Assembly: GCA_963921275.4 (NCBI GenBank) | Contig: OZ001293.3 | Span: forward strand, 5,568,001-5,632,000 | Direction of reading: 5' to 3' | From: an uncultured Hormoscilla sp. | GTDB lineage: Bacteria > Cyanobacteriota > Cyanobacteriia > Cyanobacteriales > Desertifilaceae | DNA: 64,000 nt | In this document: piece after piece, positions 1-64,000 of the stretch | Layout of the letters: each line of letters opens with the position of its first letter | Position numbering within the stretch: position 1 is the first letter of the stretch | Notes under the pieces: generated by a model | The model's database searches: none | Seen by the model: the letters and a program-made list of their open reading frames with translations, nothing else | What the model was told of the DNA's origin: nothing | Translations under genes and position numbers: made by a program

Positions 1-76
1 CCCAATATAGCACTAAACTGCTGGTTTGTAGTAAGGACTTTAGTCCTTCTAAGGATTATACTACCAAGGAGAAGAT

Positions 77-1499
77 ATGGCAATGGTAACCTCTACAATT
101 GTCTCAAAAGAATCAGAAGTCATCACGCTAGATGACTATATGCGCAACCCCCCAGAGATGGAGTGGGTGGATGGACAATTATTGGAGAAAAATGACATGA
201 CACTCAAGCACGGTCGGATGGGGTCGAGCCGGGAATCGCTTCCCGACCCTCCCTTGAGGAACCGGACTTGCGATTTTCACCGCATCCGGCTACTGGGTAC
301 TAGGCCCTTTTCATAGGTAGACTTAATAGGAATTACTTTTGTTAGCCCTTGCCGCCTGTCTTTTCTTCCCTTTCCTGGTTTAGCGAGTGGTTGTTCTGAT
401 AACCGTTAGTATCACCATTTTCAAGTCAGTTTTACCAGTTATCCATACCTTATCCTCCACTTGCGTTTCGGATTAGTTCCGTGGCTTTTTAGGATTACTC
501 ATTCCAGCAGCTTCCTAGTATCACCGACCCACGTCAGCGCTGGCTACCCAGCATCATCTACATTACTGTAGATGTTATCCCAGGAATTACCCCGGGCATT
601 CGCTTCTTGGGCCATCCCTCCCCCCGTGGCTTGCGCTTAACATCTAACTTGTCCTGATGGACAGCACACGAGAGGTTACTTCGTTCCCTAACAACATTTC
701 GCGATACCTTTAGGTCCACACTATACCCCGGGAGCTATTTGAGTACTATATTAGCCAGAGTCTAAAACTAATACTAGCTACCATTTCCTTTTTAGGCCAG
801 CGCATATAGCCTTATTTCGCTGGTTCCTTATAACGAGGCTTGCACATGTTTGCCTGCTCTAACCTTGGATATCTTTCCTAGCGGCGTCACCGGCTTAGGC
901 TGCCAGTTATCCTACATTTGAGTCCTCGCTTAGCACCACGATGATGTCGCTTCGTAGCACCGAGGACCGGTGTCACCCCCGTACCTGGGGGGAGGGGAAT
1001 TTAACCCCCATGCGGTCAGAGTTCCTGGCTAATGAAACCGGGCTAGCGTTCCGTGTTTGACCACGTTAGGCTAGAACGAATCGCACAGATTCAGTTAAGG
1101 TTAGGCTCTTACTGAAAAATTTACAAGGAATCTAATGAACAAGGAAGAGAAGTTTATACAGATGCGCCCTGTCGCACTATTGGCAGGGGACGTAAGCCTG
1201 ATGTTGCCTACCTCACCCCGGATCTGCTGGCCCAGTTTGGCAATGAGGCAGTGCTTCCTCAGAGTTTCCCCTTGATCGCTGAAATAATTTCCCCTACGGA
1301 TTTTGCCGAAGAAGTCATTGGCAAATCTCAAGAGTATTTACAGTCTGGTTGTCAGGAAGTATGGCTAGTGTTTCCTGAAAGTCGTTGGATAATTGTGACT
1401 ACTACCGAATCACGACAGGTATTTGTTTCCGGTGACGTTGTCAGTACTCAGAAAGTCCTGCTTGGTTTCAATGTAGCCGTCGATGAATTATTGGCTTAA
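77..1499 (+). pseudogene. Uma2-family (DUF820) endonuclease interrupted by an antisense group II intron, with an in-frame TGA
   Basis: ORF 77 (EWVDGQLLEK..MTLKHG) joins in frame to 1087-1499 (IQLRLGSY*KIY..RKPDVAY..LIAEIISP..EYLQSGCQEVWLVFP) when 216-1086 is removed; TGA at 1113-1115. Confidence 0.85.
216..1086 (-). mobile_element. ORF-less group II intron, subfamily A copy 1
   Basis: Minus strand begins GTGCGATTCGTT, has D5 AGCCGGATGCGGTGAAAATCGCAAGTCCGGTTC and a D6 hairpin ending CTCGACCCCATCC; 871 bp, only a handful of differences from 4446-5316; no RT ORF. Confidence 0.93.
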
Positions 1500-1534
1500 T
1501 TGATATCGGGCCATTAACAATGAACCATTAACCT

Positions 1535-1813
1535 TTATCCTGAAGAAGATTTGGGCGGACTGTCCGCAGATGATGTTTGGGAGTAGGAGGCGATCGCAAA
1601 GACATAGACTCCATGGCCCAACAGCAGCAGTAGCCAGGTGAGGGTAAACCAGTGTACCCACAGCAGGGTTTGAGGTCGCAAAATGTGGAAGAACCACAAA
1701 CCAGAATTGCTAACGGCAAAAACCGCTACATGGAAGGCAAAATTCATCCGATCGTCCAAACGTCGGTAGTCTGGGTCGCGGCGATCGGGTTGACGAGGCC
1801 ATTTCGGAGGCAT
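1535..1813 (-). CDS. Conserved cyanobacterial two-TM small membrane protein
   Basis: MPPKWPRQPDRRDPDYRRLDDRMNFAFHVAVF... with two hydrophobic segments. Confidence 0.7.
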   Translation of the reverse strand: MPPKWPRQPDRRDPDYRRLDDRMNFAFHVAVFAVSNSGLWFFHILRPQTLLWVHWFTLTWLLLLLGHGVYVFAIASYSQTSSADSPPKSSSG

Positions 1814-1920
1814 AAGCAGTACAAGCAAAATCGGGAGTAGTTCTAATATACACAGGTTGTCGTTAAATAAAGTTAGAATTCAGTAAGATGAAACGGAGCT
1901 GTACACTGAAGAACAGGTAT

Positions 1921-2450
1921 GTGAAGAACAGGCACTATTTTCGCAAGCCCAAGCTAAAACGCCGCTCTCACCTGGCGATCGCCGTTTTGCCCGATGCCGA
2001 TGCGGCTTTTCGGCCTACCGGCTACTGCAACACCACGGCATGTCACCTGAGTATTTAGCCCTTGTGGGCACTGAATACAACAGTCCGGAATGGGTAGGTC
2101 TGTTCAAACCGACCCAAATTGCCCTGGGTCAAGCCTACCGTCTGGCCATCTTTACTGGAATCTCTGGCTTGGTACTTACCGGTACCCTAGCGGTGGCCTA
2201 TCAGCTAGGACTAATTCCTTTTGAAGATATCAATTGGTTGCTGTTCGTTCCAGCTGTTAGTCTGTTCTTAGGCTTCTGTGGAGCAGCGATCGGAGCTTTA
2301 ATCGGTTTCTTCGGAGAAGGCAACACTGCCAGTTTTTATCGCCATCAGCTGCGTCAAGGTCGGTACTTGTTAATGATCGAGGGACCAGAAAAGATCGTCC
2401 GCCGGGGAAAGGAAGTTCTCAGCCAATACTCTACTCCCAGAAGACTCTAG
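1921..2450 (+). pseudogene. Membrane hypothetical protein, probable frameshift near 2012
   Basis: Upstream frame HLAIAVLPDADAAFR continues only after a frameshift into YRLLQHHGMSPEYLALVG (ORF 2040-2450, two TM helices, GRYLLMIEG). Confidence 0.55.
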
Positions 2451-2965
2451 ATGGCCTGATAATCTCCGGACTTGCCGCCGGTTTTGCTCAAAAGACGAAT
2501 CGATTCAATCTGGATCGACTTTTCCAAGGCTTTGGCCATATCATAGAGAGTCAGGGCGGCCACGGAGACTGCGGTCAGGGCTTCCATTTCCACACCGGTT
2601 TCGGCTTGAGTTTTGACTGTAGCTCGAATCTGATAACCAGGCAACTGGGGGTCTGGGGTCAGCTGCACCTCAATTTTCTGCAGGGGCAGGGGGTGACACA
2701 AGGGAATCAACTGTGCTGTTTGCTTTGCTGCCATAATTCCTGCTATCCTAGCAGTGGCTAACAGATCCCCCTTGGGGGCGTTACCCGATTGTATTGCAGC
2801 CAAGGTTTCTGGCAACATCCGCACCTGACTGGCAGCTACGGCTTGTCGGACAGTCTGGGGCTTGGCGGAAACATCCACCATCTGGGCTTGTCCCTGCTGG
2901 TCCAAATGGCTGAAAAATTTTACCGTTCCGGAAAAATCGGAAAAATTTGTTGGTCTAGTTGTCAT
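2447..2965 (-). CDS. moaC: Cyclic pyranopterin monophosphate synthase MoaC
   Basis: [58 protein letters not shown]; 15-bp insert at 2922-2936. Confidence 0.97.
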
Positions 2966-3037
2966 TCTGTGAAAATGTGTTAGTATAGTTTAAGTGGAGG
3001 TTAGGGAACACCCAAAACTCCCATTTCATTTGGACAA

Positions 3038-3111
3038 GGGCTTGTAGCTCAGTGGACTAGAGCACGTGGCTACGGACCACGGTGTCGGGGGTTCGAATCC
3101 CTCCTAGCCCG
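3038..3111 (+). tRNA. tRNA-Arg(ACG)
   Basis: GGGCTTG acceptor stem pairing with CTAGCCC, D arm TAGCTCAGTGGACTAGAGC, anticodon arm CGTGG-CTACGGA-CCACG, T loop GGTTCGAATCC; CCA not encoded. Confidence 0.96.
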
Positions 3112-3124
3112 TTTCTCCGGCGAT

Positions 3125-3336
3125 CGTTCGTAGTAAACGCAAAGCGCGTTTGCCGTTCGTAGTAAACGCAAAGCGCGTTTGCCAGGTAATTACTCACAAT
3201 TGACGAAAACCGGTAGTCAAGGAAAGCTAACAGCCGGTGGATGGGTTTCGTGGGTCAACCCAACCTACAGATGAAAACCGGTAGTCAGGGAAAGCTAACA
3301 GCCGATGATTGGATTTTGTGGGCCGACCCAACCTAC
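3125..3336. repeat. Two local tandem duplications downstream of the tRNA (29 bp x2; ~64 bp x2)
   Basis: CGTTCGTAGTAAACGCAAAGCGCGTTTGC at 3125 and 3154; GAAAACCGGTAGTCA..CCCAACCTAC at 3205 and 3273. Confidence 0.85.
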
Positions 3337-3457
3337 GGTTGACGCAACAACTGACGTTCTAGCTCTTGGCGCTGTTTGGTCAGGTCTCGTATTTGATCGG
3401 CGCTGATTCGGTCAAAGACCTCGGTAAAAGTTTGTATTACTTGCTCACTAATATCAT

Positions 3458-3809
3458 CCAGCCAAAAACAACCAGCACTAACTACCATTTCCCTTTTCGG
3501 CCAGCGTATAAGCCTTATTCCGCTGGTCAATAGTGACGAGGTTTACATAGGTTCGCTTATTCTAACTATCAGCATCTTTCCTATCGCGCAGCGTGGCGCA
3601 GCCATGCGGCATCACTGGCTTAAACTGCCAGCTATCCTACATTTAAGTCCTTGCTTCGCACCACAGCGATATAACTCCGTAGCACTAAGGACCGGTGTTA
3701 CCCCCGCGCCTAGGGAAGGGGAATTTAACCCCCATGATAACCAGAGTTTCTGGCAAATGAAACCAGACAGACTTTCACCGTTACCGATTTACGCCTGAAC
3801 GAATCGCAC
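3458..3809 (-). mobile_element. 5' fragment (part of domain I) of a third group II intron subfamily (C)
   Basis: Starts GTGCGATTCGTTC; aligns with subfamilies A/B (CATGGGGGTTAAATTCCC, ACCGGTCCT, AAATGTAGGATA, GGAAATGGTAG) up to the EBS1 stem-loop, then homology stops. Confidence 0.85.
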
Positions 3810-4219
3810 TTTTATTTCTATTCCATATTCACTGTTCTGATAATCTTCCCATACAACCAACTCTTCTGGCACCGGCGATGTTCTTTCCGGAGTCGGATAA
3901 TTCTTTGGTTTCCTGTCAGTGACCGGTTGGGATTTAGGGAGGATACTGACAATTATAGCAAACACAGCCGCCAGCAAAAAGCAGGTTATTGCTATTGCTA
4001 ATAAAGTTTTCACCCATGCCGATGATGCCGAGGATCCAGAACTCCAGGCGCTATGATGACGGTTGGGGACTGCGACCCGTCTATTGCCTCTCGCGGCAAA
4101 CCGCATATAATACAGTCTGGTTCCGAGTTTTCCTGTGGTTGGTGGGGACCGGAGCAATAAGGGTATTGTTTTCCGTCTTTTGGTTTCCCATCGCAGATCC
4201 ATTTACCTTGTGGAATCAA
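3810..4219 (-). pseudogene. Membrane-anchored protein (Cys-rich N-terminus, TM, start of a PsbP-like domain); frameshifted and intron-interrupted
   Basis: WICDG..H..EN..PDCIICGLPRE in one frame; TM helix and WEDYQNSEYGIEIK in another, ending exactly at GTGCG of intron C. Confidence 0.55.
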
Positions 4220-4303
4220 CTTCCCTCACCTCCCTAGTGTCAGTTATCAGTTATCAGTGCTTTTGCATCTCCTGGTGGGCGGTGCCCACCCTACTTCCTC
4301 TGG

Positions 4304-6715
4304 CTATTCTCTGCACTCACCCCAGAGGGTCAAGGTACAGGGCGGTAAATCCTGGTTGCTTGGTGGCCCTGGCGATCGCCTCCTCTCGATCTCCCCATTT
4401 ATGCTATCTAGTTCCCGATTGTATTGCACAACCTTATTGGATTTTGTGCGATTCGTTCTAGCCTAACGTGGTCAAACACGGAACGCTAGCCCGGTTTCAT
4501 TAGCCGGGAACTCTGACCGCATGGGGGTTAAATTCCCCTCCCCCCAGGTACGGGGGTGACACCGGTCCTCGGTGCTACGAAGCGACATCATCGTGGTGCT
4601 AAGCGAGGACTCAAATGTAGGATAACTGGCAGCCTAAGCCGGTGACGCCGCTAGGAAAGATATCCAAGGTTAGAGCAGGCAAACATGTGCAAGCCTCGTT
4701 ATAAGGAACCAGCGAAATAAGGCTATATGCGCTGGCCTAAAAAGGAAATGGTAGCTAGTATTAGTTTTAGACTCTGGCTAATATAGTACTCAAATAGCTC
4801 CCGGGGTATAGTGTGGACCTAAAGGTATCGCGAAATGTTGTTAGGGAACGAAGTAACCTCTCGTGTGCTGTTCATCAGGACAAGTTAGATGTTAAGCGCA
4901 AGCCACGGGGGCAGGGATGGCCCAAGAAGCGAATGCCCGGGGTAATTCCTGGGATAACATCTACAGTAATGTAGATGATGCTGGGTAGCCAGCGCTGACG
5001 TGGGTCGGTGATACTAGGAAGCTGCTGGAATGAGTAATCCTAAAAAGCCACGGAACTAATCCGAAACGCAAGTGGAGGATAAGGTATGGATAACTGGTAA
5101 AACTGACTTGAAAATGGTGATACTAACGGTTATCAGAACAACCACTCGCTAAACCAGGAAAGGGAAGAAAAGACAGGCGGCAAGGGCTAACAGAAGTAAT
5201 TCCTATTAAGTCTACCTATGAAAAGGGCCTAGTACCTAGTAGCCGGATGCGGTGAAAATCGCAAGTCCGGTTCCGAAAGGGAGGGTCGGGAAGCGATTCC
5301 CGGCTCGACCCCATCCACCTTATATGCTAGGCTATCTTTAGGAATCTGCCTCAGTTTCTCGATCGCCTCAATCCATTTAGCTCTAGCATCGGAAAGTTGG
5401 GGTATATTTTTAGCAGCAGCGGCGATCGCTTCTGCGTTATCCAAGAGTTGCTGTGCATACTTCTCCTTATCCAGATGCCCATTCATTATTCTCCGCTGAC
5501 TCTGGTAATTTGTTAATAAACTCTGGGCCTCTGAGTAGAGTCGGGAACTTCCTGGAATCTTTTGCAACTGGCCGATCGCCTCTTCCATGCGCTTGCGTTC
5601 CCGATATAATTCTGGTAATGTTTGGGCATTCTCAAATAGAGTCCTAGCTGACTCAGCTTGGTCTTTTGCCTTATCGATCGCCTGGCGATCTTTCTCATCC
5701 TCTTCAACCTTTACTGATGGCGAATTATTGCCCAACTGTTCTATCATTGCGGGCACAAATGCCATGGCCGAGACGATCGCAATGCCCAGCCCGATCGCAG
5801 CAGCAATTGTATTAATCCCTACTTTAGAGGTTGTCTGCCCAGGGGTAGGAGGAGGGTTGGTTGATGAACTGGGCGACAAGACGACCGTAGTTCCGGTATT
5901 ATTTTGCAAGGATCTGACAGCTTGCAGAGCCTCGGTTGCTGACTGATAGCGCTGACGGCGATCGCGACGCACCATGCGATCTAATACCTTGGCTACATTA
6001 TCGGAGACCTGCGCTTTCTGCCGCCACATAATTTCATCGATATCCCGGTCTCTTGGCAGCCGTTCGGGCTCCAGACCGGTCAAGGCTTGGAGCCCGAACG
6101 TGCCCACGGCATAGACATCGCTGCTTAAATGGGGGTAACCCTCAATTTGTTCGCTGGGCATATAGCCCGGAGTACCGATCATCACGGTGGGAGACCCCCG
6201 ACCATTAATCCCCCCAGCTGTAACTTGCTTTACCGCCCCAAAATCAATCAACACCAACCTCCGATCTTCATGGCGGCGGATGATATTACTCGGCTTAATG
6301 TCCCGATGCACTACATTGTGACGGTGGACAAATTCTAGCACGGCTAATATTTCCGATACTAGCCCGAGCGCTTGTTCGAATGGCAGCCTGCGATCGGGAA
6401 GCAATTCATCACTCAAAGGATGTCCGTCAATAAATTCTTGAACAATAGAGAACTCGCCCTTTTTCTCAAAATAAGCCAGTAGCCGAGGAATTTGCAAATG
6501 TTCTCCCAGCTTTTCTAAAGTTTCCGCCTCTGTTGTAAACAAGCGTCGGGCCGTCTGCATAATTTCAGGATTGGGGTCAGCAAGGTGTAGTTGCTTAACC
6601 ACGCATTTGGGGTGACCGGGGCGCTTAGTATCTTCTGCTAGATAGGTTTGCCCAAAGCTACCTGAACCCAGGGGGGCCGTGACTCTGTAACGTCCATCTA
6701 AAATTTGTCCGATTT
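4304..6715 (-). CDS. Ser/Thr protein kinase (Hanks type) with TM and helical C-terminus, interrupted near its 3' end by an antisense intron
   Basis: IGQILDGRY..LGSGSFGQTY (upstream of the ORF-track start), VVKQL, HRDIKPSN, LIDFG, GTPGYMP, SDVYAVG; frame resumes at 4445 (KSNKVVQYNREL...) after removing 4446-5316; no ATG found at the expected start. Confidence 0.85.
4446..5316 (+). mobile_element. ORF-less group II intron, subfamily A copy 2
   Basis: GTGCG start, D5/D6 at 5240-5316, EBS2 ATAAGG (4701) and EBS1 AGACTC (4769) complementary to the 5' flank CCTTAT-tg-GATTTT. Confidence 0.93.
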
Positions 6716-7088
6716 TTCCGGAACGGTTTATGGCAGGTTTCCTTGACCAACTGTCGGGCGGGCATCGCCTACCTCATTATACATCACCTGGCAACTATGG
6801 GGTCTCGCTGTAAAAAATATTCAGCCTGTGCCGGTGGTCAATCACCGTCACCCTTAAGATTTCTCGGTTAGGGAGTGAAGAGTAGTAGTATTGCGTAAGG
6901 TGCGTAGCGATCCGCACACGCACGGGTGCGATCGTTTTCCGTCTCGTAACGAAAAAAATCAGTCACCCTTCGGTTCGCACAAAAAGAGAGACACCGACCC
7001 GTAATGCACCGGGTGGGGGCTAAAAAACCCGGCTTTTGTCAGAAACCGGGTTTGCAAGATAGTACAATTGTGAAAAAAGAGGGAGAGT

Positions 7089-7751
7089 TTATCCTTGAAT
7101 AACTGCACTGACAGTCTGACTCCAAGGACCGGGTTCGCCTCGCTTATTCACCCAGCGCAACATATAATAAGCAATTTGACCGGCATGTTCTTCCCCATAG
7201 GAGGCAATGTAAGGGGTCGCTGTATCTATTCTCAAAAACTTTAACTCACTGGGTCCAGTGGGCGCAGATCCTCCTACCTTCACCCAAATTTCACAACCCA
7301 TCACCCCAGATGGTTTCGCCCGACGGTTGGGGGTTTGCTCATCCACAAAACGAATCGAGTGCCGCAGGCGCGAGTTCGCATCCACCCATCCCATAGGTCG
7401 AGTTGTCGGCACAGCAGTTCGGGTGCGAACTGTCTGGGGCACCCGTATTTTCAAGGCTGCCTTGTGGCCATCGGTTACCTTGGGGTTGGCCTGCAATTGC
7501 TTGGTGAGACTGCGCAGAAGTGACTCATAATCCTTGCGAGAATCAATTTTATCCTGGCGGACACTCTCAGCAGCAGCTTGCTTGGCAATATGATCGCTAT
7601 AGGTATTTTGCCACTTACCTTGCTTGTTGGTCAGCATGGTCAAGTTATCTTGGGTCAATCCTAACTCGCTCAGATTAGCAGTCAGGTAGTTGACGAAGTT
7701 GGCTTCCCAGCTTTGGAACTCTGCGTCAGAGCGTGGGATAAAGTCCGTCAT
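7089..7751 (-). CDS. Hypothetical protein: helical N-terminus plus fibronectin-III-like C-terminal domain
   Basis: 220-aa ORF, MTDFIPRSDAEF..W..NF; C-terminal GCEIW..YYMLRWVNKRGEPGPWS resembles FN3-type termini. Confidence 0.7.
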   Translation of the reverse strand: MTDFIPRSDAEFQSWEANFVNYLTANLSELGLTQDNLTMLTNKQGKWQNTYSDHIAKQAAAESVRQDKIDSRKDYESLLRSLTKQLQANPKVTDGHKAALKIRVPQTVRTRTAVPTTRPMGWVDANSRLRHSIRFVDEQTPNRRAKPSGVMGCEIWVKVGGSAPTGPSELKFLRIDTATPYIASYGEEHAGQIAYYMLRWVNKRGEPGPWSQTVSAVIQG

Positions 7752-7843
7752 GATTATCTTATTTTATGTGTTACTGTATCGAATTCTATCAGCACGACAT
7801 CCAATGCGCAATCAAAATTGCTTAAGAGAAAAAAAGTCGAGTA

Positions 7844-8178
7844 ATCCGAACCAGTTGTGCTACTTGCCGAACTCCGGTCGCTACTCAAGGCGCGACAGTC
7901 ACTACTTTCTGAACTCCGGTCGTTACTCAACCCGCACAGTCCACTATCCAACCCGCACAGTCCACTATCCAACCCGCACAGTCCACTATCCAACCCGCAC
8001 AGTCCACTACCAAACCCGCGACAGTCACTATCCAACCCGCGACAGTCACTATCCAACCCGCACAGTCCACTATCCAACCCGCGACAGTCACTATCCAACC
8101 CGCACAGTCCACTATCCAACCCGCACTCGTTCCACTCCCCCAGCACTCGTTCCACTCCCCCAGCACTCGTTCCACTAT
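7844..8178. repeat. 21-bp tandem array with two alternating unit variants, degenerate at both ends
   Basis: CAACCCGCACAGTCCACTATC / CAACCCGCGACAGTCACTATC units at 7928, 7949, 7970, 7991, 8012, 8033, 8054, 8075, 8096. Confidence 0.95.
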
Positions 8179-8334
8179 TATGGCCTGACATCCGTTAACT
8201 GATTTGATTTGTGCAGCATATAGCTGGCGATAACAAACCGGGTTTCTCTGAGAAACCCGGTTTGAAGATATTGCAAATTGTTACCGTTCCGGAAAAATCG
8301 GACGATGGGGCGATCGCACTGGCCACCCCACATC

Positions 8335-8508
8335 CAATACCTCTCGGTTAAGCAGGGGGGCGGGAGATTGCTAGTGCTCCTGCGTCGCACCGCTGCGCTT
8401 TTACGAAGTGCGCGTAGCGCTACGGGGGTCTCTTCAATTGCCCATAAGTTAATCCCTACGTAACCCCCCCTCGCAATGACAACTTATATCCTTAACCGAG
8501 AAGTATTG
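8335..8508. mobile_element. MITE with 18-bp TIRs and a 10-bp target duplication (Nezha-like geometry)
   Basis: CAATACCTCTCGGTTAAG ... CTTAACCGAGAAGTATTG (17/18 match), flanked by ACCCCACATC at 8325-8334 and 8509-8518. Confidence 0.88.
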
Positions 8509-8536
8509 ACCCCACATCAACCCAACTGGCGATCGC

Positions 8537-9478
8537 CTAATCAGCAAGACCAAACCGCTGCAAGAGTTCCTCGCGGGATAATCTCAGCAGTAATGGCATT
8601 AACTCTCCTGATGGTAAAGCCAACAACGGTTGAATAATTGCTGTTATTTCTTCATCTAACTCTCCAAAGCGCACCCCGAGCAAATCTTCTATTATCGCGC
8701 GACGTTCCTGTTGAATTCCTTGTTGAATTCCCTGTTGAATTCCCTGTTGAATTCCCTGTTGAATTCCTTCGCGGAGCGTTTGTTCCCGCTCTTGCTGATA
8801 AAGTGGTTCTAATCGCATAACTAACTCCAGGTCCGATGACTCTAAATTTTGCCTCAGTCGCAAATTTTTCTGCAAGTTATACAGTAACTCCAAGGCTGTT
8901 GACCGCAAGGGGTTGTCTGGAGATAGACTCTCCAATTCATCAATGGCCTGTTTTTGCACCCCTCCTCGTCCCAGCAGCCTCAACCAAAGGGTTTCTTGTG
9001 TGCGGGGTAGCTGATGAATGACCACGATCGCAGTTCTCCCATAAGCTGGCAGAAAGTACATTCCCGGCAACCAGTCAGCATCTTCTTTAGCGCCAAATCC
9101 AGACAATATCCTCTCCGATGCTGTCGGCGTCAGGAGCCATAATATTTGTAAGTCATCCTCAGAAAGTTTGATCTCATTCCGCGCTGCTTCTCGCTTAGCT
9201 TCTGTAATTGCCACTAACAATTTTAGTCTACAAGAGCGGATTTCGTCAACCGTGACTGGATTGCGGAATGACTCAAATAGAGACCGGTTCGCTGCCATCC
9301 GCCCTAATAAACCTAGGTCGCGATGTAGCTCCGCGAGCTTTTCTGGGTTCGGAATGAACCACCCATCTATTTCCAGTACCTCTGATATAATTTCACGGGC
9401 CGCTATGAATTCCCCATATGGTCCTAGAAACCTATCTAAGTAGTCTTTGGCGAATTTGTCGAACAGTAATCTGGTCAT
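8537..9478 (-). CDS. Rpn-like/DUF4351-type hypothetical protein with GIQQ repeats
   Basis: FDKFAKDYL, EIDGWF, LFESFRN, TLWLRLLGRG, (GIQQ)n, RFGELD C-terminus typical of this expanded cyanobacterial family. Confidence 0.75.
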   Translation of the reverse strand: MTRLLFDKFAKDYLDRFLGPYGEFIAAREIISEVLEIDGWFIPNPEKLAELHRDLGLLGRMAANRSLFESFRNPVTVDEIRSCRLKLLVAITEAKREAARNEIKLSEDDLQILWLLTPTASERILSGFGAKEDADWLPGMYFLPAYGRTAIVVIHQLPRTQETLWLRLLGRGGVQKQAIDELESLSPDNPLRSTALELLYNLQKNLRLRQNLESSDLELVMRLEPLYQQEREQTLREGIQQGIQQGIQQGIQQGIQQERRAIIEDLLGVRFGELDEEITAIIQPLLALPSGELMPLLLRLSREELLQRFGLAD

Positions 9479-9883
9479 CTTTGCTTGCTCATTTCTCGAA
9501 TGTCGCCTCTTCGGGGCTTCGCGTTATTCAAAACCATCTGCTATTATTATATAGCCCCGATCGCATTAATTGTCATCCCACCCGATTTCTCGGGAGCGGT
9601 TGATGGCCACCGGAGCTGTTAAGGTTGGGTAGATCCTACCCAACCCAACGGGCGATCGCCTAAGACAGCAACTCCAAGGCAGTTGACCGCAAGAGGTTAT
9701 CGTTCGAGAGATTCTCCAAGTCAAAAAATTGATTCATTGTTCTTTGGTCATAGAAAGTACGTTGTCCTGTTGGGGTCGCGCCACAGGTGGAGCGCCTATG
9801 CTATTATTATACTACCCCATCTCAATCTCAGCAACAGTTGATGTTGCCAAGGGCACATTGGGCCCACCCTACGGTAAAAAATT

Positions 9884-10492
9884 ATGTCATACAGCGATTT
9901 TACCCTTGACCAGCTCGAAACGGAATTTAATTTAATTGTTCGGGAACGATCTGTCTTGTTTCCGGATGTCGAACCGGTCCCTCCTAGTGCTTGGTTACAA
10001 GAAACCTTAGCAGAGAATATTCCCTTAGCTTTAGACATTAATACCGAGAAAGCTCGCTCCAAGATGATTGTGACTCCCATCTTAATTGAAATCCGGAAAA
10101 ACTTCAACCGACAGATCGGTTTGTTTTCAGGTCGAGAGTTTAATGTGGACAAAGAGAGAGGACTCAATGGCAGATGTGATTATATTATCAGCCAGTCTCC
10201 CAAACAGTTAAATGTCGCTGCTCCCGTTGCCGTATTAGTGGAAGCCAAAAATGAGAATATCCCATCTGGCATTCCCCAATGTCTGGCAGAAATGGTGGCT
10301 GCACAACTATTCAATCAAAAGAAAAACAACCCCATCCCTTGTATTTACGGCGGCGTGACCACTGGAAGTAACTGGAAGTTTATGAAATTAGTTGAGAATA
10401 CAGCGGCTATTGAAGCGGGAGAACATTTTATCGGCAACATCGAGTCCCTGCTGGGGATTTTAACCCAGATCGTTGAGACAACTCGACCTTGA
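9884..10492 (+). CDS. PD-(D/E)XK-like hypothetical protein (HsdR N-terminal-like)
   Basis: MSYSDFTL, NTEKARS, LNGRCDYII, VEAKNENI, GGVTTGSNWKF. Confidence 0.75.
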   Translation: MSYSDFTLDQLETEFNLIVRERSVLFPDVEPVPPSAWLQETLAENIPLALDINTEKARSKMIVTPILIEIRKNFNRQIGLFSGREFNVDKERGLNGRCDYIISQSPKQLNVAAPVAVLVEAKNENIPSGIPQCLAEMVAAQLFNQKKNNPIPCIYGGVTTGSNWKFMKLVENTAAIEAGEHFIGNIESLLGILTQIVETTRP

Positions 10493-10569
10493 ACTGGAAG
10501 AGAAGGATGGTAAGCGGTGCCCACCCTACTAAGGACTGGACGAGCTATGAGATGAAGAGCGTTCCGCTT

Positions 10570-10915
10570 CGATGTCTACCGTTCCGGAAAAATCGGGACG
10601 CTAGCTGCTGCGCTAGCGCGAAAACCCCGAAGACATCGATCGCCGGTAGAATCAACTCGGTTTCTGGCCGTCACGCCTGGAGTGGGGAGTCTCGCAGATG
10701 CGATCCTATCGGGACAAGAGCGAAAAAATAGGCGTGGCTTGGGCATCAAACCCTTTCACAGAGCCATTTTTAGGTCGCGATGTCTGATTTTTCCGGAACG
10801 GTGGGGTTTTTGCCATGCATCCCTCAGACATCGTAGGGTCTCCTTGGACGCAGGCGAGCGGGTTTCAGCCATTTAATAGCCTTCTTCGATGTCTACCGTT
10901 CCGGAAAAATCGGGA
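10570..10915. repeat. Cluster of palindromic CGATGTCT...AGACATCG elements, each carrying the 15-bp insert
   Basis: Copies at 10570-10638, 10778-10833 and a partial one from 10887; related copies at 12581-12660 and 46152-46232. Confidence 0.8.
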
Positions 10916-11211
10916 CGTGCGAAAACCCCGTATCCCTTGCGGGAGCGCAGCAATACGACACGACGTAAAATCCTCACTCCGTAAGGGTTTGAGCAGCTTT
11001 TTGCCTGAGAAAATTGCTCTTGACCCGCTATGAAAACTTTATTAAGACAGAAGCCATAAAAGTATACCCGTATATAAAATCATTGATTACGTTAAGTGAC
11101 CATAGGATCTCCAGCGTAGCGTGTTGTTGCGCTATGCCCACACCACGGTTTAGGGCTACTAAAGAGCGAACCTAGATCGCCATTGAAGTCACGCGCAATT
11201 ATAGATAGAAC

Positions 11212-16762
<5,551 letters not shown>

Positions 16763-17457
16763 AATAACCTCGCTTCCCGCCACCCCGCCTCACCCTAAAG
16801 GGTGGGGCTACATGAACAAAGCCCGCCTGCGCGGGCTACCGTTCCGGAAAAATCAGGATCTGTGGTAGACTCGTAGCGTGGGCAGTGGATCGTGTCTTAC
16901 CGCTACCGGTGATAGCTAGATCGTTGACCGGTGAAACCGGGTTTCTTTATTTCTTTGATAACACACACGAGAAACTCGGTTTCTGGGGATACTTGACCTA
17001 TGTAGTAGAATGGTTTGGTAGGATTGTAAGTATCCAATGAGGGATGAGCGTCGCTCTTTTTTCATAGGATTCTGTGGTAGACTCGTAGGGTAAGCACTCT
17101 CTGGCGCTTTATCGCTACCGGTGGCAGCTAGTAGGATTATGTGGGCAGCTAGTAGGATTCTGTGGTAGGATATTAAGCGTCTAATAAGGGGCGATCCTTG
17201 TTAAACCGCAAAGTGACAGGTTAATCAGTGTGATATTTAGTGTTTGTTGGTGTAGTTGACAATGGTCTCAGCGCCAGTTTTCCAGAGAATTTCCTTGATG
17301 TTGCTGAAAGTGGTGGCAATTAGTGGAATTATGTGGTAGAATAAGTATCTAACAAAGATGGTTATCCAGAACCAAAAGGACGTTGGACTGGTAGAAAAGG
17401 GCAAAAAGCACAGTGTGATAAAGCTGTTGAAATAGTAAGAAAAATTTTAGAATCCAA

Positions 17458-17730
17458 ATGACTAGCATTCCCAAAGGTTTAGAAGATTGCGATCCCAATC
17501 AGAGGAGTTTTCCTCTTGGCTGGAAGCATGCTTAATTCAGAATGTATTTCAGAGATGATTTAGGAGGGTATGTATGTCCTAATTGTCAAAGAATATTTTG
17601 TGGCCCAAGCGGATTTGATCAACTGAAAGGCGATCACATCCACCCATTTTCAAAAGGAAGATTGACTGTCTGGGAAAATTTCCAACTTTTATGTACTGAA
17701 TGTAACTTAAAAAAAAGTAACAAGACCTAG
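17458..17730 (+). pseudogene. HNH endonuclease with internal stop
   Basis: MTSIPKG..WKHA*FRMYF then CPNC..DHIHPFSKG..NFQLLCTECNLKK; TAA at 17533. Confidence 0.7.
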
Positions 17731-17888
17731 TATAAAAAAAGTAACTATAGGTTAATTTTATGCCCTCATATCGAGCGAAAAAAACTCTTTTTGCTTATAT
17801 GAGATGGCACCTTATTGTCATTGGTACAGGACATGGTAAAATTGGTCGTTCAAAAGAGGAGTACGAGTTATGAAGAGTATGATGATTT

Positions 17889-17997
17889 CTCGCTCCTAGG
17901 CTCTGCCTGGGAGCGTTAGTTGGAGGCAGAGCCTCCTATTCTAGTCACAGGAGGCTCTGCCTCCAAACGACGTTCCCAGCGAGACACTGGGAACGAG
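17889..17997. repeat. Palindromic cyanobacterial intergenic repeat (GGCTCTGCC/GGCAGAGCC, GGGAACGAG)
   Basis: Related copies at ~30722-30830, 31935-32074 and 35277-35305. Confidence 0.6.
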
Positions 17998-18035
17998 CGT
18001 AATTGCCCGATCGCCCACGAATAGGAGTACAAGTC

Positions 18036-18287
18036 ATGAAGAGAATTGCGATCGCATCTGATGATGTTGAGATTCGTTCGCTGTTAGAGCAAGCTAACGA
18101 TGAAGACATTATTTTGCAACTGGTTGATGGCAGAAAATTTATGTTGAGTGCAGTTGATGATTTTGCTATTGAAGTCGCTAGAACTCGCCAAAACCCAAAA
18201 TTGATGGCGTTATTAGATGAACGCGCAAAGCAAACAGAAACAATTCCACTCGCAGAAGTCAAGCAAAGATTAGGTATTATAGACTGA
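18036..18287 (+). CDS. Small hypothetical protein, antitoxin-like
   Basis: MKRIAI..LLEQANDEDIIL..GRKF..IPLAEVKQRLG. Confidence 0.55.
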   Translation: MKRIAIASDDVEIRSLLEQANDEDIILQLVDGRKFMLSAVDDFAIEVARTRQNPKLMALLDERAKQTETIPLAEVKQRLGIID

Positions 18288-18336
18288 AACCCAGGGGTCT
18301 TAGTTGGTGGTAGCGGGCGATCAAGCGAGATAATTC

Positions 18337-18555
18337 ATGAATCAGTACAGTATGATTATTGAATGGTCTGATGAAGATCGGCTTTTCCTGGTCACAATTC
18401 CAGAATTTGCCGATCGGGTAATGATGCCTTGCACTCACGGCAAAACTCGTTATCGAGCAATTCAGAACAGCGAAGAAGTGATAGAAATGTATTTGGAGGC
18501 TTGGCAGGCAGAAGGTGAGTCCATCCCAGAACCCAGTACGCTGCAAATTGCCTGA
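18337..18555 (+). CDS. HicB-family antitoxin
   Basis: YSMIIEWSDED..VTIPEF..CTHGKT..AIQN..EVIEMYLE..GESIPEP. Confidence 0.85.
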   Translation: MNQYSMIIEWSDEDRLFLVTIPEFADRVMMPCTHGKTRYRAIQNSEEVIEMYLEAWQAEGESIPEPSTLQIA

Positions 18556-18654
18556 GTCCAATCTCCCTTGTCGAGTGCGTTTTAATCTCATTTTCAGGGT
18601 CTCCCTGGGAATGTTCAGTCCGAAAGGATGTAAAGAAACTTCAGCAGAAAGCCT

Positions 18655-19596
18655 GTGGAAAAAAAACCTTTAAATGAAGTACTGCTTGGTGACTGCCGCG
18701 AAGTCATGAAGTCAATCCCGAACAATTACATATCTGCCTGCATAACCGACCCCCCTTATAACTATGAATTCATCGGTCACAAATGGGATGATTCAGAAAT
18801 TAACAGGCGTATTGACAGGATTAATACTAAGGAGAGTAAGACACTTGTCAAAAATATTCCTTATGGGAGCGGTTTGGCCGGTGGAGTTAGAAATGAGAGA
18901 TGGTATCAGCGGAACCGAGAGAACATTCTAGATTATCAAAACTGGTGTCTTGAATGGGGAAAAGAAATTTTCCGAATCTGCAAGCCTGGGGCCACAGTTC
19001 TAGTTTTTAACAGCACTCGTACAGTTGCCCACGTACAGGTAGCACTTGAGGATGCTGGCTTTTACGCGAGAGACATTGTCGTTTATCGGCGTTCTAGCGG
19101 CATTCCCAAAGGAGTCAATATCAGACGACAGCTAGAGAAAAGAGGTTACGATCGTCCAGAAGAATGGGATGGCTGGCATAGTTGCTTGAGGAATGAATGG
19201 GAAGCAATTTGTGTTTTGCAAAAGCCTCTGGTCAAGAATTACTTAGAGACATTATTGCAGCATGGTACGGGTCTTTTCTACACTAAAGATCCGTTGGGTG
19301 GATTTCAATCTAATATCTTAGAAAATATTTCCAAAGATAAAAGTGAAGATTTTAACGTTCACTGTACCATTAAACCTTTGAAACTGATGAAGAAATTAGT
19401 TGAGATCTTTGTACCCCGTACCCCAAGGACTATCTTGATGGATCCTTTTGCAGGATCGGGAACTACATTAGTTGCTGCCCAGGAGTTCAATATCAATTTT
19501 ATAGGTATTGAGATTGTGCCCGAGTATGTAGATATAATCGATAAGCGTCTTGAAGGGTTTAACGGTTCACAGGGAACTCTCCCGCTCTTTCAGTAA
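18655..19596 (+). CDS. N4/N6 DNA methyltransferase (beta class)
   Basis: GDCREVM, ITDPPY (motif IV) N-terminal, HCTIKP, DPFAGSGTT (motif I) C-terminal. Confidence 0.93.
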   Translation: MEKKPLNEVLLGDCREVMKSIPNNYISACITDPPYNYEFIGHKWDDSEINRRIDRINTKESKTLVKNIPYGSGLAGGVRNERWYQRNRENILDYQNWCLEWGKEIFRICKPGATVLVFNSTRTVAHVQVALEDAGFYARDIVVYRRSSGIPKGVNIRRQLEKRGYDRPEEWDGWHSCLRNEWEAICVLQKPLVKNYLETLLQHGTGLFYTKDPLGGFQSNILENISKDKSEDFNVHCTIKPLKLMKKLVEIFVPRTPRTILMDPFAGSGTTLVAAQEFNINFIGIEIVPEYVDIIDKRLEGFNGSQGTLPLFQ

Positions 19597-20113
19597 GAAA
19601 ACTCTTGAGATCGAAACCGCTCAAATTTTGAATAAATTCAAATGACTCATCGCCAATGTATACATTCCAATTTTCACTGTTACAGGCTGTAATTGCAGCA
19701 GGTAAATTATCCTTTCTAAGTATTAGGAAGACTGGCTCATAACCCCGATCGCGGAGTAAAGGACCATAAGACTTAATTTTTTTCAGCGTGCCTGAATCTC
19801 CGGAGCCAATTCGATACTTAGTATCTATTGCATAATTGCCAACAACTAAATCACATGGTTCATCATTTCCCAACTTAAATGCCGGTTGAAAATCACTGCA
19901 ATATGTTTTGCAAACTTCAACCACTAATAACTGCCAACACCTACCAAGTTCCCGTCCCCAATACTGCCTGTTCTCCCTTTTCAATTGAGGAGATAAGCCA
20001 AACACATTCATGAGGGGATCCAGTTCGTCATTCTCTTGAGAATAAACTTTATCACTAAAAGACCTTTGATATCTTTCTAAAATCTTATCTAGAGATTCCT
20101 CAGTCATTGTCAT
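19559..20113 (-). CDS. Putative type II restriction endonuclease (ApaLI-like), convergent with the methyltransferase
   Basis: PCDL..AIDTKYRIGSGD PD-(D/E)XK-like motif; 38-bp tail-to-tail overlap with the MTase. Confidence 0.7.
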   Translation of the reverse strand: MTMTEESLDKILERYQRSFSDKVYSQENDELDPLMNVFGLSPQLKRENRQYWGRELGRCWQLLVVEVCKTYCSDFQPAFKLGNDEPCDLVVGNYAIDTKYRIGSGDSGTLKKIKSYGPLLRDRGYEPVFLILRKDNLPAAITACNSENWNVYIGDESFEFIQNLSGFDLKSFLTERAGEFPVNR

Positions 20114-20138
20114 TAACGAGATCCGCTAAACTTACCGA

Positions 20139-20194
20139 CGGTGTCACTTGACAGGCATGATAATATAGTAGATCATGCCTGTCAAGTGACACCG
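20139..20194 (-). promoter_or_regulatory. Perfect 23-bp inverted repeat containing a sigma70-like promoter aimed at the endonuclease
   Basis: CGGTGTCACTTGACAGGCATGAT-10 nt-ATCATGCCTGTCAAGTGACACCG; the minus strand reads TTGACA-N17-TATCAT. Confidence 0.6.
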
Positions 20195-20450
20195 ATAAGG
20201 CATCGGCTATCTTTTTGGCATTAACTGTAGCCCTCCCAGGACATGCAGCACCAGGAGACCGCGAAGGCGGGTTATCGGACTAGCGGGCGATCGGGTCTCT
20301 TGACAACGCTGCGCTAGTGCAAGATATCAGGTATAATAAAGAGAGGCTCGATCGCCTGCTAATTCCACCAGATTGCGAGATAAAATAGCGCGTAGCCGTG
20401 TTGAGACAGTCAGCCTTCGCAATTTTCAATTCACAATTTTTAATTAGCTT

Positions 20451-21011
20451 ATGATTAGTATAGTCGCGCCAACCCAAACTCTAGAGGAGTTTTTACAACT
20501 CCCAGAAACAAAACCTGCGTCCGAGTTTATTGATGGAGAAATTATCCAAAAAAAGATGCCTCAAGGTGAACATAGTGTGCTGCAAGGGGAACTATACGCA
20601 GCCATAAACAAAGCAGCTAAACCCAAAAAAATTGCTATGGCATTTCCAGAGTTACGCTGTACCTTTGGGGGTAACTCTATCGTTCCTGACATTTCCGTGT
20701 TTCGGTGGGAGAGAATTCCGGTTAATGCTGCTGGGAGGATTGCCAACCGTTTTCACATTCATCCGGATTGGTCAATTGAAATTCTTTCTCCCGACCAAAG
20801 ACAAACAAGGGTGTTAGGCAATCTCCTCTATTGTTCCCAACAGGGAACCGAGTTGGGTTGGTTGATTGACCCAGAGTCGGAGAACATTCTGGTGGTGTTC
20901 TCAGATCAACGGGTGCAAATATTCGGGGGGACCGATCGCTTGCCGATTCTGAGCGAAATTACATTATCATTAACGGTCGAGCAGGTTTTTGCTTGGTTAA
21001 CGATCAGTTAA
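20451..21011 (+). CDS. Uma2-family endonuclease
   Basis: TLEEFLQLPETKPASEFIDG, PELRCTFGG.SIVPD, PDWSIEILSP, LGWLIDP. Confidence 0.92.
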   Translation: MISIVAPTQTLEEFLQLPETKPASEFIDGEIIQKKMPQGEHSVLQGELYAAINKAAKPKKIAMAFPELRCTFGGNSIVPDISVFRWERIPVNAAGRIANRFHIHPDWSIEILSPDQRQTRVLGNLLYCSQQGTELGWLIDPESENILVVFSDQRVQIFGGTDRLPILSEITLSLTVEQVFAWLTIS

Positions 21012-21067
21012 GCGATCGGCAGCAATCTCCCATCGGACCAGTATAACAGATTATCTACCTTAACATC

Positions 21068-21505
21068 ATGTGGAATCCAGAAGACTACACGCTATCGCTA
21101 AGAATTCCGACGCTCAATTGAAGTGGGCACGAGAGTTAAGATCTCACCTGGATCTAACAAGTAACGAATCTATTCTAGATGTCGGCTGTGAAGATGGAAA
21201 AATTACTGCTGATTTTGCAGCAGCTTTACCACAAAACCGAGTATGTAGACAAGTCCCCTCAGATGATTGATTATGCCACAGACAAATACCCGACAGCCGC
21301 AATGACAGATAAGATCCTTAACCGAGAAGTATTGGATGTCCTGTTCTCAAATGCAATTCTGCACTGGGTAGATAATCACCAAGCATTCCTTCAAGGTGCA
21401 AATTGCGTTTTGCGTCCTGGTGGAAGGCTGATTATCTCTTGCGGGGGCGAGGGAAATGCTGCTGATATTTTGCAAGTTTTTGCCGAACTTGTAGTCCGAG
21501 AACCT
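21068..21505 (+). pseudogene. Class I SAM methyltransferase (Tam-like), frameshifted and partly deleted
   Basis: MWNPEDY / AKNSDAQLKWAREL..ILDVGCEDGKIT / LFSNAILHWV..LRPGGRL in shifting frames; MITE right end at 21298-21334. Confidence 0.8.
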
Positions 21506-22183
21506 TTGGATCGAGCCTTGGGAGGATTCCTCCTCTCCACCGTGGGTTTTGGATCGTTCAAAATCGTTCATCTGCGCATTCACCATCGATATGTGGGTAC
21601 GCCCCTGGATTTTGCCACCGCCCAACGAGGGCAGAGTATTTATGCATTTTGGTGGAAAAATCTGATTAGTAATGTGAGTGAGGCAATTCGCTGCGAACGG
21701 GAAGAACTGGCAAGGAGGGGCCAAGCCTTTTGGCATAGCGAACTGCTCCTCTGGTATCTTTTAAGTCTGCTTTGGCTCGCCATTGACATGGTGCTAGGGG
21801 GGTGGAAAGGGGGCGTATTTTGGGGAATACAGGCCCTCATCGCCATTCTCACCCTGGACTGGACCAACTATTTGCAACATTACGGCTTAACTCGAAAGCA
21901 AGACGCCAGGGGTCGATACGAGCCCGTGCAAGTTCATCATGCCTGGTCCTCGGGAATATTCCTCCGGGATCTCGCTCTCTTTAATCTGATGAGGCACGGA
22001 GACCATCACGCCAATCCACAACGCCATTATCAGTCCCTAAGACATGACGACAATGTTCCCGAATACCCCTATAATTACTCAATCATGTATTTGCTGGCCT
22101 TAGTTCCCCCTCTCTTTCAGCGCATTGTACATCCATATTTGGACCGTTTTGAGTCCCAACAGCAACAGCCTCAGGAGGGGTGA
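21506..22183 (+). pseudogene. AlkB-like membrane di-iron monooxygenase/desaturase, 5'-truncated
   Basis: HLRIHH..GTP.D.ATA, NYLQHYGL, NLMRHGDHHANP His boxes; N-terminal part missing and fused to the MTase remnant. Confidence 0.8.
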
Positions 22184-22186
22184 AAC

Positions 22187-22966
22187 ATGGTTATTCTGAT
22201 TACGGGCGCATCTTCAGGCATTGGGCGCCAGCTCGTTTTGCACTATCTCAACCAGGGTCATGCTGTGGCTGCTGTGGCCCGGCGGGAGGAGAAGCTGGCA
22301 GAACTCTATCAAGCACCCCAGTCCCAAAACGGCACCCTGAAGATTTATCCTGCCGATGTCACCGACAAGCAAGCTATGGCAGGGGTCATTACGGCCACCG
22401 AACGGGACTTAGGTCCGCTGGATCTGGCGATCGCCAGTGCGGGTATTGCAACTCAGCAGCTCGCGGCCAATCTTGACCTAGAAGCATTTGAGCAAATCAT
22501 GGAAACTAACGTCATGGGGGTTTTTTATACCCTTGTGCCTGGGATAAATGCTATGATGGAGCGAGGACGAGGACAAGTGGTGGCTATTTCCAGTCTGGCT
22601 GCCTTTTACTCCGGGCCTCGCATAAGCACCTACTGTGCGTCTAAGGCTGCCCTTAACTACCAGCTGGAAGGGCTCTACTTTACCCTCAAGCCCCATGGCA
22701 TCCATGTCACAACGATTTGTCCTGGCTTTATCAAAACAGAAATAACGGGAGGACAGCCGGTGCCCGCGTACATGTGTCTGGAGGCAAATAGGGCCATTGA
22801 GAAGATTACACGGGCGATCGCCCAAAAGCGCCGACTATACTGCTTTCCCCTATGGCAATATCAACTCGTCAACTTCATAGCTATGCTGCCCAATGCCCTC
22901 AAAGGCTTCGTCTTCAACAGTGTGAATGAAAAAGTTTTTCCTCGTCCCAACTTCTCCAACTCGTGA
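22187..22966 (+). CDS. Short-chain dehydrogenase/reductase
   Basis: ITGASSGIG, YCASKAA, ICPGFIKT. Confidence 0.93.
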   Translation: MVILITGASSGIGRQLVLHYLNQGHAVAAVARREEKLAELYQAPQSQNGTLKIYPADVTDKQAMAGVITATERDLGPLDLAIASAGIATQQLAANLDLEAFEQIMETNVMGVFYTLVPGINAMMERGRGQVVAISSLAAFYSGPRISTYCASKAALNYQLEGLYFTLKPHGIHVTTICPGFIKTEITGGQPVPAYMCLEANRAIEKITRAIAQKRRLYCFPLWQYQLVNFIAMLPNALKGFVFNSVNEKVFPRPNFSNS

Positions 22967-24102
22967 AGATGCCAACCACTCTGCTCACTAATCTACGCTA
23001 TCAGATCGGCTTAATTGGCTTCACCCGATTCAGCAATATCCTGAGGCTGTGCCACTATGCCATTGAGATCCATCCGCGCTATCTCTTGCGTCTCCTGTTA
23101 GTTGTAAGCTCAAGTCTGATTGGCTTACCTTTGGCACTCTGGGAACGAGTTGTCTATGGCCGAAGAATTGCCCAGACTCAGATCGAGCATCCACCTATTT
23201 TTATCATCGGTTATTGGCGCAGTGGCACCACCTATCTGCACAACCTGATGACTCAAGACTCAAGCTTTGGCTACCTGTCCATGTATCAGGCTATAGTCCC
23301 GGACTGTTCCCTTGTCGGTCAAGGTTGGCTGAAGCAACTCTTGGATAGAACTGTGCTGAATAAACGGCCTATGGATAACGTGACCTGGCCGCTGGATACC
23401 GCTCAGGAGGACGAAATAGCCCTCTGCAAAACCATGGCCACCTCCTTGTACACCAGTTTCATGTTTCCGAAAAAGTCCCTGGATTTGTTCCGCAGGTATG
23501 TCCTCATGGACGGGGCATCTAAAGGAACAATGGCAGAATTGAAGGGCAAATATTACCGACTGCTACAAATTGCTACCATCCACGCCCAAGGCAAGCCCCT
23601 GATTTTGAAAAATCCGGTCAACACCGCACGGATCGAGCTACTGCTGGAAATGTTTCCCGATGCCAAGTTTATCCACATTCATCGCTCTCCTTACCATGTC
23701 TTTCGGTCAAACAAAAACATGAACGAAACCTTGACTCCCATTACGACCTTACAAGCCTTGGATTTTACTAGCCCTGAGAGAGAGGAAAGGCTCCTGACGG
23801 TGTATGAAGAAATGATGCAGCGATATTTAGAGGAGCGCTCTCTGATTCCAGCAGGGAATCTAGTTGAAGTTCGTTTTGAGGATCTGGAGCGAAATCCCTT
23901 GAGAGAAATACAGCGGATTTATGCAGCACTGAATTTACCAAGCTATGAGGCATCGTCGTCGGCCTTCAAGACTTACATAGATTCTCAGAAGTCCTATAAA
24001 AAGAACGAACATCAGCTTGATGCTGAGGCACAACAGCAGGTCGAGCAGCGTTGGCGATTTGCCTTCTCAGAGTTTGGTTATGCCCTACAGGGCCACTCAT
24101 GA
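22963..24102 (+). CDS. Sulfotransferase
   Basis: PIFIIGYWRSGTTYLHNL (PAPS-binding), LKNPVNT, FPDAKFIHIHRSP, VRFEDL. Confidence 0.9.
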   Translation: MKMPTTLLTNLRYQIGLIGFTRFSNILRLCHYAIEIHPRYLLRLLLVVSSSLIGLPLALWERVVYGRRIAQTQIEHPPIFIIGYWRSGTTYLHNLMTQDSSFGYLSMYQAIVPDCSLVGQGWLKQLLDRTVLNKRPMDNVTWPLDTAQEDEIALCKTMATSLYTSFMFPKKSLDLFRRYVLMDGASKGTMAELKGKYYRLLQIATIHAQGKPLILKNPVNTARIELLLEMFPDAKFIHIHRSPYHVFRSNKNMNETLTPITTLQALDFTSPEREERLLTVYEEMMQRYLEERSLIPAGNLVEVRFEDLERNPLREIQRIYAALNLPSYEASSSAFKTYIDSQKSYKKNEHQLDAEAQQQVEQRWRFAFSEFGYALQGHS

Positions 24103-24162
24103 TTTCTCCCATTCACCCTCAAAAAGGAAACAAGAACAGAGAACAAATTTTTACTTTGTCTG

Positions 24163-24846
24163 GTGGTTGCCCTCAGCCTCCTATTGAGCAAGAGCAAGTT
24201 TTTACAAGGTCTGCTGCCCCAGGGACTGGTGAAAAAGCTACCGCTGGGGTGGACCGACGAAATGTATTGGACCGTCTTAAAATCAGGAGGACAGCGAGTC
24301 TATGTGGACATTCCCTGCCAGTTAAGACAGCCAGAGAGCTATAGGCCCAAAGCAGATGTGGAAGATGCCTACCGACTGACTGAAGCAGATATCCAATTCT
24401 TCTATGAGAATGGCTATCTCGGTCCCTTCACGTTGATGTCTCCTGCAGAGGCTGAATCACTATGGAAAGATATGGAGCAGAGTCTGGCGACAGAATCCCG
24501 CGTGTATCCCTATTCTCAGGGTGCCTATGTCATCGAAGTTCAAGATCGAGCATCATCTCAAGACGGGGTCAGAAGCAAGTACGAGACCAATATTCTGGCG
24601 ATGAACTATCGCGATCGCCATTTAGAAGTGGATACATTGCTCAACTTATTCAAACATCCTGCCCTCACCGAACGCTGTGCTCAACTCCTGGGTCCTGACT
24701 TGCTATTGTGGCGAACTCAATTTTTCCCCAAACCCTCTGGAGAAGCCGGTACCCCCTTGCATCAAGCGAGTTGTTATCTGCTGGACAACATGAAAACAGC
24801 GGTTGTCTATCCACCCGATCGCAGTGAGTTATTTCAATTAACCTGA
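24163..24846 (+). pseudogene. Fe(II)/2-oxoglutarate halogenase-like (SyrB2/BarB type), C-terminally truncated
   Basis: FYENGYLGPF, NYRDRHL, LLGPDLLLWRTQFFPK..GTPLHQA (HxA signature); stops at ELFQLT before the distal His. Confidence 0.72.
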
Positions 24847-24861
24847 CAACTAACAATAATT

Positions 24862-25030
24862 GGCGTTGCACAACTACGGGATGATAAGGGTTGAAAATTG
24901 AAAATTGTGAATGGTCAATTGAAATAGTCATAAATGTTCTAGAATAGACTATATTAGCTTATTCAATTTTCAATTTTCAATTTTCAATTTGCAACCATTG
25001 ACTGCTATCATCCCAAAAATGTGCAACGCC
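24862..25030. mobile_element. MITE with ~25-bp imperfect TIRs and an 8-bp target duplication
   Basis: GGCGTTGCACA..GGGATGATA / TATCATCCC..TGTGCAACGCC flanked by CAATAATT at 24854 and 25031; internal AAAATTG heptamers. Confidence 0.82.
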
Positions 25031-25036
25031 CAATAA

Positions 25037-26323
25037 TTAATCTATAGCATAAACATCTTTGCCCCAGCCGATCGCATACCGGAGAGAATGAGATAAGTTT
25101 TTACTGGACATGGTAGTGAAAATTATGAGATTGATAAAGGCGATCGCAGCAGCAAGGGCGAACAGAGTATGATAATTAAATAAATCCGCAACGGTGCCAA
25201 ATGCTGGACCTGCGATCGCGATACCCAAATCAAATCCGCCCAGGAACAAACTAAAAATCCGCCCCCGTTCTTGAGGGTGGCAGCGGTCTGCCATCATCGC
25301 AGACAGGGAAGGAATAAGTATACCAAACCCCGACCCTTCTATAATGCCTGCGATTAAAAAGCCTCTGGCATCCTGGATGAAAGTCCACAAAATTAGCATC
25401 CCCAAGGCTTGCAGCAGGATAGCAATGCTAATAAACAACCCTCTGCCAAACCGCACGCTCAAGGGACCGACTGCTACGCGAGTGCAGAAGCTAGCGATCG
25501 CACTGGCAGTATAGAACCAGCCGGGATTAAGATCGACATTCATATCTTTAATAAATAAAGGCACGAATGTTGTCCGGGCTGCAAAAACCAGTGCTACTAG
25601 GAACAGCACCAGGGTAGGAATGCGGATGGGATGACTGTTTAACAAACTCCAGAATTTGTCTGATTTGGGCTTCTCTGGGAGATCCTGTGGGGTTTTCTGC
25701 ACCGATGGTTCTCTGATTTGTAAGCAAAAGACTAGACTCAATACTCCTAAAGAGGAGGTCAAGAGAAATAAAGGCCCATAACCGAATGATTCGGTCACAA
25801 CACCCTCCACAGCTGGCCCGATCGCCAGACCCAAGGGAGCCACCAACAGCATGTAGCCAATAATTTCTCCCCGATGTTGGGGGGGAGAAATGTCTGCCAC
25901 TAGGGCCAGATAGGCTGTGGTCAAGGCAGAAATACTGATGCCGTGGAACGCCCGGACTGCTATCAGCACCGGAATAGACACACCAACTAGATAGCCCAGG
26001 GGGGCGATCGCCACCACCGAGATCCCAATCAACAGAACAATTTTGCGACTACGTATGTCCGCCATCTGCCCCAGAGGCCTGCGAGACAGCAGCAGTCCAA
26101 TGGAAAATGATCCTATGACAATGCCCACATCTTGAGGAGTGCCCCCCACATGCTGGATATACAGAGGCAGGGTGCCCAGCAGAGAACCGATACTGCACCA
26201 AAACAGCAAAGCTGCCATGAACAGTCTCAGCAGGTCGTTGCGTAACTTGGGACTGAGGGTGCTAAAAACCTTCAAAACTGAATTTCCCCAGACTGAAAGA
26301 ACTTCTACTGCTCTGTCGCACAC
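25037..26323 (-). CDS. MFS transporter (true start probably TTG ~26275)
   Basis: ~12 hydrophobic segments, GQMADIRSRK motif A, ADISPPQHRG, ADRCHPQERG. Confidence 0.92.
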   Translation of the reverse strand: MCDRAVEVLSVWGNSVLKVFSTLSPKLRNDLLRLFMAALLFWCSIGSLLGTLPLYIQHVGGTPQDVGIVIGSFSIGLLLSRRPLGQMADIRSRKIVLLIGISVVAIAPLGYLVGVSIPVLIAVRAFHGISISALTTAYLALVADISPPQHRGEIIGYMLLVAPLGLAIGPAVEGVVTESFGYGPLFLLTSSLGVLSLVFCLQIREPSVQKTPQDLPEKPKSDKFWSLLNSHPIRIPTLVLFLVALVFAARTTFVPLFIKDMNVDLNPGWFYTASAIASFCTRVAVGPLSVRFGRGLFISIAILLQALGMLILWTFIQDARGFLIAGIIEGSGFGILIPSLSAMMADRCHPQERGRIFSLFLGGFDLGIAIAGPAFGTVADLFNYHTLFALAAAIAFINLIIFTTMSSKNLSHSLRYAIGWGKDVYAID

Positions 26324-26517
26324 GCAGAAACAGCTTATCTATCCTATTATGCTGTTTTACCATCCTGCTGCGCATCGCCGGTGCTGGCCAGACCCGCTCG
26401 GCTTAGAGGTAAAAAAATCAGGGCGACAACGCCCTGATTATTGCAAACATGGAGTAGAACAACAATTTATCTAGTGCTGCGTTTAACCCTCACAAATCCA
26501 ACAAGTAGATCCGTGCA

Positions 26518-27352
<835 letters not shown>

Positions 27353-27783
27353 AGTATAACATCAGCATCTTTCGACGCTGAAGGCCACAGCCAGCAAAGC
27401 TCTTGGCGTAACACGCTACCGGGCTACTGGTCCTGCGAGCGCTTATAGTTAGCAGCCAGGGCTAGCCATCGGTCTGCTTTTTTCTAGCTTAGTGGACTTG
27501 CCTCGCAAAAAGCAAGTAATATATCGGATTTGCCGCTCTCAAGTAAGACGAGCGCCTGCTTGGCGCCATAATACGGAACTCCCGAGAGTATGCAAGTAAC
27601 CCGCAAAATGGAACTCTCGCAGGGTCCGATTACCCCAAATATGCCCAGATCTGTAAGTTTTTGAGCACTTGGTCGCAACTCTGTTTGCATCTAGAATTTG
27701 GTGCCCAGACCAGAGGAGGGGCTGTGTCGAGTGCCCCTTAATTTTCCTGCCCGCAACGTCCGATACGTTGCACCGGTGTAGCC

Positions 27784-28038
27784 CTAGATGCCTTGACGAG
27801 ACGCCAGCTTTTCAAAATTGGCCTGAGTTTGCTGTAGGAGCTGTTCTCGGCTATTTGTGGTTTGCTTGAGACTGGGGACCAGGTTGCGAGATTGTAGGGC
27901 CATGTGAAGCTGAAGATGGGCTACATACTCGCTGAAGCCTTCACTCGATATTGGGTTTTGGGTTTGTAGTTGATGTCTATTCAAGGTGTTCTCCTTCCCT
28001 AACGCGGCGTCATTGCCAACATCAATAGATGTTATCAC
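27784..28038 (-). CDS. Small conserved cyanobacterial hypothetical protein (start uncertain)
   Basis: FSEYVAHLQLHMALQSRNLVP..REQLLQQTQANFEK. Confidence 0.65.
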   Translation of the reverse strand: MITSIDVGNDAALGKENTLNRHQLQTQNPISSEGFSEYVAHLQLHMALQSRNLVPSLKQTTNSREQLLQQTQANFEKLASRQGI

Positions 28039-28374
28039 GCCCCTGAGACCCTCTGGACTAGTTCTTAATGAAGCTTAACTTTTTGCTGCTCTTTTATTAA
28101 CTTTTATAATGGTATCTAACATTTTTGCTAGTTTCGCTTAAGTTATGGTATAGGAGATTATCTGGTGCTAGGGACCGCTATGCCAGTTGGCAAGGGAGAC
28201 CGGGCGGGCGATCGCCATTATTTGACGATAAAGTCAACAGCAGTGCTGGTTGAATAATGTTATGCTCAAAGAGCCCGTTCTGAGAAAGCATGACAAATTG
28301 AAAATTGAAAATTGAAAATTGAAAAACTAACAACTGACAACTAACAACTAACAACTGACAAGGAGAGAAAGGAC

Positions 28375-29055
28375 ATGAAAAAAGATTTTGCAGTTGTGAT
28401 GTATCTGCTGCGGGAACGGCAGCAGTTTCTGGAAGAAATTAGCCAAGGGGTAAAGCTTAAATCTAAATTCTTAGGTCTGCTGATTTCTAGTTCGACATTT
28501 TTTGCCATCTATGGCCTGATAATGGGAGCATCCAGTAGTTGGTATCAAGCACTGGTTTCAGCGATCAAGTTGCCCGCCCTCTACTTGCTGACGGCCCTGA
28601 TCTGCTTTCCGACATTATACTTTTTCAATGTCATGTTTGGGGCGAAGCGAACTTTCGAGCAGTATTTGACTTTGCTGATGACGGCGATGTCATTAATTAG
28701 CGTTTTAATGTTTGGGTTTGCCCCGGTAGCGCTGTTTTTCCTGCTGAGTACGGACAATTACCTATTTTTTCTGTTGCTGAATGTGGCAATTCTCGGACTA
28801 ACGGGATTTTTGGGAGTTGATTTTTTCTATCAAGGCATGAAATTTCTTGCCGAGCAAGATAGCGAGGGTTGGGAACTCGGTTCTCAAATTTTGCTCTTAT
28901 GGTTGCTCCTTTATGCTTTTGTAGGCTGTCAATTAGAATGGATATTGAGACCTTTTTTCGGCTCCCCGGGATCGCCTTTCCAGCTTTTTCGCGAACTGGA
29001 AAGCAATTTTTATGTTGCCATAATCAAAGCGATATACTCTCTGTTCGGGTATTAA
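28375..29055 (+). CDS. Multi-pass membrane hypothetical protein
   Basis: Five to six TM segments, SAIKLPALYL, LRPFFG..F.LFR; preceded by AGGAG and heptamer repeats. Confidence 0.8.
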   Translation: MKKDFAVVMYLLRERQQFLEEISQGVKLKSKFLGLLISSSTFFAIYGLIMGASSSWYQALVSAIKLPALYLLTALICFPTLYFFNVMFGAKRTFEQYLTLLMTAMSLISVLMFGFAPVALFFLLSTDNYLFFLLLNVAILGLTGFLGVDFFYQGMKFLAEQDSEGWELGSQILLLWLLLYAFVGCQLEWILRPFFGSPGSPFQLFRELESNFYVAIIKAIYSLFGY

Positions 29056-29081
29056 CTTAAATCTCTATTTAGCAGCAAATC

Positions 29082-29756
29082 ATGCAACAGGATTTGGCGG
29101 ATTTACAAATTACAGAAAAACAGGTAGAATCGTTAAGTGGCCTACCATGGGAGGAGGCGTTAGTCGGGAATTTATACAGCGGTGGGGTAGCACTCCTGGG
29201 AAAGCAGCTATTGGCATTTGCTCTCACTTTAATTATTTCTCTGCCCCTGGCATTACTCCTGACTAAAAATAGCAGTTATGGGCCGGAAGATTCTCAGGCG
29301 ATCGCCCAGCTGTTAAGCATCACCTTGAGGTTATCATTGGGTCTCACTTTGGGGTGGAATATCTATATGTGGAGGAAAGCCAAGCCTCTGAAAACTCTGG
29401 CGCGTCTGCTGGATGAAGTTAACAAATATTGCCAAGTGATTAAAGCTGTAGATATTATCGATAAACTAACAGCAGCGGGCAACTTGGAAGCAAGTTTGAT
29501 TAACCGCGAGGAGGTAATGGATGCGCTGCTGGTGACTAGAGACAGTTTAACTTCGGCGTTGCAGACAGAAAGAATTCTCAGAGAAAACCAGGATTTTATT
29601 AGCAGTCACTATCAGTTATTTGCTAATCTGGAAAATCAGCTAGCCGCCTTGATGGCATTAGAGGTGAGCAACCAAGCAAGTGAATATGGGAGGTTACTGA
29701 ATGAAGCATTAGAAATTGGCATGAGCGTGCAGCGAGAAATGCGAAAATTACGGTAG
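29082..29756 (+). CDS. Membrane-anchored coiled-coil hypothetical protein
   Basis: Two TM segments then ALQTERILREN..EYGRLLNEALEIG. Confidence 0.75.
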   Translation: MQQDLADLQITEKQVESLSGLPWEEALVGNLYSGGVALLGKQLLAFALTLIISLPLALLLTKNSSYGPEDSQAIAQLLSITLRLSLGLTLGWNIYMWRKAKPLKTLARLLDEVNKYCQVIKAVDIIDKLTAAGNLEASLINREEVMDALLVTRDSLTSALQTERILRENQDFISSHYQLFANLENQLAALMALEVSNQASEYGRLLNEALEIGMSVQREMRKLR

Positions 29757-29781
29757 CATCTCGCTGTTGGGTTAATCTTGA

Positions 29782-29899
29782 ATTCCTTCACGCAGTCCGA
29801 TCGCGATTTTGCTATGCTTTTCAATCTGTCCCATCACCGGCTTGGCCCACTGAATCACCACTGGGGGCAAACCTGCCAAACGCCCTGCTTCTATGCCAT
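29782..29899 (-). repeat. Duplicated 3' end of mutS
   Basis: 118 bp matching 36415-36532 with 7 mismatches ([27 protein letters not shown]). Confidence 0.92.
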
Positions 29900-29908
29900 T
29901 GACAATAA

Positions 29909-30654
29909 TTAATCTATGGCATAAACATCTTGGCCCTTGCCGATCGCATACCGGAGAGAATAAGATAAGTTTTTGCTGCACATGGTGGTAAAAATTAGTA
30001 GATTGACAAAGGAGAGCGCAGTAGCAAGGGCGAACATACTGCGATAATCCCATGAAGAAGCAACTAAGCCAAATGCTGGACCTGCGATCGCCATGCCAAA
30101 ATCCAACCCCCCCAGGCACAAACTAAACACGCGCCCCCGTTCGTTAGGGTAGCAGCGGTCTGCGCTCGTGGCAGACATTAGGGGCATAATCATACCAAAC
30201 CCTAACCCAAGTAAAGTGTATGGCATTACCGACGACAATCCACAAAGTTAGCATCCCCGTACAGCAGCAGAGAAATGCTAATAAGTAGCCCTGTGCCACA
30301 CCAAACGCTCAAGGGACCGATTGCTTTTCGACTGCATAAGCTAGCGATCGAACTGGCGGTATAGAACCAGCTGGAATTGAGAGCGACATTTAGATCTTTA
30401 ATAAATAAAGGAACGAAGGTTTCCCGGGCTGCAAAAACCACTCCTACTAAGAACAGCACTAGAGTAGGAATGCCGATGCTCTGACTGTTTAACCTACTCC
30501 AGAATTTGTCCTCTTTCGGCTGCGATGTCCGATTTTTCCGGAACGGTACCTGTTCTGTTTGAGGCACTGATGGTTCTCTGACTTGTAAGCCACAGACTAG
30601 ACTCAATAATCCTAACCCGGAGGTGAAGAGAAATAAAGTCGAATAACCGAATGA
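29909..30654 (-). pseudogene. MFS transporter paralog, 3' half only, frameshifted
   Basis: Clearly homologous to 25037-25790; split into ORFs 30226-30606 and 29909-30238. Confidence 0.85.
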
Positions 30655-30844
30655 TAAAGCAAAGCATCGCCCGATCGGGAAAATGAGATAATCACATTTT
30701 GTAAAGGTTGGCTACAATACCCTCGTTGCTAGTTTCGGTCCTAGCAACGATTTTCAGCAGGCAAAGCCTCATAAGAAAACAGGAGGCAGAGCCTCAAGAT
30801 GTTCGTTACCTGTCAGAGGCAGGGAACGAGAAAACTTCTGGCGG

Positions 30845-31864
30845 TTAGGAAGACTGCTGGCCACTACTATCTTCACTACTTTCTTCCGCCGGAGTCAGGC
30901 GATCGCGTAGCGAGAAATCGAGCACCACCTCGAACTCTGATAAAGAGGCTACCGTCACCGATCGCTGGTGAAGCTCCCGCAGCAGAGAAGCATCGTTCAG
31001 TTTATTGATGCGATCGGCTATTTGCTCGGGCACAGAAGAAAATTTCAGAACGAGGATATCGATTATATCCTCTCGACGAGAACGTAGCACTCCCGTTTCC
31101 AGTCCTCGTTCCATTGCATCTTGCGAGCAAGGCATCATTACATACGGCATCTCTTTTTCCTCCAAGAAACGATCCAATTGAAGTTGAAATTCCCGCTCTA
31201 AATTCTCTGGCAATCGCATCATCCAGTAGACTAGCCGTAACAGGTTGCGAATTTTTCGTTCGCTATATCCTACCGACAACAGCCCTTTAGTTACCCTGGT
31301 TTTCCATTCTAAGCGTTTCCGGGCGTCCTGACGCGTGGCCATTGTTTTCAGATGGGCCATCACCATTACTGCAAAAGGATTAGTGCTGTTTTCCAACACA
31401 GACCATTGGTTTTGGTAGTCCAGTAGCTTGACTATAGGATAGGACCTGGATGTGCTGTTTTTCCAAATTGTAGATACAAACTCTTGGGGTCGCCAACTCG
31501 GTCTGTCATCCCCTAATATTACCAAGCTGGCCACTGGCGCATCGTAGCGCAACTCGATGAGGCTGTTGTAAATATGTATCCGTTTGGGGAAGTCTACTTC
31601 GTACTCACTTTGGACTTCTACATGCACTAGCACATTTATCGGAGAACCGTTCTGCCGCCAGATCTTGACTAGGATATCTGCCAAACGCCTGCCCACTTTC
31701 GCCTCGGGAACGATTTTTTGCAGTTCTGTATTCAGAATTTCATAGCCGCGATCCCAGTCTATGTCTGCATAAGCTTCTGGATAAAAAAATTCCATGCAGG
31801 CCGGGAAATAGTCAATCATTGCCTGTTTCCAGGGGCCGTCATAATCCGCCGATAGATTCTCCAT
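30845..31864 (-). CDS. Rpn-like (recombination-promoting nuclease/putative transposase) protein, copy 1
   Basis: DYDGPWK..FFYP..IDW, RLADILVK, VLVHVEVQS; near-identical to 35320-36327. Confidence 0.8.
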   Translation of the reverse strand: MENLSADYDGPWKQAMIDYFPACMEFFYPEAYADIDWDRGYEILNTELQKIVPEAKVGRRLADILVKIWRQNGSPINVLVHVEVQSEYEVDFPKRIHIYNSLIELRYDAPVASLVILGDDRPSWRPQEFVSTIWKNSTSRSYPIVKLLDYQNQWSVLENSTNPFAVMVMAHLKTMATRQDARKRLEWKTRVTKGLLSVGYSERKIRNLLRLVYWMMRLPENLEREFQLQLDRFLEEKEMPYVMMPCSQDAMERGLETGVLRSRREDIIDILVLKFSSVPEQIADRINKLNDASLLRELHQRSVTVASLSEFEVVLDFSLRDRLTPAEESSEDSSGQQSS

Positions 31865-32063
31865 TTTTATTCTACACCTTTCCTCTCCAACTAGATCGCG
31901 GTTGGGTAACGTTGCGGAAACCCAACCTACATTTCTCGTTCCCAGGTGGAACCTGGGAACGACATGGGGAGGCTCTGCCTCCTATTTTACCATTGGGTAA
32001 ATCTTATATCTACTATCATTAGAACCGGAGGCAGAGTCTCAAGATGTTCGTTCCCTGCCAGAG

Positions 32064-35000
32064 TCAGGGAACGAGAGGAATGCCCAAACTGGGCAAACTA
32101 TTAACTATTTGTACAGTTTCCAGACTCACGGTAATGACCTGTCCAATTAACCGCACAATATATTGTTCGTCATCCAGGCGGTTCGGGTCGTTGACGATGC
32201 CGCTGCGTTTATCTATTTTGACCCGATATTGGTCGATAATCCAGTCTAAGGCAGAACGGTTCCCCAAACGATATGCAAATGCTGCGGGAGGAATACCGCT
32301 GAGGGTGAGAAACTCATTGTAGATCAGTTGGGTTTTATCTTTGCTGAGTCTCATTTTTTCCACCCGCCAATTCAGGGGAACGTCCTTATTTTCGATCCAG
32401 TTGAGGGGATATTCCGGTTGTTGTTCGTAGTTGAGGTGCAGTTCTGCTAAACGTTTACCTGCTTGGGCAAAGGCGTGAAAGTCAGGGGCGTAGGGAATGC
32501 GGGGTAATTCCCGTTTTAGGTTGGCTGCGTAGCGTTGGCGATAGATTGGATGGTGGAGAATGCCGTAGATGTAGTAGAAGATATCCCATTTGGTAATTGT
32601 ATCTTCTTGGTAGTGGCGGCGATATTCCGTTAGCGCCCAGTCGGTGATGTTTTCTTGGCGGTTGCTTCCGTCTTCGTCGTAAGTGTAGAAGGGGAAGCAT
32701 TGCGAATCACCTGTCAGATGTAAATCTGCAATAATATGAACTATCAAGCAATGAAACATCTTATTATTTCCTGCTGTCCTCACACAAATAACACGATTTT
32801 CGCGTTCAGTATCAGGAGTGGGCAATATGTAGGGAAATTGACCGCGCCGATCGTTTAAGTAGTCGTCAAAATAAATAAATGAAGTGATAAATGGTCGATA
32901 AAGTGACGCTCTAATGCAATTAGTATTGTATTGCAGTGTAATTCCTCGATTTAAATATTTCTTCAAGGTTGACGACCAGTTAATTTTGCTATCATCGCCA
33001 GTGACAAAATTATCTAGTAGGAATTTTAGATCGCTTTTCTGACTCCATCTTACCATCTGTTCGTTATAAGTGGCCATCGTGCATTTAATCTTTTCTGCTA
33101 ACTCCTCGCGATTAAAATTATAAGCCCAAGCATCGCGGTTTGTAACAACTCCTAGACTAAATAACTTAAAAATTACTCCTTCCTCCATATGGGACGATTT
33201 GATTTTCTTGTCTCCCATCGGTATAAAAGTTTCAAATTCATCCTGCAACCCTTCCGTAAACCAGGTATATTTGCGCTCGGGCTTAATTAATTGCCAGTCA
33301 AGCGGATATATACTCCCAGATTTCTCAATTAATTCAAATTTTTCCTTACGGGTTGCTTTCCAATCTACCGCACTGTAAAGTATTTCATGTTCATCTGTAT
33401 CTTTGCGTTTGATCAGAAAGGTTACACTGATGCCTACCATCGCTGCCAAGCCAAATACCGTATGTTTTTCACCAATAGGTATTCCTTCCCGCATTGAGTA
33501 TTTTCTGACATTACCCTTTAAATCCAAAACATAGATACGATTAAATTCTTTCTGGAGATGTTTGCGCATCCCATCAAAAGAAATATCGGTAACAAAACTG
33601 TTATTAGTAACAAATGCCACAATCCCTTCATCTCCTATTCTATCCGATGCCCAGCGAATTGCTTTGACATAGGGATCGAAGAGAGAATTTCTTAATGTCG
33701 CTTGCGAGTCTTTAGAATATGTTTCTCTCACCCTGCTGTCCACCTCTTCATATTTGCGATTCTTATTATTATCGTTCTCATTGACTTGCGCTTTATTATA
33801 AGGCGGGTTGCCAATGACCACAAAAATGGGAGATTGTCTTTGCCTTTTCACCCGGGCCGTATTCTCCGGCGTAAATAAGGATAACTGCTGTACCTGCTGG
33901 TCGGAAAAGGTATCCACCATGCAGATCCCTTCAAAGGGTTTATAGCTTCCCGTCGCCTGCAAATATTCATGCTCGATATTCATCGACGCGATATAATAGG
34001 GCAGCAGCATCACCTCATTGCAGTGTAACTCATGCTCGTACTTATGGGGAAGTGCAGTTTTTCTGATTTCCCGCATCACCCGCATGATAAAGTTTCCCGT
34101 ACCCACAAAGGGATCGAGAATATGCACTCCCTTGTCACTCAAAGATTTGCCAAACTCCCGTTGCAGAATCTCTTCCACACTCTTGACCATAAAATTCACG
34201 ATCGGTTGCGGCGTGTAGACTATCCCATGGGTATCCGCCACCTTCACTGCAAATCCTTGGAAAAACTTCTCGTAAACTGTATTCAGGAAATGCTGCTTTT
34301 CGCTATAATCTTCTATGGTGGCCGCCGTTGACTCCAAGGCCCGGTAGAAATAGTCCACATCTCCCAGGAAATGATCCCGACTAAAGGACTTGGAGGTGAG
34401 GGCATTAATCACCTTCTCTATTTCTACGGCAATTATATTCCGGCGGGTAAAATCGGGATTATCGAAGATGCGACGAAAAATCCGTTCCGTCAGCAAATGC
34501 TGAATCAGCATTTCTTCTATGGCCGCTTCTGCTATATTCGGATTAATCGCTTCCCGACAGATTTCGGCAAAATTATGGAAAGCTTGAATAAAATTACGAT
34601 TAGTTTTCTTTTGTTTCGCAATGAGATCGATCAGTTTTCCCGCCAAGTCTCGCACCCGGTTGCCAAACTCCATCGCCGCTACCTCCCACTGTTCGATCTC
34701 GGGGGTCCGATACTCAAAGAACAGCTTCAGGGTTTCGACTAGATGCTGGGGTTTCCTGATATCCCGATCGCATATTTGCTTTCCCCCTTGCCAGAGAATC
34801 GCCCGAGCGGGTGCTTGAAAGAGAATATTATCATGAGGATAGCCCCATGCCAACTTCTTTTTCACCTCTGCTGCCAAATTATCCTGACTATCTTTCGCTT
34901 CCCAGAACCCGTGGCGGAGGGTATCCTCTCGTACCAGTTCCCCATCCACCTGGATGCGCTTGTGGGTCAACTTAACCGTTTTTTCCAGTACCAAAGTCCA

Positions 35001-35150
35001 ATTAAACTGCTGACAGCAAGCTTTCAGGAGATCGGCAAAAGCATCTCTGACTGCCATTTCGTGGTCAACACCTAGCCGTGCAAATTGCTGCAATGCTTGG
35101 TAATAGGCTTTAACGGGTTTGTGAGTCGGTTTGAGGTTCAAGGTTTCCAT
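32064..35150 (-). CDS. Single-chain restriction-modification enzyme (nuclease + N6 MTase + type ISP-like C-terminal specificity domain, no helicase)
   Basis: DG..FWEAKD nuclease-like motif, GIVYTPQPIV, DPFVGTGNF, IGNPPY, YRPF, YRLGNRSALDWIIDQY; likely start METLNLK at 35150. Confidence 0.88.
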   Translation of the reverse strand: METLNLKPTHKPVKAYYQALQQFARLGVDHEMAVRDAFADLLKACCQQFNWTLVLEKTVKLTHKRIQVDGELVREDTLRHGFWEAKDSQDNLAAEVKKKLAWGYPHDNILFQAPARAILWQGGKQICDRDIRKPQHLVETLKLFFEYRTPEIEQWEVAAMEFGNRVRDLAGKLIDLIAKQKKTNRNFIQAFHNFAEICREAINPNIAEAAIEEMLIQHLLTERIFRRIFDNPDFTRRNIIAVEIEKVINALTSKSFSRDHFLGDVDYFYRALESTAATIEDYSEKQHFLNTVYEKFFQGFAVKVADTHGIVYTPQPIVNFMVKSVEEILQREFGKSLSDKGVHILDPFVGTGNFIMRVMREIRKTALPHKYEHELHCNEVMLLPYYIASMNIEHEYLQATGSYKPFEGICMVDTFSDQQVQQLSLFTPENTARVKRQRQSPIFVVIGNPPYNKAQVNENDNNKNRKYEEVDSRVRETYSKDSQATLRNSLFDPYVKAIRWASDRIGDEGIVAFVTNNSFVTDISFDGMRKHLQKEFNRIYVLDLKGNVRKYSMREGIPIGEKHTVFGLAAMVGISVTFLIKRKDTDEHEILYSAVDWKATRKEKFELIEKSGSIYPLDWQLIKPERKYTWFTEGLQDEFETFIPMGDKKIKSSHMEEGVIFKLFSLGVVTNRDAWAYNFNREELAEKIKCTMATYNEQMVRWSQKSDLKFLLDNFVTGDDSKINWSSTLKKYLNRGITLQYNTNCIRASLYRPFITSFIYFDDYLNDRRGQFPYILPTPDTERENRVICVRTAGNNKMFHCLIVHIIADLHLTGDSQCFPFYTYDEDGSNRQENITDWALTEYRRHYQEDTITKWDIFYYIYGILHHPIYRQRYAANLKRELPRIPYAPDFHAFAQAGKRLAELHLNYEQQPEYPLNWIENKDVPLNWRVEKMRLSKDKTQLIYNEFLTLSGIPPAAFAYRLGNRSALDWIIDQYRVKIDKRSGIVNDPNRLDDEQYIVRLIGQVITVSLETVQIVNSLPSLGIPLVP

Positions 35151-35319
35151 GGGTTGTACCTGTTTTCTGGGATATTTAGGGACATGATATACATGCTCAT
35201 ATATTTTGGCGAGCTTGTGCAACTGTTTCCCGAGCGCGGTTGGGTTTCGTACCTCTACCCAACCGACATTTTTACTCTCGTTCCCTGCCAGAGTCAGGGA
35301 ACGAGAAAACTTCTGGCGG

Positions 35320-36327
35320 TTAGGAAGACTGCTGGCCACTACCATCTTCACTACTTTCTTCCGTCGGAGTCAGGCGATCGCGTAGCGAGAAATCGAGCAC
35401 TACCTCGAACTCTGATAGGGAAGCTACCGTCACCGATCGCTGGTGAAGCTCCCGCAGCAGAGAAGCATCGTTCAGTTTATTGATGCGATCGGCTATTTGC
35501 TCGGGCACAGAAGAAAATTTCAGAACGAGGATATCGATTATATCCTCTCGACGGGAAAGCAAGGAGCCCCGTTCCATTGCATCTTGCGAGCAAGGCATCA
35601 TTACATACGGCATCTCTTTTTCCTCCAAGAAACGATCTAATTGAAGTTGAAATTCCCGCTCTAAATTCTCTGGCAGTCGCATCATCCAGTATACTAGCCG
35701 TAACAGGTTGCGAATTTCCCGTTCGCTATATCCTACCGACAACAGCCCTTTGGTTACTCTGGTTTTCCATTCCAAGCGTTTCTGGGCGTCCTGGCGCGTG
35801 GCCATTGTTTTCAGATGAGCCATCACCATCACCGCAAAGGGATTAGTGCTATTTTCCAACACAGACCATTGGTTTTGGTAGTCCAGTAGCTTGACTATAG
35901 GATAGGACCTGGATGTGCTGTTTTTCCAAATTGTAGATACAAACTCTTGGGGTCGCCAACTCGGTCTGTCATCCCCTAATATTACCAAGCTGGCCACTGG
36001 CGCATCGTAGCGCAACTCGATGAGGCTGTTGTAAATATGTATCCGTTTGGGGAAGTCTACTTCGTACTCACTTTGGACTTCTACATGCACTAGCACATTT
36101 ATCGGAGAACCGTTCTGCCGCCAGACCTTGACTAGGATATCTGCCAAACGCCTGCCCACTTTCGCCTCGGGAACGATTTTTTGCAGTTCTGTATTCAGAA
36201 TTTCATAGCCGCGATCCCAGTCTATGTCTGCATAAGCTTCTGGATAAAAAAATTCCATACAGGCCGGGAAATAGTCAATTAGCGCCTGTTTCCAGGGGCC
36301 GTCATAATCCGCCGATAGATTCTCCAT
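35320..36327 (-). CDS. Rpn-like protein, copy 2
   Basis: Direct-repeat paralog of 30845-31864, 4 aa shorter near ERG. Confidence 0.8.
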   Translation of the reverse strand: MENLSADYDGPWKQALIDYFPACMEFFYPEAYADIDWDRGYEILNTELQKIVPEAKVGRRLADILVKVWRQNGSPINVLVHVEVQSEYEVDFPKRIHIYNSLIELRYDAPVASLVILGDDRPSWRPQEFVSTIWKNSTSRSYPIVKLLDYQNQWSVLENSTNPFAVMVMAHLKTMATRQDAQKRLEWKTRVTKGLLSVGYSEREIRNLLRLVYWMMRLPENLEREFQLQLDRFLEEKEMPYVMMPCSQDAMERGSLLSRREDIIDILVLKFSSVPEQIADRINKLNDASLLRELHQRSVTVASLSEFEVVLDFSLRDRLTPTEESSEDGSGQQSS

Positions 36328-36410
36328 TTTTATTCTACACCTTTCCTCTCAATTCTACACCTTTCCTCTCAAACTACATCGCTGTTGGGTAAGTGACCAA
36401 TGGCCTAACC

Positions 36411-38990
36411 TTACATTCCTTCACGTAGCCCGATCGCGATTTTGCTATGCTTTTCAATCTGTCCCATGACCTGCTTGGCCCGCTGAATCACTACTGGAGG
36501 CAAACCTGCCAAACGCCCTGCTTCTATGCCATAGGATTTAGAAGCGCCTCCGGGTTGTACTTGATGCAAAAAGATAATCTCATTGGGCATTTCCTTGACT
36601 GTTACCTGGAAGTTTGCCACATTAGATAAAATGGAAGCTAGTTCGTTCAGTTCGTGATAGTGGGTAGCAAATATGGTTCGGGATTTGATTTCACCCGCCA
36701 GGTATTCTGCTACCGCCCAAGCAATAGAAAGACCGTCAAAGGTAGCCGTCCCTCTGCCTATTTCATCCAGCAGCACCAAAGACTGGGCCGTCGCGTGATT
36801 GAGGATATTGGCAGTTTCGTTCATTTCGACCATGAATGTAGATTGACCTGTGGCCAGGTCGTCCACCGCCCCCACTCGCGTGAAAATGCGATCGCACAGT
36901 CCCAGGGTCGCGGACTCTGCTGGCACAAAACTACCCACCTGGGCCATCAGTTGAATTAAGCCTACCTGTCGCAAATAGCAACTTTTCCCGCTAGCATTGG
37001 GACCAGTGAGGATGATTAAATCGGGAGATTCGTTGGAGATTTCTTTGCCCAGGGTAGTGGAATTGGGGACAAAGAAGTTAGCGGATAAAGTTTGTTCGAC
37101 CACGGGATGACGACCTTCTGCTATCGCGATCTCTCGACTTTCCATGATAGTGGGACGGCAATAACCCTGGATGACCGCAACTTCTGCTAAACTGCACAAG
37201 ACATCAATTGCGGCTACGGCCCGGGAAACATTTCTAATTACTGGGGCTTTTTCTCCCACTTCGGTCCGGAGATTGACGAATATATCGTACTCTAATTGAT
37301 TGAGATCCTCCCGGGCCGTGAGAATTCGCGCTTCCCGTTCCTTCAACTCTTGGGTAATATAGCGTTCTTCATTAACTAGGGTTTGCTTGCGAGTGTAATC
37401 ATCGGGAACCTGGTCCGCTTTGGCCCGGGCGATGCTAATATAATAGCCGAAGGTTTTGTTATAGCCGACTTTCAGATTGCCAATGCCCGTCCGCTGTCTC
37501 TCTTGGCTTTCTAAATTAGCCAGCCACTTTTGGTCATCTGCCGCCGCCGCCCGCATTTCATCCAGCATTTCGTTTACCCCTGGTCGAATTAAACCCCCTT
37601 CTTTTAACTGCTGGGGAGGCGGTTCTACCAGATAGGTTTTAATTTCTTGCGCCAACTGTTCTAATTCCGGCGGAACTTGCTGTAAGGTTCTCAGGAAGGG
37701 TGAATAGGCATTAGTTGTTAATGTCGATAGATCCGGTAACTTGCCTAGGGATGAGGCCAGGGCGAAGAGATCCTTGGCATTGGCCCTACCAGAACCCGCC
37801 CGACCTGTTAACCTTTCGAGATCGTAAATTTGCCGCAACAGTTGCCGTAGGTTTTTGCGCAATTCTGTATTTTCTACTAATTCCTGAATCGTATCTTGGC
37901 GCGATCGAATCCCTTTGAGCTTCAGCAAAGGTTGCAGCAACCAGCGGCGCAAGGCCCGGCCTCCCATTGGCGTCGTCGTGCGATCGATCGCCCATAGCAT
38001 AGAACCGTGAAAACTGCCATCCCGAACGGTTTCAACAATTTCCAGGTTGCGGCGGGTTTGGTAATCGAGGATCAGAAAGTCCGTAGTAGAATAGGTGCGC
38101 AGCAGTTGCAGATTAACATGGCTTTGCTTTTGGGTTTCCTCCAGATATTCCAGCAGTCCCCCCGCAGCGCGCAGCCCCAAAGGTAACTGGTCGCAACCCA
38201 TCCCTTCGAGTGATCGCACGTTAAACTTATCCAAAAGTCGTTCCTTGGCCGAAGCCAAACTGAAGACATTTTGGGGACGCCAAGCGTAGCAAAAGGTCGA
38301 GGGCAGACATTCATGTAAATGTGAGGAAGCTTCTCCCGGACGCACCATCATCCCCGTCAAGTCTGGCATATTAGTAGGAACCAGAACTTCCGCAGGTTGC
38401 AAACGCATTAGTTCTTGAGTCAGATATTCCGTGTTACTGCCTTGGGTGGTGAGAAATTCTCCCGTAGAAATATCTGCATAAGCTAACCCCCAATTTACTC
38501 CAGCAATGACAACGGCTGCCAGGAAATTATTGCGACGCGGACTTAACATGCCCTCCTCAGTTAAAGTACCAGGGGTAAGCACTTGGGTCACCTCCCGCGT
38601 GACCATGCGGCGTTCGGCAGCAGCGGTAGCAGCATCTTCAGCTTGGTCGCAGATCACCAAGGGATAACCCTTTTCGACGATGTTGGTACTGTGACGATCG
38701 AGGGCGTGATGGGGAACTCCGGTCATAGGGACGCGGCCAATTTCCTTACCCCCCTCCTTGCTGGTGAGTACCAGTTCCAGTTCCCGAGAGATGGTCACCG
38801 CATCTAGGAAAAAGCACTCAAAGAAATCGCCCACCCGATATAGCAGCAGGGCGTGGGGGTATTTCTCCTTGACTTCCACATAATGCTGCAACATGGGCGT
38901 CAGCTTGCTGCGGTCCAGCAGCCGGTAGTCCGCGTTGGGAAGCAGATCGGTTGGAGATGATGTAGATGCAGAGTCGGAATGCTTCTTCAC
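36411..38990 (-). CDS. mutS: DNA mismatch repair protein MutS
   Basis: [60 protein letters not shown]. Confidence 0.98.
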
Positions 38991-39039
38991 GGGTCAGACT
39001 TGGCGATCGGTTTCTACAGACTTTATCATAATCGGTATC

Positions 39040-39381
39040 CTGATGTTTGACCACACCCCCTGGGAACGTTTCTAAGCCATAAAAGCCAGTTTAGACTGTG
39101 TGCAAGCAGTAAGATTATTCTATTTAGCAGGAGTATTAGAGATAATCTCTCCACCGAGTCGCAAGCACGAACAGATCAAAATTACCCTGGGGTTGCTGCT
39201 AAAAGCTTACATGAAAGAAAAAGGTATCCGGTTCTACCTCTGTGGCAGGTTTCCCATAGAAGATGGTTATGCTTATGGCGCACCTGACGACTCTTATTGT
39301 ATTAGTAGCGATAAAGATGTTCCAGATATTGTGATAGAAATCATTATGACTGGCGGCGAGATCGACAAGCGAGAACTGTAG
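39040..39381 (+). pseudogene. Degenerate Uma2-family fragment
   Basis: RLFYLAGVLEIISP..HEQIK..PDDSYCI..PDIVIEII, truncated. Confidence 0.65.
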
Positions 39382-39446
39382 CATACCCAACAGCATCTCA
39401 CTCGCGAATCATTAATTCTCAATTGAGAATTTTCTATTGACAATTC

Positions 39447-39881
39447 TCAATCATTGCGATTCTCTATAAACTCTAACAAAATTATTTGATGCACGCTGCT
39501 TATAGGTCGCACTTCACCTGCATTTTCCGAGTAACACTCACCCCTGCGAATATCTGCTATAGTCAAGAACCCCATATCCCAACCTTCCCCCAAGACTAAG
39601 TATTCAAGTTCCATCTCAATACTCCCAGAAAAAATATGACGAACGACTTCATCCGTTTTATAGCAGCGAAAGAAAGAAATCGCCGGCGGACAATAGCCAA
39701 TTTCCTCTAATAATTCCCGCCGCATTGCTGCTTCTAAAGGTTCTCCGGGTTCTATGTGACAGCCGAAAAAAGCCCAGAGACCTGGATGGGTAATACTGGG
39801 GATATTATCTCGCAGTTGCATCAAAAATCGGTCTTGACGATATAAGATCGCAATCGCCACCTCAACAGGTTGATTACTCAT
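39447..39881 (-). CDS. NUDIX hydrolase
   Basis: QLRD..I..PGLWAFFGCHIEPGE..AAMRRELLEEIG Nudix box. Confidence 0.88.
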   Translation of the reverse strand: MSNQPVEVAIAILYRQDRFLMQLRDNIPSITHPGLWAFFGCHIEPGEPLEAAMRRELLEEIGYCPPAISFFRCYKTDEVVRHIFSGSIEMELEYLVLGEGWDMGFLTIADIRRGECYSENAGEVRPISSVHQIILLEFIENRND

Positions 39882-40278
39882 TGCTTGTTGTATCCCCTCG
39901 ATCTGGTTGCTGTTCTAGCTTTTGGGTTTCCCAGAAATAGACTTCGGAAAAATATAGTCCTTCCACAGGAATGCTTTCATAGCGGATCTCCCCAGCGATC
40001 GTAATTTTATCTCCGAGTTGAGGCAAACTTGAGGTAGTGAACACCCACATCTTACCGCTAGCATCGTCAAGCTGATAGAGTTGAGCATCCAGCAAGGGGA
40101 CTTGCTTGATGACTGTGCCTCTTAAGTAAACTGTAGTTGTGCCCTTGGGGATCTGCGGGATATCACTGATATTGGTGAGCTTGATATCCAGTGCCGAGTT
40201 ACCGCAACCCCACAGCCCCAGGAGCGGCAAGGCGGTGCCGATCGATCTCTTGACACCTGTAATGAGAGATTTTATCAT
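39874..40278 (-). CDS. Putative lipoprotein with OB-fold-like domain
   Basis: LLGLWGC lipobox-like, VYLRGTV, YQLDDASGKMWV. Confidence 0.6.
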   Translation of the reverse strand: MIKSLITGVKRSIGTALPLLGLWGCGNSALDIKLTNISDIPQIPKGTTTVYLRGTVIKQVPLLDAQLYQLDDASGKMWVFTTSSLPQLGDKITIAGEIRYESIPVEGLYFSEVYFWETQKLEQQPDRGDTTSNE

Positions 40279-40395
40279 GCTTGTCAAAAGACCCAGAATG
40301 CAAAGATGATAGGTGTTGCTATACAAGCATGATATCCTTTGGGACAGGAAAATGGTCAACAACAAAGAGGCTCTGGCATCAACTGTATCGGACTC

Positions 40396-41265
40396 ATGAC
40401 TAAAATGGCTCAAATCTTAGATGGTAAAGCCCTGGCCAAGCGGATGCAATCGGAATTGCTCGATCGCGTGCAGACCCTACAAGCTGATAGCAAGCGTCCT
40501 CCAGGGTTAGCAGTGCTGATGGTGGGGGACGACCCCGCCAGCATTATCTACGTGCGCAAGAAGCAGGAAGCCTGTGCTAAGGTGGGTATTGCCTCTTTTA
40601 GTCAGCATTTGCCAGGCACCACTAGCCAAGCTGAACTAGAAGCAATAATTGACAAGCTAAATTTTGACTTACGGGTAGACGGTATTCTCCTCCAGCTACC
40701 GCTACCGAAACACCTAGATGCTAAATCACTTTTAGCTCAAATCCACCCCGACAAAGATGTCGATGGACTCCACCCTACTAATATGGGGAAACTGGTACTG
40801 GGAGAACCGAGCTTGCGCAGCTGCACCCCGGCAGGCATGATGCGCCTGTTAGAAGCATACCAGATTCCAGTCCAAGGCAAACATGCAGTGGTGGTGGGGG
40901 CCAGTATCCTGGCAGGTAAACCAGCGGCCCTGATGCTGTTGGCGGCCAATGCCACGGTGACGATCGCCCATATCTTCACCCCAAATTTATCAGAAATTAC
41001 TCGAAAAGCTGATATTCTAATTGTGGCGACAGGCAATCCTCAAATGATCAAAGGCGACATGGTTAAAGACCGAGTCGTAGTTCTGGATGTGGGGATTAAC
41101 CGAGTCACCGACGCAAACGGGAAGGTCCGTTTGGTGGGAGACGTTCATTTTGAGGAAGTGCGGCCCGTGGCGCAATATATCACGCCCGTTCCCGGCGGGG
41201 TTGGTCCGATGACTGTGGCCATGCTGTTGGAAAATACAGTATGGAGCTACATCCAGCGAATTTAA
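40396..41265 (+). CDS. folD: Bifunctional methylenetetrahydrofolate dehydrogenase/cyclohydrolase
   Basis: [45 protein letters not shown]. Confidence 0.97.
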
Positions 41266-41285
41266 GTGCGGTCCTTTGAGTAGTA

Positions 41286-42206
41286 ATGATGTTAGTGAAA
41301 GATAATCAACAAGCCACTGAGGCATTTGACCTGGCAGTTTACCTGCAAAAACGCAAGGCCCTGGTGGATGCAGCCCTCGATCGGGCGCTACCAGTTAGCT
41401 ATCCCGAAAAGATCTACGAGGCGATGCGCTACTCCCTCTTAGCTGGTGGCAAGCGTTTGCGTCCCATCCTTTGTCTTGCTAGCTGCGAGTTAACGGGAGG
41501 CACCGTGGAAATGGCCATGCCCACAGCCTGTGCCTTGGAGATGATTCACACCATGTCATTGATCCATGATGACTTGCCAGCAATGGACAATGATGATTTC
41601 CGCAGAGGTAAGCCGACGAACCATAAAGTCTATGGGGAAAACATGGCGATCCTAGCAGGGGATGGCTTGATGATCTATGCCTTTGAATATATTGCCCGGG
41701 CCACTGAACAGGTCCCAGCCGATCGGGTGTTGGCAGTAATTACCCAGATAGCAACAGCCTCTGGGGCTGCTGGGTTGGTGGGCGGTCAAGTGGTGGACCT
41801 GGAATATGAAGGCAAGTCGGATGTGTCTTTGTCAACACTCAATTATATTCATACTCACAAAACTGGAGCGCTGTTAGAATTTACAGTAGTCTCGGGCGCG
41901 ATGCTAGCTGGCTGTCCGGCATCGGATTTAGAGCGCCTCTCCCAATATGCGAAAAATATTGGCTTAGCTTTTCAGATTATCGATGATATTTTGGATATTA
42001 CGGCAACCCAAGCCGAATTGGGCAAAACTGCTGGTAAAGACCTGCAAGCCCAAAAGGTGACCTTCCCTAGTATCTGGGGAATTGATGAGTCGAAAAATCA
42101 GGCCCATTCCCTAGTACACCAGGCGAAGGCTCAACTGGAACCCTTTGGAGAACAGGCGATACCCCTGATGGCGATCGCCGATTTTATCACCACCCGCAGT
42201 TACTAA
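41286..42206 (+). CDS. crtE: Geranylgeranyl diphosphate synthase
   Basis: [40 protein letters not shown]. Confidence 0.95.
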
Positions 42207-42215
42207 AAAACCATT

Positions 42216-42674
42216 ATGCAGGACCTTGGCCATATCCTGAACAATCGCGTGCTGTTGGTATCGCTGATCGCCTGTTCGATCGCTCAATCACTAAAGCTAG
42301 TAGTCGATCTGGTAAAAAATCAGAAGCTGAATGTTCGCGCTTTAGTCACCACTGGTGGCATGCCGAGTTCTCATTCGACCCTGGTGACGGCCCTGGCTAC
42401 GGAAGTAGGACAGAAAACTGGCTGGGAAAGTCCTGATTTCGCGATCGCCACTATTTTTGCTATTATCGTCATGTACGATGCTGCTGGTGTTCGCCAAGCT
42501 GCTGGCAAGCAGGCCCGCATTCTCAACCAGATCATTGACGAGCTATTTCAAGAGAAACCTGAGTTCAACGAAGACCGCTTAAAGGAATTACTCGGACATA
42601 CTCCCTTTCAGGTAATTGTCGGTTTCCTGCTGGGAGTTGGAATTTCCTTTATTGCTACTTTTATTTATGGCTAA
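42216..42674 (+). CDS. Divergent PAP2 family protein (DUF212)
   Basis: GGMPSSH, VMYDAAGVR, LKELLGHTP. Confidence 0.92.
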   Translation: MQDLGHILNNRVLLVSLIACSIAQSLKLVVDLVKNQKLNVRALVTTGGMPSSHSTLVTALATEVGQKTGWESPDFAIATIFAIIVMYDAAGVRQAAGKQARILNQIIDELFQEKPEFNEDRLKELLGHTPFQVIVGFLLGVGISFIATFIYG

Positions 42675-42734
42675 TTGCCAATTGCGAATGGTGAATGATG
42701 AAGGGAAAATGGACATGAACATGAATAAATAAAT

Positions 42735-43605
42735 CTACCTTAGCAATGGTATACGCAGCACGCATGCCACTGAAGATAGAAGGACGAATTCCTTCAGCGG
42801 TAAAGGAGTCTACCACGCAGGCGGCTTCTCCTGCCAACACTGGATTTTGTGCGTGTAGCTTTTGATTCCCGTTCCACAAATATATGGGATGACCATAGGG
42901 CTTATTTATCCCATCCACATTAAACATATTAGCATATTCCACTAATTTCTGCTTGAACTTTTCGGGAGTTTTCCCCCAGAAACGGCCCACCCCGATGGAG
43001 TAGCCATCAGTTTTGGGAAAGTTCCAACCATAGCCTTTTTCGATCGCACCTAATTCAAAATAGGCGCTAGTTAATTTTTGCTATTCGGTGGGAATTTCTG
43101 CTTCCAAAGCCGAGCCCATAGTATACTTACGTTATGAGAAACCCAGCCATTGCGCCATCGGACCTTTGGCACCATCGGTGGCGATCGGATAGCGACCTGT
43201 TACTGGTTCCGAAGCCGTGTTTACCTGCCAGCAGGTGCCCTGCCATTCTATTCCCGTCACTGCTGTCTTGTTTCGGAGTTGGGCACTTTGGGCGATCGCC
43301 TACTTGACCAGAAAGTAGTCAAATACCTCTCGCAGCACCATCCAAATAGGAGGAACATCCAGATTTACCTCTATCGGATCTCCTTGATTCCAAGTATAGC
43401 ATACCGAGTTAACCTTGAGAGAGATAGCAGGAGTCAAATCAAAATCAAACCACTCTTGCACTGCGGGGGAAACCCCACCGCCACAAGGTTTGTAGCGAGG
43501 TAACTCGGCTTTTTCCAGCAGTAACACGGAACATCCCCGCTTGGCTAAATGATAAGCAGCCGTTCCTCCAGCCAGTCCCGCACCTACTATAATACAGTCA
43601 AACAT
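42735..43605 (-). pseudogene. Geranylgeranyl-reductase-family flavoprotein, disrupted
   Basis: MFDCIIVGAGLAG..LPRYKPCGGGV; stop at 43300; later GYGWNFPK..GEAACVVD.FTAEGIRPS fragments. Confidence 0.85.
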
Positions 43606-43775
43606 GAATGTTAATTGTTAGTTGTTAGTTGTGGGTTGTGGGTTGTCAACCTCCAATTTTTTTGTTTCTGTGGGTAAATGAATGGTGGTGCATGACACTT
43701 CGGATGGTAGGTCATATGGGGTGTCCTCATGTGAGATTAATCTCTCGATCGCACAATCATTCTATCGCCTTCATA

Positions 43776-44678
43776 TTACTTTAATTCCCGAGCTAGACCC
43801 GCCCCAGTTTTAGCAACCCAAATTGAATCAAAGTTTTTCAGCATAACTTCAGTAGGATTTATCTTTTCATCGCTTCCTATCTTCTCAAAACTTGCATTCA
43901 CATTAGGGTAGATAAAGAAAGGAATCGAAATTATACTCTTGGAGAGTTTGTGAATAACTTCATGGGGAGTGCTAACAAACAAGCCATTCGTCCAGAGTTG
44001 CAGCATATCGCCCAAGTTGATGACAAAAGCATCTTCCAAACAGTCAGCATCAATCCAGGCATTTTTGGTATAAACTCGTAGGGAAGGACTGGGGAAATCT
44101 TCTTGGATTAATACGGTGAAAATACCATTATCCGTGTGTTTCCCTGCCACGCCACCTTCAGGGGGATAGTAAATAGTCCGATGGATGACGATCGGATCGT
44201 CAAAATAAGGGTCAAACCAATCGGGTTCCCGGTTTAAAGCAACGGCCAGCGCCCGGAGCAGGTGGGGCACAATTTTGGTTACGATCTCCCCTTGAAGCTG
44301 ATAATGGGATACTGCAAAATCGGAGGCTACGGTGTCATCGGGAATCACGGTCGGACCGGTAAAAGGCTTGTCCGATGGTGGACGTTCTATGCCGAGATCA
44401 AAAATTTCCTTGGGATCGGGGCCAACGTCTTCGTGAAGGGTTTCACCGTAGAGGGGAACGTAGCCCCGACATGTCTTGGGATAAACCGTTTGCTTGTCTT
44501 GGCCGTAGGCTTTTTTGATCTCTTCTGGCAACTGGAAAAAGTTGCGGGATGCGGCGATCGTTCGCCGAACCAAATCGGCCGAGATGCCGTGATCTTTCAA
44601 ATAGAAAAACCCATGCTCGTAGCAGATGCCATAGAGACGAATCAGACGATTTATATAGCTTAATATAGATATAAGCAA
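43776..44678 (-). CDS. 2OG-Fe(II) oxygenase, isopenicillin N synthase family; N-terminus probably truncated
   Basis: GFFYLKDHGI, HTD, VINLGDMLQLWTNG..STPH; the usual RxS Arg appears absent. Confidence 0.75.
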   Translation of the reverse strand: MLISILSYINRLIRLYGICYEHGFFYLKDHGISADLVRRTIAASRNFFQLPEEIKKAYGQDKQTVYPKTCRGYVPLYGETLHEDVGPDPKEIFDLGIERPPSDKPFTGPTVIPDDTVASDFAVSHYQLQGEIVTKIVPHLLRALAVALNREPDWFDPYFDDPIVIHRTIYYPPEGGVAGKHTDNGIFTVLIQEDFPSPSLRVYTKNAWIDADCLEDAFVINLGDMLQLWTNGLFVSTPHEVIHKLSKSIISIPFFIYPNVNASFEKIGSDEKINPTEVMLKNFDSIWVAKTGAGLARELK

Positions 44679-44923
44679 TTAAAAATTAAAAATTGAGAAA
44701 GCCTTTGAGCACAATGGTTTCAGCTTTTCGGTCTATGTAATTTAAATGCGCGACAGCTGATCACCTAAAACTATGCTCTGCATCGGTCGCGGGCCTTCCC
44801 GCCTGCGTGCAACACGCTACGCTGCCCATTTTTTTATCTAGCGATGACAGTCTGCAAATTCTTCTCCCGTACCGCTGGTGCATGGGTGGGGCAGTACACA
44901 TCCTACATACCCTACATTTAGCT

Positions 44924-45253
44924 CTAGGATGCTGAAACTAGGGACGCTAGGGGATCGGGTATCGTCTCCGAGGGGGAGGAAAAATTCCCAGTCAGGACAT
45001 ACTCCAAACGCAATTTTAACCAGGTAATAAATTGCTCATTCGTAGAAACGATCGCCGCTGCTGGTTGGGGACATTTCTTCTTCGCTTCTGCCATTTCTGG
45101 CGCTTCCAGAAATGCTGGTTGTACAATTAACCAAAAATCGATCTCCTTTTCCTTGGATTTGTAGTTATTCGTGCGTTCTCTGAGAACTTCCTCTAAGGGT
45201 TCTTCCTCTGTCAGAAACTTTTGAGAAGCCAGTACGTAGTAATACGTTTGCAT
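44924..45253 (-). CDS. ycf54: Mg-protoporphyrin IX monomethyl ester cyclase accessory protein Ycf54
   Basis: MQTYYYVLASQKFL.EEEPLEEVLRER..DFWL..FITWLKLRLEYV. Confidence 0.95.
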   Translation of the reverse strand: MQTYYYVLASQKFLTEEEPLEEVLRERTNNYKSKEKEIDFWLIVQPAFLEAPEMAEAKKKCPQPAAAIVSTNEQFITWLKLRLEYVLTGNFSSPSETIPDPLASLVSAS

Positions 45254-45311
45254 GCTCGATCTCGAACTTGACTGCTTTACTGTTTTACCATAATGATTGA
45301 CAAAATACAAG

Positions 45312-46076
45312 TCATAATTGTCCGCGCATGGCTTGCTTCATCTCCCGGACCGCTCTTTCTAATCCTACTAGGGCTGCTCTGCTAATGATACTATGACCGA
45401 TGTTGAGTTCTTCTATCCCCCGAATGCAAGCTACTGGGTAGACATTCCAGTAAGTCAGTCCATGTCCAGCGTTGACTCGCAAACCAGCTGCGATCGCCTG
45501 GGCGCATCCTTTGGCTAAGATATCTAATTCCCCCTGGCGACCTGCTTCGTCCTTAGCTTCTGCGTAGGTGCCGGTGTGCAGTTCGATAAACTTTGCCTTT
45601 ACCCGGGCGGAAGCGGCAATCTGGGCCTGGTCCGCGTCAATAAATAGACTAACTGGAATTCCCGCAGTTTGCAACTTGTCCACTATTGAGGCGATGCGCG
45701 AAACTTGACCTACTATATCCAGTCCCCCTTCCGTGGTCACCTCTTCCCGCTTTTCGGGCACCAGGGTGACATAGTCCGGTTTAATGTCCAGGGCAATGTT
45801 CACCATTTCTTCTGTGGCAGCCATTTCCAAATTCAGATGAGTGCGGATCGTCTGGCGCAGCAAGCGGACATCCCGGTCTTGGATATGCCGGCGGTCTTCC
45901 CGCAGATGGGCCGTAATGCCATCGGCACCGGCCAGTTCTGCCTGCACTGCTGCGGTCACTGGATCTGGTTCTACGGTGCGTCGGGCCTGCCGGATGGTCG
46001 CAATATGGTCGATGTTAACGCCTAGGGTGAGCAAGGGATGAACCTCTGTCCTGTCTAACTTAAGTGGTGTACTCAT
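45312..46076 (-). CDS. pdxJ: Pyridoxine 5'-phosphate synthase
   Basis: [45 protein letters not shown]. Confidence 0.97.
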
Positions 46077-46241
46077 GGAAAAAGCCGGGTTTAGCCGTCC
46101 GCGTAGCGTGCGCGCAGCGCATAGTAAAGGAAGTTGCTTTTCAAGAAGGTCCGATGCCTGATTTTTCCGGAACGGTGGGATGCAACGCTGCCAACCCCAT
46201 GCGCGCAGCGCACGCTGCGCGCGCAGGCATCGTGATAAACT

Positions 46242-49200
46242 TCAATTAACCACAGTGAAATCATCGACATTAATCAGGGTCGAATCAATCCCCTGCAGGG
46301 TGGCCAGGGTTTTCCCTTCAAAGTTAATCCGGGTATCGAGGCCCATCCTGACGATCGCCAAATCGTTGAAACTCAAACCTTCTGTTAGCCCAATCGAGTC
46401 CGTGCCATCTTCAAAGTCTATGATGGTATAGCCCATGCCGCCCGACTCCAGAACAAAAAGATCGGCCTGCTGAGATCGTCCGTAGAGGCTATCGTTTCCA
46501 TCTCCGCCGATGAGACCGTCGTTTCCGTAGACGCGATCGCTTCCATTTCCACCGGTGAGGGGGTCGTCCTCCTGGAGGCGATCGTCCTGACCGACTATTA
46601 GTGAGGCGACCTCCAGAACATCGTTGACGTTAATCGTGAAGACCTCCGAGTAACTGGCCCCAGCACCGTCGGTGGTCTGGACGCGGATGTTGTAACTGGA
46701 TCGGGTCTCAACGTCCGGGGAACTTTTAATTAGCAGGTTACTGACTATCATGAAGGCGCCGTTATCAAAGTCACCAACGCCGGGGACTAGCCGATAGGTA
46801 AAGGTATCGGATATGTCGGGGTCAATAGTGAAGAGAGTCCCCACGACGCTATTGACTGGGTCGGGGTTTTCATCAATGCTGTTGCCGCTGAGAACTATGT
46901 TGGTAGGAGGGGAGTTCTCTGCAATATCGATGGTAAAGACCTCCTCGTAACTGGCCCCAGTAGCGTCGGTAGTCTGGACGCGGATGCTGTAACTCGGCTG
47001 GGTCTCAATGCCCAGGAAACTGTTAACTCGCAGTTGGTTCCCTACTATGGTGAAAGCAGCGTTATCAAAGTCACCAACGCCGGGTACTAGCCGATAGGTA
47101 AAGGTATCGGATATGTCGGGGTCGATAGTGGAGAGAGTTCCTACGATGCTATCCAATGGGGCGTTTTCAGTGATGCTGCTGTTGCTGAGGGTTATGTCGG
47201 TAGGAGGGGAGTTCTCTACAACATCGGTGACATTAATAGTCAAGACCTCCGAGTAACCGGCCCCAGTCTCGTCGGTAGTCCGGACGCCGATGCTGTAACT
47301 CGATCGAGTCTCAAAGTCCAAAGAACTGTTAGTTAGCAGTTGGTTCCCTACTATGGTGAAGGTGTTGTCGACTCCGAGTAACTGGTAGGTAAAGCTATCT
47401 CCTTCGTCTGGGTCGGTAGTGGAGAAAGTCCCCACGATGCTACCCAATGGGGCGTTTTCAGTGATGCTGTTGTTGCTGAGGGTTATGTCGGTAGGAGGGG
47501 AGTTCTCTGCAACGTCGGTGACATTAATAGTCAAGACCTCCGAGTAACTGGCCCCTGTCTGGTCGGTAGTCTGGACTAATATCCTGTAAATCGACTGAGT
47601 CTCAAAGTCCAGGGAACTGTTAATTCGCAGTTGGTCCCCTACTATGGTGAAAGCAGCGTTATCATCGCCACCAAAGCCGGAGACTAACCGATAGGTAAAG
47701 GTATCTCCCTCGTCGGGATCGCTAGTTCCGAAAGTCCCCACGACTGCACCCGATGGAGAGTTTTCATTGATGATGCTGCTGCTGAGAACTATATCGGTAG
47801 GAGAGGAGTTCTCTGCAACGTCGGTGACATTAATAGTCAAGGCCTCCGAGTAACTGGCCCCAGTCTGGTCGGTAGTCTGGACGCGGATGCTGTAACTCGA
47901 CTGAGTCTCAAAGTCAGGGGAACTGTTAATTCGCAGTTGGTTCCCTACTATGGTGAAGGCGGCGTTATCATCGTCACCAACGCCTGAGACTAACTCGTAG
48001 GTAAAGGTATCTCCAGAGTTGGGGTCAGTAGTGGATAAAATCCCCACAACAGTATTGGCTGGGGAGTTTTCATTGACATTGATGCTGCCGCTGAGTTCGA
48101 TGTCGGTAGGAGATTCGGCAACATCGTTGACGTTAATAGTCAAGACCTCCTCGTAACTGGCCCCAGTCTGGTCGGTAGTCCGGACGCCGATGTTGTAACT
48201 CGACTGGGTCTCAAAGTCCAAAGAACTGTTAGTTAGCAGTTCGTCCCCTACTATCGTGAAGGCGTTGCTGCCGAAGAGTAACTGGTAGGTAAAGCTATCT
48301 CCAATGTCGGCGTCGGTAGTTCCGAAAGTCCCCACGACTACACCCAATGGGGAGTTTTCATCAATGCTGCTGTTGCTGAGAACTATGTCAGTAGGAGAGG
48401 AGTTCTCAGCAACATCGTTGACGTTAATAGTCAAGACCTCCTCGTAACTGGCCCCAGTAGCGTCGGTAGTCTGGACCCGGATGCTGTAACTCGACTGAGT
48501 CTCAAAGTCCAAAGAACTGTTAATTCGCAGTTGGTCCCCTACTATGGTGAAGGCGGCGTTATCATCGTCACCAACGCCTGAGACTAACTGGTAGGTAAAG
48601 GTATCTCCAGAGTTGGGGTCAGTAGTGGAGAAAGTCCCCACGACTGCACCCAATGGGGAGTTTTCATCAATACTGCTGCTGCTGAGTTCGATGTCGGTAG
48701 GAGATTCGGCAACATCGTTAACCTCAATAATCAAGACCCTCGAGAAACTGTCCCCAGCAGCGTCGGTAGTCTGGACGAGGATGCTGTAACTCGACTGGGT
48801 CTCAAAGTCCGGGGAACTGTTAATCCGCAGTCGGTCTCCTTCTATGGTGAAGGCGTCGTTATCATCGGGACCAACGTCGGAGATTAACTGGTAGCTAAAG
48901 GTATCTCCCTCGTCGGGGTCGGTAGTCGAGAAAGTGCCCACGACTGTATCCGATGGGGAGTTTTCATCAATGCTGCTGTTGCTGAGAACTATGTCAGTAG
49001 GAGAGGAGTTCTCTGCAACATCGGTGACGTTAATAGTCAAGACCTCCGAGTAACTGGCCCCAGCAGCGTCGGTAGTCCGGACGAATATCTCGTAACTCGA
49101 CTGAGTCTCAAAGTCCAAAGAACTGTTAGTTCGCAGTTCGTCCCCTACTATGGTGAAGGCGTTGCTGCCGGAGAGTAACTGGTAGGTAAAGCTATCTCCA

Positions 49201-52196
49201 ATGTCGGCGTCGCTAGTAGAGAAAGTCCCCACGACTGCACCCAATGGGGAGTTTTCATTGATGCTGCTGTTGCTGAGAACTATGTCAGTAGGAGAGGAAT
49301 TCTCTGCAACATCGGTGACGTTAATAGTCAAGGCCTCCGAGTAACTGGCCCCAGCAGCGTCGGTAGTCCGGACGAATATCTCGTAACTCGACTGAGTCTC
49401 AAAGTCCAAAGAACTGTTAGTTTGCAGTTCGTTTCCTACTATGGTGAAGGCGTTGCTGCCGAAGAGTAACTGGTAGGTAAAGCTATCTCCAATGTCGGCG
49501 TCGCTAGTAGAGAAAGTCCCCACGACTGCACCCAATGGGGAGTTTTCATTGATGCTGCTTTTGCTGAGAACTAGGTCGGTGGGAGTAGAGTTCCCTACAA
49601 CATTAATGCTAAAGGTATCTGTCCCTTCACCTAGATTTTCGTCTATGGCGGTTACCGTTACGGTAAAGTTGCCTGCGGTAGTAGGGATACCGCTGATAAC
49701 TCCCCGACTGTTGATGGTTAAGCCCTCTGGTAAACCGATAGCTGTGTAGTTGTTGATGTTGCCATTGATGTCGCCGAAGTTGTCGCTAATGTCTTCGTTG
49801 AAGTTATTCCCTGACAAGAGATCAAAGTCAAAGTCGGGAATCTCGGTTCTTACATAAGGGGGGTTTTCCAATAGCTTGTTAGCCCGCAAATTTAGAACCT
49901 CTTGGGGGATGGTGCCAGTTAGTCGGTTGTCGAACAGCCAGAGCTCTTCCAAATTAAAAAAATTTCCTAACTGAGGAGGGATGGAACCAGTCAGTCGGTT
50001 GTTGAACAGCCAGAGCTCTTTCAAATTGGAAAGATTCCCTAACTGAGGAGGGATGGTGCCAGTCAGGTCGTTGTTGAACAGGTAGAGATCCTCCAAATTG
50101 GAAAGATTCCCTAACTCACTCGGGATGGTGCCAGTCAGGTCGTTGTTGTCCAGGTCGAGAACGTCCAAATTGGAAAGATTCCCTAACTGAGGAGGGATGG
50201 TGCCAGTCAGGTCGTTGTTGTCCAGGTAGAGATCCTCCAAATTGGAAAGATTTCCTAACTGAGGAGGGATGGTGCCAGTCAGGTTGTTGCTGGACAGCAA
50301 GAGATCGTCCAAATTGGAAAGATTCCCTAACTCACTCGGGATGCTGCCAGTCAGGCCGTTTTCCTCCAGCTCAATTACCGTCACCCTGCCGTTCTCTACC
50401 GTCACCCCAAACCAATCGTTAAGATCATTAGGGGGAGTTGGGCTGCTGAAATTCCAGCCTTCATTGTTCTGCCAAGAATCCCCATTTGTGGCGTCGTATA
50501 GGGCCCTCAGTGCCTGATAGTCGCTAAGAAGGGGGTTAACAAGGGGGTTGTTGCCGGACAGGTCGAGCTGTTCCAAATTCAGATTATTTAACTTTTGAAA
50601 GATGCTGCTACTCACACTCAGGTTGTTGTTGGACAGGTCGAGAGCTTCCAAATTGGAAAGATCCCCTAATTCCGTCGGGATGGTGCCACTCAGTTGGTTG
50701 TTGGACAGGTCGAGAACTTCCAAATTGAAAAGATTCCCTAACTGAGAAGGGATGGTGCCAGTCAGGTCGTTCGACTGCAGGTTGAGCTCTACCAAATTGG
50801 AAAGATTCCCTAACTGAGAAGGGATGGTGCCAGTCAGGTCGTTCGACTGCAGGTTGAACTCTACCAAATTGGAAAGATTCCCTAACTGAGGAGGGATGGT
50901 GCCAGTCAGCTCGTTGTTGTCCAGGTAGAGATCTTTCAAATTGGAAAGATTCCCTAACTGAGAAGGGATGGTGCCAGTCAGTCGGTTGTTGTCCAGCCAG
51001 AGCTCTACCAAATTGGAAAGATTCCTTAACTGAGGAGGGATGGTGCCAGTCAGCTCGTTGTTGTCCAGGTAGAGCTCTACCAAATTGGAAAGATTCCCTA
51101 ACTGAGGAGGGATGGTGCCAGTCAGCTCGTTCGACTGCAGCCAGAGCTCTTGCAAATTAGAAAGATTCCCTAACTCACTCGGGATGGTGCCAGTCAGGTC
51201 GTTGTTGGACAGGTCGAGCTTTTCCAAATTAGAAAGATTCCCTAACTCAGTCGGGATGGTGCCAGTCAGGTCGTTGTTGGACAGATTGAGATCTTCTTCC
51301 AAATTGGAAAGATTCCCTAACTCACTCGGGATGGTGCCAGTCAGGTCGTTGTTGGACAGGTCGAGCTTTTCCAAATTGGAAAGATTTTCTAACTGAGGAG
51401 GGATGCTGCCAGTCAGACCGTTCTCCCCCAGATCGAGGTCCCTCAAATTGGAAAGATTCCCTAATTCATTCGGGATGCTGCCAGTCAGACCGTTCCCGTC
51501 CAGATAGAGTCCCGTCACCCTGGCGTCATCTACCGTCACCCCAGACCAATTAGCAACAACAGACTCATCGGGGAGAGTGTTACTGTTGAAATCCCAGTCT
51601 TCCCAGCCATTCGTGTCATCCCAAGATGTAGCCCCACCCGTGCCTTGATATAGACGCCTTAAGGCCTCATAATCCTGCTGATTGAGGGGGGCCAATATGC
51701 CCCCATAGGCCAGAAGAGCTTCTGCGGACAATGCTAAGGGAGTTTCCATCCCGGGAGTCCGCCACTCCAACTCCCAATTCCCGCCCCGGGCTGCTGCCCC
51801 TGTCCGGGTAGTAGAGGCGGCAATATCAGCCGCGGTCAGGGCCTGTAGCTTAGCCATCAACTCCTCTCCTGCATCTCCGGCGGCCACGTTACAGCCGTAG
51901 AGTAGGAGTTTTTTGATTTTCCACCCCCGCAGGGTAGAGGCGTAATCCCCTAGGGTATCTAAACTCAGTTGGGAGTTCCCCAGATACAGACAGCCAGGGC
52001 TGCCGTGGGAGAGTAGGTGAAGAACCTCTGTTTCCCGATGCTGTAGGAGTTGTTCGCCGATCTGTTCGATGCCATCGGACTGAGGGTCTAAGAGGAAGGG
52101 TTTGGCCCCAGGCTGGAGGCCGTCTATAAGCTGCTGGTAGTTTTCTAAGGAGGGATCCACTACTACCATGGTGTTGGCATTGGTATTATGCTTCAT
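46242..52196 (-). CDS. Large surface protein: DUF4347, plant-type LRR blocks, Ig-like domain, about ten cadherin-like repeats, RTX-like C-terminus
   Basis: HLLSHGSPG..LLYGCNVAAG; 24-aa LxxLxLxxNxLTGTIPxxLG repeats; PTDIxLS..INEN..DFETQSSY repeats; GGNGSD/GGDGND. Confidence 0.92.
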   Translation of the reverse strand: MKHNTNANTMVVVDPSLENYQQLIDGLQPGAKPFLLDPQSDGIEQIGEQLLQHRETEVLHLLSHGSPGCLYLGNSQLSLDTLGDYASTLRGWKIKKLLLYGCNVAAGDAGEELMAKLQALTAADIAASTTRTGAAARGGNWELEWRTPGMETPLALSAEALLAYGGILAPLNQQDYEALRRLYQGTGGATSWDDTNGWEDWDFNSNTLPDESVVANWSGVTVDDARVTGLYLDGNGLTGSIPNELGNLSNLRDLDLGENGLTGSIPPQLENLSNLEKLDLSNNDLTGTIPSELGNLSNLEEDLNLSNNDLTGTIPTELGNLSNLEKLDLSNNDLTGTIPSELGNLSNLQELWLQSNELTGTIPPQLGNLSNLVELYLDNNELTGTIPPQLRNLSNLVELWLDNNRLTGTIPSQLGNLSNLKDLYLDNNELTGTIPPQLGNLSNLVEFNLQSNDLTGTIPSQLGNLSNLVELNLQSNDLTGTIPSQLGNLFNLEVLDLSNNQLSGTIPTELGDLSNLEALDLSNNNLSVSSSIFQKLNNLNLEQLDLSGNNPLVNPLLSDYQALRALYDATNGDSWQNNEGWNFSSPTPPNDLNDWFGVTVENGRVTVIELEENGLTGSIPSELGNLSNLDDLLLSSNNLTGTIPPQLGNLSNLEDLYLDNNDLTGTIPPQLGNLSNLDVLDLDNNDLTGTIPSELGNLSNLEDLYLFNNDLTGTIPPQLGNLSNLKELWLFNNRLTGSIPPQLGNFFNLEELWLFDNRLTGTIPQEVLNLRANKLLENPPYVRTEIPDFDFDLLSGNNFNEDISDNFGDINGNINNYTAIGLPEGLTINSRGVISGIPTTAGNFTVTVTAIDENLGEGTDTFSINVVGNSTPTDLVLSKSSINENSPLGAVVGTFSTSDADIGDSFTYQLLFGSNAFTIVGNELQTNSSLDFETQSSYEIFVRTTDAAGASYSEALTINVTDVAENSSPTDIVLSNSSINENSPLGAVVGTFSTSDADIGDSFTYQLLSGSNAFTIVGDELRTNSSLDFETQSSYEIFVRTTDAAGASYSEVLTINVTDVAENSSPTDIVLSNSSIDENSPSDTVVGTFSTTDPDEGDTFSYQLISDVGPDDNDAFTIEGDRLRINSSPDFETQSSYSILVQTTDAAGDSFSRVLIIEVNDVAESPTDIELSSSSIDENSPLGAVVGTFSTTDPNSGDTFTYQLVSGVGDDDNAAFTIVGDQLRINSSLDFETQSSYSIRVQTTDATGASYEEVLTINVNDVAENSSPTDIVLSNSSIDENSPLGVVVGTFGTTDADIGDSFTYQLLFGSNAFTIVGDELLTNSSLDFETQSSYNIGVRTTDQTGASYEEVLTINVNDVAESPTDIELSGSINVNENSPANTVVGILSTTDPNSGDTFTYELVSGVGDDDNAAFTIVGNQLRINSSPDFETQSSYSIRVQTTDQTGASYSEALTINVTDVAENSSPTDIVLSSSIINENSPSGAVVGTFGTSDPDEGDTFTYRLVSGFGGDDNAAFTIVGDQLRINSSLDFETQSIYRILVQTTDQTGASYSEVLTINVTDVAENSPPTDITLSNNSITENAPLGSIVGTFSTTDPDEGDSFTYQLLGVDNTFTIVGNQLLTNSSLDFETRSSYSIGVRTTDETGAGYSEVLTINVTDVVENSPPTDITLSNSSITENAPLDSIVGTLSTIDPDISDTFTYRLVPGVGDFDNAAFTIVGNQLRVNSFLGIETQPSYSIRVQTTDATGASYEEVFTIDIAENSPPTNIVLSGNSIDENPDPVNSVVGTLFTIDPDISDTFTYRLVPGVGDFDNGAFMIVSNLLIKSSPDVETRSSYNIRVQTTDGAGASYSEVFTINVNDVLEVASLIVGQDDRLQEDDPLTGGNGSDRVYGNDGLIGGDGNDSLYGRSQQADLFVLESGGMGYTIIDFEDGTDSIGLTEGLSFNDLAIVRMGLDTRINFEGKTLATLQGIDSTLINVDDFTVVN

Positions 52197-52510
52197 TTTA
52201 AGGTTGCTGAATTTTGAATGGCTTAGGAACGAGTCGCTCCCTTATATATGTATACTTCAGATGGGGTTCGGGATATTTCGGATAATTTCAAAAATTATTT
52301 GCTGTGTTATCGGTTAGAGAAAAAATAGATGAACCGAGGAGAGGGAAACGATGCCTACCGTTCCGGAAAAATCGGGAGTATGGCCAAAACCTTGTCGCAG
52401 AGAGAAAATGCGCATTTTTTCGATGACCGGTGGTAAAAAATCAATGATTTACTACCGGTGATAGACGGCCATGTAGGAGGAACGGCCAAAAATAAATTGA
52501 CTCTTCGGCG

Positions 52511-52790
52511 TTGGGTAGTGAAGGGTCGGGGTTGGGTAGTGAAGGGTCGGGGTTGGGTAGTGAAGGGTCGGGGTTGGGTAGTGAAGGGTCGGGGTTGGGT
52601 AGTGAAGGGTCGGGGTTGGGTAGTGAAGGGTCGGGGTTGGGTAGTGAAGGGTCGGGGTTGGGTAGTCTAGGGTCGGCGTTAGATCTCCACCCCTGCGCGT
52701 TGAGTGGCGACCCGTGCCCGTTGTCGCTCCACCTGGGTTGGGTTAAGCTTGCACTCCTGCGCGTTAAGCTTGCACCTAGGCGCGTTGTAT
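52511..52790 (+). repeat. 21-bp G-rich tandem array (7 perfect units followed by ~6 degenerate units)
   Basis: TTGGGTAGTGAAGGGTCGGGG from 52511 to 52657; the period continues at 52658, 52679, 52700, 52721, 52743, 52764. Confidence 0.95.
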
Positions 52791-52866
52791 CGTAATCCCC
52801 TAGGGTATCTAAACTCAGTTGGGAGTTTCCCAGATACAGACAGCCAGGGCTGCGGTGGGAGAGTAG
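52791..52866 (-). repeat. 76-bp duplicate of part of the DUF4347 coding sequence
   Basis: Matches 51941-52016 with 2 mismatches, same orientation. Confidence 0.92.
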
Positions 52867-53005
52867 AGAGAAAATAATCGACTTGCGGTGAGCGAAGTCG
52901 AACCGCTGTTTGTTGAAGCTTTTTCTGTTAAAAGAACTCTTAGGCCCATTAAAGGATTCGGTCTTTTAGGGGACCGGTTGAAGAGAACACGCAATCATAA
53001 GGATC

Positions 53006-56000
53006 ATGTTTACTCAAGTCAAGTCCCGCATTCGTCACGTCGCCCCCGATCGCCTCGGGGAGCGCAAGTTGGTTAAGGTGGTATATGTGGTGCTAGAGTC
53101 CCAGTACCAAAGTGCTCTGTCGGCAGCAGTTAACGACCTTAACGAGTATAACCCCAATCTGGCGGTGAATCTGAGCGGTTATCTGATCGAGGAACTCCGC
53201 GACCCGGAAAATTACGCAGCTTTTCAAGCAGATGTCGCGAATGCCAATATATTCATTGCTTCCCTGATTTTCATCGAAGATTTAGCTCAAAAGGTGGTGG
53301 CGGCGGTAGAACCCCATCGGGATAACCTGGATGTGGCGATCGTCTTCCCCTCTATGCCGGAGGTGATGCGCCTGAATAAAATGGGCAGTTTCTCCATGGA
53401 AAACCTGGGGCAAAGTAAAGGTGCGATCGCCCAGTTCATGCGCAAGCAGAAGGAAAAGTCGGGTTCGTCGTTCCAGGACTCGATGCTGAAGGTGGTGCAA
53501 ACCCTACCGAAAATCCTCAAGTACATGCCTATGGACAGGGCCCAGGATGCCCGCAACTTCATGCTTTCCTTCCAATACTGGTTGGGGGGTTCGGCGGAGA
53601 ACCTGGAAAACTTCCTGCTGATGCTGGCGAATAACTACGTTCTCAAAGAACAACAGCAGTTGACCTTCGCCCCGCCAGTGGTCTATCCGGATATGGGAGT
53701 TTGGCATCCCCTGGCCCCCCAGATGTTTGAGGATGTGAAGGACTATCTCACTTGGCACGGCAACCGGGATGATATCTCCGATTTTTCCGGAACAGTGGAT
53801 CTGAAAGACCCTCTGGCCCCCTGCGTGGGTTTGGTACTGCAACGGACTCACTTGGTCACGGGGGATGATGCCCATTATGTGGCTATGGTACAGGAATTGG
53901 AAGCCATGGGAGCCCGGGTAATTCCGGTATTTGCCGGGGGTTTGGATTTTTCTAAGCCCGTGAATGCCTATTTCTGGGATAAGTTGGGTAAGAGTGCAGT
54001 CCCCTTGGTGGATGCGGTGGTCTCTCTGACTGGGTTCGCTTTGGTGGGAGGCCCGGCCCGACAAGACCATCCCAAGGCCATCGAGTCTCTCAAGCGCCTG
54101 AACCGCCCTTACATGGTCGCTTTGCCCCTGGTGTTCCAAACTACGGAAGAATGGGAAGATAGCGATTTGGGACTGCATCCCATTCAAGTGGCCCTGCAAA
54201 TTGCTATTCCCGAACTGGATGGGGCGATCGAACCGATTATCATGTCGGGACGGGATAGCTATACTGGGAAGGCGATCGCCCTTCAGGACCGGATCGAAGC
54301 AGTGGCGAAAAGGGCGGTGAAGTGGGCGACCCTGCGCCGGAAACCGAAGTTAGAGAAACGCATTGCCATCACGGTGTTCAGCTTCCCGCCGGATAAGGGG
54401 AACGTGGGCACTGCTGCGTACCTGGACGTATTTGGCAGCATCTATGAAGCGATGAAGGCACTCCAGGGTAATGGTTACGATATCCCAGAATTGCCGGAGT
54501 CCCCTGAGGCCCTGATGCAGGAAGTCATTCACGACGCCCAGGCCCAGTATGCGACTCCAGAACTGAATATTGCTTACCGGATGTCGGTGGAAGAGTACGA
54601 GAAACTGACGCCCTACTCGGAACGGTTGCAGGAAAACTGGGGTCCGCCTCCGGGACATCTGAACAGCGATGGCCAGAACTTGCTGATCTACGGCAAGCAT
54701 TTCGGCAATGTGTTTATTGGCGTCCAACCGACTTTTGGTTATGAAGGGGACCCGATGCGTTTGCTGTTCTCCCGTTCTGCCAGTCCCCATCACGGGTTTG
54801 CTGCTTATTACAGCTATTTGGAATATCTCTGGCAAGCGGATGCGGTCTTGCATTTCGGCACTCACGGTTCTCTGGAGTTCATGCCCGGCAAGCAGATGGG
54901 CATGTCGGGGGATTGTTACCCGGATAATCTGATTGGTAGCATTCCCAATCTCTATTACTATGCGGCTAATAATCCTTCTGAGGCAACTATTGCCAAGCGC
55001 CGCAGTTATGCCGAAACCATTTCCTATTTAACCCCCCCGGCGGAAAATGCGGGGTTGTACAAGGGGTTGCAGGAATTGTCGGAGTTGATCGGATCCTATC
55101 AAACTCTCAAGGATACTGGACGGGCGCAGCCCCTCGTCAATACGATAATGGATAAATGTAGGTTGGTGAATCTGGAGAATGATATCGCTTTGCCCTCAAA
55201 GGATGCCAAGGACATGAGTCCCGAAGAACGGGATACCTTGGTGGGTAAGGTCTATGGCAAGTTGATGGAGATTGAGTCCCGTCTGTTACCTTGCGGGTTG
55301 CACGTGATTGGCAAACCCCCGACTGCCCAAGAGGCGATCGCGACCTTGGTGAACATTGCTAGTTTAGACCGAGAGGAAGAAGGAATCAAGAGTTTGCCTC
55401 GGATTATTGCGGAGTCGATCGGGCGGGACCTGGATGAAATCTATCAAAACAATGACAAGGGCATTTTAGAGGATGTGGAGTTGCTGCAAAACATTACGGA
55501 AGCAACTCGCGCCGCTGTGGCGGCCTTGGTGAAGGAACGGACGGACGCGGAGAGACGGATCTCGAAGGTTTCCCAACTCAACTTCTTGAATATGGGCAAG
55601 AAGACTCCCTGGATCGCAGCATTAAATGATGCAGGTTACTCTAAGGTTGACCCCGAACCAATCAAACCTCTGTTTAACTATCTGGAATTCTGCCTGCAAC
55701 AGGTTTGTGCCGATTTAGAACTGGGGTCTTTGTTGCGGGCCTTGGAAGGGGAATATATCTTGCCCGGTCCCGGGGGCGACCCCATTCGCAACCCGGATGT
55801 TTTGCCTACGGGTAAGAATATCCACGCCCTGGACCCCCAATCTATCCCCACTTTAGCAGCAGTTAAGTCCGCTAAGATTGTGGTCGATCGCCTGTTAGGG
55901 CGGCAGCGGCAGGATGGCGGGGCCTATCCAGAGACGATCGCGGTAGTCTTGTGGGGGACGGACAACATCAAGACCTACGGAGAGTCCCTCGCCCAAGTGA

Positions 56001-57019
56001 TGTGGATGGTAGGGGTGAAACCGGTACCGGATGCTTTAGGGCGGGTGAACAAACTGGAACTGATCCCCTTAGAAGAGTTAGGGCGTCCGCGCATTGATGT
56101 AGTGATCAACTGTTCTGGGGTCTTCCGGGACCTATTCATCAATCAGATGAACCTGCTAGACAAAGCAGTGAAGATGGCAGCGGAGGCGGATGAACCCATA
56201 GAGATGAATTTTGTCCGCAAACATGCCTTGCAGCAAGCAGAAGAAATGGGCATTCACCTGCGCCAGGCCGCGACGCGAGTGTTCTCCAATGCATCGGGTT
56301 CCTATGCGGCGAACGTGAACTTAGCGGTAGAGAACAGTACCTGGGAAGAGGAGTCGGAGTTGCAGGAAATGTATCTGAAACGCAAATCCTTTGCCTTCGA
56401 CTCGGATAATCCCGGTATGATAGCAGAAGATCGGCCCGAAGACGGTCCGAAAAATCGGCGGATCTTCGAGTCAGCGCTGAAGACAGCGGATGTTACCTTC
56501 CAAAATTTGGATTCTTCGGAGATCTCCCTGACGGATGTATCCCATTACTTCGATAGCGACCCGACAAAGACGATCGCGAGTTTGCGGGGGGATGGCAAGC
56601 AACCGGCATCATACATAGCGGATACTACCACAGCGAACGCGCAAGTGCGGACATTATCAGAAACGGTGCGTTTAGATGCGCGGACGAAGTTGTTAAATCC
56701 GAAATGGTACGAAGGGATGATGTCACACGGATATGAAGGAGTGCGGGAACTGTCGAAGCGTTTGGTGAATACAATGGGATGGAGTGCGACAGCAGGTGCA
56801 GTAGATAACTGGGTGTACGAGGACGTGAATAGTACCTTCATTGAAGATGAAGGGATGCGTCAGCGTTTGATGAATATGAATCCCCATTCCTTCCGCAAGA
56901 TGGTCACGACCTTGTTGGAGGTGAACGGACGGGGTTATTGGGAGACATCGGAGAGTAATTTGGACCGGTTGCGGGAGTTGTATCAGGAGGTGGAAGATCG
57001 GATTGAAGGTGTAGAGTAG
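53006..57019 (+). CDS. chlH: Magnesium chelatase subunit H
   Basis: [48 protein letters not shown]; 15-bp insert at 53782-53796. Confidence 0.98.
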
Positions 57020-57196
57020 TATACCGTATGGCAGGCATCTTGCCTGCTAGTTTCTTGTCCTAACTATAATATACAATATCAAGGCGATCGCCTGGCATCT
57101 GAATGCAAGAATCAAGAAACCAGATTTTTACAGAAAACCTGGTTTCTTGATCCTAATTGCTAGTGCAGCGCGACGGAAATATGCCAACAGTTACCC

Positions 57197-57577
57197 CTAT
57201 GGCGCTTCATCTAGGGATGCTGGGCGATCTTGGTTGAGTTGGTCGAGCAGGTGCAGGATGCGATCGCCCCGTTCCAGGGAGCGGTCTTCCAGGAAAACCA
57301 CTTCTGGGGTACGACGCAGACGAATGCGATCGCCCAGTTGAGAGCGAACAAAGGGGGTAGCGGACTGCAAACCTGCCATCGTTTCCTTTTTAGCCTCCTC
57401 CGTCCCGTAGATACTGACAAATATTTTGGCATGTTGGAGGTCGCCAGAGACATCCACATCTGTGATACTAACCATCCCGGCGCCCACACGATCGTCTTTG
57501 ATACCGTGGAGCAACATCTGGCTGACTTCGCACTTGATCAGGGAGGACACGCGAGCCATACGACGACTTGTAGCCAT
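57197..57577 (-). CDS. rbfA: Ribosome-binding factor A
   Basis: [43 protein letters not shown]. Confidence 0.97.
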
Positions 57578-57628
57578 AGGACTTCTCTACCATGCTAAGG
57601 TAGGGGCTAATCTTGTACGATTCTCAGT

Positions 57629-57832
57629 TTACACTGGGGTTAGCCCCAGCATGGCACGGAGGGTTAAAATCACAAAGATCAAGCTACTCACCACCAGACC
57701 GATCAGGGCGATCGCCGTTACTGGCCTCTTCAGCAGGGGTTTGAGCTGCTGAAACAAGAAAAAGAATATCCCCAGAGTAAAGGTGATAAAGTAGCGGAAG
57801 TAGCTAGATACCTTATTCAAGAAGTCTTCCAT
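57629..57832 (-). CDS. ycf33: DUF751 family protein Ycf33
   Basis: MEDF..VS.Y.RYFIT..LG..PLLKRPVTA..TLRAMLG, directly upstream of rbfA. Confidence 0.82.
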   Translation of the reverse strand: MEDFLNKVSSYFRYFITFTLGIFFFLFQQLKPLLKRPVTAIALIGLVVSSLIFVILTLRAMLGLTPV

Positions 57833-57939
57833 TGTCAGTCCCCAGTCAATTCAACTGTATCGCTTGTTTAGTTTAATCATAAACCACCATCCAGTATAGT
57901 CCAATTCCGAGTCGTAGTACATATTCCATGTCGAGGTAA

Positions 57940-58773
57940 ATGTCAAGTCCAGATTTAGAAAAAGTCCCACCCCGTCCATTCCTGAAATGGGCCGGTGGCA
58001 AAAGTAGGCTGATTCGGCAATATGAAGATTATTTCCCCGAATTCAAAAATTATTACGAGCCATTTTTAGGTGGAGGTGCAGTGTTTTTTTATCTCCAACC
58101 CCAGTCTGCTGTTTTGACAGATATAAATCCGGAGTTGATTAATGCCTATTGCTGTGTTAGGGATCGAGTAGAGGAATTGATTTCACGACTGCAAGAACAT
58201 CAGACTAACCATAGTAATGATTACTATTATGAAATGCGATCGCTAACCCCCAAGACAGAACTTGAAAGGGCTGCACGTTTTATTTATCTGAATAGAACCT
58301 GTTTTAATGGTCTTTACCGAGAAAACTCTCAAGGGAAATTTAATGTCCCGATCGGCAGATACAAAAATCCGCAAATCTGTAATCCGGAATTACTCCGTTC
58401 CGCATCAGCTACCCTGGAAAATGTTAAGATTTCGGAAAAATCCTTTGAACATGTCTTAGAATCTGCTAATAGCAGCGAGGATTTCGTCTATTTTGACCCG
58501 CCATATTATCCAGTTAGTTCTACCAGTAATTTCACAGCCTACAGTCGCGATTTCTTTAGTAAGAATGACCAAACTGAACTCAGAGAAATTTTTGTAGAAC
58601 TAGCTGGACGCGGTGTAAAAGTGATGCTGTCTAATTCTGATTGTGATTTTATTCGAGACTTATACAGTCAGTTCAAAATTCACAAAATATCAGCAGCACG
58701 CTTTATTAACTCTAATGGTAAAAAGCGGGGAAATGTTTCAGAGATATTAGTCGCCTCTAGAGATTGTTGTTAG
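57940..58773 (+). CDS. Dam-like DNA adenine methyltransferase (D12 class)
   Basis: FLKWAGGK, EPFLGGG, FNGLYREN..GKFNVP, VYFDPPY, VMLSNS. Confidence 0.93.
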   Translation: MSSPDLEKVPPRPFLKWAGGKSRLIRQYEDYFPEFKNYYEPFLGGGAVFFYLQPQSAVLTDINPELINAYCCVRDRVEELISRLQEHQTNHSNDYYYEMRSLTPKTELERAARFIYLNRTCFNGLYRENSQGKFNVPIGRYKNPQICNPELLRSASATLENVKISEKSFEHVLESANSSEDFVYFDPPYYPVSSTSNFTAYSRDFFSKNDQTELREIFVELAGRGVKVMLSNSDCDFIRDLYSQFKIHKISAARFINSNGKKRGNVSEILVASRDCC

Positions 58774-59278
58774 CCAAGGCAACAAAATCTATTAAATTGT
58801 GTACTGCCTTGAGCTTTTGATTAACGCCTACTTATGCTTTTAACCAATCAATAGCTCCTGCTTTCATACCCTCACCATCAAGCAACACAACTGTTGGTGC
58901 CGGATAGCGATTCTGGATATTCAAGTTGAGGTAGGGCAATTTTTCATCAACTGAACCACTGGTTTGCTGCGACTGACATTGAATTATTAGACCACGATGA
59001 AATAAGGGAGAACCAATAACGTAAAAGTCTACATAGATATCAGTCCCGTAAATTACATCTCCAACGTGAACCTTTGTTGCATAGCGCTTTGGCAAGTTAG
59101 TGGAACTGAGAAGGGATTCTAATTTCTGCTTTCTTGGCAAATCATGTCCGACTTGAACATAACCATGTCCTTGTAATATTTTTTCTACAGTCTCCTCGAA
59201 CCTCTTGCCAGAAGTAACTGCTTTACCGCCCTGAGTCATTTTTTCCTCAAATTTAATAAAAACTACGTCACTGCTCAT
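58757..59278 (-). pseudogene. PD-(D/E)XK nuclease, probably truncated by a nonsense codon
   Basis: VDFYV..QQTSGSVDEKLPY; TAA at 58832-58834 followed by 24 open codons (VGVNQKL..ANNNL) to 58757. Confidence 0.6.
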
Positions 59279-59983
59279 TCTATCATACTTTAGTGAAATA
59301 CGCGGTTATCGGTGCCGAGGCCCGGTAATCCGAGGCCATCGCTACAAAAGAGACCTCCGGTGCAGTCCCCAAACCAGAGAACTGGCACGGGAGCATCTCA
59401 AGAATGTCATCAAGCCCGCGCAGGCGGGATTTGTTGGGTCTCCTCTACTTATAGTGATAAGTCAAACGTATATGTACGCATAATCAAGGGTTTCAGCCTT
59501 TTTTATCCGCCCAATTTGTATCCGGCGATACATTTACCACCATAAACGCAGGAGAGCCGGTTTGTTTGTCTAGCCCCATTCTTTAGGGTTCCGGTGTGGT
59601 AGCTAAGCAAAAGTGATATGCACCCACTGGCACCGGTGGAGTGGTGAAAGAAAAGTCAGAGGACAGCAGCAGCAAAAATGTTGTCTAATTAAGAAACCAG
59701 GTTTCTGGGTTCGGAATGAATAGAGTTGGCGGCAAAATTGAGATGCACTCAGCAACTTTCCACCTACAGCTCAATAGTTTACTGTTATCGCTTGTAAATT
59801 GTACCTGATGTCCAGTCTTTTTTTATTCCCTTGGCTTTAAATACCACGTCTACTCTAAATAAATTTGTATTACTTGTAGCTAAAATTGGATTACTTAAAA
59901 CAAGGGCAATTTATTCACTGGTCTCTTCATTTGGTTCAATTCGTTTTCGCTCATTGAATATTAGTTGACTGAAGGCTCTGTTT

Positions 59984-61069
59984 GTGGGGTATTTTGTATC
60001 TACTTTAATAGGTTCTGTGCCAATAGTGTATATCCGATCGCGTGAAGAAATTGCTGAGGCAATTTCTCCAGCATTGATAGAGCAGTATTCCATATCTACT
60101 TTGGTCCGCCCAATGTTTTTGACTCGGACCTCAATAATTGCTATAGAGAAGCTGTTAAGAGTAGTCATCTCTTTAAGAGTTTGGGTGATGATCAGCCAGT
60201 TTACCAGATATATGTCACAAAAACCAGAAACAAATGAGATTGACGATCGGCGGGATGCCAAAGAAGCTCAACCAGTCCTGAAAATACAGGCGATCGCTCT
60301 TCTACGCTTTTTGATTAGGCTACTAGAAGGAACTGTGGAAACACTGGAGGCCAAACTGCCACCAGACGATCTACCAAGAAGAACGCCTACGAGCAGTGGT
60401 TGGTGGAATGTAGTGTTAAGGAACATTCGCGCTGTTCTGCCAAAATTACTCAACCAGGTCTTATCTGATTTTGCTTTGAGCCTAGGGATTTCAGTAGCTA
60501 TTTTAATCCTACCCTTGTGGATAACTATTTTGATATCTCCAACTGAGGTAGTAGAGTCTCCGACTGTCGAAGCAGAAAAGCCCGCAACTGAGGTGGTAGA
60601 ATCTCCGACTGTCGAAGCAGAAGAACCCGCAACTGAGGTCGTAGAATCTCCGACTATCGAAGCAGAAGAACCCGCAACTGAGGTCGTAGAATCTCCTGAA
60701 ATTCCTAGTGGTCCAGTGCCAGTGGAGATAGTACCAGCACCAGTATTAATGCCAGAAGAAAACCTGGTTGCGATAATTCAAAATCAAGTCGCAGACCAGA
60801 TCCCAGAAGCAGAATATGCAGAGGGGTTAATTCAGTCTTTGAAAGCCGACTTTAACAATAATATTTTGGTGGTTAAAGTCAGCTATAATTGGTATTATAT
60901 CAGTCCAGAAAACCAGAACGAGTTTGCCCAGTCAATGCGGCAACTATCTCAAGAACTTGACTTCTATAAACTGGAAATCACTGATACTGAAGACACCCTA
61001 TTAGCCCGTTCTCCAGTGGTGGGACCAAAGATGGTGATTTTCCAGCGACGGTTAGTCCTCAGTCACTAA
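59984..61069 (+). CDS. Membrane-anchored hypothetical protein with 15-aa acidic repeats (true start probably 60212)
   Basis: TM helix, PATEVVESPTVEAEE repeats (45-bp unit, ~60540-60695), C-terminal LLARSPVVG. Confidence 0.7.
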   Translation: MGYFVSTLIGSVPIVYIRSREEIAEAISPALIEQYSISTLVRPMFLTRTSIIAIEKLLRVVISLRVWVMISQFTRYMSQKPETNEIDDRRDAKEAQPVLKIQAIALLRFLIRLLEGTVETLEAKLPPDDLPRRTPTSSGWWNVVLRNIRAVLPKLLNQVLSDFALSLGISVAILILPLWITILISPTEVVESPTVEAEKPATEVVESPTVEAEEPATEVVESPTIEAEEPATEVVESPEIPSGPVPVEIVPAPVLMPEENLVAIIQNQVADQIPEAEYAEGLIQSLKADFNNNILVVKVSYNWYYISPENQNEFAQSMRQLSQELDFYKLEITDTEDTLLARSPVVGPKMVIFQRRLVLSH

Positions 61070-61635
61070 CAACTGTTGATAAGCTTTAACTTTCTGGTCA
61101 ATGCCAGTGATATCGGTGCCAAGAACTACAGCAGCAGCTCCCAAATCTAGGGCTGTTTTCGCCATCGCTGGTGAGGCAATGCCCCCTTCACAGATAATTG
61201 GGATATCTAAATGGCTGACGAGTTGGCTGAGAAGTTCAAACCCTGGAGGAGAAAGATGTTGGGTTTGCTTGGTATAGCCGTAGAGAGTTGTGGCGATCGC
61301 ATCAGCACCAGCTCGCGCAGCATTGGTTCCTGCTGCTAAACTATCTACATCTGCCAGGACTGGCTTACTTAATCGATCGTGAATGTGCTTTACGAGCAAG
61401 TCTAGGGTTTCGCCGTTTGGTCGTTCTCTTTGAGTGGCATCAATAGCGATGATATCAGCACCAGCTTGAGCAATAGCAGCAGCGTGATGAAACTGGGGAA
61501 TGCGGCAATTACTACTGGATCGTGCAGGGGCGAGGAAGCGGGGGTGTCTGGAGCGTACCGCGTCCTTCAGGACAAGAGTACGCGGAAGACGCCGTAGGCC
61601 TGACAGGAAACTATGAGTCCTTTGATGTTCAGCAT
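61052..61635 (-). pseudogene. nanE: N-acetylmannosamine-6-phosphate 2-epimerase, disrupted
   Basis: GLIVSCQA + 54-bp insertion with TGA (61543-61596) + SPLHDP.VIAA, internal deletion, then GADIIAIDAT, TTLYGYT, ICEGGI. Confidence 0.85.
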
Positions 61636-61675
61636 GTTTTTCTAGCGCTAACGGGCACTTCCTATAAATTAATAA

Positions 61676-64000
61676 TCAACAATCAACCAGCAAACTGTTA
61701 AGTTTTTCTAATAACTGCTCTGGTTGGACGGGTTTAGTTAAATAATTATCAGTCGAGGAGTCGGGATAATTAGATGGGTCTATAGAGTCGTCCCAGAGAA
61801 TCAGAATTTTGATCTGCTCAGTTGTCGGTTCCGATCGCAGTTGGCGGATGACTTCCCTGCCATCTATCCCTGGTAGCTGCCCGGCGACGATCGCGACTAG
61901 GGGTTGTAAAATCTCGATTTGCTTGACTGCTGTAGTGCCTTCAACTAGCCAGACGACCTGATAGCCAGCGGCGGTGAGCAGGTCGCAGATCGTCCAAGCG
62001 GTTTCCTCATTGTTCTCAATTAATACCACACGTCCGCCAGGAGTGGCTGCATAAGTCGGTCCTGCTGGTGCTGGGGCCGGGGCTAATGGCTGGGCGGGCA
62101 ACCGCACGGTGAAAACTGAACCGATATCTACAGTTGATTCTACCGAGATCGCGCCGCCGTGGAGTTCTACCAACTGTTTGGTTAAGGCTAAACCCAGACC
62201 CGCCCCTTGGTAGTTGCGATCGTATGAGGTATCCAATTGCTGAAATTTCTCAAACAGGAGCGCGATCTGCTCTTCAGGAATGCCGATACCAGTGTCTTCT
62301 ACCTGAAACACAGCCGTATCGCCTACCGTTCCGGAAAAATCGGACGAAACTCGTAGAGTCACCCGTCCCCCAGAGGGAGTAAATTTGATCGCATTGCTCA
62401 ACAGATTCCAGAGAATCCGTTGGATGCGGCGTTGGTCCCCTAGGAAGCGATCGCTCTCGGGCTGAATCTGTATATCTAGAACCAGTTTCACTCCCTGTTC
62501 TGCTGCTATTTGCTGCATGCTTTCCCGACAATTATAAGCCAGTTTACTCAGGGAAAACTCTTTCACATTCAATACTGCTTTCCCCGCTTCCACCTGAGAC
62601 AATTCCAGAATGTCGTTAATCAAGTCTAGCAAATGCTTGCCGCTATCGTGGATGGTTTGCAAATAAGAACGCTGTTTTTCTATAGTCAGGACTCCCTTGG
62701 CTTTTTCCAGATCTAAAGACAACAAACGTAACAGAGTAGCAGACATACCAATAACGCAAGTAAGGGGCGTGCGTAACTCGTGACTCATGGCAGCGAGAAA
62801 CTCACTTTTAGTGCGGTTGGCAGATTCGGCACCCAGTAAGGCGTCGCGGAGTTCCGCGGTCCGATCTCTCACCCGCTGCTCCAAGTTTTGTTTTTGCAAC
62901 TGTAGCTGAGCATACAACTGGGCTTGGCAAATGGCGATCGCCAGATGTTCGGCAATTTTACCGAGAAAAGTTTTTTCACTTTCAGACCATTGGCGCGGTT
63001 GGAAACATTGCTGGGCGATCAGCAATCCCCAGAGTTGGTCTTGAACCACAATTGGCACTACTAATTTGGCTCGGACTTGCATCCGGCGCAATAATTCTAA
63101 AAAGCAGGGGGATGATGCATAGGCTATTTCAATATCTTCCACCCCATGAATAAAGCCATTACGATATTTATCCTCAATATTGGCTGTATCAACAAAGCAG
63201 TCTTTTGCTTCCCGCAAATGCAGTGCTGAAACTAGAGAAGCTGTTGCCTTAGCTTCGTATGTTACACAACCTTTATAAGCTGTAAAGGAGGAATTTATAA
63301 TAATTTTTGAATTAGGGTCAAACTGATAAATCAACAATCTGTCTACTTGCAAGAAATGTCGTACCTGCTCCACAGCGGTTGACAAAATAACCGGCAATTC
63401 CAGACTCTGACGAATCTGGGTAGCTACCTGATTTATCAGCCGTTCCTGTTCAAGCTGTTGCCGCAAAGCTGCGGCCATTGGTTCGCAAACATAGGGATAA
63501 TTTTCTTCTCCTCCCGACTCATTATCGTCAGTGGCAATAATTTTCATTAGCGCCAGGGTAAACTCGCTCTGGCGCTTCGGATCATTAGGTTTGAGAATGG
63601 CACCCGCTTGCGCTAAGATACTTTTAACTTCCGGCTTGCTTGTCAGGCGATCGGCCAGTTGGTTGAGAAAAGAGGCGATCGCCTCTGGGTCGAAGCTGAG
63701 ATTCACAAACACTTGCTCATCGACTAGGTTGCGGTTTTCATCTGGGGATAATTCCCCCAATAGCAATACATTAAATTCCTCGGAAAGTAACACCGAGAAC
63801 CGTTCATTATGAGCATTTTTGAGATTTTCAACGGGATCAAGGATATCTTCTGTAAGCAGAAGATATCCTGGGTCACAGTTGGGGGCGGCTTGCTGCCGTA
63901 ATAGAGCGCTCAGCCGAGCAAAAGTTCTCATATTCAAGATGAGAAGTCCTGTTGTCAGATATACGCTGCGCGCACGCTGCGCGGACGGCATTTTTTTCAT
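61676..64000 (-). CDS. cikA: Circadian input kinase A (GAF - His kinase - pseudo-receiver)
   Basis: IRQSLEL..DRLLIYQF GAF, FLAAMSHELRTPLTCVIGMSATLLR, NLLSNAIKFT, DTGIGI, GLGLAL, receiver lacking the phospho-Asp. Confidence 0.88.
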   Translation of the reverse strand: MKKMPSAQRARSVYLTTGLLILNMRTFARLSALLRQQAAPNCDPGYLLLTEDILDPVENLKNAHNERFSVLLSEEFNVLLLGELSPDENRNLVDEQVFVNLSFDPEAIASFLNQLADRLTSKPEVKSILAQAGAILKPNDPKRQSEFTLALMKIIATDDNESGGEENYPYVCEPMAAALRQQLEQERLINQVATQIRQSLELPVILSTAVEQVRHFLQVDRLLIYQFDPNSKIIINSSFTAYKGCVTYEAKATASLVSALHLREAKDCFVDTANIEDKYRNGFIHGVEDIEIAYASSPCFLELLRRMQVRAKLVVPIVVQDQLWGLLIAQQCFQPRQWSESEKTFLGKIAEHLAIAICQAQLYAQLQLQKQNLEQRVRDRTAELRDALLGAESANRTKSEFLAAMSHELRTPLTCVIGMSATLLRLLSLDLEKAKGVLTIEKQRSYLQTIHDSGKHLLDLINDILELSQVEAGKAVLNVKEFSLSKLAYNCRESMQQIAAEQGVKLVLDIQIQPESDRFLGDQRRIQRILWNLLSNAIKFTPSGGRVTLRVSSDFSGTVGDTAVFQVEDTGIGIPEEQIALLFEKFQQLDTSYDRNYQGAGLGLALTKQLVELHGGAISVESTVDIGSVFTVRLPAQPLAPAPAPAGPTYAATPGGRVVLIENNEETAWTICDLLTAAGYQVVWLVEGTTAVKQIEILQPLVAIVAGQLPGIDGREVIRQLRSEPTTEQIKILILWDDSIDPSNYPDSSTDNYLTKPVQPEQLLEKLNSLLVDC

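Follow-up and report, generated by a model that had tools for sequence, protein, structure and literature searches.

The window, the whole 64,000-nt stretch of Hormoscilla DNA analysed here, carries moaC, gltB, chlH and a gene for a CikA-like kinase. Dispersed through these genes, the intergenic spaces and other repeats are 13 copies of a 15-nt unit, designated E1 (Table 1). All 13 had been located in the preliminary description, and every coordinate and strand proved right; 12 copies are exact and the one at 53782 has one mismatch. Their density is ∼6 times the genome average (13 copies versus ∼2 expected from the 238 genomic copies with ≤1 mismatch), and shuffled controls of the window contained a mean of 0.24 and a maximum of 2 copies. 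An Rfam match to CRISPR-DR28 at 16815–16838 corresponds to a GTAG-type REP and not to E1, for which Rfam has no family.

Table 1. E1 copies, sister elements and neighboring repeats in the window. Filled and empty refer to the orthologous sites in relatives G001–G004.
Feature	Position	Strand	Context
E1	2922..2936	-	in frame near moaC N-terminus, +5 aa; empty in G001–G004
E5 (sister, 22-nt twin GNA-hairpin)	3584..3605	+	
E1	6713..6727	+	upstream of Ser/Thr kinase ORF; filled in G001, empty (CCGC^TC) in G002–G004
E1	8283..8297	-	intergenic, adjoins AGAAACCCGGTTT-type repeat; filled in G003 too
Host CGATG...CATCG hairpin repeats	10570..10833	.	separate mobile family with other ends; internal CCGA/CTGA sites used by E1
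E1	10578..10592	-	within host hairpin 10570–10638
E1	10788..10802	+	within host hairpin 10778–10833
E1	10895..10909	-	within truncated host hairpin from 10887
E1	12589..12603	-	nested in 81-nt in-frame gltB insert 12582–12662, antisense (TVPEK)
ORF-less group II intron splitting gltB	12677..13511	+	context, outside E1; absent in relatives
E1	16838..16852	-	foot of GTAG-type REP downstream of gltB; empty CTGA^AG in G003
E1	30533..30547	+	after CGATGTCCGA; relative's site diverged yet 15 nt shorter
E6 (sister, 24-nt twin GNA-hairpin, one mismatch)	46099..46122	+	
E1	46162..46176	+	within host hairpin 46152–46232
E1	52357..52371	-	degenerate host hairpin, upstream of large cadherin/LRR gene
E1, one G>A change	53782..53796	+	in chlH, +5 aa; empty CCGA^GG or CGGA^GG in G001–G004
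E4 (sister, 24 nt: T5 + 18-nt hairpin + A)	56431..56454	-	after CCGA, in frame in chlH, +8 aa; empty in relatives
E1	62325..62339	-	HATPase domain (Pfam) of CikA-like kinase, +5 aa; filled in G002–G004, empty in G001

E1 is composed of five T residues, a hairpin that has a 3-bp stem and a GNA loop, and a final T; its foot sequence is TTTT. The T run is exactly five residues long in all 203 loop-variant copies, none having six or more, and no 5′-truncated copies were detected in the genome scans run. The middle base of the loop is A in 180, C in 19, G in 3 and T in 1 of the 203 copies, which fits a GNA triloop. The stem also varies (CCG/CGG in 200 cases, CGC/GCG in 89 and CGG/CCG in 2), and its arms are complementary in 292 of 317, so the hairpin co-varies. 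Two earlier proposals, that a TTCCGGAA palindrome forms the core of the element and that the CCG of the target pairs with its CGG, are not supported: sister elements lack the palindrome and retain a 3-bp stem and GNA loop instead, and the pairing does not extend to the sister 15-mer, which has a swapped stem, or to the twin-hairpin sisters. According to an excerpt of PMC13037366, the GNA triloop is, as DNA, much more stable than its RNA counterpart (GCGNAGC/GCGNNAGC). The loop of E1 is closed by a G-C pair, as opposed to the C-G pair of the classic extra-stable mini-hairpin. ViennaRNA folds both strands of E1 equally, so the choice of strand rests on the GNA rule.

The genome from which the window derives (G000) contains 180 exact copies of the 15-mer. 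The copies are clustered (20.7% of the gaps are shorter than 2 kb, compared with 5.2% expected), and many lie within hairpin repeats, where single-stranded regions could become exposed. The element is located outside ORFs in 85 of 185 cases and otherwise occupies several reading frames in both orientations, with 51 sense and 49 antisense copies relative to transcription and therefore no bias. Orientation bias was also absent relative to neighboring copies and GC skew, the latter being flat, so that a lagging-strand bias cannot show. A tandem-junction search found no direct tandems of E1, and the 16 E1 left ends without a full element were all nested, mutated, longer or due to chance, none being an IS. 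Four congeneric Hormoscilla genomes carry 26–150 copies each, the genomes of 36 other relatives none, and among 400 genomes sampled across the phylum the pattern occurs at chance level. Low-copy relatives of E1 are present in four other families, but copy number is high in a single genus only; carriers include genera g23 and g65. Several further matches were rejected: those in 6 of 14 non-Hormoscilla genomes have non-complementary stems and were discarded as chance, those in Methanoregula are part of a long degenerate repeat and not insertions, 13 viral matches are not flanked by CCGA and, by estimate, do not exceed chance, and of 20 metagenome matches three repeat the site of genus g23 and most others are chance-like.

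Within the window, E1 is preceded by CCGA (10 copies) or CTGA (3 copies). The claim that it always follows one of these motifs thus stands for the window, but genome-wide it holds for 154 of the 180 exact copies. The invariant position is −1, which is A in 180/180 exact copies; G occupies −2 in 98%, C is never found at +1, and the target can be summarised as YCCGA^R. The HIP1 motif is avoided, with GCGA at 4 of 173 sites and T at +1 in 7%. In agreement with the preliminary description, comparison with orthologous empty sites revealed a clean 15-nt insertion 3′ of CCGA or CTGA with exact ends and no target duplication. Once the 15 nt are taken out, symmetry returns to the host palindromes at 10570, 10778, 12581 and 46152. 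When 58 E1 copies of relatives were aligned across the site, 28 corresponded to clean 15-nt gaps in G000, 19 were shared and 11 were other cases, several of which combine a clean gap with another indel close by. A set of 65 filled/empty pairs came from an ungapped search that accepts exact 15-nt empties only, and are informative for the junction bases, not for the rate of precision. Across 78 filled/empty pairs, the flanks diverge at the background rate (2.6–11.5% per position versus 6.3%). The sole outlier is −3, with 15%, mainly through C>T, and flank co-conversion is absent. At three sites the presence of E1 among relatives is patchy, which recombination explains as well as precise loss does, since the chlH, gltB and cikA gene trees conflict with one another. 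E1 is thus a genuine, mobile, non-autonomous element of 15 nt.

The predicted gain of five residues was borne out for ChlH, CikA (SSDFSGTVGD) and MoaC. For ChlH, the solved structure 4zhj has a five-residue gap at this position (DISE-----DLKDP), and orthologs in general do not carry the inserted residues. The same gain had been proposed for GltB, but gltB acquired 81 nt and not 15: its E1 copy lies within a 66-nt host hairpin, and the whole insert is absent from G001–G004. E1 itself is free of stop codons in all frames, as had been noted, but stops can arise at the junction: at 60 of 185 sites its last T and the next two target bases together form a stop codon. In the frame in which this matters, such copies are depleted (2 observed versus 20 expected). 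The 15-nt length would let E1 persist in proteins, and copies with a junction stop would be purged.

E1 belongs to a set of sister elements of 15–50 nt, including several of 22–24 nt, that share the CGA^ target. The target base at −4 is C at 152 of 164 sites for E1, 72 of 76 for E5 and 12 of 12 for E4 (sites not followed by TC), and at 10 of 11 for E7 (all sites); each of these elements also has C at −4 of its own 3′ end. E2 (10/39) and E6 (7/18), which have G at −4 of their own 3′ end, show C in the target at the background level (26%). The correspondence between target and own 3′ end is highly significant (P = 2e-17 and 5e-7). A single recognition rule thus seems to set the right end of the element as well as the target cut, which points to single-strand cut-and-join. 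C at −4 did not prove universal among the micro-families; in a 45-nt host family it is present in only 32–46% of the flanks. Sisters with a target-like end form head-to-tail runs, and A/T variation in the sisters is restricted to junctions followed by TC.

The small dispersed repeats (SDRs) that Elhai et al. are said to have described in 2008 have a length of 21–27 nt and a mini-hairpin structure with compensatory changes in SDR4, SDR5 and SDR6. E1 falls below this range, and its sisters of 22–24 nt fall within it. SDR1–8 of the Nostocaceae, taken here from excerpts of citing papers (PMC5861425, PMC4390886, PMC3116915, PMC2884548), are, like E1, very short, dispersed and inserted precisely without duplication into genes and other repeats. 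E1 has filled and empty orthologous sites and the compensatory stems described above, and is set apart by description: it has a single hairpin with a T5 tail, a target that varies with its own 3′ end, and CCGA^R in place of the HIP1 target of SDR5. According to an excerpt of PMC5861425, no SDR-like repeat was found outside the Nostocaceae, where E1 lies. In G289, another cyanobacterium, 21-mers inserted in HIP1 consist of two 3-bp stems with GNA loops, the same module as in E1, E5 and E6; we infer them to be SDR5 from its published definition of insertion between nt 3 and 4 of HIP1 (excerpt of PMC4390886). The cuts of these 21-mers and E1 are one base apart (CG^A versus CGA^), and A-ended sisters fit either register. 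The initial view of a recently active, non-autonomous, site-specific and frame-preserving insertion shorter than cyanobacterial SDRs is upheld, but its stand-alone novelty is not, given the module and near-identical target register shared with the HIP1-inserted 21-mers. E1 therefore represents an SDR-type variant, shorter than the others, within a class that is known but poorly understood. The literature searched, in which the SDRs of Elhai et al. were covered through the citing papers named above, contained no description of E1 and no text match for the 15-mer, its complement or SDFSGTV, and PMC3184786 has nothing on SDRs.

Other systems resemble E1 less closely. It has neither the terminal inverted repeats and target duplication of MITEs nor the variable A-tail, 5′ truncation and target duplication of target-primed (SINE-like) elements. 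Rickettsia palindromic elements and CGTC-tagged repeats are much longer than E1 and have a different tag and target. Like E1, they are palindromic, are found in frame in working genes and have no known dedicated transposase (excerpt of PMC3733652). REP/RAYT and IS200/IS605 elements have three features in common with E1: a short 5′ tag on a hairpin of single-stranded DNA, duplication-free insertion on the 3′ side of a short motif, and a right end that resembles the target (excerpts of PMC8266576, PMC6006769, PMC3733652). However, E1 has no GT[AG]G tag, its stem has 3 bp, half of its copies are in ORFs, and no flanked transposase gene or autonomous parent was found. IS200/IS605 elements and their miniatures have two subterminal hairpins of 20–25 nt and share their ends with an autonomous parent, compared with the one 9-nt hairpin of E1. 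The GTAG REPs of the same genome have their own RAYT genes, and no tnpA-REP gene flanked by E1 was found among the Y1 loci and flanked ORFs examined.

We tentatively favor, at somewhat less than even probability, a mechanism in which E1 moves as single-stranded DNA that is cut and rejoined in trans by an HUH (Y1/TnpA-REP-like) enzyme. The strand bearing the GNA loop would fold when single-stranded, and the enzyme would cut after the left CCGA of the donor and after the final T of E1. The product, either an oligonucleotide held by the enzyme or a 15-nt circle with two loops, GNA and T6, would be joined to the 3′-OH of a new single-stranded CCGA, and the insert would be fixed by replication. In line with this, IS200/IS605 elements insert directly 3′ of a conserved tetranucleotide without duplication (excerpt of PMC6006769), as E1 does, and the cut sites of TnpA-REP are selected by DNA guides whose specificity can be changed, GA and GT being two examples (excerpt of PMC8266576). 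However, TnpA-REP cuts inside a dinucleotide (C|T) and E1 joins after GA, and the Y1 substrates described are larger than the E1 hairpin, i.e. 20–25-nt hairpins (excerpt of PMC6006769) or stems of at least 5 bp (excerpt of PMC8266576). The HUH mechanism also leaves the junction A/T variation of the sisters at sites followed by TC outside its explanation. A co-occurring nuclease or RT had been suggested, and no cognate gene was found among Y1/HUH, RT, IS110 and flanked ORFs, the classes covered by the search. In G000 the Y1 genes, one of which lies at C1:2007194–2007730, are degenerate, frameshifted or fragmentary, or have other repeats on their flanks; in G001–G005, none of 20 Y1 loci examined (29 matches) is flanked by E1 or its sisters, and they have their own REPs or inverted repeats instead. 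The IS110 search yielded one broken gene, and the 48 ORFs flanked on both sides include no transposase-like ORF as judged by eye.

The cut could also be made by the host type IA topoisomerase I, which would cleave single-stranded DNA four bases after C and join a freed hairpin oligonucleotide without any dedicated transposase; we consider this improbable. Topoisomerase I may be capable of intermolecular joining, which the literature searched did not document. G000 has one topA (C1, about 3713436–3716165) with an RR..DR...Y stretch that would correspond to R169/R173/Y177. The bacterial enzyme requires C at −4 (excerpts of PMC3467081 and PMC9960139), as found in the target and own 3′ end of E1, E4, E5 and E7, and the failure to find a cognate transposase locus and the clustering of E1, often in hairpin repeats able to expose single strands, are also in its favor. 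However, E2 and E6 lack this C in both places, most flanks of the 45-nt host family do not have it, the A at −1 (100%) and G at −2 (98%) are stricter than the C−4 rule alone, and TopA is universal, whereas high E1 copy number is limited to one genus.

Likewise of low probability is a mechanism in which one of the numerous group II intron RTs of the genome copies E1 RNA into DNA at a CCGA end exposed by a nick or break. An RNA route was reportedly favored for SDRs by Elhai et al., G000 has 93 RVT_1 matches, and the strand opposite to E1 ends in five A residues; group II intron RTs perform one-base-pair template switching, which the invariant A at −1 would suit. Against this, the T5 run is invariant, the scans run gave no 5′-truncated copies or target duplications, flank co-conversion and sense bias are absent, GNA triloops favor DNA, and E1 has no Rfam family. 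Only 2 of 62 RT loci examined (93 in total) have E1 within 2.5 kb, and none of the non-intron outliers is among them.

Less probable still is repair-type patching or gene conversion. Here a CGA-recognising nuclease associated with HIP1 methylation would make nicks that trap nuclease-resistant hairpin fragments, and transposition chemistry would play no part. The target is similar to the center of HIP1, directed HIP1 cutting has been proposed for SDR5 (excerpt of PMC4390886), mini-hairpins resist exonucleases, and the restriction of A/T variation to junctions followed by TC would fit. E1 nevertheless avoids HIP1, and its orientation to CCGA is fixed, whereas patching predicts ragged ends and random orientation. 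A selected peptide motif, or an artefact of adapters or assembly, is hardly credible, and nothing was found in favor of either: the filled and empty orthologs refute them, E1 occurs at differing sites in five separate assemblies, in several frames, on both strands and frequently outside ORFs, and the chlH copy is present in unbroken read contigs (X1 and X2, from runs that may be the window's own source) and absent in the relative X17.

A broader proposal, which we regard as unlikely but not negligible, is that the GNA mini-hairpin micro-elements (E1, its sisters and SDR5) form a class of selfish DNA that lacks a transposase of its own. Their dispersal would depend on a housekeeping enzyme acting on single strands, for example topoisomerase I, or on a strand-transferase yet to be described, and their 3′ ends would encode its cut rule. 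If so, E1 would be the minimal mobile DNA unit, one that writes a five-residue peptide into ∼100 ORFs, and its insertion would provide a scarless 15-base reaction. Within the literature searched, the mobility mechanism of SDR-size repeats has been open since 2008. In the present case the 15-mer is defined, the target is sharp, events number in the hundreds and filled/empty pairs in the dozens, and the targets of the sisters differ predictably at one base, so candidate enzymes can be tested directly with oligonucleotides. In summary, E1 takes the SDR class beyond the Nostocaceae and below its reported 21-nt floor, links SDR5 to a DNA-type GNA hairpin, and shows a route along which conserved enzymes such as ChlH, CikA, MoaC and GltB gain short loops.

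All 13 copies of E1, the 15-nt element, that the preliminary description listed in the window were recovered in place (chance expectation, 0.24), and the 7.03-Mb genome to which the window belongs contains 180 exact copies, all on the main contig, together with 58 that differ from E1 at one position and 36 that differ at two. Their spacing is clustered (20.7% of gaps are <2 kb versus 5.2% expected), and no orientation bias was found in this genome. Exact copies number 26, 146, 150 and 132 in four other Hormoscilla genomes and are absent from the 36 other relatives examined. A relaxed E1-type pattern gave 317 matches in the window genome versus ≤9 per genome in 400 phylum-wide genomes. When a stricter pattern was applied to 401 genomes of the order, 14 outside the genus were positive, with 1–3 matches each; six were discarded because their stems were non-complementary, and in the other eight, which represent four families, a perfect hairpin looped by GTA or GCA lies 3' of CCGA or CTGA. 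At two of these sites the aligned sister genome has a 15-nt gap. Eight Methanoregula loci (L031, L046, L056, L057, L064, L068, L071 and L084) were rejected, as the 15-mer occurs there by chance inside a long degenerate GATCGCGATC-rich repeat. An assembly artefact was addressed with two read contigs, possibly from the window's own source sample, which cover the chlH and cikA copies with zero differences.

Comparison with relatives bore out insertion into pre-existing sites: the chlH site is empty in 4/4 relatives, as is the moaC site, and site 16838 is empty in G003, one of the Hormoscilla genomes. At the cikA site E1 is present in three relatives and absent in one. When 91 copies from relatives' loci were searched against the window genome, 68 were matched, comprising 28 clean 15-nt gaps, 19 shared copies, 10 partial cases and 11 other outcomes, several of which were a clean gap with an additional indel. 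Across 78 filled/empty pairs, flanking positions differ by 2.6–11.5%, around the background mismatch of 6.3% between this genome and the relatives (1.1 Mb aligned), except at −3 (15%, mostly C>T); insertion therefore involves no co-conversion and, as originally proposed, no target duplication. Precise excision cannot be demonstrated, because gene trees conflict.

E1 is composed of T5, a CCG-GAA-CGG hairpin and a final T, and in its most frequent variants only the middle base of the loop is altered. Stems are complementary in 292/317 relaxed-pattern matches. The sister 15-mer E2 (∼90 copies) has a CGC/GCG stem and a GCA or GTA loop, the longer sisters E4 and E7 retain T5, hairpin and T, with hairpins of 18 nt and 44 nt respectively, and the twin-hairpin sisters E5 and E6 (22–24 nt) use the same CGA^ site as E1. 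Since the hairpin module is what the sisters conserve, the TTCCGGAA palindrome, previously considered the core of E1, is incidental. According to PMC13037366, mini-hairpins with a GNA loop have much greater stability in DNA than in RNA and are exonuclease-resistant; the E1 loop is closed by G-C, and a folding program gives no strand distinction. In one variant (C1:6001840, main contig), common to one relative, element and flank form a perfect CACCGGT...ACCGGTG hairpin.

The rule that E1 always lies 3' of CCGA or CTGA holds in the window (13/13; CCGA at 10 copies, CTGA at three) and fails genome-wide, where it covers 154/180 exact copies (CCGA 135, CTGA 19), all 180 having A at −1 and none C at +1. 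At sites not followed by TC, C occupies −4 in 152/164 E1, 72/76 E5 and 12/12 E4 copies, and in 10/39 E2 and 7/18 E6 copies, the latter two being background only (P = 2e-17 and 5e-7); for E7, with all sites counted, the figure is 10/11. Four bases in from their own 3' ends, E1, E4, E5 and E7 have C and E2 and E6 have G. The −4 base of the target thus matches the element's own 3' end, and the choice of target varies from element to element; as the six families may have a common history, this match is suggestive and not proof. Head-to-tail runs were found for two sisters with target-like ends, E5 and the A-ended form of E2, and none for E1 in the same search. At TC-followed junctions the preceding base varies between A and T in the sisters; it is A in 20/20 right ends of E4 and in 1/14 E1 copies. 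This switch was seen for E2, E4, E5 and E6 in the window genome and relatives, independently at both ends in E6, and in several cases relative to the empty site.

The exact ends, lack of duplication, specificity 5' of the cut, DNA-type hairpin and element-dependent target are all consistent with movement of E1 by single-strand cut-and-join via a 5'-phosphotyrosine, a reaction carried out by HUH enzymes with DNA guides, according to PMC6006769 and PMC8266576. The enzyme could be of the HUH-family Y1 type (TnpA-REP, IS200/IS605) acting in trans, a tentative assignment with slightly less than an even chance of being right. Known Y1 substrates are larger than E1, which speaks against it; no Y1 gene is flanked by E1-type elements among the loci examined in six genomes (20 of 29 matches in G001–G005), and none of 48 element-flanked ORFs appeared transposase-like by eye. 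Topoisomerase I, which shares the proposed chemistry, is an unlikely agent: its requirement for C at −4 (PMC3467081, PMC9960139) fits 4/6 element families and misfits E2, E6 and the 45-nt host family. Copying by reverse transcription could draw on 93 candidate reverse transcriptase matches in the genome and is improbable, as the T5 length is fixed (exactly five in 203/203 loop-variant copies), the scans run found no truncated copies and sense bias is absent. That E1 was captured in a repair-type process we consider very doubtful.

By rough calls, ∼100/185 unique-context copies lie inside ORFs (51 sense, 49 antisense). Sense copies are distributed over phases 0/1/2 as 5/2/45 versus 4.8/20.2/27.1 expected from available target sites (P = 7e-7), and the depleted phase places the final T of E1 as the first base of a codon. 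The element itself is stop-free, as claimed, but its final T and the next two bases form a stop triplet at 60/185 sites; selection still filters its insertions. The gain of five residues in ChlH was confirmed against a solved structure, and eight further residues there come from an E4 copy. In GltB a simple five-residue gain did not hold up, the copy being part of an 81-nt nested insert adjoining a group II intron.

The genome also holds hundreds of intron copies and further repeats. The 42–45-nt family inserts after C, ends two bases beyond its stem and enters genes in frame; families of 21–29 nt and 24 nt with other targets are polymorphic among relatives. Insertion sequence and intron copies (e.g. 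C1 ∼830655–833655, and other transposase copies) bear several E4/E2 inserts, spread passively. An Rfam CRISPR-DR28 match at 16815–16838 was rejected as a CRISPR array; it is a REP of the GTAG type, a repeat found next to Y1 genes at other places in the genome. Among three reverse transcriptases of atypical appearance, one has YMDD, another looks retron-like by eye and one is divergent. Contig C2 contains a tandem repeat of a single ORF and C3 has a GC content of 17.6%; because neither HIP1, a cyanobacterial motif, nor E1 is present on them, both may be foreign to the cyanobacterium.

Features in the window and on the main contig (C1) of its genome
Feature	Position	Remarks
Group II intron, ORF-less, 835 nt	12677–13511	Interrupts gltB; absent in four relatives
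Further group II domain V matches	218–294, 5238–5314, 27274–27351
CGATG...CATCG hairpin family, 42–45 nt	10570–10833, 12581–12660, 46152–46232	E1 host
Hairpin family, 54 nt	61540–61597	Many in genome; polymorphic among relatives
Tandem repeat, 21 nt	52520–52680	Upstream of chlH
Non-intron-looking reverse transcriptases	C1:4242457–4243011 (−), C1:1227407–1227886 (−), C1:1776194–1776871 (−)

A literature text search returned no paper containing the E1 sequence or its peptide. The small dispersed repeat SDR5 inserts between nucleotides 3 and 4 of HIP1 (PMC4390886) and occurs only in Nostocaceae according to PMC5861425. This geometry gave 646 matches versus 138 for the control in G289, another cyanobacterium's genome; among 100 matches listed, ∼35 (by eye) are 21-mers in which two bases accompany a pair of GNA-looped 3-bp stems, and 11 of these share one sequence. 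From the insertion definition given in a citing paper, we infer that these 21-mers are SDR5. With the twin-hairpin 21-mers so taken, E1 is the one-hairpin end of the same design, at 15 nt and with its cut one base further right. It behaves as an SDR5-type element but falls outside SDR5 in size and with respect to HIP1, and is a new form of a known kind of element.
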